A stretch of 64,000 nucleotides of DNA from Stegostoma tigrinum (taxonomy: Eukaryota), in contig NC_081385.1 in assembly GCF_030684315.1 (NCBI RefSeq), forward strand, positions 6,188,341 to 6,252,340, read 5' to 3'. The position numbers were made by a program, and so were the translations under genes. Numbering within the stretch: position 1 is the stretch's first letter; every line of letters starts with the position of its first letter. Below are positions 1 to 64,000 of the stretch, in pieces. The notes below the pieces were generated by a model. It was not told the origin of the DNA and searched no databases. It worked only from the letters and a program-made list of their open reading frames with translations.

Positions 1-69
1 TACTATCCAGCAGTCCTTACTTAACAGTGACTATTCACTGAAGACTCACTCAAATCCTGTCGTCACAAC

Positions 70-1092
70 AGTTTTGGTCCAAATGTGGACTAAAGAGCTA
101 AACTCAAGAGAGGATGTATGCCCTTGACATCAAGGTGAAACTGGAGTCAGTGGGAATTAGGAGAAAAGCTCTTTGCTGATTGGAGTCTTACTTAGCACAA
201 ATGAAGATGGTTGTGCTTGCTGGTTGTCAATCATCTCAGCCCCAGAACATCACTCAAGGAGTTCTTCAAGACAGTGGCCTAGACCCAACTATCTTCAATT
301 GCTTTGTCTCTTTGCCTTCTCTCCTCTATAAGGATATTCACTGATGTCTGCACAATGTTCAGCACAATTACAATTCCTCACGTCTGAAGTAGTTTATACC
401 TAAATGCAGCAAGACCTGAACAACATCCAGGCTTGAGGTGATGAGTGACAAATAACATTCACACCACACAAGAGCCGGGAAACAAGAGAAAATCCAATCA
501 TTGTCCTTTCATATTTAATGGCTTTACAATCACGTCAAGATCCTGAGGGTTTGCAGTGACCAGAAATTGAATTGAACCAACAATGCAGATCCTGTAACTA
601 TGACAGAATGTCATAGGGTAAGCATTCTACTGCAAATAACTCACCTCCTGTCTTCTCAAAGCCTGTCCACCATCCACAAGAAATGAGTCAAGAGTTTAAT
701 GGAATATTCCCCACTTGCCTGGATGAGTGCACCTCTAACAACAGCAAGATTAATACTAAACAGAGCAAAACAGCTTGCTTGATTGTTCCCCTACTCACAA
801 CCTTCAAAGGTCACTCCCAAAACCACTGACAGAGTGGCAGCCATGAACAACGAGCACAACAAATACATGGAAACACCATCCCCTGCACATTCCCCTCCAA
901 GCCACTCACAACCCTGACTTGGAAATATGATGCTGTTCCTTTACAGTCGCGGGGTCAAAATCCTGGAAGTCCATTGTCGGCCAATGTATATCCTGAGGAC
1001 AGCAGCGTTTTATAAGGTGACGGTGGGGTAATTAGGGATAGGCAATAAATATCTGGCCAACAACACGCACATCCTCTTAATGAATAAATAAA
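70..1092 (+). mobile_element. Decayed non-LTR retrotransposon (CR1/L2 group), RT C-terminus and 3' tail
   Basis: RT-like remnants (GVxQxSxLxPTIFNCF-like near 255-305) and a 3' tail 'aattagggataggcaataaat...atgaataaataaaa' shared with other copies in the window. Confidence 0.65.
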
Positions 1093-1384
1093 AGGAATTA
1101 TTTCTGTCCATCTAAGAGGACCAGTAGAGTTTTGAAATAACTCATTGGGAAGACAAACATAATATGGGTAGAGATAATGACGGAGTAACTTTCATTGAAC
1201 ACAAAGGTTTGTTGAAGGAGTTATGTACTAATTATAGAACGATTCAGAACAGAAACTATCCATTTAGATCATTGAGTCTGTGCCAGGTTTTTGAGAGAGC
1301 TGTCCAATCAGATACACTGTTACAATCCCAACAGAATTCCACTGTCACCAAGAGGAAGAAAACTGCTGGTCGGGAATTCACTTA

Positions 1385-2245
1385 TAGAGTCGTCAAGTTA
1401 TACAGCACCAAAACAGACCTTTCGGTCAATTCATCCATGCCGACCAATTACACAAATTAATCTAGTCCCATTTGCCAGCATTTGGCCCATATCCCTCTAA
1501 ACCCTTCCTATTCATGTGCCCATCCAGATGCCTTTTAAATGTAGTAATTGTACCAGCCCCCACCACTTCGTCTGGCGGCTCGTTCCATACATGCACAACC
1601 CTCTGTGTGAAAAAGTTGCCCCTTACGTCCCTTTTAAATCTTTCCCCTCTCACCTTAAACTGAGGTCCTCGATTTTTGGATGCTCCTACCGAGAAAAGTC
1701 CTTGACTATTCACCCTATCCATGCCCCTCATGATTTTATAAACCTCTATAAGACCATCCCTGAGCCTCTGACACTCCAGGGAAAATAGCCCCAACCCATT
1801 CAGCTTCTCCCTAAAGCTCAAACCCTCCCATCCCAGCAACATCGTAAAGCTTTTCTGAACCCTTTCAAGTTTCACAACATCCTTCCCATTGCAGGGAGAC
1901 CAGAATTGAATACAACATTCCAAAAGTGCCTCAACCAATGTCCTGAACAGCTGCAGCATGACATCCTGCCTCCCATATTCAATGCAATGATTCATAAAGG
2001 CAAGGTTACTAAACACCTCCTTCACTACCCTGTCTACCTGCGACTCCACTTTCAAGGAACTATGAACCAACACCCTAAGGAAAAGTCTAGGCCCGAAACG
2101 TCAGCTTTCCTGCTCCTCTGATGCTACTTGGCCTGCTGTGTTCATCCAGCTCTACACCTTGTTATCTCAGATTCTCCAGCATCTGCAGTTCCTATTATCC
2201 CTAAGGTCTCTTTGTTTGGCAACGCTCCCCAGGGCCCTAACATTA
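1385..2245 (-). mobile_element. CR1/HER1-type LINE 3' fragment
   Basis: ORF 1462-2073 carries LERVQ...LGLFSLE...YKIMRG...FFTQRVV motifs of the CR1 ORF2 C-terminus. Interrupted at 2081-2198. Confidence 0.9.
2081..2198 (+). mobile_element. Short Penelope pseudo-LTR tail insertion starting inside a hammerhead-like motif
   Basis: Matches the terminal ~120 bp of the Penelope element at 26941. TSD ccctaagg at 2073-2080 and 2199-2206; host CR1 resumes afterwards. Confidence 0.85.
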
Positions 2246-2249
2246 TGTG

Positions 2250-2825
2250 TCAGAGCGTTTACTGGAAGAAACTCCTTCTCCTCCATCAAAGATCAATGAA
2301 ACAATTCACCTGGTCCACACCTTCGACCGAGGCATCCCTGTATTCAATGGATTGTCCACAGACATTTTTGTGAGCTGGCCCCACCTTCCCCCACACTTCC
2401 CTTTCAGTATTTTATCCCTTTGGGAACACCCTTCTGTTGCCTCTTGCACCTATTCCCTTCCCTATGGCACCTCTGTGTAAAGTGCAAGTGTAGCAAGCCC
2501 TGTACTTTCGCCTCCCTCCTTCTCACCAGCCGAGGTCTCAAGTATTCCATCCAGATGGAACAGCGATGTACTTGCATTTCACTAAGACTGGGTAACCGCT
2601 TTGTGGAACACCTCCTCTTGGGCCGCATAGATGAGCCCAAACAGCCTGTCGCTGGTCACTTTAATTCTCCTCCTTGTTCCCACTCTGACCCTCCAGTTCT
2701 TGGCCTGTTACGATGTACCAATAAACTCCAACACAGGCTTCAAAAACAGGACCTCATCTTCAACCTCAGCACTTTACAGCCTTCTGGACTTAGCACAGAT
2801 TTCAATAACTTTAGATCATAACCTG
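2250..2825 (+). mobile_element. Old Penelope-like element remnant (GIY-YIG endonuclease C-terminus)
   Basis: ORF 2420-2821 contains RLGNRFVEHL...PVAGHFNS...LIFNLSTLQPSGL, homologous to the Penelope copies at 27-28 kb and 55-56 kb. Confidence 0.75.
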
Positions 2826-2842
2826 CGTCTCCATCTTGTTCT

Positions 2843-3086
2843 TGTAGTGACTGTGACGAGGTCAGCCAGGCATACCTCATAAAATAATGGTTCCCTGACT
2901 GGGATTGTTAACATTGTTAATCCTTCAATCAGGGAGCCCTGGCTGACAAATGTAAACAGGACCGTTAAGAGGTTCTGTTCACTCTGAGAGCTGGCTCTGA
3001 TGGAGCTGGATCAGTGTCAAGGACTCTCCACATGTAAATAAAGCGTGACTAGGTGATAGGGTACCAGCCTCTGTGGAATTATTTCA
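2843..3086 (+). mobile_element. Probable solo LTR
   Basis: TG...CA termini (tgtagt...atttca), internal AATAAA near 3037, flanks gttct and gttgt (4/5 TSD), 244 bp. Confidence 0.55.
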
Positions 3087-4559
3087 GTTGTGTGTGTGTT
3101 TTTTTAATCCTATTGATCTTTCTTTCTAGCTTGCTTCTCCCTTGATCTCTCCATATTGTGCACAGGCCTCTGGAGCATGAACTGACTCCCACAAGTCTCC
3201 AGATCAGAAGCAAGAATCCTCCCCACTGAACCATTGCCAAACACCTATGTGTTAGGCCAAGTCACATCAAAAATTGGAAGGGGCAAGATATTCAGAAAAT
3301 AGTGACAGGAGCCTGAGGCCTGGCTGCTTTTTGGACACGCAATACTCATGCATACACAAAGTTCTGAAGAAGTCATATATTGGACTCAAACATCAATTCT
3401 ATTTCTTTTTCCACACATGCTACCAGCCTTGCTGAGTTTTTCGTTCAGTGTTATTTCTGCTGAGACTGGTTTTATTACTATTTTCTACATTCTCGGTCAG
3501 TTATAACTAGATCTTTCTCACTCGGTTTTTAATGGAATGCGATTTTGTCAAACATTTTGTGTAGTTTCTTTAAATGTCTCTCATTGTTTATTCATCTTTC
3601 AGCTTGTGTACGCAGAATGCGTTCTCTTGTTGTTCAGACCTCATCTGAATGTAATTTAACTGCCTACATCATGGTTGGATCTTTGGTTCTTCAGATATAG
3701 GTGTAAGGTTTTGTTAAGATCATTATGTGAATAATATTGGCCTGGAGTTACATGTTGTCCAAATTGGATGGCAGCCTGGATTCCCTTCCCTGATGGCATT
3801 CCCTGGACGAGGTCTCCTGGCCATTTTTACAATGCCAACCCACAAATCACCAGATCTTTCACAATTTCATCTCGGGAGATTTGGCCTTATACTCCCTCAG
3901 TTATTAGTCACCTACTATAAGAACTAGAGTATCATATGATTTCATACAGCATTGTACAATGCTAATCTCCACGATATGAAGGGATTTATATTTATACATA
4001 AAGAACACCATGCAATGAGAGAAAGGTCATTCACACCATTAAGCTTGTTTCTTTTACGCAGCAAATGCAAATTTCTCTATCTCCAAATCTCACCATTCAG
4101 TGTCTCCCCATTCGTAGAGTCTGGCCCAGTCTCAGAGTCATTCCCTAATCATAGTCTACCCCAGTCAGTCTTCCCTGCAGACCCTTCCCCAGTCACAGCT
4201 TCCTCCAGTCTCAGCTTCCTGAGTCAATTTCCACCACAGAGTTTACCCGAGTCAGTGAATCTTCCTCTGTCACAGAGCCTTCTGATTGCACCCTGCTCCC
4301 AGCTCAAAACATCCTCTAGCATTGACCTTCCTCCTATCTTCCTGCAACCATCTAATGTCCGTCAGAATGTACACATACATTGTTGATTCCGAAAGAAAAA
4401 TGAATACCACCCTGAAATTTGGTCAATCTTAGGGTCACCTTCTTCACTTTTCAGCTCCTCCCACAGTGTTTTATTTAAAACACAATCTCAATGTCACCCT
4501 GTCGCTATTTTCTGAATATCTTGCCCTTTCCAACTTTTGACAGCGACTTGGCCTAACAC

Positions 4560-4975
4560 ATAGATGTTTGGCAGTGGTTCAGTGGCGTGGATTCTTGCCT
4601 CCGATCTGGAGACTTGTGGGAGTCAGTTCATGCTCCAGAGGCCTGACCTAAAACAATCCAAGATAACAGATAATGTAGCGCTGTTGGAGTATTGCTCTGT
4701 CAGAGAAATGACCTGTCAACTGAGAGTCCGTCTGCCTTGCAAAGCATCCTGTGGCAGCATTTCACAGAAGAATAAAGCTCCCAGTGCTCTGGCCAATGCT
4801 TACATTTCAACCACCATCACTGAAAGGGACCATCTGGTTGTTATCATGTTATTGCTTGTGGGAGCTTGCTGTGCACAAATTGGCTGCTGCATTTCACTAT
4901 AATAACAGTAATTCCACTTCAAAAATATTTCACTGGTTGCAAATTTTTTTGGATGTCCTGAATTCACAACAGGTG
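4560..4975 (+). mobile_element. Ancient tRNA-derived SINE with Deu-like central domain
   Basis: tRNA-like head and 'ttgtgggagcttgctgtgcacaaattggctgctgcatttc...cacttcaaaa' typical of DeuSINE/AmnSINE-related elements. Related minus-strand copies at about 14200-14470 and 62580-63050. Confidence 0.6.
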
Positions 4976-5326
4976 CTGTGTATGCGATCAGTTCTGGTCA
5001 CCCTTCTATAGGAAGGATGTTGTTAAATTTGGGAGGGTGCAGAAAAGATTTACAAGGATGTTGCCAGGGTTGGAGCGTTTGATCTACAGGGAGAGGCAGA
5101 ATAGGCTGGGGCTATTTTCCCTGGAGCATCGGAGGCTGAGGGGTGATCTTACAAAGGTTTATAAAATCATGAGGGGCATGGAGGGGGTGAATAGCCAAAC
5201 ATTTTTTTCCAAGTGTCAGGGAGTCCAACACTTGAGGATTAGATTTAGGGCGAGAGGGGAAAGAAATAAAAAGGACCGGAGGGGTAACTTCTTCACACAG
5301 AGGGTAGTGCGTGTATGGAGTGAGCT
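4970..5326 (+). mobile_element. CR1 LINE fragment
   Basis: ORF 5037: QKRFTRMLPGL...LGLFSLEHRRLRGDL...FFTQRVVRVW. Confidence 0.88.
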
Positions 5327-6119
5327 GTTCTTTCTATCAATCATAAGAAAACACCATTATTCAAACGTGTTCCAGAAAATCTACCAACTGAAACTGCTCC
5401 ACTACACACCTTGCTCAGTTAAAGCCGCAATTCAATGCTCCCATCATATCAATTCAGGTCAGAGTTGAATGGGATCCAGCCATAGCTGCACTGATAGTTA
5501 AGGTTTTCTCCTTTGCAGTTGGAATTGTTCAAAAGCATATTTTGAAGGAGTCGATGTCCAAAAAACCCTAATCATTCATATCAAAATAATATCGAACCTT
5601 TGAGCTGCACCACCTCGTCAAACCTGTGCCCAGACAGCGACATGTCTTGCTTTTCCTACCTGGCTTCCTATGCTGGCACTTTCTCTGCATTGCCTCAACA
5701 CGATTTAATATTCTATTAAACACTCTTAAAGGGACATTACCAAGGTTCGATCACTGGATGGATGCACCATTATCAGGAGAGAATAAGTCACACAGACCCC
5801 CAGAGCACCAGATGCAATGCCTGCCTACTCTACACTGTTATTTAATCTCAGCTGGATGCTCAAATTAGCCTCAGTGTCCCAGACTAAATAGGGACAAAAA
5901 CAAAATCTAAAGCAGATCTCTGTTCCTGATCAGTGTCCAGTGACTTCTGCTGAAACAACATTCACATGAACTGTTGGGTGTGACTTCCACCCACCCCAGC
6001 CCTTTCCCCTTCCACTAGCACATCATACAGCCTTACAAAGACGGGGCCATTCAAACCATCATGCTCATTCACAGCGCTATTACCCCCACAACCCAATCCA
6101 GACCTCGACAAATCATTGG

Positions 6120-6635
6120 TCAGACCACATTTGCAGTGGTGTGTTTAGTTCTTATGTAAGGAAGGATGTTAAAGCCCCAGAGAGAGTTCAAAGGAGATTT
6201 ACTAGGAATGAAGGATATAAGGAAAGATTAGAGAAATTGGGATTATTCTCCTTGGAGCAGAGAAGATGAAGGGGTAACTTCATTGAAGTGTTCAAAAGCA
6301 TGACTAATTTTGACATAAAGAAGGACATTGTGTTTCCACAAACTGCTATGTCAGTAACTGGGTGCCACAATTTCAAGATCGCCAGCAAGAAAGCTAACAG
6401 TAAGTTGAGGAGAAACTTCTTTACTCAGAGAGTTGTTAGGATTTTGGAATGCACTGCCTGGGAAAGAGGTGGACATGGATTCCATGCAAGGCTTTAAAAC
6501 AAAGCAGAGTATATATTTAACAATAATGAATTTAGAGGTCTGGAGAGTGGAACTAGCTTGGTAACTCTTTTGGAGCTGGTACAGACACAAAGAGACAAAT
6601 GGTTTGCTTCTCTACTGTAAAATTCTATGATTCTA
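6120..6635 (+). mobile_element. CR1 LINE 3' fragment (decayed)
   Basis: RRNFFTQRVV motif and CR1-type 3' tail. Confidence 0.8.
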
Positions 6636-7529
6636 TCCTTTTCCCACAGGCCCTGCAAATATTTTTTCCCTTCCCAAGCTTCTCTCAATTTTTTTTCTGA
6701 TAGCTAAAATCACTAAAGACTCACTGCTATCACTGGACATGTTTATGCAGAGTTCGGGAAATGGCTCACAGTAGGACCTCTGGCCTTACCTTCATATGGA
6801 TAGCGGAATATCAGAGACATTACCACTGTATTGCAGTTCTGTCCAAGTATTTTATCAGTACGTGCTCACATAACCTTGAAACATTAAATGTCAGGATAGC
6901 AAGTTCACATCCCTATTTTTCTTGCTGATTCTAATGGATTCTAATAGTTTAAGATTCATCGTTAAGTGCAGCAATAACATTCTCCAAACCTCAAGTCTCA
7001 CAAAATTCAAACAGATTAAACTGGAACTTAATACAGCCCTTCTAAGGTAACCAAATGATCTGACACACTACAATAATCAGCCGAAGTTTGACACTGAGCC
7101 ACGAGGAAATGGTTAAAGAGCTGGGCTGTAAGGTGCACCTTGAGGAAAGTTAGATAAATGCAGAAGGTCAGGGATGAGCTTTCAGTGCATCGGATCCATA
7201 CTGCAAAAGTACTACCATCAACTGTGAGGCGATAAAAACTGGGTGCTGCACAGGTCAGATTTGAAGAAGTGGAGAAGTGGACAAGCCATGGCAGGGTTGG
7301 GAATCGTATAACCAACAAATAAGCAGTTTAAGTATTAATCAGACTGAGTTTTCTGAATTTCAAGAAGTGGGCCACTAGGACAAAGGGTAATTCACAACCA
7401 CAGTTCAGATTGAACACTCCTCATCTACTCTAGACCTTCAAGTCTTGGGTATCTGAAAAGCCTGTCATGACAAATTAGTCACGACCCCTCAAAAAATGGT
7501 GTGCTATACAAAGAACCTATTCACAGAAT

Positions 7530-8060
7530 GGTTACACAATGAAAAGAAGCCATTGGGATCCATCTGCGCTGGCCCTCTCAAGGAGCAATTTAATCCTCCC
7601 CTTCTCCCTATATCCCTGCCCATAGGTAAAAATCTAATGCCCTCTTGAAAGTCTCAATTGAAACTGCCTCTATTGCACACTCAGGCCACAAATTCCATAC
7701 TCTAACTACTCATTGTGTAAAAAACATTTCTCCTCAAGTCTCCATTGATCCTGTTACCAATTACCTTAAATCTGAGCCCTTTGGTTCTTGACAATTTCAC
7801 TGATGGGAACAGTTTTTCTCCATCTTCTCTGACTGGAATTGTCATGATTCAGGGTGTCTCTATAAAATCTCCTTTCCTCCTCCTCAGCTCCAAGGAAAAC
7901 AGACCCAACTTCTCCAATAAACCAACAAAGCTGAAGTTCTTCATATCTGAAACCCTTCTTGTGAATCTTTTCTGCACCGTGTCCCATACCTTCACATTCA
8001 TCCTACAGTGTGGCACCCAGAACAGGATGCAATATTTGAGTCGAGGTCCAGCCAATGTTC
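7530..8060 (-). mobile_element. CR1 LINE 3' fragment
   Basis: VQKRFTR...LGLFSLE motifs in ORF 7849-8064. Confidence 0.8.
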
Positions 8061-8477
8061 CCAATTTTCTGCCACTGTCAATGAGTTATGTATATATACA
8101 TCAAGGTATCTCTATTCCTGTAGCCCTTTTAGTAGTATCTCTTTGGTTTATATTGCCTCTCTGCATTTTTCATACTAAAATGAGTTACTTCACACTTTTC
8201 TGTTAAACTTTATCCATCATTTGGTTGTCCTGTTCACCAGCCCATGCCCTTAGCTTGACTTGATCCCACTAATGGGTCATAGCGAGACGATAAGAAACTG
8301 GACATTATGTAAAGTTGTTCCATTTGGCACATTAGCCCTGACACTCTCTTCCATTTTCAAGGCAAATGTCACAAAAAAATAGTTTTTACATCCTTCCTCA
8401 TCATTTGATGGAAAGGGAGTTATATCCAAAATGCCACTAGATGCATGAACAGTAGCTACAAACTGATAAAGAATTAC

Positions 8478-9190
8478 ATAAGAACATAAGAACTAGGAGC
8501 ATGAGTAGGCCATCCGGCCCTTCGAGCCTGCCCTGTCATTTAATAAGTTCATGGTTGATCTTTTTGAGACTCAGCTCCACTTACCCACTGACACACCATA
8601 ACCCTTAATTCCTTTACTGTTCAAAAATCTAACTATCCTTGCCTTAAAAACATTCAGTGAGGAAGCCTCAATTTCTTCATCGTCAAGGAATTCCACAGAT
8701 TCACAATCCTTTGGGTGAAGAAGTTCCTCCTTAACTCAGTCTTAACTCTGCTCCCCCTTATTTTGAGGCTGTGTCCCCTAGTCCTAGTTTCACCTGCTAG
8801 TGGAAATGACCTCCCACCTGCTGTCTTATCTCTTCCCTTCATAATTTTATATGTTTCTACCTCCCTCATTCTTCTAAATTCAAATAAGTTTAGTATCAGT
8901 CTCCCCATTCTCTCCCTGTAGGCCAAACCTCTCAACTCTCATATCAATGGAGTGAACCTCCTCTGCACCCCCTGCAGTGCCAGTATATCCTTTCTCAAAT
9001 AAGGAGACCAAAACTGGACACAGTACTCTCAGTGTGGCCTCACCAGCACCCTATACAAATGCAACGTAACATCCCTGTTTTTTCAACTCCACATCCCTCT
9101 ACCATGAAGGACAATATTCCAACTGCCTTCTTAATTATCTGGTGCACCTGCGAACCAATTTTTTTTGGGGATTCATGCACAAGAACACCC
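8478..9190 (-). mobile_element. CR1 LINE 3' fragment with (ttcttatg)n tail
   Basis: ORF 8654-8935: RTRGHSLKIRG...RRNFFTQRIVNLWNSL; cataagaa tail repeats at 8478. Confidence 0.88.
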
Positions 9191-9980
9191 AGACAATTGA
9201 GGTGTGAACTTCTTAATCTAAATCTTGACAGGAATTTTTAAAAAAATTATCCTCTTATCTGAATGTTTACCCAACTGGATCATGCCGAGGGGTTACAATG
9301 GTCAAAATTCCAGTCTCAATTCTGAAGCCGGGAGTAATGTTTCAATTTGAATCTCGATCTGAGTCACAGTTTTTGGATTTAAGACTCCCAATGGCCCCAG
9401 AAACCCAAAAACAACATCTGTAATGCCAGGAGTATTTGCCCGGTCGCTGTTGGCGATCAGAGCTTAGGGAGATAGGGTCGGAACAGCAGCGTGTGATCAG
9501 GGAAATGCGGATATCGGGTTATTTTCGGAGTTGGTGCAGGACGGCCTCTGAGTCTGGAGGGAGTTACTCAACTCCAAGTAAACATATATTAGCACTTCAC
9601 TCACAGCTCCCAGCGAGCAGCCAGCTCTCAGATCCAATCCCTATCAGCACAGCAGTCATCTGCATTTCAGTTCAATAAAACTTACAACAACATATGCATT
9701 TGTTTGCACCAATCAGTCCAGATCGTCCTTTCGATCAATAACCAGACCAGGGAGCAAACCCACAATCTGTTAGAAATGGGGGAAGCGAGAAAACCACTTA
9801 TATGAAAGGAAAAAAAAACAGCAAGCAATAGAAAGAAAGCCCGCAATATTAATATTTATGCGAAGCCTGTTCTCTGCGGATGGAGAGGAATCAATGAAAT
9901 GCACTCACTGATTAGTAAATCATGTTTTAAAAAGTTCACAGTCACCGCAATTCTGACTAGCTTGAGGTCCCTGTTCTTAC

Positions 9981-10068
9981 CGATTAGAATGGCCGCTAAA
10001 AGTCTACAAGGGGAGGTTCTCCTTGCTTCCACTCCACCGAAGTCCAAGGGCACTTTCTGAGCCCTCAT
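9981..10068 (-). CDS. scn4b: Probable first coding exon of sodium channel beta-4 subunit (N-terminal signal peptide); remainder of gene presumably left of position 1
   Basis: ATG at 10068 gives MRAQKVPLDFGGVEARRTSPCRLLAAILI-G, then a phase-1 donor G|GTAAG at 9980. Same layout as human SCN4B exon 1 (hydrophilic N-terminus, hydrophobic stretch, split Gly codon). Lies in unique CpG-enriched DNA downstream of scn2b on the same strand, as SCN4B does in mammals. Identity rests on synteny and architecture, not strong sequence identity. Confidence 0.65.
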
Positions 10069-10350
10069 TCTAGAAGAGTTCAATCAATACCTGCGGCTGA
10101 GAATCGCGGGATGTTGAGGAACTGAAGGGGCAGGAGGCAGTGGGGGAGCGCTGCTTTGAAAGGTCTGTTGTTAACTACAGAGAGAAAGACAGAGAGACGG
10201 GGTGCGGAAACAACAGTTCTCATTCACTGTGTGGACGTTCAGTGAGGATCTGCGCTTCCCAGGGACTGGGTCTCAGACAGACAGAGAGAGAGAAAGGGGA
10301 GGAACTGCGTCTGTGTTTGGTGTACGGTAACCTCCCACTTGTTCTGTCTC

Positions 10351-10372
10351 CACACACACACACACACACACA
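10351..10372. repeat. (CA)n microsatellite
   Basis: About 11 uninterrupted CA units. Confidence 0.9.
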
Positions 10373-12569
10373 CTCCTACATATACACTGCGTAAACCTGC
10401 TCCTGGAGCCGGGACAGCAGCGAGAAATCCCTTATCATTCCGTTCACTGCAAATTCTGCATTGCAGTCACAAAACTGCTTTCGTCATCACCCAAGAGGGA
10501 CCAAGCAAAACACCAGTCTGCAAAGACACGGCGATTTATTACCGAAATAAACCTTACCATCAATAACTTTGGAAACGTTGATGGTCCCAGACCATTGAAA
10601 ATCGTTCTTCCCCCCCAATTATTTATCAAAGTTTAACAACTTTCTGAACTTGGTCTCCTGACTGTTTAACTTTAAGATTGAAGGTGTTCAGAGAAACTGA
10701 AGGTTTTGCAGGTTGATTTGGAATACTATTGCAGTGATCAATAGGTTTCAGGACACCTTGGGAATGCTCATTCTTGGACCATTCTGACTTTGATGGGATC
10801 ACATTACACCCTCCAGCGACTCCCTGAACTCGCCGCTAAAATAGAAAGCTCTATTAAATGAACAGTTCCGGTAGCTCAGCTTGTCAATTCCGGGAACATG
10901 CCACAAGGTAGGGAGCTGGGATACAGCTGCGCACCTTCCAGCTTCTCTGCTGCCTTGGAAGGAACCAGGTTCCTATTGGGTTCAGATTCCACAGCCTCCA
11001 TTTGGCACACAAGCCCAGTCAGTTTCAATCACTGGTGCTACAGCTTCACCCAATCCCATCCCCATCGTCTGGGCACCAAACTGGCGGTGGGGTGCAGTCA
11101 AAGTAGGCATCTGCACCTACTTTGTCCAATCCCCTTCCTGGCTTCTCGCCTCCCTGTCTCTCCTAACCTCCCCCACAGGATGCCCTCCTATCTGCACTCC
11201 TCCAGTTCTGGCCTCCAGCACATTCCCAATGACAGTCACTCCACAACTGGTGTGGGTACATTCTGTCACCCAGGCCCCAAGGTTTGGCACTCCCTCCCTA
11301 AACCCCTCTGCCTCTGGACATCAATTTTCTCCTTTGAGATACTTCTAAAACCAATATTTTGGTCACCTGCACTCTTTGACTGGCTCAGTCAGATGTACTT
11401 CAACAATGCTTATGTCAAGTATCTTGACACATTTCAGGTTAAAGGTGCTGTGTGCGTATTTGTTGTGATTGTCACTTGACATTCCCTCTTGAAAATTCAG
11501 TCCAAGCTTTGCATCCCAATTGTTAACCTGTTCTTCAGGGTGACTGTGGAACTCATTGCTTCAGGGGGCTCTGGAGCCCAAGTAACTTTAAGACAGAGAT
11601 AGGTAGGCTGTTGATGATGAAGGGAATCAAGGGATATGGGGAGGAAGCAGGAGAATGGGACTGAGAAACATATCAGCCATGATTTAATGACAGACCAACT
11701 CAATGGGCTGAATGGCCTACATCTGCTCCTATATCTTAGGGAAACAAAACCACAGTGTAGAGACTGGGCCCTCCTTCAAATAAACAACTCAGCAGGGGTG
11801 ATGGCCACAACATTAGTCAGAGCGCTGAGCTAGGGGAGCAGTGATGGGTGTCTCATTGAGTTAAACCTCCTTCTGACTGGGTGGGGTGGGATACCAGGTG
11901 AGAGTAAACACCATGAGTGAACCTTTAAAAAATACTCATTTCTATTTTCTTTGGGGAGCAGAGATATCTTTTTGAGAAGACCACCCTTTCTCAGTCACAC
12001 CCTGAGCCTCCTCTCCACTTCCTTCGACCTCCTTCTCAGCTCTACCACTAATTCCCCTGTACTGTCATCTCCAGTCTGCAACCTGCCTCCCCTTCCCAGA
12101 GACATCCCAGCCATTTCCAAGATCAGCCATGATCTTATTGAATCGCACAGCAGTCTTAGCGATAGAATACTACACCACCTCTGTAATACCTGACCTCAAT
12201 ACATCAATCTGATGGCACACTGATGCTGGAGTTAGCAACAACAGCCATTTTATTAAAAATAAAACTTCCCTTGACTTCACAGTGTTATACTTCGTTTTAT
12301 ATTGTTTCTAAGTCATATAAGAAGATATTGGCTCAGATGAGCAAAGACTTGGTCAAGGTGTTTAAAGATGAATTCACCATAGCCCTGTTCTGTCATTAGA
12401 GAGTGCTGACTGGTGATGGTTTAACTGAAGGACCCTCTTACCTCAGGCAAAAAGTTGAGGAGGGAAGTCCTTCAACCTCAGCTGCTGCAGGATCTGAATC
12501 CACATGATTGGCATTGCAAAATAGCCAACTTAATACCTAACTTGGGCTCAGTTAGCTCAGTTGGCTATT

Positions 12570-13215
12570 TTGCAATGCCAATCATGTGGGTTGTTAAGAA
12601 GGAATATGGCATGTTGCCTTTCTTTGGCAGGGAGATTAAATTTAAGAGCCTCGAGATTATGCTGCAGCTCTATAAAATGCTGGTTAGACCGCACTTGGAA
12701 AATTGTGTTCAGTTCTGGTTGCCTCATCATAGGCAGGATGAGGAAGCTTTAGAGAGGGTGCAGAGGAGATTTACCAGGATGCTGCCAGAAGGGCAGGTCT
12801 CATGAGGAAAGATGAGGGAGCTAGGGCTTTTCTCATTGGAACGAAGAAGAATGAGATGTGACTTGATAGAGGTGTACAAGATGATGAGAAGCATAGATAG
12901 TGTAGAGACTTTTCCCCAGGGTGGAATTGACTATCATGAAGAGGCATAATTTTAAGGTGATTGGAGGAAGGTATAGGGGAGATGTCAAAAGTAGGTTCTT
13001 TACACAGAGTGGTGGGTGCATGGACTGCGCTGCCAGTGTTGATGGTGGAGTCAGATACATTAGGGAGATTTAAGCCAATTTTGGAGAGGGACATGGAGGA
13101 TAGTAAAATGTAGGGCTTGCAGGTAGTTTGATCTTAGAGTAGGATAATAGGTCAGCACAACATCAAGGGCTGAAGGGCCTGTACTGTGCTGCACTGTTCT
13201 ACATTCTATGTTCTA
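12570..13215 (+). mobile_element. CR1 LINE 3' fragment
   Basis: LYKMLVRPHLENCVQFW...LERVQRRFTRMLP; ttctatg tail. Confidence 0.88.
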
Positions 13216-14114
13216 GAGGTGTAGGGGGATAGTCTAGAGCTTGGAATCGAGAGAATTAAAGGAATGGCCACCGATGTTGGAACAAGAAGGCAGCTCACCA
13301 CCACCTTGTCAAGGGCAACTCGGGATGGGCAAGAAATGCTGGCCAGCCAGCAACACCCACATTCCATAAATGAATAGGAAAAAAGAATTAAAATCAGTGA
13401 AGCTCATTAGGACAAACATAGAGGAGTGCAGACAACTTGGAGGTTGTGGAGCCAGATACGATTACAGACACGGGGGAGACTGTGTGACCATGAAGGTATT
13501 TGAAAGCAAGGATGAGAATTTTAAAATCATGACATTGCTTGACTGGGAGATAATTTAGGTCAATGGGCAGAGAGGTAATAGTAGAATGGAATTTGGTGCC
13601 AATTAAGACATGTCCAAAGATAAATGAACATTCCAGCGCTCTAAATACATACTAGCCAAATGTTGTGCAAATTAACCTATTTCCAGCTCAATAGAACGTT
13701 GTCACAAAGCCAGGCTGAAATTCAATGTTAGTTGATGTGTAGAGGCTCCATTTTAAACATTATGATCCACAAGCAGTCATATAGTGTGTAGAGTGACGTG
13801 AGAGCATATATTACAGTGCCCTATGAAAACCAGATCAATAGGAGAAGAGGTGAAATGAATGCTAATGAAATATTTGAGAGTGGACCAGTCGAAAAGGGAT
13901 GGTGTTGGCGCCATATGAAGACAGATTTGCCAGGCTTGTGTGTAAGATTATAAAGGTCAGTGCCAGTGTGCAGCTGCACCTGTCACTCGCTGGAAATTAA
14001 TTTCACTTTTGTGCTTTGAAGTATAGCTAGGCTGAACTATGATTTAAAAGGGATGTCACATTCCAGGATTCTCAATGGGTGTTATGTCCTGAGACTATCC
14101 TGTGACAGCAGTTC

Positions 14115-14135
14115 ATCTCTTTCCATGGTGCTGAT
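14115..14135 (-). promoter_or_regulatory. RE1/NRSE-like (REST-binding) motif
   Basis: Minus strand reads aTCAGCACCATGGAAAGAGAT versus consensus TTCAGCACCACGGACAGCGCC. Left half-site and 2-nt spacer are intact; one mismatch in the GGACAG half. Confidence 0.35.
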
Positions 14136-14744
14136 TTGGTCAGATTGAGAAAAGCAATCTATTATCTGTGCTGTATGAAGTGTGTCAGAGGTTACACAAA
14201 CATCAGGAATGATCAGCTCAATTGTCTATGATGTTGGTTGGGGATTAATACTAGCCCAGGAGGCATTCCTATTCTTGTAAGTGGAATGCATTCTTTTAAA
14301 TCCACCAGCTAGAGCATATATGATCTCTGTTTAACATCACATCTAAAAGACAATGTAGCACTCTCTTGATACCGTCCTGGGATTTCAGCTTAGATGATGT
14401 GATAGGTTTCACCATGGGAACTGAACCCACAACATGCCAACTCAGAGATTATAATGCTAGCTCTGATAGCTGAGAGCTTGGTCCTGTAAAATTAACCAGC
14501 CCTACGTAATTTGGTTAATACTAACTTAAAAAATAAATAAACCTAATCAACAGCACCTGATTTAATTGAAAGTAACTTAATGTGTTAAAGATGGGGCACA
14601 TTCTGATTTTGCAATACACATCTTTCTTTCCAAATATCTCTGTCACAATTAGTATACATACTGTCAATTTTCACTTTCCATCATCTGATTTTAAAAGCTG
14701 AGACTTCATTAAAGAAAATTATTTTACAAAGGAATAAACACAAG

Positions 14745-17520
14745 TTCATAAGTTAATAAGATCTAGAAGCAGAATTAGGTCATTCAGCCCATTGAAGTCT
14801 CCTCCGCCATTCTATCATGGCTGGTATGCTCCTCACCCCCATTTTCCTGCCTTCTCCCCATAAACCTTCAGCCCATTGCCAATTAAAAATCTGTCTAACT
14901 CTTCCTTAAGTTTGCTCACTGTCCCAGCATCCGCGGCACTTTGGGATAGCAAATTCCATAGATTCACAACACTTTGGGAGAAGTAGTTTCTCCTCAACTG
15001 TTTTAAATTTGCTACCCCTTATCTTTAAACTATGATTCATCATTTTAGAATGCCCCACTAGAGGAAGCATCTGCTCCATGTCTATGTTATCCATACCTTT
15101 CAACGTCTTGAATACCTCAATTTGATCGCCGCTCATTCATCTAAATTCGAGACACTATAGGCCTAAACTGTTCAATCTCTCTTCATACAACAAGCCCCTC
15201 ATCTCTGGGATCAATCTAAAGAACCTCCTCTGAACCTGCCTCCGATGCCACTACATCTTTCCTCAAATAGGGAAACAAAAACTCTGCGTGGGCACTCCAG
15301 GTGCAGTCTCACCAATGCCTTGTATAGTTACAACAAGACTTCCTCATGTTCCTGTTCTATTCCTTTTGCTATAAAAGCCAACATTCCATTTGCTTTCTTT
15401 ATTATCAGATGTACCTGCATGCTAGTTTTCTATGTCTCAGGAATGAGGATACTCTACACTGGAGCTCCCTGTAGATAATAAGTCATTTTCCCATTTTTTC
15501 TGACCAAAATGCATGACTTCACACTTATCCACATTAAATTCCATCTGCCACATTTTGGCCCACTCTCGTAACCAATCTATATCCATTTGTAAGGTTCTTA
15601 TTTCCTCATTGCTATTTACTGTTGTGCCTATTTTTGTGTTGTCCGCAAAGTTGACCAGAGAGCCTTCTATCCCTGTATCCAAGTCATTAATATAGATTGT
15701 AAATAGCTGGAGTCAAAGGACCAAACCCCGTGGCACCCCACTAGTTACTTAATACCATCCAGAAAAGAAACCCATTTATCCCAAATCTCTGTCTTCTGTC
15801 CGTCAGCCAGTCACCTCTCCAAGCTAATAAATTATCCCAATCCCATGTGATCCAACCTTGTGAATTAACCTTTTGTGCAGCACTTTACCAAAAGCCTTCC
15901 GGAATTCACAAATATTCCATCGACAGGATCGCATTTATCCACTTGTTACATCTTTGAAGAGCTCTAGCAAATTAGTCAAACACGATTTGCCCTTCATGAA
16001 ACCATGCTGATTCTGGTGGATAGTGTTTTGACTTTCTGAATGTCTAATCCTAACAGTTTGCCAAGTACCTTTTCATTATTGATGTTGGTTGTTCTAAGTT
16101 GTAGCCTTTCTATTGTCTCTGACTTGCCTGTTCCAGTGGGAATGGTACTATTGTCCTCCACCATGAAAACTGAGGTAAAGTATTGATTTAGTTTCTCTGC
16201 GATTTCAGCGTTCCCTACTATTGACTCTTCAGTTTCATCCTCCAAGAGACCAACATTCACCTTACCAACTCTCTTTGCTTTTAAATACCTGTAGAAGCTT
16301 TTATCATCCTTTTGATATTTTGCACTAGTTTTCTTTTATAATTTACCATAGTTCTTTTTAATAATTTTTTAGTATCCCTTTATTTATGTTTGGAAGTTTC
16401 CCAAATCCTCCAGCCTGCCACTGGCCATTGCAGTATGGTATCCCTGAGTTTTTGACTTTATATTACCCTTGACCTCCTTGTTTAGCCATGGATTGTTTTT
16501 CGCTCCCTTACCATCTTTCTTCCTCACTGGGATATAGTTTAGTTGTGAGGAATTGGGTAGGTCCTTAAATAACTGCCACTGCTCATTTGCCATCTTACCT
16601 TTTAGCTTTCCTCCCCAATCTACTCGGCCAAATCTGTTCTCGTGCCTCTGTAATTTCCTTTGTTTAATTCCAGAACACCTCTTTGGGACTGCACTTTCTC
16701 ATCTCCAAACTGAAGTTTGAATTCCTGTTGGAATAATCCCTAGAGGATCCTTAACTATGATGTCATCAATTAATCCCTCTTCATTAAACAATAATAAATC
16801 CAGAGTAGCCTGCTCCCTGTTCCACCACATACTGCTCCAAGAAACAATCTCTAATACACTCAATGAACTCTGTCTCCAGCTACCCTTGCCAATTTAATTC
16901 TTTCACTCTGTGTGCATGTTAAAGTCACCAATGCTTATTGCCATACCTTTCTTGCAAGCCTCTAATATTTCCTGGTTTATACTGTGCCCCTCCGCAGAAC
17001 TACTGTTTGGGGAACCTATAGATTATTCCCAACGAGTACTTCACCCCTTTGCTGTTTCTTATTTCTACCCAAACTGATTCCACAGCTTACAGACAAAAGA
17101 ATCTACAGATGCTAGAATCTAGGTAGACAAACAGGAGGCTGGAAAACAGCAAGGCAGGCAGCATCTGGAGGAAAGGAGCAGTCAATGTTCCTGACTGTAA
17201 TATCTGAAATGTTGTCTATTCCTTTCCTGCAGATGCTGCCTTACTGTGCACTTTCACATTTTGATCTCCCGTGCTTATGTCATTTCTCATTACAGCACTG
17301 ATCCCTTCCTTCACCAGCAAAGCTACACCACCCGCTTTTCCTTTCAGTCTATCCCTCCGAAATGTCGTGCACCCTCGTGTATTCAATTCCCAGACCTTGT
17401 AACCGTGTCTCAGTAATCGCTACGAAATCATAACTGTTTGTTTCAATCTGTGCCATTAACACATTAATTTTGTTTTGAATGCTTTATGCATTTAGATACA
17501 AATCTTTTAAATTTGTACTA
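14745..17520 (-). mobile_element. Long decayed CR1 LINE (endonuclease to RT to 3' tail), interrupted at about 17095-17255
   Basis: FADNTKIG...WQMEFNVDKCEVMHFG (RT), AEKLNQYFTSVF and PWLNKEV linker motifs; many stops and deletions. Confidence 0.88.
17095..17255. mobile_element. Decayed fold-back insertion of Penelope pseudo-LTR tails
   Basis: Arms 'ggcagcatctggaggaaaggagcagtcaatgtt' and 'aatgttgtctattcctttcctgcagatgctgcc' are imperfect reverse complements, inside the CR1. Confidence 0.6.
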
Positions 17521-17924
17521 CTGGTAAATTTCCCAACTCTTTTATAAACTCATGGTGCATAAGGATCTGTTCTGTCCCTCACCTTTATTGTCTGGTAACC
17601 ATCCTCCACATCGCCAACAGCATAGACTTTGCATGGTGGCTGTAGTCATCTGACCAGTTTGAGCCAAGCTGAAACCAATGCAGGATGAAGACAGAGAGAC
17701 TGCACCAAAATTAATATTTTATCAAAACGTATTCAAACTCAGTCAGGCATGAAGAAACCATATCTCTGGTTTTGACTGCTCTGCAAGTTTCACATGCTGT
17801 GATCAAAAAAGCCACCTGCTCATCATCCAGCTTGAGAAAAAAAACACCCTGCTGCCTGACAGGGAAATACACAAGTGAACTACACTTCTGGGAAACAGCT
17901 TTGGGCAAGTGAAAGAAAGAACAT

Positions 17925-18172
17925 GAATGGGTTGAGGAGTGACAGATGGAGTTTAATTTGTATGAATGCGAGGTGTTGCATTTTGGTAAAGCGAACAAGG
18001 GTCTAGGCCTGAAACATCAGCTTTTATGCTCCTAAGATGCTTCTTGGCCTGCTGTGTTCATCCAGCTCCACACTTTGTTATCTTGGCAAATGGGACTTGT
18101 TTAGTTTGGAAAACTTGGTTGGCTTGGACAAATCGGACTGAAGGGTTTGTTTCTGTGCTATGACTCTATGAG
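17925..18172 (+). mobile_element. CR1 fragments joined by a Penelope pseudo-LTR tail (about 17997-18086)
   Basis: WQMEFN..CEVLHFG-like DNA, then 'aagggtctaggcctgaaacatcagc...', then a CR1 3' tail. Confidence 0.7.
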
Positions 18173-20334
18173 TTTCTCCACCCCCATTGCCGTCTCCTCA
18201 TTTCGAAAGCTAGCACCAGTGATGAAACAAAACAAAGAAACCTCCATTCATCAAGAATTCAAGATTCCACAAATTTTAATACTGATGAAGATACAAGACA
18301 TCTTCTAAACAGCTGTGATATCTGGCTCAACTATAAAAATTCCAGGATTCTTTAAGAACTTTTAAAGCTGCATATTCTTTACTTGCCACCTATTAGATCT
18401 TTCCCCTTTTAAAACAACTTATACCGTGTTTGTGTCTTTGTTTGATGTTGTGGTTGTTTCGCACATTTAGTAGGTGCTAAATGAATCATTCCTTCACACA
18501 ATAAATCCCAATAATTGGGTCCTTAATTTTGACTAACTCTGGATTTTGATTGAGGTGTGATGTAACTGCATGATGTAAAGAAATAAAAACATTAGTTGTG
18601 ACTGGCTAAATGGGTCAAAAAAACCATCTTTACCTGGTTATAATACCTCCCTATCTCTGTGATCGCCTCCAGGCTCACAACCCTTCATATACTTCTCTGG
18701 TCCTCGCCTCTTGCACATTCCCCTTTTTTTTGTACGAAATGTGACTATACCTTCAGCTAACCAGGGCCTTAATTCCAGAATTCCTTTCCTAAACTTTTCT
18801 GCTTCTCTTTTCTCCTTTAATGTGTTCCTGAAAACTAATCTCATTGGCCAAGCTTTAAGTCACTTGTCCTAATATCTCATCATGCACCTTGCTCTTAAAT
18901 CTTGTCTGGCAATGCTACTGTGAGGCTCCTTTGACAGATTAAACATTCAACATAAATGCTAGTTGTTGTGGCTGTTTGAGCAGGACTCTCAGCCGACAGT
19001 CAACGTATTCATGTAGACATTCAATTTGAAAAGAGTCAACTATATTGTTTGAGGGAGTGCAGTCACATGTACACGAGACCAGCAGTTTCTTTCACTAAAG
19101 GACATTAGTGAGCTACATGAGCTTTTTTTCCCCCAACAATGATGTCATGGTCATCATCAAAATCTTAATTCCAGATTTTCTAAAAAATAATTGAATTCAA
19201 ACTTCACCATCTGCCATGGTGGGATTCAAACCTGGGTCGCTGGATAAAGAGTCTGCTATTAATACCGCCAGGCCATCACCTCCCTATGTTGCACCAATGA
19301 GGTAACAGACTCATTCTACATCGTCTGCTGTGGACCCAGTGCTCACAATGTCAGTCCAGACTTCATCTTTTACTTCGCAGTACCCAGGCGAGTTACATAG
19401 GAGTGGTATCCATGTTTTTTTGTTAACTGTGAGAAGTCCTTTCCTCTATTTCCTTCAAGTGATGAGGATTTGATGTAACTGAGGTGACTATTAGCAGTTG
19501 ATCCCAGTCTCTGTGATGCAGTTGGTCAGTGTGTTTGCCTGTAAACTAAAGTGCTGGTAGTTTAGGACCATCCAGGAGCAAAGGTATCACCAATTAAGAT
19601 CTTATGGTGCAGTGACAGTGTCCCTACTTCTGTGTCAAAAGACCTAGGTTTAAGTCCTGATTCTTCCAGAGGCGTGTCATAACAGGTTGCATTTAAAAAT
19701 GTCAACATAGCAGTCACATGAAATTCTTGTGTTGGCTGTTATTATTTGAACCAACCTGCTTAGATACACTATGAACTACATTCAGACTTGAACCCAGATC
19801 ACCTGGCCCAGGGGTAGGGACACTGCTGCTGCACCACAAAGCCCCTTTTCAAATAAAATGTTAGTCTCATACCCAATTTTAAAAACTTAATCTATTTTTC
19901 TAATCAGTCTGTTCAGAGATGCTGTGACACATCATTTGAGCTATTGGGACCTAAATTTGAACCTCCTGGCTCAGGAGGACAGGCATTACCACTGCACCAC
20001 AAGAGGGCCCCAACACAAAATCCTCTCTTGCTTGACTTTTTATTGAAAGTACACAGGTTGTTGAGTTTAAATTAATTGATACTTTCATTACTTACATCCC
20101 ACTTCACAAGTTACTATTGTTTTCAGAATGGCAAAGATAAGTATTTTAGTCATTTTCTGAATATGGGATGGAGCTCGTGATCTGTTCCGCTTGGGATTAT
20201 TCATTTTGCATTATTGTCAATGTTTTTATGCAAGTGATACAATGCACTGAACAAAAAAGGTTAAAAAAACTGAGATTTGTGTTTCCGTCAAACTTGACGT
20301 AGAGAGGGTGCACTACACAAGTGTATATTTGTCC

Positions 20335-22480
20335 AGCACCCCCTTCACTTTAACCTCAGTGGTAGGGAAGCTTACAAAAATGATACTAGTAACTCAGGAC
20401 AAAAGTAACCATAAGTTGGAAGTGTGCATATTAATTAAAGAAGGTCAGCATGGATTTGTGAGGGGAATTAATTATGTTGGGTTAACATGTTGAGAGGTTT
20501 TCATGTGGTAATTGAGAGGGATGATAAAGATAGTGCAATAGATGTGATGTTTATAGATATTCAAAGTACTAAATAGCAGGCTTCTCAGCAAAGTTTAAAA
20601 ATGTGCAGGCGAGGTGGATTGGCTATGCTAAATTGCCCATAGTGCCCAGGCATGTTTAGGTTAGGTGAGTTAGACATGGGAAGTACAGGGTTAGGGGAAT
20701 GGGTCGAGGTGGAATGCTCTTCAGAGGGTCAGTGTGGACTTGTTGGGCCAAATGGCCTGTTTCCATACTGTAGGGATTCTATGATTTTAAAGCTGAAACC
20801 TAATTTAAAAACAGGGACAACAACAGAACGGATGCAAAGTTGGTTGAGTGGAATGGTGGAAGTAGGTTCAATTAAGTCATTCAAGAGGGTATTGGATAAA
20901 TTAGATAGAAATGGTGTTCAGGATATGGAGAAAAGGCAGGAAATTAGCACTAGATAATAGAACAGTATTGACACAATGGGCTGAATGGCATCCTTTTGAA
21001 CTGTAACAATTCTGTCATTCTGATGGGCAGGAAATAGAGAGTAGAGGTGAATGGTTGTTTTCAGTTTACCGTGAGCTCCCCAAATGCCAGCTCATGCACA
21101 CAGCTTCTCATGATCTATATTAATGATGGGGAGTGAGGTGTGTAGGGCATTATGAGAATTTGTAAATGACACAGAACTTGGAAGTATTGTGAAATGTGAG
21201 GAAGACAGTGATGGACTGCAAGAGGATATACATAGGCTGGTAGAACAGACTGACAAACACACGACAGGGAAGTGTGCAACTATAAATTGAGTAGGAATAA
21301 GGAGGAGACCAAATGTAAAGGAAAATATGCGGAAATAGGGTGTCTTGGGCCATATGTGTGTCTGAACCATTGAAGGCATCAGGACAAGTTGAGAAAGTGG
21401 TTACAGGACATTAAGGACCCTGTGCTTTATATAAAACAAAGGTAAAGTCTTCATAGTTTTACCAGACCATAGAGCTGCTCTTCAGTTACAGACAGGCAAC
21501 TGGTGGTAATTTAACCTGAGGGGCAGCACATTTTAGGTAAGAGGAGAGAATGAGAAGGAGAGGACTTCATGGTAACCTTAGCTGGTGTGGGAATTGAACC
21601 CCAAACTGTATGAATCACTCCACATCACAAACCAGCTATCCAGCCAACTGAGCCAAAACAATCCCCATAAATGCATATGAGGTCCCCAATTTATGAATAT
21701 CTGAATATTCAAATCATGCTTACAGACACAACCCGTATAGGGTTGTAATTTTAAAGGTCCAAGCATTTTCTGTACTTATGAATGGCTCATTAATATTGTC
21801 CTGCATTGTGTTTCGAGTTATGGACAAATTGATTTGCGAATAGACTCGAGATTGGAACCTGTTCACAATTCAGTAACGCCCTGTGGAGGCATAGACCCTG
21901 GAAGCAGGAAACTTATTGCGAACCTTTGCAAAACCATGGTTAAGTCTTAACTGTGTGTGCTATACTTTTGAGAAAATGTGTAGGATTTAAAGAAGCTGCT
22001 GAAACAATTCACAGGAACAATTCTAAGAATAAGGCATTTCAATTACTGCATAAATTGGAGAGCTAAGGTCATTCTCTTTGCAGGATGTTCAAAGGAGATA
22101 ATGAGAACTGCAGATGCTGGAGAGTCCGAGATAACAAAGTGTGAAGCTGGATGAACACAGCAGGCCAAGCAGCATCTTAGGAGCACAAAAGCTGACGTTT
22201 TGGGCCAAGACCCTTCATCAGAAAGGTCTATGCCTGAAACGTCAGCTTTTGTGTTCCTAAGATGCTGCTTGGCCTGCTGTGTTCATCCAGCTTCACACTT
22301 TGTTATCTCAATGTTCAAGGGAGATTGGGTAACAGTTTCCAAGATCTATAGAGATCTAAACAGAATGGTTAGAGGGCACAGATTTAAGGGGATCAGAAAA
22401 TATGGAAACTGAATCAATGACAACGTGAGGAAAGTTACTTTTACGCAGTGAATGCTGAAGATGTTGTTCAGCTTAGCGAC
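20335..22480 (+). mobile_element. Fragmented old CR1 LINE with nested SINE pieces (20600-20785, 21460-21660) and a fold-back insert
   Basis: LTSVVGKL...QHGF RT motif in ORF 20308; downstream RT and 3' remnants. Confidence 0.65.
22100..22310. mobile_element. Fold-back (inverted) pair of Penelope pseudo-LTR tails with hammerhead-like motif at the apex
   Basis: 22128-22212 is the near-perfect reverse complement of about 22228-22309. TSD atgttcaa(a/g)ggagat at 22085-22099 and 22311-22325. Confidence 0.88.
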
Positions 22481-23269
22481 CATAACTGTTTCCATCAGGA
22501 ATCTGGACATGGTGTCCAGTTTGCTGTCAACCCCTCTGGACTGTCCATCCGCATCGATGATGCAGGTGAAGTCTAGTGACTGGATGACCACCTGGACTCT
22601 ACTAGCAGCAGTCGGAGGTGCTGCAGGATGGCCAGCCGTTTGCTCTGTAGCACTGGGGTGTTGACATTAAATAGTCTCAGGGAAAGCTTGTCGATCATTT
22701 TTCATGGGGGACTTCAAAGTTCACGAAATCCGAGTCATTGAGTTTTCAACAGTCTCCTGAAGTTGTCACTTTACATGAAGGAGTTGAGGATGTTAATGAG
22801 CAGCATCTCCCTTCACCTCCTCTTTTGGAATCTACAACGCCACTGTCTATCAGATTGATTTCCGTGTTTTCCAGCATTCCCAGGGCTGGTGCCAACATGC
22901 CCAATCCCCTGGACGCTACCATACCCACCTATTCCTTCCAAACCAATCTCTTAAAATTGGAACAGAACAAAATTTGGATACCAGAACAAGTGACCATCAA
23001 AGAGATGGAGACTGAGAGTAAGTTGGACAGTTAGGAGATACAGCTGTGACGGCAGCAAATTTTCAAAACTTTCCAGCACAGGAGGTTTGGGGACCCTCAT
23101 AGGACCGAATGCAATTGCTACACGGTTGGAACACAGCCTCCTCCATACTGGAAAAATGGTCCCTCTCATCCCTTTTAGTTCTTTGACAAGACTGTCTCTG
23201 CCAAAGCGAGGATTTTGAATTAACCTTGAACTGAGTAACTTGTAACAGCCATTTCAGAGACCAGTTGAG

Positions 23270-23885
23270 ACATTTATTTGTTCATGAATGTGAGTTTCAC
23301 TGGCTGTGGCAGTGTTTATCGACTTTCTCTAATTGCCCTGTGGGCAGTTAAGAGTCAACCATATTGCTGTGGGTCGGAATTCACAGATATGTTATACTAA
23401 ATAGGGATGACAGATTTCCTTCTCTAAAGGGTAATACTGAACAAGATGAGATTTTCAGATAATTGACAACAGTTTCGTGGCCATCATTAGACTCTTATTT
23501 CCAGATTTTTATTGAATTCAAATCCCATCACCTGCTACGATGGGATTTGAACCATGTCCCCAGAATATTAGTCTTAGGTGATTGGATTACTAGTCACTAC
23601 ATTAGCACTATGTCACCACTTCTCCAAAACCATGCTGTGTAGGTCTGGAATCACAAGAGGGCTAGACAGGGAAAGGATGGTAAATTTTCTTCCTGAAAGG
23701 ACGTTAGTGAATCAGATGGGACGTTGCAACAAACAATAATAGTTTCATTATCACCATTACAGAAACCCTAGATTTTTATGAATTTAATTGAATTTCCACT
23801 AGCTGCTTTGGTTGAATTTGAACTCATGGCCCCAGAGGTTTAGCCCTATACTTATGCTCAGTTACCACAATATCACCATCTTCTC
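23270..23885 (-). mobile_element. Two tandem shark SINE copies (SacSINE1-like)
   Basis: tRNA-like head 'gtggtgacatagtgctaatgtagt...ggttcaaatccca' and shared body. Further copies at about 19060-19285(-), 24360-24690(+), 31410-31665(-), 47985-48270(+), 50158-50523(-) and 54985-55340(+). Family name from recall, not from a search. Confidence 0.6.
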
Positions 23886-26549
23886 AATTATCCATTTACT
23901 CCCATATTCTTACTCGTTCTCCACATTACGCTAGATTCAAAGAATTATTGATATGCCAGGGTGCAACTTCATTGTCAGTTTGGCTTCCCTTTAGGACCAG
24001 GATTAGATTTGAAAACGTGCCTGACATCGCTCACAACATAAAACGTCCAGCTCTTAAGGTCATAAGAATCTTGATTGAGTATATACAAAGAGGGTGACAT
24101 AAATAAAAAAAAAACAAATAAACACACTGAAGTACCCTTTAGATATTTCAGATGTAGAATTAATGTACAACGCATTAATAATATACATAGTTCATTGACA
24201 GTTGCTCATTGGTCTTCCATCTGATGCGTGCATTAACTAATCTCTATTTACTGCACTTACATCTCAGTTACAGGAACATTGCCAGAGGTCACTTCGTGCA
24301 ATTAACTCTGCAGGCACTGAACTTTTGTTATCAAATTAATTCTGAAAGGATTCGCATGGTGGCAGGGTCACTGGATTAGTAATCAAGGGTGACTAGGATC
24401 TGGGGGTGTGAGTTGAAAACCCAAGTTGGTAATTAGTAAAATTTCTTCGGTAATTCCAGAAAATAAAGCTGGCCTCAATATTGGTGATTGAGGGTTATGA
24501 ATACTCAAATGCTCACTCATACCCTTTAGGAAAGGAAATAGCCATCTTTACCCAGTCGGGCCTTCATGTGACTCCAGATCCACAATAGTGTGATTAAATC
24601 TTAGTAGCCTAGTGGTTCATTCAATTCAATTCAAGAGCAATTAGGGATTGGCAATAAATACCTGCCAGGTCACTGATGCCCATGTAAGAGAATAACTATA
24701 ACATTTTGCCTATAATGGTTTGAATGATCTCCTACCAGGTTGTGCCAGTCTATAATTCTAAAGAAGCAATTAGAATCGTAGAAACAATTAATAAAATTAA
24801 CTAACATTCATTACTTCAGAAGCACAGGATGTTTACAGTGCTGAAGGAGGTCATGTAGCTCATTGTGTCTGCACCTGAAAGCACAGATATCTAGTGAGAA
24901 GCACAAGGGCTTGATGAAGAATAGGAGGCTCAAGATCATTTGGCCCATTGAGCATCATCCTCCACAGATTTTGAACCATTTCCTTTTGTGATAGGTTCTC
25001 ATGATTCCAACAACAACTTGCATTTATGTAGCACCTTCAATGCAGTATAACAACCCATTGAAATTTTAAACAAAGTGACCCAAAATTATGCTTCTGTGAC
25101 AACTTCTGTCACCCCTCTAAGCTAATGAGGAAGTTCTCCTATTAATTAAAATTAACAGCTTTAAGACATAGTCCTCACAGTCAATGATATCCTACTGGTC
25201 AGATGATTCTGACAGCAATGCACATCAGTGCTGCATTACAGCTGAAGACCTGTGAATGAGAGAACATCAAGAGTTCAGGAAGCCCAGGAGAGAAACTGCC
25301 CCAAGAGAGATGAATTTGATATGATGCTAATCTGAGAGCAAATGAAGAGTTTGCAGTATTGCAGGGAGTGACAGTCTTACTCCATGTTGAGGAACAACTG
25401 GAGTTTTAATGGATCCAGACTGGTAGCAGTGAAGTTAGAGAGGGAACAGCCATTAAGAGTGCAGTATAGACACCCAAGGCCCAGGGAACAAAGCAACTCA
25501 CAGTACAGTTATAATAGTGTTCCCAGGAGATAAGAATAATGGTTTTGGCACAAATCATAGCAACTGGACAAACTTCTAGCTATCCCAACAGATTTCACAA
25601 AGGACACAGCCAATAATCCAATCTTGTCAGGAAATAGCATTGCGGTGTAGCATTTGATGACTTGCTTCCGGAGTAGGTTGAGGAATTTGAGCAAAGTTGG
25701 AAAGGTTGAGTTGAGACACTTAGAAAGTGTAGAGTTGACGGATTTACCAGGGATCTGGTGGCTGGGATAACGGAATATGGTCCTGAAAGTGATAACAAGA
25801 TGGTAGTTAGTTTGGGTTAAAATCAACCAATGGCAAAAGGTAGTTGTCCTAATTTTTGTTTCTATCTACAAAAGTATGACATTGCTGATGTCAAATCCAT
25901 TTGCTCATCTTCACTTCCCTACTCCTTCATATTCTATACCTAACCAAAAAATGACTGATCACAGCATTGAAAGCTCTTTTCATTTCTGTGGGACCATTAT
26001 GTTGGAATCAGGCAATAGAGTGAAGGAAGACAATTAGAATCATCGCTGGTGAGGACTCAATATTTTCTCTTGCAGCATAAAAGTTACACTCGTCTGCACA
26101 GCCCTGACACCTTAAACACATCATGAAGGAACAGGCAGCTGTTACCCACGAAATAAGAACCCAGCAGTTCCAAGTGAGCCAGGATCAAGACAAGGAGCTG
26201 CGGTAAGCAGAAATGTTTACTTGTCCAGATAGATTGCTTTGGTATGTGGCACAGTGAGGGCTGCTTGGCTCAGGATCTATTGCGGACTGCTCAGAGGGCA
26301 AGGGACATGAGTCTAGAAATAGGTACCTGCTCAATGTCAGACAGTAACTCAAACCTCAGCCAGGAAGCAACTCTCATTCCAAGGGCAGCTTGAGATAAAC
26401 TGGAGCTAATTAAATAAGGTGGCACAGAGACAAAATGGTCTCATGCTTGGACAGCGGGTAAGGAACGCAACAAACAGAATGTTATATTTGTCTTTCTTTC
26501 TTCCTGTTTGGAAATAATAGGGCAATGGAGGTTAGGATATGACTGATAT

Positions 26550-26758
26550 AAAAACAAAGTTGCTGGAAAAGCTCAGCAGGTCTGGCAGCATCTGTGACGG
26601 AAGAAAACAGAGTTAACGTTTCGGGTCTGGTGACCCTTCTTCTGACCCGAAACGTTAAATCTGTTTTCTCCTCCACAGATGCTGTCAGACCTGCTGAGCT
26701 TTTCCAGCAACTTTGTTTTTGTTCCTGATTCACAGCAGCGCAGTTCTTTTGGTTTTTA
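26550..26758. mobile_element. Fold-back element of a second pseudo-LTR family with hammerhead-like apex
   Basis: 26551-26627 is reverse-complementary to about 26644-26720; apex 'aacgtttcgggtctggtgacccttcttctgacccgaaacgtt'. Imperfect 16-bp TSD at 26532-26547 and 26760-26775 (3 mismatches). Confidence 0.85.
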
Positions 26759-26940
26759 ATTAGTATAGGGCTGATGTCTTACAACCCACCCTAAATAACC
26801 ATGCTTGCTGATTCCTTACCAAAACATTATTCAAATAAGGAGCCCCAAGTCCTGTTATTGTGGTTGCTTGTTAAAGCACAATAAGTGTACTTAAATTAAA
26901 TTATTTTTCAATTCTTGGTGTTACCAAGTCTGAGTATAAG

Positions 26941-28852
26941 AGATAACAGGAACTGCAGATGCTGGAGAATCCAAGATAACAAGTTGTAGAGCTGGATGAA
27001 CACAGCAGGCCAAGCAGCATCTTAGGAGCAGGAAAGCTGATGTTTCGGGCCAAGACCCTTCTTCAGAAATGGGGGAGGGGAATGGGGTTCTGAAACAAAT
27101 AGGGAGAGAAGGGGAGGCAGATAGAAGATGGATAGAGGAGAAGATAGGTGGAGAGGGGACAGACCAGTTAAAGAGGCGGGGATGGAGCCAGTTAAGGTGA
27201 GTGTATGTGGGGAGGTAGGGAGGGGATGGGTCAGTCCAGGGAGGACGGACAGGTCAAGGGGGTGGGATGAGGTTAGTAGGTAGGAAATGGAGGTGCGGCT
27301 TGATGTGGGAGGAGGGGATAGGTGAGAGGAGGAACAGGTTAGGGAGGCGGGGACAAGCTGGGCTGGTTTTGGGATGCGGTGGGGGAGGGGAGATTTTGAA
27401 GCTTGTGCAGTCCACATTGATACCATTGATACCATTGGGCTGCAGGGTTCCCAAGTGTTGCTGTTCCTGCAACCTTCAGGTGGCATCATTTTGGCACTGC
27501 AGGAGGCCCATGATGGACATGTCGTAAATGTAATGGGAGGGGGAGTTGAAATGGTTTGCAACTGGGAGGTGCAGTTGTTTATTGCGAACTGAGCGTAGGT
27601 GTTCTGCAAAGCGATCCCCAAGCGTCCGCTTGGTTTCCCTGATATAGAGGCCGCCACACCGTGTACAGGGTATACAGTATACCACATTGGCAGATGTGCA
27701 GGTGAACATCTGCTTAATATGGAAAGTCATCTTGGGGCCTGGGATGGGGGTGAGGGAGGAGTTGTGGGGGCAGGTGTAGCATTTCCTGCGGTTGCAGGGG
27801 AAAGTGCCGGGTGTGGTGGGGTTGGAGGGAAGTGTGGAGCAGACAAGGGAGTCATGGAGAGAGTAGTCCCTCCGGAAAGCAGACAAGGGTGGGGATGGAA
27901 AAATGTCTTTGGTGGTGGGGTCGGATTGCAGATGGCGGAAGTGTCGGAGGTTAATCCATTGGATCCGGAGGTTGGTGGGGTGGTACATGGGGATGAGGCG
28001 GATTCTTTTTTATTGTTATTCCGGGGAGGGGGTTTGAGGGATGAGTTGCGGGAAATGCGGGAGACACGGTTGAGGGTGTTCTGAACCACTGTTGGGTGTT
28101 CATTGCAGTACTTGAAAAATGAGGACATCTGAAATGTATGGGTGTGGAATGTCTCATCCTGGGAGCATTTGCGGTGGAAGCGAAGGAATTGGGAATAGGG
28201 GATGGCATTTTTGCAGGAAGGTGGGTGGGAGGAGGTGTATTCCAGGTAGCTGTGGGAGTCGGTGGGCTTGAAATGGATATCGGTTTCTAGGAGGTTGCCT
28301 GAATTGGAGACAGAGAGGTCCAGGAAGGTGAGAGAGGGTGTTAGAGATTGTCCAGGTGAACTTAAGGTTGGGCTTGAAGGTGTTGGTGAAGTGGATGAAC
28401 TGTTCGAGCTCCTCTTGGGAGCATGAGGCGGCGCCGATACAGTCATCAATGTATCAGAGGAAGAGGTGGGGTTTAGGGCCAGCATGGCTACAGAAGAGGG
28501 ATTGTTCCACGTAACCTACAAAGAGGCAGGCATAGCTTGGACCCATGCAGGTGACCATGGCCACCCCCTTTGTCTGTTGGAAGTGGGAGGAATTGAAAGA
28601 AAAGTTGTAGAGGGTGAGGACGAGTTTGGCTAAGTGGATGAGGGTGTCGGTGGAGGGGGAACTGGTCAGGCCTGTGGGACAGGAAGAATTGGAGGGCCTT
28701 TAAGCCATCTGTATGGGGAATGCAGGTGTATAGGGACTGGACATCCATGGTAAAGATGAGGTGTTGGGGACCAGGGAATTGGAAGTTCTGGAGGAGGTGA
28801 TGGGCGTGGGTGGTGTCATGGATGTAGGTAGGGAGTTCTTGGACCAAGGGGG
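26941..28852 (-). mobile_element. Penelope-like retroelement, 5'-truncated (RT, GIY-YIG endonuclease, pseudo-LTR), frameshifted
   Basis: LIFTMDVQSLYTCIPH (RT motif A), FLDLSV...FKPTDSHSYL, and CTSANVVYCIPCTRCGGLYIRETKRTLGDRFAEHL (GIY-YIG), split over several frames. Confidence 0.93.
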
Positions 28853-29129
28853 CGAATAAATCTGTTTTTACCATCAACATGTGCCTCACATTGTTATCTT
28901 GTATTTTGCTTTGTTTCTAAGAGCTTTAACTGGCCTTTCGTGCATTTGCAAGATATCTTTCACAATCTCTGAAAACCCTAAGTCATTTATATAAATGCCA
29001 ATGAAGCAGTTATGAACTTTTGCCAGCACACGCTGTAATATGGGAAAAATGACAGCCAAACGGACACCAACACACATGGCCAAATTGATTGTTTCAGAGC
29101 CAGTTCAGTGAAGTGTCTTACTATGATTG

Positions 29130-29375
29130 TTCAGGGTATTAGTGAGTTCACATCTGGAGTACTGTGTGCAATTTTGGTCTCCTTATCCGAGGACGGGGTA
29201 GGCCATTTAGGACTGAGGTGAAGAGAAATTTCTTAACCCAAAGAGAGATGATCCTGTCCAATATTCTGCTACTGAAAGCAGTTGAGGCCAAAACATTGAA
29301 TGTTTTCAAGAGGAGTTAGATATAATTCTTAGGGCTGAAGGGATCAATGATTCTGGGGAGAAACTTCGGATAGTG
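29130..29375 (+). mobile_element. CR1 LINE remnant
   Basis: HLEYCVQFWSP-like DNA and 'gactgaggtgaagagaaatttcttaaccca'. Confidence 0.7.
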
Positions 29376-32300
29376 TGTAGATCAGGTATGGGCCGCATTA
29401 GACTGAAGCAACATGCTATTACTGTTAAAATAGCTCACTGGTACCCATTATATTCAACGTCAAAGATAGCAAATGCAAACACAGTTTAGTTACAGCATCG
29501 GCCCCATTTCTCAATTATGGCTGGGGTGGTAGGCTGAAGAAAATATAAAAGAAACTTCAGAACATTGAGCACTGTTATTTGAATCACATTTACTTTATTT
29601 CTAACCTTGTAACAGCTAATGGTTATCCAGTAGCCCTTACAATCCCCTCATATAATATTGTCAGTACTGAAAACATCCCCCCTCCAAAGGGGGAAAACAC
29701 CATGTAAAATATATAAAAACAGTAACAGTTCTCAAATACTTCAACCCTCTGACATGAGTCGACAAAATGTTTAAATGAGTCAATGCGTACTTCAGCATTG
29801 GGGAAGGAGATTTATGGTGGCTATTTGGAGTGGAATTAAAAGCATAGTTCCATTGGGATATCACACAGATTACAAAGAGGACTCGGATGGAGGCTTTGCT
29901 GGTGTGTTGAAACTGGGAGGTTTACAGAAATAGAAGTAAAAAGGAAGTCTGTTATTTGTCAAGCAAAACAAAGTTCACTATTTCCTCCCAGATTGTTGAG
30001 GAGTTTCCAGCAATTAAACAATGTCTCCTAGATGTTGTCATCAGCTGAATCCCATAGGAAGGATATCATCTTGTTACAAATGGTGGTCATTTCCTTCGAA
30101 CACCTTCATTGGTTATAAAAATATCAAAATGGATGAGAAAGAATCAAAACGTATTTGATATTTCATCAAGAACAATCCATTTAGGCACAAAGAATCTATT
30201 TGTTTTCCTGTTGCCTCTGGTAAGAGAGGGCACTGCAGTGATGGATATGTGGGACAGATAATGACAAGAGATAGAGTGGGGGGTGGGGCATTGGTGGCGT
30301 GCATTGGGTTGTAGGGAGGTCAGATGTCCTGCAATAAAACTGCCTGGATTACGGCAACTCAGAATCGACAGCTCAAACTAAATTGTAAGTATGCCCTCCA
30401 TCACCAAAAGGGTCAGGAGCTGAGGCCCGATTGTAACTAAAACATCCAACTTACAATTGCCTTTCCCATCTGGAGTAGGAGGGAGCCGTTCACAACATCA
30501 AGTCTTTTCAACCATTTAGAGAGACCTGTGATGTAGCTCCCCAAACAGAATCTCCCACTCTCAGAGTTGGTGAGTTTGGAGGTGGGATGGGTATTTCACG
30601 CGGGGGCATTGAGACAGCCTCAGAACTCCACTGCTTTCCCATCTCTGCCAGAACTAATTTTGAGATGGCTAGCCTGTGGTCAACTTTGCCAAATCGTTGC
30701 TGGCTGGGGCCAACTAGTGTTTGCTTAAGGACCTCAACATGTCCCCATTGTTAGAATTGTCCCAGCTACAAGTAGGTCTGTAGCTATTCAGTGTGGGTGC
30801 TAGATGTGAGCATCTTGACATCTCAGAGATGGGGGTCCCGTGATCAAAGGTAGTCAATACCCAGTTGACAGACTGGACATGGGACAGTGGGGAGCCTGCA
30901 AGGAACCACCTTCCTGCCTTGCTTTTGGCCCCGCGAACCCCAATCCAGGAAAACCCTCAAATGAGTTACTTACCTCTGTCTTGGCTCCACTGTGATTCTT
31001 GGGAATTCCTACCATTAACAGCCGTGGTTTTCTCCTGCTGAGTGCAGGAGATGCCAGACCTCTGACTGACTAATGGGGGGGCTGTCAGCCCCAGGGGAAG
31101 ATCCTCTGGTGGCCTGGGCTTGGGGTTCAGAGGGCTTTCCCAAAATGAGGTACTGTGGGTTTCTATTACTGGTTCTCCAGCCAACAGATGATACTCCAGC
31201 AAGATTTTGTCCCATATCCCTTTACACACCAAGTGAACAAAAGTTTATCATTTTCTGATTTTTGAAGTGAGTTTCAAATTGATAAACTTTTTTAACCCCA
31301 CTCCTAAAAGGACTGGCACTGGGATTTTGAGTCTACCCGCAAACATTTGGCTCCCTCTCTACCTCTCTGGGCTGGGCATTGTGTGCCTCTGCTAAATGTG
31401 GTTTTTTTAAATTCATGGGATGTAATTCTCACTGGCTTTGCCATATTTGTTGCCCAACCCTAATTACTCCTGAACTGAGTGGTTCACTCGACCATTTGAC
31501 AGGGCTGTTAAGAGTCAACCACATGACTGTGGGTCTAGAGCCACATGTAGGCAAGAGCCAGTAAGGATGGCAGTTTTCCTTCCTTCAAGGGCTTTAGTGA
31601 ACCAGATGAATTTTTACATAATTGACAGTGGTTACGTGGTCATCATTAAGTTAACTTTTATTTCCAGTTGGGGTGGAGGGGATATGTCATAGAAGGAAGG
31701 TGCTCAACTTAAAACCAATCACTGAGCTTATCCCCATAATAGAGGGTGGGGCAAAACTGGTAGCCTGCCCACCATGTAAATATAATTAAAGGTCAACTGA
31801 ACTTGTTAAAAGCTTAATTAAATTCAAAACCATACAGCCCGAGTCTTAATATGGTGGGCATATAAGTGGGATTCACGCTTTCTTCACAAAGTGTTTAAAA
31901 TGACAGTAATAAAGGGTTACTATTATTGGAGAGACCCCTTGCTTATCAGGAATATAGCATTTCCCCTTGCCTCCTTGCCCCTTGCTGTTCTTTAAAACCT
32001 ATCCTCTGCCCAAAGCCCGGCCCTCAGATATACCTGGTCTGGGGTAGTATTGGGCCTCCGAAAACCTGCCTGCAGTTCCAAAAGTGTCCTCTAGGTAGCT
32101 CTGGTGCTGTCAAAGTTCAGATAACGGGACACTTTCCCATTGATGGGCAGAATTCCCATTAAGAGTTGTTTAGTAACACCATCCCCACCCCCACAGTCTT
32201 TGTGGGGTGGGCTTATAATCAGTCAGTTGGCTGGCTACTGACCTTTACGCTGCAGTATTTGAGGTGGGGCAGTAGTTAATACGCCAAACTGTTGCCTATA

Positions 32301-34713
32301 ATTTTTGGCACTGTGAACCTGCTTCAACTATACATCACTTCAGAACTTTGATCAAATCACTCCTCAATCTTCTAAATGCAGAGGAATGCATCCCTAGTTT
32401 GCATAAATTAACCAGGTATCATTCGGATTTATCCCTATCTGTTCCAATTGCACACTCACCAAAAGTGTTTGCAATTAGCAGTGACCTTCAGGCTGAAGCA
32501 CACTCATCTCAAATAAAATAAGTGGCTTATTTCAATCTTGTTTGTGAACAGCTCCTGGGCACATCCTGTACAGAGTGAGTCTGGCACACTTGTTCCAGTA
32601 AACAAGTGCAGCTCAGCTGGTAAGGGGCTGAAGGTTAGTTGGAGCACTGAAGCCCGAAGGGGTATTCCAAATACAGCAATGCAAGGAAGTGACAGAGAGG
32701 CAGAGGTTCAGACTATTTCTCACTCTGCTAACTTGATACAAAGCATCTCATATATGGGATAGCATCTGCACAACCCAGGAGAAGTCAGGATAGAATTCCA
32801 ATCTACTTCCATTGGGAGATCAGGAAAATAGGGCTGCTATCTCTGGTTGGAGGCATTCCAGGAGGTTCGATCACATTATGTGCTGACCATGTGATGTCTG
32901 ATCACATGATCCTGTATTCCTACACTTCCCTTCAAAATTACATTTATTCTATTATCACTGACCAGATGTGGTGAAGAATCTCAAGATCTAACACAGTAGG
33001 CCAGGCAACATCAGAGGAGCAGCAAAGTTGACATTGCATGTCAGGACCCTTCTTCAGAAATGGGGGTGGGGTTGGAGCTCAGGAATAAATAAAGAAGGGG
33101 TGTGGCTGGGATGGCAATAGGTGAGTGCAGGTAGGTAGTGGTGGGGATTGGTCAGTGAGGTGGGAGGAATGGATAGGTGGGAGAAAAGATGAACAGGTTG
33201 TGTCAGGTCAAGGACGCAGGGATGAGAGGGAAGGTTGGTCATGGGATGAGGCCGGGGGGGGGGAGGTCTTGAAACTAGTAAAAGCCACATTTAGGCCATC
33301 AGGCTGCAAGCTCCTGAGGTGAAATATGAGGTGTTGCTTCTCCAGTTTGCCGGTGGCATTGTTGTGACACTGGATGGACATGTCACTGTTAAAATGGTTC
33401 ACAACTGGAAGGTGTTGTCATTTGTCCTGAAGAGAGCACAGATGCTCTACAAATCAGTCTCCTAGCCTTCACATGGTCTCACCGATGTAGAGGAGGCCAC
33501 ATCGGGAGCAGCGGCTACAGTAGACCACATTAGCAGATGTGCCGGTGAATCCCTGTCTAATGTGGAAGGTTTGCTTGGTGTCTTGAATGGAGGTGAGGGG
33601 GGAGGTGTAGGGGCAGGTGTAGCACTTCCTGTGGTTGCTGGGATAGATGCCGGGGTGGTGGGGTTAGTGGGGATTGTGGAGCAGATGAGGGAGTCACGGG
33701 TCACGGAGTGAGAAGTCTCTATGAAAAGCAGATAGGGTTGGGGAGGGAAATATCTCTTTGGTCATGGGGTCGGATTGTAGGTGGCGGAAGTGGTGGATAA
33801 TGATTCGTTGGTTGCGTAGGTTAGTGGGCTGATATGTGAGGACAAGGGGTATTCTGTCTTTATTTTTGTTGGGGGCAGGAGATGTGTGGGCAGAGGTGTG
33901 GGAAATGTAAGAGATGCAGTTGAGGGCATTTTCGATAACCAAAGGGTGTGATGTTGTGGTACGTGAAGTAGGAGGACATCTAGGATGTTTGAGAGTGGAA
34001 CGCTCCATCTGGGGAGCAGATGCAGTGGAGGCGAGGAATTGGTGGTAGGGGATCGCATTCTTGCCGGAAGGTGGGTGACAGAATGTGTAGTCTATGTGGC
34101 TATGGGAGTCAGTGGGCTTGAAATAGGTATCAGTTTCAAAGCGGTCACCAGAGATGGAGACAGAGAGGTCCAAGAAGGAGACAGAAGTAGAGGTATCGGA
34201 GATGGTCCAGTTGAAAGGTTAGTTAAGTTGATGAACTGTTCAAGCTCCTTATGGGAGCACGAGGAAGCACTGATACAGTCATCGATGTAGTGGAGGAAGA
34301 AGTGGGGGTTAGCATCAGTGTAGCAGCAGAAGAGGGACTCTTCCATGTTTCTTACGAAGAGGCAGGCATAGTTTGGGCCCATGCAGGTACCCATGGCCAC
34401 CCCTTTAGAATGTAGGAAGTTGGAAGAGTTAAAGAAGCATTAATTAAGAGTAAGGACTAGTTTGGTTCAGCAGATGACGGTGTCGGTGGAGGGGGACTGG
34501 TCAGGCCTGCGGGAAAGGAAGAAGCGGAGGGCTTTTAGGCCATCTGCATGAGGGATACAAATGTAGAGGGACTAGACATGCATAGTGAAGATGCGGCGCT
34601 GGGGGCCAGGGAATTAGAAGTCTTGGAGGAGGTGGAGGGGGTGGATGGTGTCACGTACGTAGATGGGGAGTTCCTGGACCGGGGAGAAAGCAGAGTCAAG
34701 GTTAGCGGAGATA

Positions 34714-34939
34714 GTAAAATGTGAGGCTGGATGAACACAGCAGGCCAAGCAGCATCTCAGGAGCACAAAAGCTGACGTTTCGGGCCTAGACCCTTCATCA
34801 GAGAGGCCTTCCCCTACTGCATCCCTAAACCAGCCCAGTTCGTCCCCTCCCCCCACTGCACCCCTTCCCCTACTGCATCCCTAAACCAGCCCAGTTCGTC
34901 CCCTCCCCCCACTGCACCACACAACCAGCCACCAATATC
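34714..34939. mobile_element. Young Penelope pseudo-LTR insertion nested in the RT of an older Penelope element
   Basis: Perfect 18-bp TSD tcaaggttagcggagata (34696-34713 and 34940-34957). Minus-strand tail with intact hammerhead core, followed by an inverted, tandemly duplicated ~56-bp internal segment. Confidence 0.9.
34774..34801 (-). ncRNA. Minimal hammerhead ribozyme-like core
   Basis: CUGAUGA-A-GGGU(cuag)GCCC-GAAA-C-GUC. Identical copies at 45903-45930(+) and 58054-58081(-). Stem I is only about 2 bp and stem III (ACGU) can form only intermolecularly, so activity is unproven. Confidence 0.6.
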
Positions 34940-36949
34940 TCAAGGTTAGCGGAGATAAGTTCAGTGGGACAGAGACAATGGGTCAGCTGGCACAGTCAGG
35001 TTTGAGGATTTTGGGAAGGAGATAGAAGCGGGCAGTGCGGAGTTGGGGAACAATGAAGTTAGAGGCTGTGGGCGGGAGTTCACCTGAACTGATGAGGTTG
35101 TGGATGGTTTTGGAGATGATGTTTTGGTGGCTGGGGGTGAAGTCATGATCAAGGGGGCGGTAGGAGAAGGTGTTGGAGAGTTGGTGCCTGGCTTTGGCGA
35201 TGTAGACGTCAGAGCGCTATACTACAGCTGCGCCTCCCTTGTCCACGGGTTTTGTGGTGAGGTTGGGATTAGAGCAGAGGGAGCGGAGGGCAGCACATTC
35301 CGTGGGTGGTGGGGGGCGGGGGGGGGGGGGGGGCGTTGGAGTGGGTGAGACGGGTGGAGAGGTTGAGGCGATCAATGTCGCAACAGCAGTTGGAGATGAA
35401 GAGGTTGAGGGAGGGTAGGAGGCCTTGGGGTGATGCCCAGGAGGTGGGGGTGTGTTGGAGGTGGGAGGGTACGGTTAAAGAAATAGGCGTGGAGGCGGAG
35501 GCAGCGGAAAACTGTTTGATGTCCAGGCGTGAGTGGTATTCGTTGATGTGTGGGTGGAGGGGGATGAAGGTGAGTCCCTTACTGAGGACTGATTGTTCAT
35601 CCTCAGTGAGGGGCTGGTCTTGGCGGGGGGCGCAAACAGTGAATACCAGGCAGTGCCTGGGGTTGAAACCGGGTGTAGAGTTGGTAGCTAGGCTGGAGCT
35701 GGGTGTGGGGGCAAGTCTCACCCACCTTCCTGAAACCTCCCCTACTCCCACTTCCTCTGCCTCCGCTGCGTCTGTTCCCAAGATGGGCCATTCCAGTCCC
35801 AAACGTCCCAGATGTCTTCCTATTTCAAGAACTGCAACTTCATCCCTCCAGCGATCAAAAATGCCCTAACTGCATCCATTGCCTTTCCCACACATTGCCC
35901 TCACAGCCCATCCCTGCAACAAAAACAGATCCCCCTCGTCCTCACATATCACCCCACCCACCTCTGCATCCAATGTATCATTCCCTGCCACCTGCAATCC
36001 AACCCCACAACCAAAGAGATATTTTCTTCCTCACCCCATCTACCTTCCACTCTGCAACTCCTTCGTCTGCTCCACACTCCTCACTAACTCGCAGGAAGTG
36101 CTACACCTACCCCCTCACCTCCATTCAAGACACAAAGCAAACCTTCTACATTAGACAAGGGGTTCACCTGCACATCCATCAATGTAGTCTATTGTATCTG
36201 CTGCTACCGATGTGGCCTCCTCTACATCGAAGAGACCAAGCGCAGCCTCTGAGACCATTTTGTAGAGCATATGTGCTCTGTTCAGGATAAACGACAACAC
36301 CTTCCGGTCACGAACCATTTTAACTTGCCCTCCCACTCCTTAGATGACATGTCCATCCTGGGTCTCCTCAAACTGGAGGAGCAATACCTCATATTCTGCC
36401 TCGAGAGCCTATAGCCCAATGGCCTAAATGTAGATTTTACCAGTTTTAAAATCTCCCCACTCCTGGCCTCATCCCATGACCAACCCTCTCTCTCATGCCC
36501 AACCTGACACAACCTGTCCATCTTCTCTTCCACCTATCCGCTCCTCCCAACTCAATGACCAATACCTGCACTCATCTCACCATCGCACTTACCTTCCCCA
36601 ACCACACCCCTCCGCTCTCTAGTTATTTCTGAGGTCCCAGCCTCCTTCCTATTTCTGAAGAAGGGTCCTGACCCGAAATGTCAACTTTTGAGTTCCTCCA
36701 ATGCTACCTGGCCTGCTGTGTTCCTCCAGTTCCAACACTGTGTTAGCTCTGACTCCAACATCGACAGTTCTTATTGTGTCTGTCTTAAGGTCTAACTGCC
36801 CTCAGTCTCAGGACCTTCCTCCTTCCTGTTGTTTATAAAAAGAATTATAAGAGACTACTCTGAAAGGCACTGTATCAAAAAAAAAATTGGTTTTCCATTT
36901 CTCAATCGCTCACTCTATCAGTGGGAAGATCCTCTCTCTTCACCACAGT

Positions 36950-37400
36950 GAAGGCCCCCAGGCTCTGTCTTCCCTGAGCCCTCACCTCCTGTCCCGCTTC
37001 CCAAAAAGCCCCAAGTCCCCAGTCGACCCTAAGCTCTCATTCCCCAGTGTCCCACTTCCTGAAGTCCCCATTCCCCAGCCTCTCTGTATCCCTTCAGCCT
37101 GAATCCCCTATCTCCCTCTCTCTCCCCTGCTCTGACCCCACATTCCCCGGTCCCCTTCTCTTGAGCTCCCCTCTCCTTTTTACTCCCAAAAATCCCCAAT
37201 TGTCCAGTCTCCGCAAGATTTTGACCCCACCTCATTCTTGAATTCCCTTCTCCTCTGAACCCCTATCTCCTAACCCAGAAATCCCCAATTTCCACTGACC
37301 CCAAGATCCCAAGCCTTCATTCCCCCAGTGTTCCCTTTCCCAAAGTTCACATTCCCCTCTCCCCTCACCAAGACCCCACTTCCCAGTCTCTGTTCCTCCT
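36950..37400. repeat. C/pyrimidine-rich low-complexity tract with degenerate internal duplication
   Basis: 'aagctctcattccccagtgtcccacttcc' near 37031 recurs as 'aagccttcattccccagtgttccctttcc' near 37311. Confidence 0.6.
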
Positions 37401-38269
37401 GTCAGACTACAGAGCCACCTTGCCCCTTGGTTGCTTTCAGTTCCATGTCTATGATGGCTTTGTGCCGGAACAGCTGAGATCTCCATGGGAATGGTTTGGG
37501 GAAATAATTCTATTTAAAACAAACAACAGGTTCATCTGTTTCTGGCTCCCACTGCTGGGTAACAGTTGACTATTAACAGACAGATCAATGTCTGCTATTC
37601 CAGTCAACACAAAGCAGTGATATCATTGAGTCAGAGATTGTCAAGCTACTGGAAGCAGCACTTGGGATAGGAATTCCTGACTGTGGGAAGTTCCTGGTCA
37701 TTCCCAGAGGACTATGAAAATCCTCTTGCAGCACTCCCCCGTTGATGACCAGAATAATAAATTTAGACTATTTTTTGACCAGTCAATATATTCTGACTTC
37801 AACAAATCTAATCCTGCTGAAAAACTGTTCCAAAAATGTTCTTTTCTGTTTGAGGATTGTTCCTCGCAGTACAAGACTGAATTAATTTACTTTCTCGACA
37901 AAACATTACCCATTCATCCTGCATATGGAAACAGCCTGCACTCACTCTTCTTCCAAGGGAGAAAGGCAGCAGTAGATGTTTTGAAGTGGCCAATTGTCAA
38001 CCACCATGTCTAAACCACCATCTTCAGAATTTCCCCTACTCTTAGACTTACAGGGATTATGGACAAAAAAACACTGTACACCGTTATACATTCTGGACCT
38101 GTTAACCATATCAGTACAGACATTAGCTCCCAAGTTTTTACAGCAGATGTCTAGTGGCATTGTTTAAAAAGAAACAAAGTCAGCAACAATATTAATCTTG
38201 AGGGCAATTTTGACCTTACCCGCCCATTGGAAACAGGGGATTGGGTGCACAGGAAGAGTCTATTTAGTC

Positions 38270-38930
38270 TCTTGAGCCCTGAGGCCATTCAATAAAAACC
38301 CTATCAAAAACTTCTGCCTGAACAAAGTTAACTCCATAACTAATTAGAGTTAACTAACTCTGTCTTTGCCTGTTCCATATCTTTTAATGCCTTCAGTTAG
38401 TAGAAATCTATCAAAAGTTAATATTAACAATAGATGTAGCATTAATTTCTGTTTGTGGAAAATTCCAAACTTCAACTGCCCTTTTCATGTGTTAAAATGT
38501 TTCCTAACTTCTCTCCTGAAAGATCAGTTTCTCATTTTTTGACTATGCCCTAGGCTCACAACCAATAAAACATAGCTTCTCTCTCTCAGCACTATCTGCT
38601 GTCCTTAATATCTTGAGAACTTTGATCAAGTCAGTCCTTAACCATCCAAATCTCTAGCCATGTCTATGCATGCTCTCCCTGTGATTTAACCCTTTGAGTT
38701 CAGGTATCTTTCTGGGAAATCTACACTGCCAGCTGCCCTAATGTCAAGATCTAACCGAGGGCCCTGTGTCCAGAAAAGCTTACAGTGTCTCCAGGAGTGG
38801 TTTAACCACGAAAGCTACCCACTTGCAGTAAGGTCCTTGGGATACATAGGCCAACATTCTAAAAGCCTTTTCCATCATTTTCTCTCCTTGTTCATGACAT
38901 TTTAATGATCTGTTCACCTGTATCTCCTCA
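38270..38930 (-). mobile_element. Old CR1 LINE 3' fragment
   Basis: Similar to the CR1 tail at 49720-50150 (ttcctaac...ttctctcctgaa, actttgatca). Confidence 0.65.
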
Positions 38931-39824
38931 AGACCTCCTAGTCTTGCACTTTTTGCTGGTTTTGTAGCTCACCTGATTTTACTTCCAACTGAAGGCTGAT
39001 TTTGAGAGGGATGTAAAACCAACACTGCACCCAATCCCTTGGGAATGCTGCCGAGTGATTAGGTTAAAGTTACCCTCACCAGTGTGTTAGAAAGCCATGC
39101 AGCAATCAGCCTGGGTGTGCATTATTGATACTAGAAGGTACAGCGTTGCTACTCTGTTGAAACATGCACAATTGATATCCCCAGTTAGAAATCACCACAC
39201 TGGTAGGAGACTTGGCATGATTTGTAGTGCAATATACACAGCGATGATGTGAAGCTTATGGTCTCGTTGGGTAATTCCGTATTTTCTAGTTACACCAATG
39301 TGTGATTTGGAGGTTGATGACATGCATAGCGAAGTTAGCATGGTTTCACAGCACAGCAGAATTATCTCAGCGCTCATGTTGCATGTGATGAGGCAATGGG
39401 TCTAACACAGGGACGAGTCGGAAATATCCCACGAAGCACGGAGACCAACAGTTCTCACCAGAGGCAGATCACTGTCAGCCTCTACCTTTGCTCACAGTTC
39501 CTGTGTTGGTTTAGTGCTGCCTGTGGGCAAAAAAACACAGAAATGGCATTGGACCAGAACAATGCATGAACTTCAATCACAATGTCAGGGAACTTGACAA
39601 TTACAACAAAAACAATTCAATATATATGCTCTCTTGCGCTCAACATTATGTGTCTTCTTCTGTGTTGGAGGGGCAAGCTGGATTGTTATAGTGCCTTTTG
39701 GAGTAGTATCCTATAAACAGCAACTGCCAATATATCAGAGAGTGGGGATTGGGTTATCTGTAACCAGGAACTGAACAGGACAAGTCAAATAATTACTGCG
39801 GTTACAAGGGCAGATTAGAGGCTA

Positions 39825-40233
39825 AGAATTCTGCATTTCCTGACTCTCCAAAGCCTGTCCACATTCCACAAGGCACAAAGCAGGATTGTCATGGATTACC
39901 CCACTTCACTTGATGACTGCAACTCTGAAAACACTAAAGAAGTTTGATACCATCCAAAATAAAGCTGCCTGTTAGATTAGCACCACATCCAAAAACACCC
40001 ACTCCCTCCAACACCAACATTCAGTAGCAGCAGTGTGTACCATCTACAAGATGCACAGCAGAAATCCACCAAAGGTCCTCAGACAGCACCTTCTAAAGAC
40101 AGGACCATTTCCATCTAGAAGGACAAGGACAGCAGATACATGGGAACACCACCACCTTCAAGTTTTCCTCCAAGCCACTCACCATTCCGACTTGGAAATA
40201 TATCGGCATTTCTTCATTATCGCTGGGGTCAAA
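39825..40233 (+). mobile_element. LINE 3'-region fragment (same family as 70-1092)
   Basis: 'aaagcctgtccac...cacaaggcacaa...atgggaacaccaccacc...acttggaaatatatcg' matches 657-960. Confidence 0.75.
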
Positions 40234-40304
40234 CTTAGAAATAAGAGTTCTTAGAACTTAGAAATAAGAGTTTCCACTGAGCCGTAGCCAATACCTTTTC
40301 TTTC

Positions 40305-40539
40305 ACTCATTTTTGAATGCCCCTGGGGATGTGGACATCGCTGGCTGGTGTGAATACATTATCAGAAAAGAAAAAATCCAGAATTTTGACCCAGCGACAG
40401 TGAAGGAGGCGATGTGTTTCCAAGTCAGGATGGTAAGTGACTTGGAGGAGATCTTCCAGGTGGTGGTGTTCCCATGTATCTGCTGCTTTTGTCCTCCCAG
40501 ATGTAAGCGGTCATGGGTTTGGAAGGTGCTGTCTGAGGA
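40305..40539 (-). mobile_element. Inverted LINE 3'-region fragment immediately after the scn2b stop codon
   Basis: 40385-40539 is the reverse complement of 40076-40233; another copy lies at about 59660-59955(-). Confidence 0.8.
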
Positions 40540-40573
40540 AGTACAAGCTCATACTTAGTTCTGACAGAGAGCC

Positions 40574-40773
40574 TTACTTTTCATCTTCTTCTTGATTGCC
40601 TTCGCCATCTGTTTTTCCTTCCTCTTCTGTTTTCTGATCTTCAGAATGATGATCTTGTTTCTTTTTCCTCCTCACACACTTCACGATGACTAAGACAAGA
40701 ATGACGATAGCCAGAAAGCCTCCAACTGATGCCCCTATAATCACAGCCACTGTGGAGTCACGCTCAGGGGGAA
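40574..40773 (-). CDS. scn2b: Sodium channel beta-2 subunit, last coding exon (transmembrane helix, cytoplasmic tail, TAA stop)
   Basis: (V)PPERDSTVAVIIGASVGGFLAIVILVLVIVKCVRRKKKQDHHSEDQKTEEEGKTDGEGNQEEDEK* is near-identical to the human SCN2B C-terminus. Acceptor cttgcAG at 40775-40774. 200 nt including stop. Confidence 0.97.
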
Positions 40774-40976
40774 CTGCAAGGTAAATATCACTGGGTGAGG
40801 GAAACGTTCCCACACTGTGCAGAGGAAGTGTTGTGGCAAATGCACACATTTGGAGAAAACAAACACATCCAGGAACAAGAGGCTTCCTGTTACATGTTTA
40901 AATAAGAGCATTTTGACGGGATTTTGTGATCAGCAGTAAGTCAGTTCAGAATTCCATCAGTGACAAATCGTACCTG

Positions 40977-41070
40977 AGTCCTGATGAAGGGTATAAACTT
41001 GAAATGTCGACTTTCCTGCTCTTTTAATGCTGCTGACCTGCTGTGTCCCACCACTCTGTACTAACTCTGA
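40977..41070 (+). mobile_element. Short pseudo-LTR-type insert beginning with a type I hammerhead-like fold
   Basis: agtc-CTGATGA-agggt(ataa)actt-GAAA-tGTC-gact: 4-bp stem I (agtc/gact), decayed stem II. Confidence 0.6.
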
Positions 41071-42399
41071 GTTATACCAGATAGTCAGGTGTCATACTGG
41101 CTGTGATAGGGGCCTACCAGAAATCAACTGGAGCTCAATGTTTATTTTATAGATGCACAGAAATCTGTAACGTCTACCTTTTCAGCTTTATTTCTTACTT
41201 TCCTAGCATATACCACATATATCTGTAATGCAGTGTAATTTTTTTTTCTTCATTTTTTTTGTAGCTAAGATTCGTACCTAAGGTAGCGCTGTATGTTGGA
41301 GACATTGTACACTTCCACTGTACTCTTGTTCTTTTGTAACTTGAGTACACATGAAAATAAACTTAATTTTAACTCTAATTCTAATTCTAAAATCCCCGTG
41401 TTCCAATTGTTGCATTTGAAGGTAGTGCTCACACACCTCCATGTTAACAGCACCAGCCACCCCACTGAGATAGACAGACAATGAACAGCAAAACAAATAT
41501 AGGAGCAAAGATTGGAATTGAAGGTACAGGCCATCTTGCATTTGTACAGCACCTTTGATATAGTAAGGGGGTGAGTTAGCTGAGGTGGCTGGAGAGCGAT
41601 GCAAAATAAAGCCGAAAGCCCGGATTTGATCCTTGTATCAACCGACATAGTTCTGAGATCCTGCTTGTTCACCTCAGCCTATGCAGTAGTTAGCCTCAAT
41701 CTTTACAGAAACAGTGGTCTCTGTCTCTTTCTCTCTAATGGAGAAAGAGCTCTACAGTCCACTGTGGACTAAAGCTTCACACTACTACCAATGTCCTGAG
41801 GTTTCAGTGAGCCATGTAAGGAGATATGAGGACAGAGGACCAAAAGCTTGGTCAAAAAGGTAGATTTTAAGGAATGCCCTCACAAAGGATAAAGAATTGG
41901 ATATGTTTAAGGAAGAAATGCCAGCATTTAGGCAACTGAGGGAAAAACCTTGCCAGAGCAAAGGATATAAGGAAGACAGCAAAGGATAGGATTATAGGGC
42001 TAAGACCTTGAAGGGTGACAGAGATGGAAAAGGTTTCAGAGAAAATGAGAGATAGAAAATCTGAGAATATTAAACAGGAGGCTTTGGCAGACAAGGATTA
42101 GGAAACTGAATAAGGAACTGATGAAAGGCAGGAAATGGGCAGCAGAGTTTTGGATGAGCTGAGGTTTATAAGGATGAGGAGTGGGGTTAAAAAGAAGGCC
42201 TGGAGAGCACTGAGTAGCCGTGGATGATACTGGTTACGTCCTGGCTATCAGAGAGACAAGGCCTCTGCAGTCAGGGAGTGAGCCTAGTTTCAATCCCAGA
42301 GGCAGCTTTCTCCTCCTCCTCTTCCTGCCAAACTTCAACAGTTCTGCTTCACGAAACAACTAGGACCTTGTCAAGTAGGAGGTTCAAATTTATTTTAAT

Positions 42400-42672
42400 T
42401 TTCACAAAGTCCTTACAGTGCAGAAACAGGTCATTCAGCCCAGTGAGTCTGCACCAACCTTCTGAAGAGCATGCCACCCAGACCATGACCATATCCCAAT
42501 AACCCCACATTTCCTATTGCTAATCCACCTAGCCTGCACATCCCTGGACTGTGGGAGGAAACCCACACAGACAGTCTACGCAAGCTGCACACAGACAGTC
42601 ACCCGAGGCTGGAATCGAACCCAGATCCCTGGCACTGTGGGGCAGCAGTGTTAACCACTGAGCCACCATGTT
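42400..42672 (-). mobile_element. HE1/V-SINE-type tRNA-derived SINE in scn2b intron 3
   Basis: Head GGTGGCTCAGTGGTTAACAC...GGGTTCGATTCC (A and B boxes) and V-domain 'ggtttcctcccacagtcca'. Confidence 0.85.
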
Positions 42673-42916
42673 GACCTGCTTTGTTGTCTCTTCGAGAGTC
42701 ATATAACCACTTCTAAATCTGCATTAAATCCAAATTTTTTATTATACAGATAGTGAGTCAGCAGTGGGGCAGACAATATTGAAAACACAACACAGAAGAG
42801 CAGGAAGTATTACTGCAAAGAGAGAAAATGCAATGGTCAGTCACAGAAAGGGGATGTGCAGGCAAGTGAAAGATGGGACAGAAACTGATGGAGACGACAA
42901 CATTATTTTACAATAC

Positions 42917-43127
42917 CTTCTGTGACCACTTGCAGGTGGATTAGTCCCCACCCGTTATGTCTGTCAGGAGGATTTAACACAGAACAGTTGTAAAAGCCTT
43001 CATCACTGAGTTGGATGTCGTGAATTGTGATAGAGACATCGTTCCTTTTGAGGTTCCCTGACCACTCCACCCTGCCCGCAAAGCGGTCATCTCTGGGGAT
43101 GATAACCTTGCGCCGGAACTGAACAAG
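42917..43127 (-). CDS. scn2b: Sodium channel beta-2 subunit, coding exon 3 (C-terminal half of Ig domain); absent from the ORF track
   Basis: Manual translation LVQFRRKVIIPRDDRFAGRVEWSGNLKRNDVSITIHDIQLSDEGFYNCSVLNPPDRHNGWGLIHLQVVTE matches human FLQFRMKII...RVEFSGNPSKYDVSV...DEGIYNCYIMNPPDRHRGHGKIHLQV. Acceptor ccttatAG, donor GTATTG. 211 nt, frame-compatible with both neighbouring exons. Confidence 0.96.
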
Positions 43128-43799
43128 CTATAAGGTTGTGGGGGAAAGAAAAGGGAAAAAGGTAAATGGTTGTGTGGAAGCTTTTGTCAATTCATCTCCA
43201 CTGAAAGTCTTTTCTTGACCCAAAGACTCTGCCTGAACTCATCCAAAACACTGCAACCAGTACATTAACATACACACCAATTCTCACTCAACCATGGCCC
43301 CTGTGCCTACAAAGAGAAATATGCATGGAATTTTGCATGACTGGGAGCCAATGTGAAAATTCTCATCCTTGTCGTCCAATTTCTCCATTGCATCACACTT
43401 CCAAACTCTGCAATAACCTTCAGTCCTACAAACTTCTGAGATCTTGGTGCTTCCAATCTGTCATTCACACTTTTCACAGTATCACCATTGGCAGATGCTG
43501 AGATCCGAGTCTCTGGAATTTATTTCCAAACCTTCTCTGCTTCTCCAGCTCCTGCTGCCCTTCTAAGGAATGTTCCTGATAGCTTATTCCCTTCAAGCTA
43601 TTGGCCAACAGCCCTAATGACTCTCTACGTGGCTCACTGCTGAATCTTGTTTTATTTCAATGAAAAAAGTATTTGTCTCTGTTGATAACACTGCATAAAT
43701 GCAAATTGTGGTTGCTAAGGGAGACATTATGGTCTGCCCCAAGATCTGCTAGTAGCAGACTTCAGCCACCAGGAAAATTGCATCACCCCTTCACGGGCT

Positions 43800-44550
43800 G
43801 ATGCAGTTTGGTACAAAGAACATGCATAAACGGCAAAATACAAAGAGTACTATTCTAAAGTGTACGCAGGAGCAGAGAGAACTGGGCGTATGTATACATA
43901 TGTTAGTAAAGGTAGTAGGGCATGTAGAGAGAGCTGGTTAAAGCATGCCATAAGCAGACTTTGTTAATATGGGCATAAAGTACATGACCAGGGAGGCCAG
44001 GGAGGCTATGACGAAAGTATGTTAGACAATGGTTACACATCAGGTGGAGTACAGTACACACTTCTGGGTGCCACACTTCAGGAAGCCTTCAAATAAGTAA
44101 GATAGAACATAGAAGATGTTTACGAGAAAGTTTCCAGGAGTGGCACTGCTGGGACTGTTTTCCCTAGATAGGAGAAGGTTAAGGTGAGATCAAATTGAAG
44201 TTTCCAAAACCACAAGTAGTTTGTGCAGAATGGTTAGGGAAAACATGTTCCTGCTTGTCATGGAGCAAGAAGCAAAGGGCTCAGTTTTAAAGTGCTTTGC
44301 AGAAGCAAATATGAGTTGAGAAAAAAAAATTCTCAGCCAGCGAGTAGTTAGGGTGTGGAATGCACTGCCTGGAAGTGTGGTGGAGGCAGGTACAATTGAG
44401 GCATTCCAAATGGTATTAAATGATTATTTAAACAGAAACAAAATCCGGGGTTATGGGGAAAAAGACAGGAGGCTGGCATTATTAAAAGCTCAGAATGCAA
44501 GTGTACACACTGTGGGCTGAATTGCCTTCTTTGGAGTTGTGACAATTTTA
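43800..44550 (+). mobile_element. Old CR1 LINE 3' fragment in scn2b intron 2
   Basis: Remnants of the LEYxxxFWxPH, FSQRVVRVWNALP motifs and 3' tail. Confidence 0.7.
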
Positions 44551-45415
44551 TGACATATTTGTCTCACTGTATCAATCTAATAGACCAGCCTGGCTGGTCT
44601 TAAATGTGGTGTTCACAGTCATTATAAGAACTTGCATCTATACAGTGCTTTTAAGGCAATAAATACAATTCTTTGTGCTTTACAGGGGCATGATCAAAGT
44701 AAATTTGATCCCAACGCAAGGAAGAAGATAATGTGATGAAGATAACCAAAAGGCGATGAGAAACCAGCCTAAAAGGTGGAGACATTAGGGACGGAATTCC
44801 ACAGCTTTGAGTCTGGGCAGTTGAAGGCACAGCAGTCTGTGAATATCTGAGAGTGAGGGGTGCACAAAATGAGGCTGGAATTGAAGCAGCACAGAGATCT
44901 CAAAGGGTAGTGGATCTCAAGGGTGCAACTTTGGGAAGGGATGTAGTGTGGAGATACGTGAACATTAAGATGGGAATTTTAAAATTGATCAGAGGCCGAA
45001 TCAGGACCCGAGTCAGTCAGAGGTGAATAATGAATGCAAGTTTAAAAAATCAATTATATTTTGGATGGGCTTAGATTTACAAAAGGTGAAGTGTGGGAAG
45101 GCTGTTGAGTTCAGAAGTTACAAAAGCAAGGGTTGACAATTTCAGCAGTAGCTGAGATAAGATGGGTGCAGACAGATGACACACGGAAGGTGAGGGCAGT
45201 GGTCTTTGCGATGAAGAGGATTTGAGTAGGAGGACCACAAAGGATACAGAGCCTGTGAATAGCCTCAGGTGAGGGACAGAGACAATCACGTCACTCTTTC
45301 TGACGTTTATTAATAGGAAAATCTGGCTCATTTTTGGCTGGATGTTGGACAAGAAGTCTGATAAATCAGTGATTTCGAAAGAAGGGCTGAAACAGAACTC
45401 AGCGTTTCCAGTGTA

Positions 45416-46029
45416 ATAAAGTGTGGAGCTGAATGAACACAGCAGGCCAAGCAGCATCTCAGGAGCACAGAAGCTGGCATTTCAGGCCTAGACCCTTCAT
45501 CAGAGAGGGGGATGGGGAGAGGGTTCTGGAATAAATAGGGAGAGAGGGGGAGGTGGACCGAAGATGGAGAGAAAAGAAGATAGGTGGAGAGGAGGGTACA
45601 GGTGGGGAGGTAGGGAGGGTATAGGTCAGTCCGGGGAAGACGCACAGGTCAAGGAGGTGGGATGAGGTGGTAGGTAGGAAATGGAGGTGCGGCTTGATGT
45701 GGGAGGAAGGGATGGGTGAGAGGAAGAACAGGTTAGGGAGGCAGAGACAGGCTGGGCTGGTTTAGGGATGCAGTGGGGGGAGGGGATGAGCTGGGCTGGT
45801 TGTGCTATACCGTCCTCTCCACCTATCTTCTTTTCTCTCCATTTTCGGTCCGCCTCCCCCTCTCTCCCTATTTATTCCGGAACCCTCTCCCCATCCCCCT
45901 CTCTGATGAAGGGTCTAGGCCCGAAACGTCAGCTTTTGTGCTCCTGAGATGCTGCTTGGCCTGCTGTGTTCATCCAGCCTCACATTTCATTATCTTGGAT
46001 TCTCCAGCATCTGCAGTTCCCATTATCTC
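45416..46029. mobile_element. Inverted pair of Penelope pseudo-LTRs in scn2b intron 2
   Basis: Minus-oriented arm 45416-45803 and plus-oriented arm about 45810-46029. TSD agcgtttccagtgta (45401-45415) and agcatttccaatgta (46030-46044). Confidence 0.9.
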
Positions 46030-46590
46030 AGCATTTCCAATGTACTAGATGGTGCATTTTCAGATTATGTTACTGAAGGACAGTATGTAAATGATGAATA
46101 GGACAGTGACGTGGTTAGATCTTTGTGCAGCTCCAGGGGAAGCACTGTGAGAGTGGGAGGAAGAACTGTTACAGGAGATGCTGTGACTACATAAAATTAT
46201 GATATGATTATGCAGCTGAACCCACTGTAGGCCACTCCCTTATAGTGGATGACAGAGAAGACTTGCTGGAGGATTGTGTGATGCAAAGCTGTAGACAGGT
46301 CAACTAAGATAGAGAGGAATAGTTTACCATGGTCACAGGAATATTGGATATGATTTGTGACATTGTAAAGAACAGTTTAATGGCTACCACAAGTGACAGA
46401 AACTAGATGGAGAGAGCAACACAGGGAATTGAGAGAAATGGGCATGGATATGCGAAGCACCAACATCTTCAAGGACTTTGGGGAGCCAAGAAAGTCTGGA
46501 GATGGGTTGATACCCAAGGAGACGCTCTTCCAAAATGAAAATACCTTCCATCTCCCAGTTAAATTATACAGCAAAGTGCAAATCACTTAC

Positions 46591-46757
46591 CAGATCTTCA
46601 GTGCAGTTGTCACATTCAGAGTAGGTCCAATTTAAGGAGAATTGCTTTTCACTCACGTCATAACAGGAGTTGAAGGTGCAGCTCAGTTTGGCTGATGTAC
46701 CATTCAGCCCAATGACGTAAGGTGATACCATAACTTCCATAGCAGAGCCAATTTGGA
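46591..46757 (-). CDS. scn2b: Sodium channel beta-2 subunit, coding exon 2 (end of signal peptide and N-terminal half of Ig V-set domain)
   Basis: Translates (V)QIGSAMEVMVSPYVIGLNGTSAKLSCTFNSCYDVSEKQFSLNWTYSECDNCTEDL, matching human SCN2B MEVTVP...NGSDARLPCTFNSCY...KQFSLNWTYQECNNCSEEM. Acceptor ctctttAG at 46759-46758, donor GTAAGT at 46590. 167 nt, phase 1 in and phase 0 out. Confidence 0.96.
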
Positions 46758-47191
46758 CTAAAGAGAGGGGAGGGTGTGAGAAAGAGACTGTCAGAAGCCA
46801 AAGCATTGGGAATTATGGACTGTTCCATAGCTGTAAAATACAGTTTCTTCAACAATGAAAAATAAATTGGAAGTCCACTATTACAATTATGTAGCCTGGG
46901 TGTCCTCTCAAATTGGGAGGAGCAAAAGTTTAATTAAGTACCTCAAGTAAACTCATATATCAACAATTGGACCTAAAACCCTAAGCTACCCAATCGCCAG
47001 CACAGGACTGAACTGTTAAGGAGAACAGAAACCGACAAAGACATGCCTCACTCTCTCAATGCGTAAACTCAAACAATACAGTCAGGGAGAATCAGTCACC
47101 AATACCAACCCCCAAGCTCAGTCCTGGTACAGGGGAGGCTCACAGATAGCCTCCTCCTCACCAAAACTCACAAAGAAAACACTCACATTTC

Positions 47192-47761
47192 TACGGCATC
47201 CACCGCTCTCGATGTGAGACCAAGCGGAGGCCCGGAGACCGCTTTGTAGCACTCAGTTCACGACAAATGACAACACCTTCCAGTCGTGAGCCACTTCAAT
47301 TACCCCTCCCACTCCCTGGATGACATGTCCATTCTGGGACTCCTCTAGTGTCACAGTGACACCACCCACAAACTGGAGGACGTCATATCCCCCCCGGGTG
47401 CCTACAATCCAATGGTCTCAATGTGGATTTTACTAGTTTCATGATCTCTCCACCACCCGGCCTCATCCCATGACCAACCTTCCCTCTCATCCCCACCTCC
47501 TTGACTTGGCACAACCAGTCCATCTTGTCTCCCACGTATCCGCTCTTTCCACCTCACTGACCAATCCCCACCACGGCCTACCTGCACTCACCTATCACCA
47601 TCCCACGTACCTTTCCCAGCCCCACCCCTCCTCTATTTATTTCAGAGCACCGTTCCCCCTCCTCCACTTCAGAAGAAGGATCCCAACCCAAAATGTCAGC
47701 TTTCCTGCTGCTCTGGTGCTGCCTGGCCTGCTGTGTTTGTCCAGCTCCAACACTGTGTTAT
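47192..47761 (+). mobile_element. Penelope 3' fragment (GIY-YIG end and pseudo-LTR)
   Basis: Homologous to 36230-36750; perfect 12-bp TSD cactcacatttc (47180-47191 and 47762-47773). Confidence 0.85.
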
Positions 47762-48289
47762 CACTCACATTTCCAATATTAGTCCCCACAGCAAGAGGCC
47801 AACAATGTGTATTTGTGTGGCACTGTAAAAATAAAAATCCAGAAACCCTTCACTGGAGTGATTATCACAAAACAGAAGTGGACACGGAGCTGAATAAAGA
47901 GATGATGAACTAGTGTTTGGCTGCAGGAAGAGCTTGAAGCAATGTTAAAAGCTAGGAAAGGAATGGAGCAAGGCTCAAAGGGATGAGGCAATGGCCTAGT
48001 GGTATTATCACTCAGCTATTAATCCAGACACCCAGTTATGTTTTGGGAACCCAGGTTTGAATGCCACCACAGCAGATGATGGATTTTGAATTCAAACAAA
48101 TATCTGGAATCAATAAGGCATCAAGAAAGGAAATCTGCTGTCCTTACCTGGTCTGGTCTACAGACCCCTAAAACAATGTGATTGACTCTTAACTTCCCTC
48201 TGGAAAATTAGGGATGGGCGTAAATGCTGGCCTAGCCCAGTGATACCCTCATCCTGTGAATGAATCAAAAATATGGAAGCTGATGATGA

Positions 48290-49360
48290 GGGTATCCTAT
48301 GTGAGCACGGCCCCCACAACAGAAGTCCGCATTAATAAACTGCACCGATGTTGCCCGAACTGCACCAGCCCCGGTGCTGCTGTTATTCCTGCAGTCGTGC
48401 CTTCACTCTTTGCAGCTTTATTTGCATATCGCTGTGCTTTAAGGCTCTGTAAAAAGAAAATCTATATTTCCAAACTCTGCATCAAACAGAGGGCGACGCA
48501 GCTGGGTTCCAGTGCTGACTCTGCAGTACCAATATTGAATAGTACTAAGTTGGGTCTATCCCTGGGGATACTGCAATGGAACAAGATTCTTTTGCAAGAA
48601 AAAAGACAGCCATGGGGAGGAATCTCATCCTGTCTGTCAGCCTGAGCTGTTCAATTTGCATTGCTCCAAGAACTGAGCTCCAGAGAGGAGCTAGATCTCT
48701 CTCGGGAAAGTTATGAACAAATTCTTGCATTGCTCACTGAGCGTTCGAGGCCAGGATTCTTGGAGATTGCAGGACGGTTTGGCTGAGCTGGAATCTCGCC
48801 ATCTGTGAAGGTTACCGATCAGAATTACGAAGGTCCTCGATCGGCTGGTTCTCTTCAGGAGTCAGTGCACGCTCAGCATGCACTAGCCGGACACAAAAAC
48901 CTCTTGAACAGCGCAAGGAGGGATACCAATGCCCCGCGCCGCAGAAATGAAAACCCTCGGATAATGTTCCAAACCGGTCCTGGAGAGCAGGGGTGGCCCC
49001 TGCCAGGGTTAGGACAGATGTTCCAACCTAACAACACACCCCAGACGGTCTCGCCTGGGATGGTGACTGCATTCCCAACACCAATGTGTAACTTCGCACA
49101 GCTAACCTCACCTTATTGCCTGCATCGGGAAGCAATGAGTCAATGAAGGGTGCACCTTCCCACAAGCATAATGTCTCCACTGAAAGGCTAACGCCTGCCT
49201 CACTTCAGTGAGAAATTAGAGCAACTTGAAAGAATCTCTTGTTCATTTGCTTCCCTCTTGTTGAACAGTGACGGAGAGGTTCCCCCGTGCAGGTATGTGC
49301 AGAGGGATAGCAACGAAACGGTTAAGGACTTATTTAGTTTTATCACGTTATTGATCGACA
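48290..49360. promoter_or_regulatory. CpG-enriched unique segment upstream of scn2b exon 2 (possible promoter, 5' exon or enhancer)
   Basis: Local CpG excess (for example gccccgcgccgc, cctcgatcggc), no recognisable repeat, and donor-like sites near 48815 and 49111 on the minus strand. No convincing coding exon. Confidence 0.35.
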
Positions 49361-49439
49361 ATCAGCATTTAAAGTCTCCAAGTGGCATTTGCTTATTTAT
49401 TTGTTCCACAGAGAGAAAGACCTGTTGAGATGTAAACCA

Positions 49440-49720
49440 GGAAATGTAGGCTGACAGTTTAGAGCGAGCTTTACTCTGTATCTGATCCTGTGCTGTCCCA
49501 GTTCTAAGAGTGTTTGATCAGGATAGTTGGAGTTTTACTCTGCCTCTAACCCTGCGCCATGCCTGACCTAGGGCTGTTTCATGAGGACAATTTAGAGGAA
49601 CCTTTACTCTGTATCTAATCCTTGTTGTCCCTGTCTTAGGAGTGTTTGATGAGGGCAGTGCAGAGGATGCTTTACTCTGTATCTGACCCTGTGTTGTCCC
49701 TGTCCTGGGTGTATTTACAT
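49440..49720 (+). repeat. Degenerate ~65-bp tandem repeat array (left part)
   Basis: About 4 units of 'gacagtgtagagggagctttactctgtatctaaccc-gtgctgtccctgtcctgggagtgtttgat'. Confidence 0.85.
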
Positions 49721-49721
49721 C

Positions 49722-52700
49722 AGAACATGGGAACAGGATTACATCATTCAGAGTCTCAAGCCTGCTCTGCCATTCACTAAGGTGACGGCTGATCAGTAGC
49801 CTTTGGTCCATACCTGCCTTTGGTCCATATCCCTTAATACCTCTGCTTAACAAAAAGTATCTATCACAGATTTAAAATTAGCAACCGATGAAGCACTAAC
49901 TAATGTTTGTGGAAGAGAGTTCCAAACATCTACCAGATTTTGTGTAGAGGCACTTCCTAACATTTCTCCTGAATGGTCTTGCCCTAATTTTAAGAACATG
50001 ACCCCCAGTTCTAGAATCTTGAAACAGTGGGAATAGTTTACCTTTATCTGCCTTGCCTTTTCTTGTTAATATCTTGAAGACTTTGATCAGATCAACCCCA
50101 ACTCTAAACAAAATGGGCCTAATTTGTATATGCCCTCCACATAACCCATAGAATTTTTAAATTCATTCACAGGATGAGGACATTGCTGGCTAAGCCAGTG
50201 TTTATTGTCCATCCCTAATTGCTCAGAGGGCATTTAAGAGTCAGCCACATTGCTGTGGGTCTGTGGTCATGTGTAGACTGGACCAGGCAAGGGTGGTAGT
50301 TTCCTTCCTTCCTTCCCTGAAGGACATTAGTGAACCAGATGTGTTTTTCCTTCGACAATCAACAATAGATTCATGGTCATCACTAGATTCTTAACTCCAG
50401 ATACTCATTGAATTCAAATTCCACCATCTGCTATGGTGGGATTTGTATGCAGTTCCCCAGAACATTATCTGGGTCTCTGGATTAATAGCCCAGCGATAAT
50501 ACCACTAGGCCATCACCTCTCCCTATCCAGCTATCATTCTTGTAAACCTACAGTGTATCCCCTCCAAGGCTAATATATCCTTCCAAAGATGTTGTGTCCA
50601 GATCTGCCAACAGTACTCCAAGTGGGATCTAACCAGGGTTTGTATAGCTCTAGCATAACATTTGCATCCTTGTACTCCAGTCCTCTAGAATTAATGGCCA
50701 GCATTCAATTTGCCGTTTTGATTATTTTCTGCAAATATGCTTAGCACTTTTATAGGTCTATGCACCCAAACCGCTATGTTTCTTTGGACATCCATTACAT
50801 TTAACTTTACACCATCTAGGAAATATGCTGATCTATCCTTTTTGGGTCCAAAATGGATAATCTTGCAATTGATTACATTGAATTCCATCTGCAACAGTTT
50901 TGTCCATTTACTTAGTCTTTCATTATTCTTTTGTAATTTCTTGCTGTCATTCATACTGTCTACAGTGCTATCTAACTTTGTGTCATCAGCAAATGTGGAT
51001 ATATGACATTCTATGCAATTATCCAAGTGATTAATAATTAATGTGAATAATTGAGGCCCTAACACAGATCCTTGTGGAAAACCATTGGTCACATCCTGTC
51101 AATTTGAGTACCTACCCATCATCACCATCTTCTGTTGCCTGCCACTCAAACAATTTCCCAGCCTTGTCAGTAATTTGCCCTCAATTCTGCATACTTAGTT
51201 AATGGTCTCTTGAGTCAGGCATTATCAAATGTCATCTGGAAGTCACTGAGTCATAGAGTAGTTCTGCATGGAAATAGACCCTTTCATCCGACTTGTCCAT
51301 GCTGACCAGATATCCCAAATTAGTCTAGTTCCTTTTTGCCAGAATTTGGCCCATATCCATCTAAACTATCCAAATGTCTTTTAAATGTTGGAATTGTACC
51401 AGCCTCTGCCACTTCCTCTGGTGGCTCATTCCATATACTCACCACCCTCTGCATGAAAAAGTTGCCCCTTAGGTCCCTTTTATATCTTTCCCCTCTCAAC
51501 TTGAAACTATGCCCTCTAGTTTTGGGCTCCCCTACCCCTGGGAAAAAGACCCTGACTATTCACCCTATCCAAACCCCTCATGATTTTATAAACATCTATA
51601 AGGACACGCCTCAGCTACTGACGCTCCTGGGAAAATAGCCCCAGACTGTTCAGCCTCTCATCCAATCCCAGCAGCATCCTTGTAATTTTTTTCTACACCC
51701 TTTTACGCTTAACACCATGTAAGCAGCATCCACAGACGCTCACCTGTTTACTAACTTATTACCTCTTTGAAAACTTCACTGAGGTTTGTCAGGCGTGACC
51801 TATCTGTCATGAATCCATGGTGGCTCTCCCTGTAGAACTGAAAATCTTTGAGGTGTTCTGTTACACCATCCCTGATTATAGATTCCAACAATCTTGTCAC
51901 CACAGATAGTAGGCCAGCTGGTTTGTAATTCCCTGGTTTTTCATCCGTCTTAAAAATTGGAGTGATGTGCAATTTTACAATCCAGAGGGAGAACTCCTGT
52001 GTCTGAGGAACCCTGAAAGATTATAGTTAGGGAGTCTACAATGTGTTCCTGTACCTCCTTTAGCACCCTTGATGGAAACCATCAGGTCCTGGGGATTTGC
52101 CAATCTTTAATTTCATTAATTTCCTCATCGTTGGTGTTTTACTTACATTAATTTTATTCAGTTCCTGTCCCTTGTCTACTAGTAATTTTGTGTAAGCTAT
52201 CCTCCTTTTCTATTGTAAGTACTGAGGCAACCTAATTATTAAACATGTCTGCTGTTTCCCATAGTCACTGACGATGTTGCCACTTTCAGCCTTTCGTGGG
52301 CCAACATTACTCCTGACCACCCGCTTTCCCTTTTTGTAAATATAAAATTTCTTCCCATTGATTTTAATGTTCCATGCAAATTTTCTTTCATAATCCCTTT
52401 TGGTATCTTGTTTTGTGGCCTTTCGCTCATCTTTGTATCTTTGCCAATTAGTAGGATCTGTGCTATTATTTAAATTTTTGTAAGCCCTTTCTTTTAGTTT
52501 AAAGTGATAAAGTCCCGTATCACTTTAGTTGTCAATGGCTTTTTTTTTGTGAAATGAAACTTCTCCCTCTCAGGGTACAAACTGATTTTGTATTGTGTTG
52601 TATTTCTTTATACATCCTCCACTATGCTTCAGTTGTTTGATTCATTCCCAGTTTTTCCCAGTTTACTATGGACTGCATCTGTCTCATTGCATTAAAGTCA

Positions 52701-53440
52701 GCTTTACTAAATCTAAAATTCTAGTAAATGATTCATGCTTTTTGCTTTCAGATGCTACATTGAACTTGATCATGTTATGATCACTACTTGATAAATGTTC
52801 ACACTTTTTAGATGATTGATTAAATCCAGCTCATTATTCATTACTAAATCCAATTTTGCTTGTCCACTTTTTGCTTCAAGGACACATTTCTGTTGGAAAT
52901 TATCTCAGACACACTCTGGACATTCAATACCTTTCTGACAAGTGCTTGTCTGCTTCTCCCAATCTATGATAAAGTTAAAGTCTCTCAGTAATAGCATTTG
53001 CCTTTTGTGCACTTGTGCCTAACTTCCGCATTTATACAATCTAACACGTTAGACCTACTACCAAGGGGTACACTTTTACTGTTTTAGATCCTTTAATATT
53101 CCTCTGTTCCACCCACAAAGTCTCCACTGAATGTTTTCCCCTCATTATATGTTCCCTCACCACTGAAGTAATGTTGTTTGTAATAAGTAAGGCTATTCCA
53201 CCTCCTCTGCCATTTTCCCTCTGTCCTGTAAATTTTATAGTTTGGTATATTTAGCCCTCAATTCAGATCATCCTGCAGCCATGCCTCAGTAATAGTTACT
53301 ATATCAAAATCTCCAATTTGAATTTCGGACTGCAACTCATTTAGTTTATTTCTTATACTCCGTGCATTCATAAATAGAACTCCTTTTGGGCCACACACTG
53401 TAAACTATCCCTCAGAACCAATGCTTGATTCACCTGTTTA
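49722..53440 (-). mobile_element. Long decayed CR1 LINE with nested SINE (50158-50523) and younger CR1 tail (about 51248-51715)
   Basis: GFPQGSVLGPQLF...FADDTKL (RT) and ITPIFK...PGNYKP...HGF motifs in ORFs 50691-51092 and 51751-51972. Confidence 0.88.
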
Positions 53441-53444
53441 TTAT

Positions 53445-54082
53445 TTGTGATGGGAACAGTGTAGAGGGAGCTTTACTTACAGTTGAAAAGAGTAGAGAGA
53501 GCTTTACTCTATTTCTGTCCCCTTGTACTTGTCCAGGAAATGTTTGATGAGGAGAGTGTAGACAGAGTGTTACTCTATCCAATTTTGTGCTGTCTCTTGG
53601 GAATGTTTGGTTGGGACAATGAACCCTGGCTATACCTGTCCTGGGGGTGTTTGCTGGAGATTACTCTTTATGCTGTACCTGTACAGGTAGTAGTTGATCG
53701 GGACAATGTTAAGGGAGAAATACTTTCAGTTTAAAAGAATAGAGGGAGCTTTACACCATACCTAACCCTATGCTATCCCCTGTCTCAGGAGTATTTGATG
53801 GAGACAGAATAGGGAAGCTTTACTCTGAGAGTTTTAGTTTCTGTTTACTTTTAGCTTGAAAGAGTGGAGAGGCTTTACTTTCAGTTTGGAGGGAGCTTTG
53901 CTCAGTGTCTGACCCCATGCTATCCCTGTCCTGGGGGTGTTTAATATGGACAGCATAGAAGGAGTTTCATTGTCATTTTATTACAGTAGAGGCGGCTTTA
54001 CTGTCTATCAAACCCTGTGTTGTACCTATCTTGGGAGTGTTTGATTAGACAGTGTTGAGGGACTTTTATTCTGTCTCTAACA
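53445..54082 (+). repeat. Degenerate ~65-bp tandem repeat array (right part)
   Basis: Same unit as 49440-49720; roughly 8-10 full and partial copies. Confidence 0.85.
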
Positions 54083-55454
54083 CAATATCTTAAAATATTA
54101 TAATACAGCCAGAATTAAGCCACTTGAGGGTCAGGACTCTGCCCTTGCAGACGTTTATGCTTACAGCAATCTCCTTCCATAGTACTTACCGTGTCTCCTT
54201 CTTCAGACTTTCTTTGGGGGGGGGGGGGCGGTTTAATGGATCTTTAACATTTTAGCCAATGAAAATCAACTGTTCAAACGTTGCCCCCAATTTCCAAGTT
54301 AGCACTGTCCAACAGGATGGTGGATATAAAGATTTAAGTAGAACCTTCAAAGAAGAATTGAATAAAACTTGAGGGAGGACTAAATTTGCATGGATATGGG
54401 GAATGGGAGAGGAATGGGCGTAACTTGATTGGTGTTTGGAAAAGTTAGCATATATTCAGGGGGGGAAATGTCCTCCTTCTGTGATGACCAATATTCTGTG
54501 GAATAATGCAGGTGAAGTTTTACATTACCTCTAACCAGTACTATACCTTTCACAGGAATGTATCTTGGGGCAAATGTAGTTTTTTTCTAACCTATGCTTG
54601 AGGGGAAAGAAGGAGTGAGAAGATGAGAGTGGAGTGCGGGGGCTAAAATATGTGACTGAAAGTATGAAACACAGTCCAGAGATGTGCAGGTTAGGTGGGT
54701 TGGCCATGCTAAGTGCCCGTCATGTTCAGGGATCGGTAGATTAGGTGGGTTATAGGGGAATGGGTCTGCGTGGGATGCTCTGAGGGTCCGTGGGACAAAG
54801 GGTCTGTATCCACACTGTAGGGATTCTATGAATAACGGGACTGGGCAATGAATTGAATCGGTGCTGAAAATGGTGCAATGAGGGTGAGTAGGAGACGGAT
54901 GAAGTGAGTGTGGAGAGGGAGGGAATGAGAGTGGGACAGTGTGGTTGAGTGGGAAGGAGTGAGAGTTAGTGAGGGGAGGTGCTAGTCTGTTGGCAATATC
55001 ACTGGACTAATAATCCAGATGCCCAGATTGATGGCAGCCAAAGGGAGTGTTTTGTCTTCCTGTGACAGCTGGTGGAATTTAAATTTGACTAATTGTTTTA
55101 ACAAAAAATGTCGGCTTGAGATTAGTCTCAATAATAGTCATGACACTGTCATAAATTGCTTTAAATACCCATCTAGTTTGCTAATATCCTGAAGAAACCT
55201 ACTGTCTCTATTTGGTCAGTCTGACAGATGACCATCTTCCTTGTGGGTTAGTCTTAACTGTTCTCCAGCGCCAGTAAGAATGGGTGGCAAATGCTAGCTT
55301 CACGAGCAATCCCCCCGCCTATATCCCAGCAACAAATAACAAAGTAACTGGGCCCTCTGATTAAGCCCATAACTAACTAAACAAGTAGTCAATCCTTTTG
55401 GTTTTATTAAATTCCTTAATTTTTTGCGAATGATAAAATGACAACCAGGGCGTC

Positions 55455-56900
55455 ATGACCAGATGGGCAAATGGGCTGAGGAGTGGCAGCTGGAGTTTAA
55501 TTTGGATAAATGTGAGATGCTGCATTTGGAAAAGGCAAATCAGGGCAGGACTGATACGCTTAATAACAAGGTCCAGGGGAGTGTTGTTGATCACAGAGAC
55601 CTTGGGGTGCAGATTCATAGTTCATTGCAAGTAAAGTTGCAATGTGACCTCCTCTACATTGGGGAAGCCAAGCGGAGGCTTGGGGGCCACTTTGCGGAAC
55701 ACCTCCGCTCAGTTTGCAACAAACAACTGCACCTCCCAGTCGCGAACCATTTCAACTCCCTCCCTCCCAACCCCCAACTCCTCATGTCAATCTGGGCCTT
55801 CTGCATCGCCACAATGATGCCACCCGAAAGATGCAGGAACAGCATCTCATATTTTGCTTGGGAACCCTGCAGCCCAAGAGTATCAATGTGGACTTCACAA
55901 GCTTCAAAATCTCCGCTCCTCCCAAAACCAGCCCAGCTAGTCCCCGCCTCCCTAGCCATTCCTTCCACCTCAAGCCCTACCCCTATCTCCTACCCACTAA
56001 CCTCATCCTGCCTCCTTGACCTGTCCGTCCTCCCTGAACCCCTCCCTAACTCCCCACCTACATTCACCTTCACTGGCTCTAACCTCGCCTCTTTGGTCTG
56101 TCTCCTCTCACCCTATCTTTTCCTTTATTCATCTTCTATCTGCCTCCCCCTCTCTCCCTATTTATTTCAGAACCCCCTCCCTCTCCCCCATTTCTGAAGA
56201 AGGGTCTTGACCTGAAACGTCAGCTTTCCTGCTCCTCTGATGCTGCTTAATCTACTGTGTTCATCCAGCTTCACACCGTGTTATCTCTATTATCAAAGTT
56301 GCAGATGATCAGGATACTGAAGAAGGCATTGAGTATAGGAGTTGGGAGGTCATGTTGCACTTGTACAGAACATTGATTACGCCACTTTTGGAATACTACA
56401 TTCAATTCTGGTCTCCCTGCTGTAGGAAAGATGTTGCGAAACTTTAAAGGTATCAGATAGATTTGAAAGGATGTTGCCAGGGTTGGAGGGTTTGAGTTAC
56501 AGGGAGAGGCTGAATAGGCTGGGGCTATTTTCCCTGGAGTGTCAGAGACTGAGGAGTGACCTTGCACAGGTTTATAACATCGTGAGGGACATGGAGAGGG
56601 TGAATAGTCAAGGTGTTTTCCCCAGGGTAGTGGAGAGCAAAACTAAACAGCATGGGTTTAAGGTGAGAGGTGGAAAGAGTTAACATTTTCACATGTGTGG
56701 AATGAGCTGCCAGAGGAAGTGGTGGAAGCTAGTACAATTCCAACATTTAAAACACATCAGGATGGTTATATGAATAGGAAGCGTTTACAGGGATATGAGC
56801 CAAAAGCTGTCAAATAGGACTTGATTAATTTAGGATATTTGGTCATCATGGACCAGTTGGTCCAAAGGATCTCTTCTCATGCTGTACATCTCTATGTCGC
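55455..56900 (+). mobile_element. CR1 LINE 3' portion interrupted by a Penelope fragment
   Basis: WAEEWQLEFNLDKCEMLH...DLGVQIHSSL before the insert and MLPGLEGLSYRERLNRLGLFSLE after it. Confidence 0.88.
55642..56294 (+). mobile_element. Penelope 3' fragment (GIY-YIG and pseudo-LTR with hammerhead-like core at 56194-56221)
   Basis: LLYIGEAKRRLGGHFAEHLRSV; TSD aaagttgca at 55633-55641 and 56295-56303. Confidence 0.88.
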
Positions 56901-57054
56901 TGTGATTCAGAAGTTATCCATTCCTCTGGACCCCAGTTATTCTCAGAGCAACATTACACAGGAAATATTGAAACTCCCCAGAAGGTCATCCAATACTTGT
57001 CCATGAGGATGGGTAATGAGTGGCAACAGAACATTCTACTGTGGGGCCATCACA

Positions 57055-57860
57055 TTAGAGTCATAGAGTCATTGAGTCATACAGCATGGAAACAGACCCT
57101 TAGGTCCAACCAGTCCATGCCGAATATAATCCCAAACTAGACTAGACCTCTCTGCCTGCTCCTGGCTCATATGCCTCCAAATCTTTCCTAGTCATATATC
57201 CATGCAAATGTCTTTTAAACAGTGTAATTGTACCCCCATCCACCACTTTCACAGGAAATTCATTCCACACATAAACCAGCTTCTGTGTAAATAATTTACA
57301 TCATCTCCTTTTTAAATCTTTCTCTTCTCACCTTAAAAGGGTGCTCTGTAGTCTTGAAGTTCCCCATCTCAGGGAAAAGATAACTGCCATCAACTCTATC
57401 TACACCTCTCATTATTTTATAAACTTCTACCAGGTCACCTGTCAATGTCCATGGAACCCCTACAGTTTGGAAACAGGTCTTCCAGCCCAACAAGTCCATA
57501 CTGATCCTTAGAGCATCCCACCCACCTAATCTACACATTCCTGAACATTATGGGCAATTTAGCATGACCAATCCGCCTAGCCTGAACAACTCTGGACTGT
57601 GGGAGGAAACCGGAGCACCCACAGGAAACCCACACAGCCACAGGGAGAATGTGCAAACTCCACACAGACAGTCACCTGAGGGTAGAATTGAACCCGGGTC
57701 CCTGACACCGTGGGGCAGCAGTGCTAACCACTGAGCCACCACGATCATTCTACATTCCAGTGAAAAATGTGCCAGCATACCCAGCCTTTCCTTATAACTC
57801 AAACATCCTGGTAAATCTCTTCTCAGCCCTCTCCAGTTTGATAACACCCTTCCTATTACC
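57055..57860 (-). mobile_element. CR1 3' fragment with nested near-full HE1/V-SINE-type SINE (about 57445-57742)
   Basis: GDLVEVYKIMRG motif; SINE head GTGGCTCAGTGGTTAGCAC...GGTTCAATTC and V-domain. Confidence 0.88.
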
Positions 57861-57989
57861 TAGACACCACCTTGAAGCAAAGCCATTCACCTTCCAGTCA
57901 AAGAAGGTTCAGTGCATCCATAGCTGACTTTTGGCTTCTTTAATGATGAGATGCTGAGGACAATTGTTGCTGCCCCATCTGTGAAATGT

Positions 57990-58605
57990 GAGAATGAAAT
58001 GTGAGGCTGGATGAACACAGCAGGCCAAGCAGCATCTCAGGAGCACAAAAGCTGACGTTTCGGGCCTAGACCCTTCATCAGAGAGGGGGATGGGGTGAGG
58101 GTTCTGGAATAAATAGGGAGAGAGGGGGAGGCAGACCAAAGATGGAGAGAAAAGAAGATAGGTGGAGAGGAGAGTATATGTGGGGAGGTAGGGAGGGGAT
58201 AGGTCAGTCCAGAGAAGACGGACAGGTCAAGGAGGTGGGATGAGGTTAGTAGGTAGGAGATGGAGGTGCGGCTTGGGGTGGGAGGAAGGGATGGGTGAGA
58301 GGAAGAATAGGTTAGGGAGGCAGAGACAGGTTGGACTGGTTTTGGGATGCAGTGGGTAGAGGAGAAGAGCTGGGCTGGTTGTGTGGTGCAGTGGGGGGAG
58401 GGGACGAACTGGGCTGGTTTTGGGATGCGGTGGGGGAAGGGGAGATTTTGAAGCTGGTGAAGTCCACATTGATACCATTGGGCTGCAGGGTTCCCAAGCG
58501 GAATATGAGTTGCTGTTCCTGCAACCTTCGGGTGGCATCATTGTGGCACTGCAGGAGGCCCATGATGGACATGTCATCTAAAGAATGGGAGGGGGAGTGG
58601 AAATG
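57990..58605 (-). mobile_element. Young Penelope 3' fragment with intact hammerhead-like core (58054-58081)
   Basis: MSIMGLLQCHNDATRRLQEQQLIFRLGTLQPNGINVDF plus a pseudo-LTR nearly identical to 45416-45803. Confidence 0.9.
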
Positions 58606-58684
58606 CTACTGGGAGATCTATTTTCCTGTTGTCTGGTCTCTCATGCAATTTTCATTTGTCCATCATTGATTTCTATGCTATACA

Positions 58685-59040
58685 TACAGACAGGATATTG
58701 AAGGGGCTTGACAGGTTGGACATTGATTAGATGTCTCCTCTTGTAGGAAGAGCAGGGAGGAGGCAACATCTTAAAACTTAAAACTGTGTCTCCCATTCAA
58801 AACAGAGAAGATTAGAATTTTTTTGTCTCAGAGAGTCATGACAGTGAGGAACTCTCTTGCCCAGAGAGGGGAGGAGGTGGGGTTACTGAATACTTTTAAG
58901 GCTAAGGTAGACAGATTTTTAATCAACAAATGAATCAAAGATGGGGTTGAGGCTACAATCAGGTCAGCCACAAATTTATCAAATGGCAGAGCAGGCTTGA
59001 AGGGCTGAATAGCCTTCTCCTGCTTCTAATTGATGTGGTT
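58685..59040 (+). mobile_element. CR1 3' tail remnant
   Basis: FFxxRV-like region and tail 'gcaggcttgaagggctgaatagcct'. Confidence 0.7.
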
Positions 59041-60534
59041 ACATGCAAATAGGTACGTTTAGCTACCTGGTCCCCAAGCCCTGGAAGCCCTTCCCTGCAC
59101 CTTTCCACTCCTAAGTCCTTCATTAAGAAACTTAACAGCCACAACTTTGACCAAACGTTTAATCACCTCTCCTAAAATCTCCCTTCATTCTATTAGTGCT
59201 AATACCTGTGGCTGAATAAATTTCTCCAATGTTTTACTAGGAATGTTTTACTTGGGATTATCTAAACGCAAACTGTCACTTCTAAATGCAACAAAGGATG
59301 CCAAATGTTTTCCCTGAAGAATATAGGCCTCCAGTACTTCAATCGGCAAGGACATCTGGTGTCAGATTTAGGAATTCCATGATTTCTAACCTGTGTGATG
59401 GTGGGCTTGGACAGGAAGATAGATACAAGCAGAATGACAGCAGGGTTCACTGCTCTCGGGGGACACTGAATATGTGGCTGAGAAATGTCTTCAGAAAATA
59501 AATGGATCATCCTTGTTTGAGGGTTACAGAGGTATTAATAGATCAGATATGTTCTGGAAGGACGTTATAAAGGGTTAGAGAGATTTTAATAGACCAAATT
59601 ATCTTCAGGAAGGGAATGAATGACTGGTATGAAGCTGTGGAATGAGTTGTGATTTTTTTAAAATTCACTCACAGGATGTGGTCATTGATGGTTGGATGGG
59701 CATTTATTGCCTGTCCCTGCATGCCTTTAGAAAGTTGTTGTGAGCTGCCTTTGTGAACTGTTGCAGTCCACTTTCATGAGGTAGATCCATAAGGCCCTGA
59801 GGGAGTGAATTCCAGGATTTTGTCCCAGTGACGGTGAAGGAATATATTTCCAAGTCAGGATGGTGAGTGCATCAGAGGCGAACTTGCAAGGGGTGGTGTT
59901 CCCATGTATCTGCTGCCCTCGTCCAGATGGAAGTGGTTGTGGGTTTGGAAGGTGAAGGTGAAGCTTTTCTTCTCTTGCACTCATCAGGGAAAATACAGAA
60001 ATGTCAAATTTGAGATCGCAACAATTTTTATGACAGAAGAAAGGACTGATTAGTAAATTGACGCTAATTGGCTGAAGCATTGCCATGGAGAAAACAATGC
60101 GAAACTATAGGTTCCTCCACGATCCCAATCAGGCCAATCAGAGTCAACCTGCCAAACAAATCAACCTTTTCTCCTCTTGTACTCTAAAATGTTCTGAGCT
60201 TTCCAAATTTAGCATTTAGCATTTTTGTTTTAGTCTGTAACATGTCAGTAACAGGTCTCTGATTTTAGCAAGGTCCAAGCTCTGCACTACCAAGTACATG
60301 TTTAATTGCCTAATTCTCATCTTGAGCTGTCTTGCATCCTCAGAAGATCTGAATTAGATCTGAAACCAACCAGATTCTACTCCTGTAATTGATATAAAAA
60401 CTAACAAGCCATTAGTGAAAATACTTTCACAGTTTGGATTTATTTTCTAATTTGATTATTGAATTATTGCAATTTGCAATATGGACTGCAGTCAATGTGG
60501 GATTTTTGTTAAAATTTGAAAGAACTGCGCATAC

Positions 60535-60648
60535 TGTAAATCAGAAACAAAACCAGAAATTGCTGGAAAGGCTCAACAGCTCTGATAGCATCTGTGGAGA
60601 GAAATCAGAGTTAACGTTTCAGATGCAGTGACCCCCTCCTCAGAACCA
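60535..60648 (-). mobile_element. Single-arm copy of the 26550 pseudo-LTR family, starting at a hammerhead-like fold
   Basis: Minus strand ggtt-CTGAGGA-ggggtcactgcatct-GAAA-CGTT-aact; body matches the 26551-26627 arm. Confidence 0.7.
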
Positions 60649-60789
60649 TTTTTTTGTTGTTACCTTTTAATTAGACAGTTTATTTTGAAAGAAGTAAGAT
60701 TGGTCAGCATTTATTGCCCATCTGTAGATGCACTGAGAAGGAGGTGGCACGTCCTTTTCATGAAGATGATGTTTGCACAATGGTAATTG

Positions 60790-62460
60790 TTCAACCCTAG
60801 ACAAAAACCCATGGTATTGGGATAATAGCATGGGTATAGGATTGGCTAACCAACAGAAAGCAGAGTTGGGATAAAGTGGACATTTTCAGCAAGGTAAATA
60901 ATGGAGTGCCACAGACTTAAGTGCTGGGACCACAATTATTTACACTATTAGGAGGTAGTGAGCGTAATATGATAAGTTTTAATCTGCAGTTTGAGAGGGA
61001 GAAGGGAGAATCGGAAGTGTCAGAATTGCAGTTGAACAAAGGCAGCTATGAGGGAGGAGCTGGCCAAAGTTCAATGGCACAATACCCTAGCAGGGATGGT
61101 AGTAGAACAGCAATGGCAGGTGTTTCTGGATATAAGGCAGAAGTTGCAGGATCAGTTCATTCCAAAGAGGAAGAAAGATCCTAAGGGGAGGTAGGGGCGG
61201 CCATGGCTGGCGAGGGGAGTTAAGGACTGTATAAAGATAGAAGAGCAGAAGCATAACATAGCAAAGATGAGCGGGAAGCTGGAGGACTGGGAAACTTTTA
61301 AAGAGCAACAGAAGATAACTAAAAAGGCAAAACGCGGAGAAAAAATGAGGTACGAAGGCAAACTGGCCAAAAATATAAAGGATTTGTCTATTGTCTATTA
61401 ACCATTTAAGGGCTTTTGGAGAGGAATGGCAGTCTTCCTACCTTGGAGTCCAGAAAGCCCAAGGATTCAAGTCCCACCAACTCCAGAAATATGTCAGAAC
61501 ATATCTGAACAGGTTATTTAAAACTATCTACATTAATGACTTGGATGCAGGAAAATGAATATACTATGGTCAGAATTAAAGATGACACAAAAATAGATGG
61601 AAAGGTGAATGATGAGGATGACATGGTGAGTTCACAGAGAGACATGGACACATTAGGTGAATGGGCAAAATCTTGATAGATGTTAAATGATATTGGAGAA
61701 TCTGAGGTTTTGTACTTTGGGGTAAGAATAGAGGAGCTGAACAGTATTTAAAATTGAGAATGCTGCAGTGTGGAGTGATTTGGGGGTCCTAATGCATGAA
61801 TCCCAAAAGGTAGCATTTAAGTTCAGCAGGTTATGGGGAAGGCAAATGGGCTTTGGTATTTATTTCAAAGGGAATAGACGATAAAAACAGTGAGGCCTTG
61901 CTAAAAGATACAAGGCACTAGTCAGACCACATCCAGAACACTGTGAACAGCTTTGGTCCTCTTAGCTAAGGAAGGATACTCTGGCAGTGGAGGCAGTCCA
62001 GAGAAGATGCTCTGTATTAATTCTGGGCTTGGAGGGATTTTTTTAATGAGGACAGGTTGAGTGGATTAGGCTTGTACTTAATGGAATTCAGAAGAATGGG
62101 CGGAGAGCTTATTGAAGCATATAAAACTCTTAGGGGATATGGAGAGGTTGTCTTCCCTTGCTGGACAGCCTTGGACCAAAAGACATAATCTCACAGTGAA
62201 AAGGTTAAGACAGAAGTAAGGAGGAATTTTTTTCTCCTGCAGAATTCTTCATCACAGAGGGCTAATGAGGCTGGGTCATTAAATGTATTCAAGGCTGAGA
62301 CAGACAGGGTTTTTATCAGCAAGGGAAACAAGGATTATGGGAAAAGGCAGGAGGTGGGGATCGAGAATGGTCAAATCAGCCATGATTTTATTGAATGGCA
62401 GAGCAGACTTGATGGGCTGAATGGCCTACTTCTGCTTCTGTGACTTACGGTTTTATGGTA
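60790..62460 (+). mobile_element. Decayed CR1 LINE (RT to 3' tail) with an embedded CR1 linker fragment (about 60950-61385)
   Basis: GVPQ..VLGPQLFT, DDTK and 3' tail motifs. Confidence 0.8.
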
Positions 62461-63766
62461 ACTAGCATTCATTTCAAAATTACATCAGGAGTTGCGGTCA
62501 GACAGTTCAAAGTTGCAGCTACTCATCCAGTTCACCAGATGGAGTCAGATTTCTGGGAGAAATCTTCATGTTTTTTGTGTCTTTCACAATCTCGAAATGT
62601 CCCAAAGTGCTTTATGACCAATGAAGTAAATTGTAAAATGGAGTCGCTGTTAGATATTTTCTTAAATAACTTTATATACCTCCTGAGAAATTGGCATTTG
62701 AACTGAGGCCTCCTAGTCCAGAGGTAGGCGTACTACCACGACACCATTAGAGCCCTCAAGTAAATAAGGGAAACATGGCTGCCATTTGTATACACCAAGT
62801 TGCCACATAGGAGTGATCATGCCCAGATTATCTGTCTTCATGGCATTTACTGAGAGATAACTATTTATCAGGACCTTCTTGCTCTTCCTAAAAATAGTCT
62901 ATTTGAGACAAAGGGAATTGTTTAACATCTCACCTGGAAGACAGGTACCCACAGTTCCCCCTCAGTACAGTACTGGAACATCAGCCTGGCTTATACAGTC
63001 AAGTTTCTGGTGTGGAACGTTCTGAGTCAGACAGTGAGAGAACCATTGGGCTTATACCCAAGAATGAATAATATTCATTTCTGCTGAATGTCCATGTTGT
63101 TATGAAGCCAGATTTTTCAAGTGGGACTCTTTAAAATATGCTACTTGTAACAATATATTAATATTGCTTCAAAATTTAGCCATTAAAATTGAGCCATTTA
63201 ACAAACTTATAAATCTATGTGGGCTGATTTAGGTGACATTTGTCAGAGCTGCAGTGGAAATTTTGTGGACAAGCTAAGAGACATGACAGCCAAATTTGCT
63301 GATGATACAAAACAGGTAGGAAAGTAAGTTGTCAACAGTGTTACAGATAGATTATGTAATTGGGAAAAAACTTGATAGCTAGAATCTAATGTTGGAAAAT
63401 GTCAGGCATGCCCACTCTGACAGGAAGAATAGAGAAGCAGCATATTATTTGAATGGACAGAGCAGAACTCTCCATAGAGATCTTGGCCAGGGTTCCTGCA
63501 AATCTTTTATTCTTTTGCACTGACTTCTAAGTGACTTTGGAATCATAACTTAATGCCAGAAATGGTATTGGCATGCTGATCACCATGCCAGACCCTCAGA
63601 GTGGTAGCTTAGAGGGAATATTGATCCTGGCATAATTAGTACTCAGTCATCATCTAACTGGTGCATTTTGCATGCCAACACTTCCATCAAACACTGCCCA
63701 CCAGTCAGCACCTTCATCTTAGACAGTACAAACTGTTGTTCCCCTTTACACTGGTATTCTTGTGAA

Positions 63767-63800
63767 TGTCCTGATGAGCTCAAGATGAAAAGCTTGGATA
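63767..63800 (+). ncRNA. Degenerate type I hammerhead-like motif of a third family
   Basis: tgtc-CTGATGA-gctcaagat-GAAA-AGCTT-g-gata: stem I tgtc/gata and palindromic AAGCTT stem III. Stem II and the cleavage-site base look decayed. Confidence 0.45.
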
Positions 63801-64000
63801 AAAGTTATCTCTTTCAGCAAAACTCGACCAAATGGTGACCAAATGACTAAATATAGAATTAGAAATGTCATCTCCCTTTTCTTTTGCTTCCTACTCTTTG
63901 TTCTCATTTCACCAGGATGTTAGATCTGTGGTATTTCTGCTTCTCTTATTCTTCCTACTCATCATGCCCCAATGGTATTACATTTTTACTTGGATACCTG

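Follow-up and report, generated by a model that had tools for sequence, protein, structure and literature searches.

Penelope-like element copies in the window

The window, 64,000 nt of Stegostoma tigrinum DNA (NC_081385.1, positions 6,188,341 to 6,252,340), holds short inserts and long copies of one kind of retroelement (Table 1). The short inserts are 3' pieces of RT/GIY-YIG Penelope-like elements (PLEs). Shark proteins matched the reading frames of the window at a level of 52-83%, and the shark relatives of these frames matched RVT_1 and GIY-YIG, some of them under the curated cut-off; the six decayed frames of the window themselves gave no Pfam family match (0/6). A Cys linker, CNRRKCYTC, was found in the copy at 26939..28845, and a Cys (Zn-finger-like) linker between RT and EN is common to Neptune and Nematis. 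The hallmarks of EN+ PLEs were also found, namely an optional tail and inverted 5'-truncated partners with target duplications, and mobilisation by Penelope RT/GIY-YIG machinery, as proposed in an initial annotation of this DNA, is supported. No partial tandem, with the pseudo-LTR tail running into the ORF, was present in the window. Pattern scans for the element gave no matches in viral or metagenome contigs, and protein-led scans gave none in viral or prokaryote contigs.

Positions were numbered with the C of CUGANGA as +1, which places the predicted hammerhead cut after +28. Two classes of 3' end lie 33 nt apart, at about +94 (short) and +127 (long). Fifteen insertions were examined for target duplications and seven were accepted; the duplications adjoin or enclose short inserts, and at 22 kb the last 5 bases agree with the tail end. 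None above chance was found for the insertions at 3361, 17997, 40977, 17090, 27 kb, 47 kb and 58 kb, and at 60.5 kb a T-run was the sole candidate. The insert at 2081..2198 lies in an older LINE-like repeat, which we take to be CR1-like, and the pair at 32990..36781 is split by the 34.7-kb insert.

Table 1. Element copies and motifs in the window; signed numbers are element positions.
Feature	Position	Strand	Details
Short single-arm insert	2081..2198	+	Start about +3..+11, stem II to long tail end; exact 8-bp target duplication 2073-2080 / 2199-2206
Decayed short insert, second family (B-like)	3361..3465	+	Start about -3; 3' end approximate
Old head-to-head pair, further family	17090..17252		Junction near ribozyme block; too decayed to place
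Short single-arm insert	17997..18086	+	+7 to short tail site
Head-to-head pair	22095..22310	-/+	Left arm (-) -1..-5 to long tail end; right arm (+) start +7..+12, to short site; 15-bp target duplication (14/15), 22085-22099 / 22311-22325
Head-to-head pair, family B	26548..26759		Left arm about +1 to short site; right arm about +17 to long tail; 16-bp duplication (13/16)
Long 5'-truncated copy	26939..28845	-	Decayed RT, Cys linker, GIY-YIG region; 3' part (-) with pyrimidine-rich 3' UTR, ribozyme at 27066, long tail
Long head-to-head pair, older subfamily	32990..36781	-/+	- arm about 2.4 kb, reaching N-terminal ORF part; + arm 35716-36781; 14-bp duplication (12/14)
Young insert	34708..34939	-/+	Left arm (-) short site to -5; right arm (+) element -361..-292 with 56-bp duplication; exact 18-bp target duplication 34696-34713 / 34940-34957
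Short decayed insert, further family	40977..41065	+	Start about -4/-5
Head-to-head pair	45414..46029		Left arm -302 to short site; right arm -97 to long tail; junction not at ribozyme; about 18-21-bp duplication
Initiator position	45897..45904	+	-6..+2; predicted RNA start 45899 (-4)
Type I minimal hammerhead core	45903..45930	+	CUGAUGA, unpaired A, 4-bp stem II, GAAA; palindromic ACGU; predicted cut after 45930
Optional 33-nt tail	45997..46029	+	Flanked by TTATCT(C) ends at +94 and +127
Long 5'-truncated copy, older subfamily	47214..47765	+	3' end at short site
Long 5'-truncated copy	55642..56294	+	Exact 9-bp target duplication
Young long copy	57995..58605	-	Element -524 to about +87
Short family B insert	60519..60648	-	Start about -3/-4 (range -3..-5); long tail
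Family A long arms (ribozyme positions)	45903, 45503, 58081, 47670, 56194, 36655, 27066, 33057

Hammerhead motif

The motif agrees with the minimal type I PLE hammerhead pattern, with 94% pairing in stem II and 89% in stem III. Stem I has 2 bp in family A, the main family, and 5 bp in the 40977 insert alone. Covariation was not above that of shuffles (155 of 500), and Rfam gave no match at the gathering score. The ATG of the core opens a frame of only 13 codons and is missing in CUGAAGA variants.

A recurrent 5' boundary

At all eight coordinates noted in the initial annotation, the CUGANGA/stem II block is where the hammerhead segment starts or reverses its orientation. That sample had omitted eight longer arms of the same family and the 17090..17252 pair. 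Five of the 13 family A arms begin within -6..+11, and the other eight extend 97 to about 2400 nt further upstream. None of the 13 starts in +12..+65, nor did any family A start appear there when, as an ascertainment control, profiles were taken only from sequence 3' of the GUC. With the position fixed, finding 4/10 insertions (5/13 arms) in -6..+11 gave P <= 0.004 under four truncation models; with the position left free, P ranged from 0.0001 to 0.11, so the window by itself is only moderately strong. The 17090-17252 pair and four sites outside family A were excluded from these statistics. For the sites at 3361, 26641, 40977 and 60648, which come from more distant families, the window has no long copy, and their breakpoints are thus placed solely by flanks without pyrimidine richness. 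The same 5' boundary was seen in at least three families.

Self-cleavage was rejected as the source of this boundary, as the initial annotation had argued. The ends lie 22-34 nt upstream of the predicted cut, about where the earlier estimate of 20-30 nt had put them, and none of the 13 family A arms starts at +29.

Loose ends, joints and depth in public contigs

Public runs were analysed as contigs, using window positions 57990-58325, within the young long copy, as the reference; runs X1 and X3 come from a single study, and X1 is possibly the window's own source. In the two large runs the commonest 5'-side loose ends listed were 58082 (-1), with 376 and 377 contigs, and 58085 (-4), with 124 and 132. 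Together these account for 500/3138 and 509/3283 partly aligned contigs, at least 26-fold over uniform, counting the six positions listed per run and leaving some ends uncounted. A uniform breakpoint distribution, which would speak against a special boundary, is not what the public contigs show, and the earlier claim of non-randomness stands. Starts at +7, seen in three window arms, were absent among the positions listed for X1 and X3. Summed contig depth rose 4.2-, 3.9-, 7.3- and 13.3-fold 3' of the boundary in all four runs (a measure that gives no copy number) and was nearly flat upstream in X1 and X3. Run X5 is of RNA-like size, its kind not being recorded, and its larger step was not used as expression evidence. 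In the related species (X9) the step was present, with only two loose ends close to the boundary.

It is possible to suppose that alignment or ascertainment created the boundary, since a conserved ribozyme borders a fast-evolving pyrimidine tract and diverged subfamilies might look clipped. At -2 and -4 older subfamilies do deviate from the reference, and clipping moves to -1 as a result; four of the eight sites first noted have no long parent in the window. The flanks make this explanation very improbable: they are 25-54% pyrimidine in short arms versus 71-79% in long arms, and those of the -1 and -4 loose ends are long (median at least 255), mixed and T-rich (agreement 0.36-0.38) rather than a G-rich continuation. 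The target duplications beside or around short inserts also count against it.

In both large runs the first base of the -4 loose consensus, read on the cDNA strand, is C, and an extra C was present in all six listed joints leaving 58079-58085 (four distinct; perhaps two to four events). The -4 ends therefore tend to bear a single additional G, as is the case for copied caps. The -1 loose consensus reads AAAGG versus the AATC expected for a capped Inr-type copy from -4, and the larger -1 peak is probably a mixture. Listed joints skip from -1..-5 to -72, -99, -114 and -158, in keeping with the template switching at the boundary envisaged earlier. A single joint, present in X1 and X5, connects the tail with +29, precisely the cut site, and hints at self-cleavage of the predicted ribozyme.

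The boundary as a putative RNA start

The boundary, 1-5 nt before the hammerhead, likely marks the RNA start of the element. An initiator-type match with its +1 at -4 is present in 8/8 long copies, which have a common ancestry; it is the classical YYANWYY in five older copies and a pyrimidine TCT-like motif in three young ones, where the upstream background per nt is 0.010-0.021 for Inr and 0.004-0.062 for the TCT-like form. Another Inr match at -29..-31 in 7/8 long copies has no peak among the listed positions, so the motif by itself proves little. Penelope transcription begins inside the pseudo-LTR from an internal promoter (PMC2377424), and capped, full-length L1 insertions are marked by an extra G (PMC11702581). 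From these sequence comparisons we infer, with a probability of about 0.68, that the short inserts are 3'-end copies of EN+ PLEs and that their shared -1..-5 boundary is the capped RNA start, where RT ran off the template. A downstream promoter element (RGACGTGY) is not claimed, as just its ACGT core occurs, displaced, and a spliced leader was rejected for want of an upstream exon in common.

An RNA end at about -4 might instead arise by processing (splicing, nuclease or recapping). The Drosophila virilis intron ends at the helix I 5' edge (PMC4209133), and several long copies have an acceptor-like TTYCAG around -23. AG is absent at -4 and -1, however, no upstream exon is common to the short copies, and the listed joints include no sense-strand GT..AG ends, and we consider processing scarcely credible.

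An unlikely alternative, though the strongest of those considered, is that RNA or cDNA structure makes RT, working on a longer RNA, stop or switch template just past the ribozyme, or that G-rich cDNA beyond -5 is trimmed in repair. The young family can fold +1..+30 as one hairpin with its 5' base at +1, the joints jump from the boundary to distant upstream positions, and the arm at 34806 ends at -5 while its partner, from -361..-292, implies a long template. Fold stability is no greater than that of shuffles (z -0.35 to +1.49), however, folding on the cDNA side is weak (-2.8 to -4.3 kcal/mol), and eight long arms read through. The stalling at the folded ribozyme put forward in the initial annotation fits poorly, as RT would meet the fold at its 3' side and a block predicts ends at about +30, whereas the observed ends are 5' of the motif, which RT has by then copied in full. 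The extra C and the initiator match are left unexplained, and two templates within one insertion are plausible, as the arms of the 45.4-kb pair differ in subfamily variants at +77..+86.

The clustering is genuine, yet it defines no new element class. A dedicated short family (SINE- or retrozyme-like) with its own masters, mobilised in trans, was considered, and, judging from the depth step, there may be about three short copies for each long one. PLE pseudo-LTRs are a source of retrozymes (bioRxiv 10.64898/2026.07.22.740005), and the +29-to-tail joint would suit such RNAs. Short arms are nevertheless dispersed among long ones in the arm tree (four label changes against a shuffled mean of 4.0-4.1), a weak tree of 13 rows and 70 columns with 0/8 branches well supported, and the short arm at 34801 has 100% identity with the long arms at 58081 and 45903. 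None of the 18 tandem rows in the window carries a hammerhead motif, the inserts consist entirely of PLE sequence with no tRNA or Rfam head, and one boundary recurs across families. Such a family is quite improbable, and the ribozyme-delimited, non-autonomous class proposed earlier is not upheld; the long template at 34806 also speaks against it.

Head-to-head pairs and proposed mechanism

Five head-to-head pairs in the window have target duplications of 14-21 bp. In three (26.5, 33-36 and 45.4 kb) each arm holds element sequence that its partner lacks, so these pairs cannot be a single cDNA simply folded back on itself; the 22-kb pair could be.

With the boundary read as a capped RNA start, Pol II would start at about -4, inside the pseudo-LTR, so that every transcript would carry, close to its 5' end, the sites where RT primes. 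RT would start at these tail sites, already known, some 100-130 nt further 3', and run off the RNA end, giving the short copies as 100-130 nt cDNA, while priming at the downstream pseudo-LTR would give long, randomly truncated copies. Both cut target strands would each prime cDNA, one per tail site, and the two cDNA ends would be joined, often via 2-4 nt of shared sequence, into head-to-head pairs; such joining would shift some starts to +7..+17. The ribozyme would mark the boundary only by virtue of coming first in the transcript, and its cut at +28 would rarely be recorded in copies.

Papers on PLEs call it an open question how the pseudo-LTRs and inverted partners form. If the RNA-start reading is right, the genome maps the start within a few bases, the long-noted surplus of lone minimal hammerheads represents run-off products, and two sense-strand primings are favoured over self-priming on antisense RNA. 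A doubtful extension is that the commonest PLE product is a strong-stop-like cap-to-tail cDNA. With an internal promoter and both priming sites at most 130 nt from the start, mini-copies could be re-transcribed and re-mobilised as a self-seeding, SINE-like unit, reborn from each subfamily and providing raw material for pseudo-LTRs and retrozymes.

Comparison with known elements

The closest parallel is Poseidon PAc of Anolis carolinensis (Frangieh et al. 2024, PMC11167929), which also has a hammerhead in its pseudo-LTR, AT-rich targets and two RT start sites around a 30-40 nt tail. Its protein cuts and extends both strands, primes at the two internal sites bounding the tail and copies to the template 5' end; ribozyme cleavage is unnecessary and was unseen in RNA reads. 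Unlike PAc, the shark ORF has a Cys linker of the Neptune/Nematis type, and the main text on PAc describes neither a fixed 5' boundary nor an extra G or an initiator. With canonical EN+ PLEs (Craig et al. 2021, PMC8557442; Arkhipova et al. 2013, PMC3846280) the shark copies share 5' truncation, an inverted 5'-truncated partner, an optional tail at one end, target duplications and solo pseudo-LTRs. In those accounts truncation is variable, solo pseudo-LTRs are possible recombination products and inversions are attributed to self-priming on an antisense template, whereas shark starts concentrate at a single position and three pairs rule out simple fold-back.

D. virilis Penelope (Schostak et al. 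2008, PMC2377424) likewise has an Inr-type internal promoter and a start within the pseudo-LTR, but that start lies 46 nt before a 75-nt intron ending at helix I, whereas the predicted shark start is at the stem I edge with no intervening intron. Non-LTR retrozymes (Cervera and de la Pena 2020, PMC7229834; Li et al. 2026 bioRxiv) resemble the shark inserts in being short and non-coding, with a type I hammerhead and PLE pseudo-LTR kinship; they form head-to-tail arrays that are processed into circles at the cut site, whereas shark inserts are single or head-to-head and begin 30 nt before the cut. The L1 study cited above (PMC11702581) describes an extra G at complete 5' ends and, in twin priming, inverted insertions that show microhomology at their junctions and duplications of 12-18 bp, all with shark counterparts, but L1 arms span adjacent parts of one RNA whereas shark arms usually hold the same 3' segment.

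Element structure and classification

Decayed repeats are abundant throughout the window, many of them LINE fragments that we take to be CR1-like; a Pfam search of one such LINE frame from the window gave zero matches. Two frames in the window showed a 52-83% match to predicted proteins of whale shark, zebra shark and bamboo shark, and these related proteins carry RT and GIY-YIG domains. In the window copy a Cys linker precedes the endonuclease, an arrangement typical of Neptune and Nematis elements, and the clade is likely Neptune. The ORF is followed by a pyrimidine-rich stretch of approximately 300 nt, a minimal type I hammerhead, approximately 65 nt and an optional 33-nt tail; copies end at +94 (the short site) or +127 (the long site), where +1 is the C of CUGANGA and -1 the preceding base.

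Coordinates of features in the window
Feature	Position	Remark
Inserts at the ribozyme block	2081, 17997, 22222, 34806
Inserts at the ribozyme block, other families	3361, 26641, 40977, 60648	families with no long copy in the window; left out of the statistics
Older head-to-head pair, another family	17090-17252	a ninth site; junction likewise near the ribozyme block
Region of insert 17997	17900-18200	links two non-adjacent stretches of one LINE-like repeat, presumably CR1-like
LINE fragments	1384-2100, 4988-5325, 49453-51718, 56326-57741	decayed
Frames matching shark proteins	27476-28515, 35269-35865
Reference copy, minus strand	58081, 58082, 58085, 58053	+1, -1, -4, +29 (first base past the predicted cut)
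Reference interval aligned to runs	57990-58325
Flanks of contig copies, as positions on the reference copy	57993-58006, 58082-58085
Young insert	34708-34939	inside older copy 32990-36781 of the same element group
45.4 kb insertion	45414-46029	duplication-bounded
Base -4	27070, 45899	A, C
Joint from +29 to short tail end	58053, 57993	runs X1 and X5
Returns of 5' boundary joints	58050-58051, 58044	+31/+32, +38
Ribozyme, young subfamily	45903-45932
13-codon frame	45906-45947

Clustering of insert ends at the ribozyme

The initial annotation had described eight short inserts that begin or flip orientation at the CUGANGA/stem II block, and this was confirmed at all eight. The main family comprises 10 insertions and 13 arms (strand-continuous parts of copies) in the window; 5 of the 13 start within -6 to +11, and the other 8 start at -97, -302, -524, -571, -592, -1164, about -1790 and about -2400. 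Using profiles built solely from post-GUC sequence, no main-family arm starting at +12 to +65 was found in the window; steep truncation models predict 2-5. The simulated chance of the start cluster was P ≤0.004 at a fixed site and 0.0001-0.11 with a free site. At insert 17997 the sequence suggests a target deletion.

Four of 24 public runs, consisting of contigs rather than reads and with some ends uncounted, were aligned to the reference copy at 90% likeness. Among the six rows of loose ends (unaligned contig parts) listed per run, those on the 5' side in X1 and X3, two runs of a single study that may include the window's own source, fell only at -1 (376 and 377 contigs), where older subfamilies clip even with a true start at -3 to -6, and at -4 (124 and 132). 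Together these were 500 of 3138 (X1) and 509 of 3283 (X3) partly aligned contigs, at least 26 times the uniform share; the breakpoint distribution, proposed earlier as a check, was non-uniform. Since the loose parts were long, mixed and T-rich, they are flanks rather than the upstream region of another subfamily. Summed contig depth downstream of the boundary was 3.9-13.3 times that upstream in all four runs, and X9 had only 2 loose ends near the boundary. On the sense strand, flanks are A-rich ahead of the 5' end and T-rich past the 3' end, which reads as a symmetric AT-rich target signature.

Predicted RNA start

Three signs point to the boundary as the predicted start of the RNA, at about -4. 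One is the initiator match: three young long copies have C at -4 in a pyrimidine match to what we take to be a TCT-like initiator pattern, and five older long copies match the Inr consensus YYANWYY with its A at -4. Another is an added base: at -4 the loose-end consensus has C as its first base on the cDNA strand, and each of the six listed joints (contig links between two places) leaving 58079-58085 carries one extra C; these are 4 distinct joints and possibly 2-4 events. For L1, capped full-length insertions are recognised by an additional G (PMC11702581). [quoted passage not shown] Against an RNA start, a second Inr match at -29 to -31 has no loose-end peak among those listed, the consensus at -1 is AAAGG rather than the AATC expected from a capped Inr-type start, and three window arms begin at +7. 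The change at -4 from A, a classical initiator, in older copies to C, resembling a pyrimidine initiator, in the youngest subfamily could be a switch of promoter type.

Head-to-head pairs

Target duplications measured 14-21 bp in five head-to-head insertions and 8-9 bp in two single-arm insertions, and 4 pairs combine an arm that stops at the short site with one that extends to the long site (both TTATCT(C)). Fold-back of one cDNA was impossible for the pairs at 26.5, 33-36 and 45.4 kb because neither arm lies inside its partner. Four subfamily positions distinguish the two arms at 45.4 kb, which points to two RNA templates, with later conversion as a possible alternative source of these differences; at 34.8 kb the second arm derives from -361 to -292. 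In the simplest reading, both cut strands would prime cDNA and the two cDNA ends would then be joined, the strand flipping at the ribozyme if both cDNAs ran off a common start and at another place if not. The both-strand priming of the Anolis protein in vitro (PMC11167929) agrees with the mechanism proposed here for the pairs.

Short inserts as a class

The initial annotation's interpretation was supported in part, for the non-random boundary and not for a separate element class. Short arms, those starting near the ribozyme, need 4 label changes on a weak tree, the same as shuffled labels. Across +9 to +75, arm 34801 shows no difference from long arms 58081 and 45903. No hammerhead-bearing tandem array was found in the window, nor a tRNA or Rfam head on the short inserts. 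The findings refine what is known of Penelope elements and offer a mechanism that can be tested; the short inserts are no new class.

One joint connects +29 with the short tail end, an isolated sign that RNA in cleaved or circular form may sometimes be copied; it can be read as a cleaved-template jump, a tandem unit or a circle. Other joints from the 5' boundary form short direct ribozyme duplications, possibly the seed of tandem units. In the young subfamily, stem I has only 2 bp and the lowest-energy predicted fold pairs CUGA with UCAG, which would mask the catalytic core. An ATG inside CUGAUGA opens a short frame in this subfamily only.
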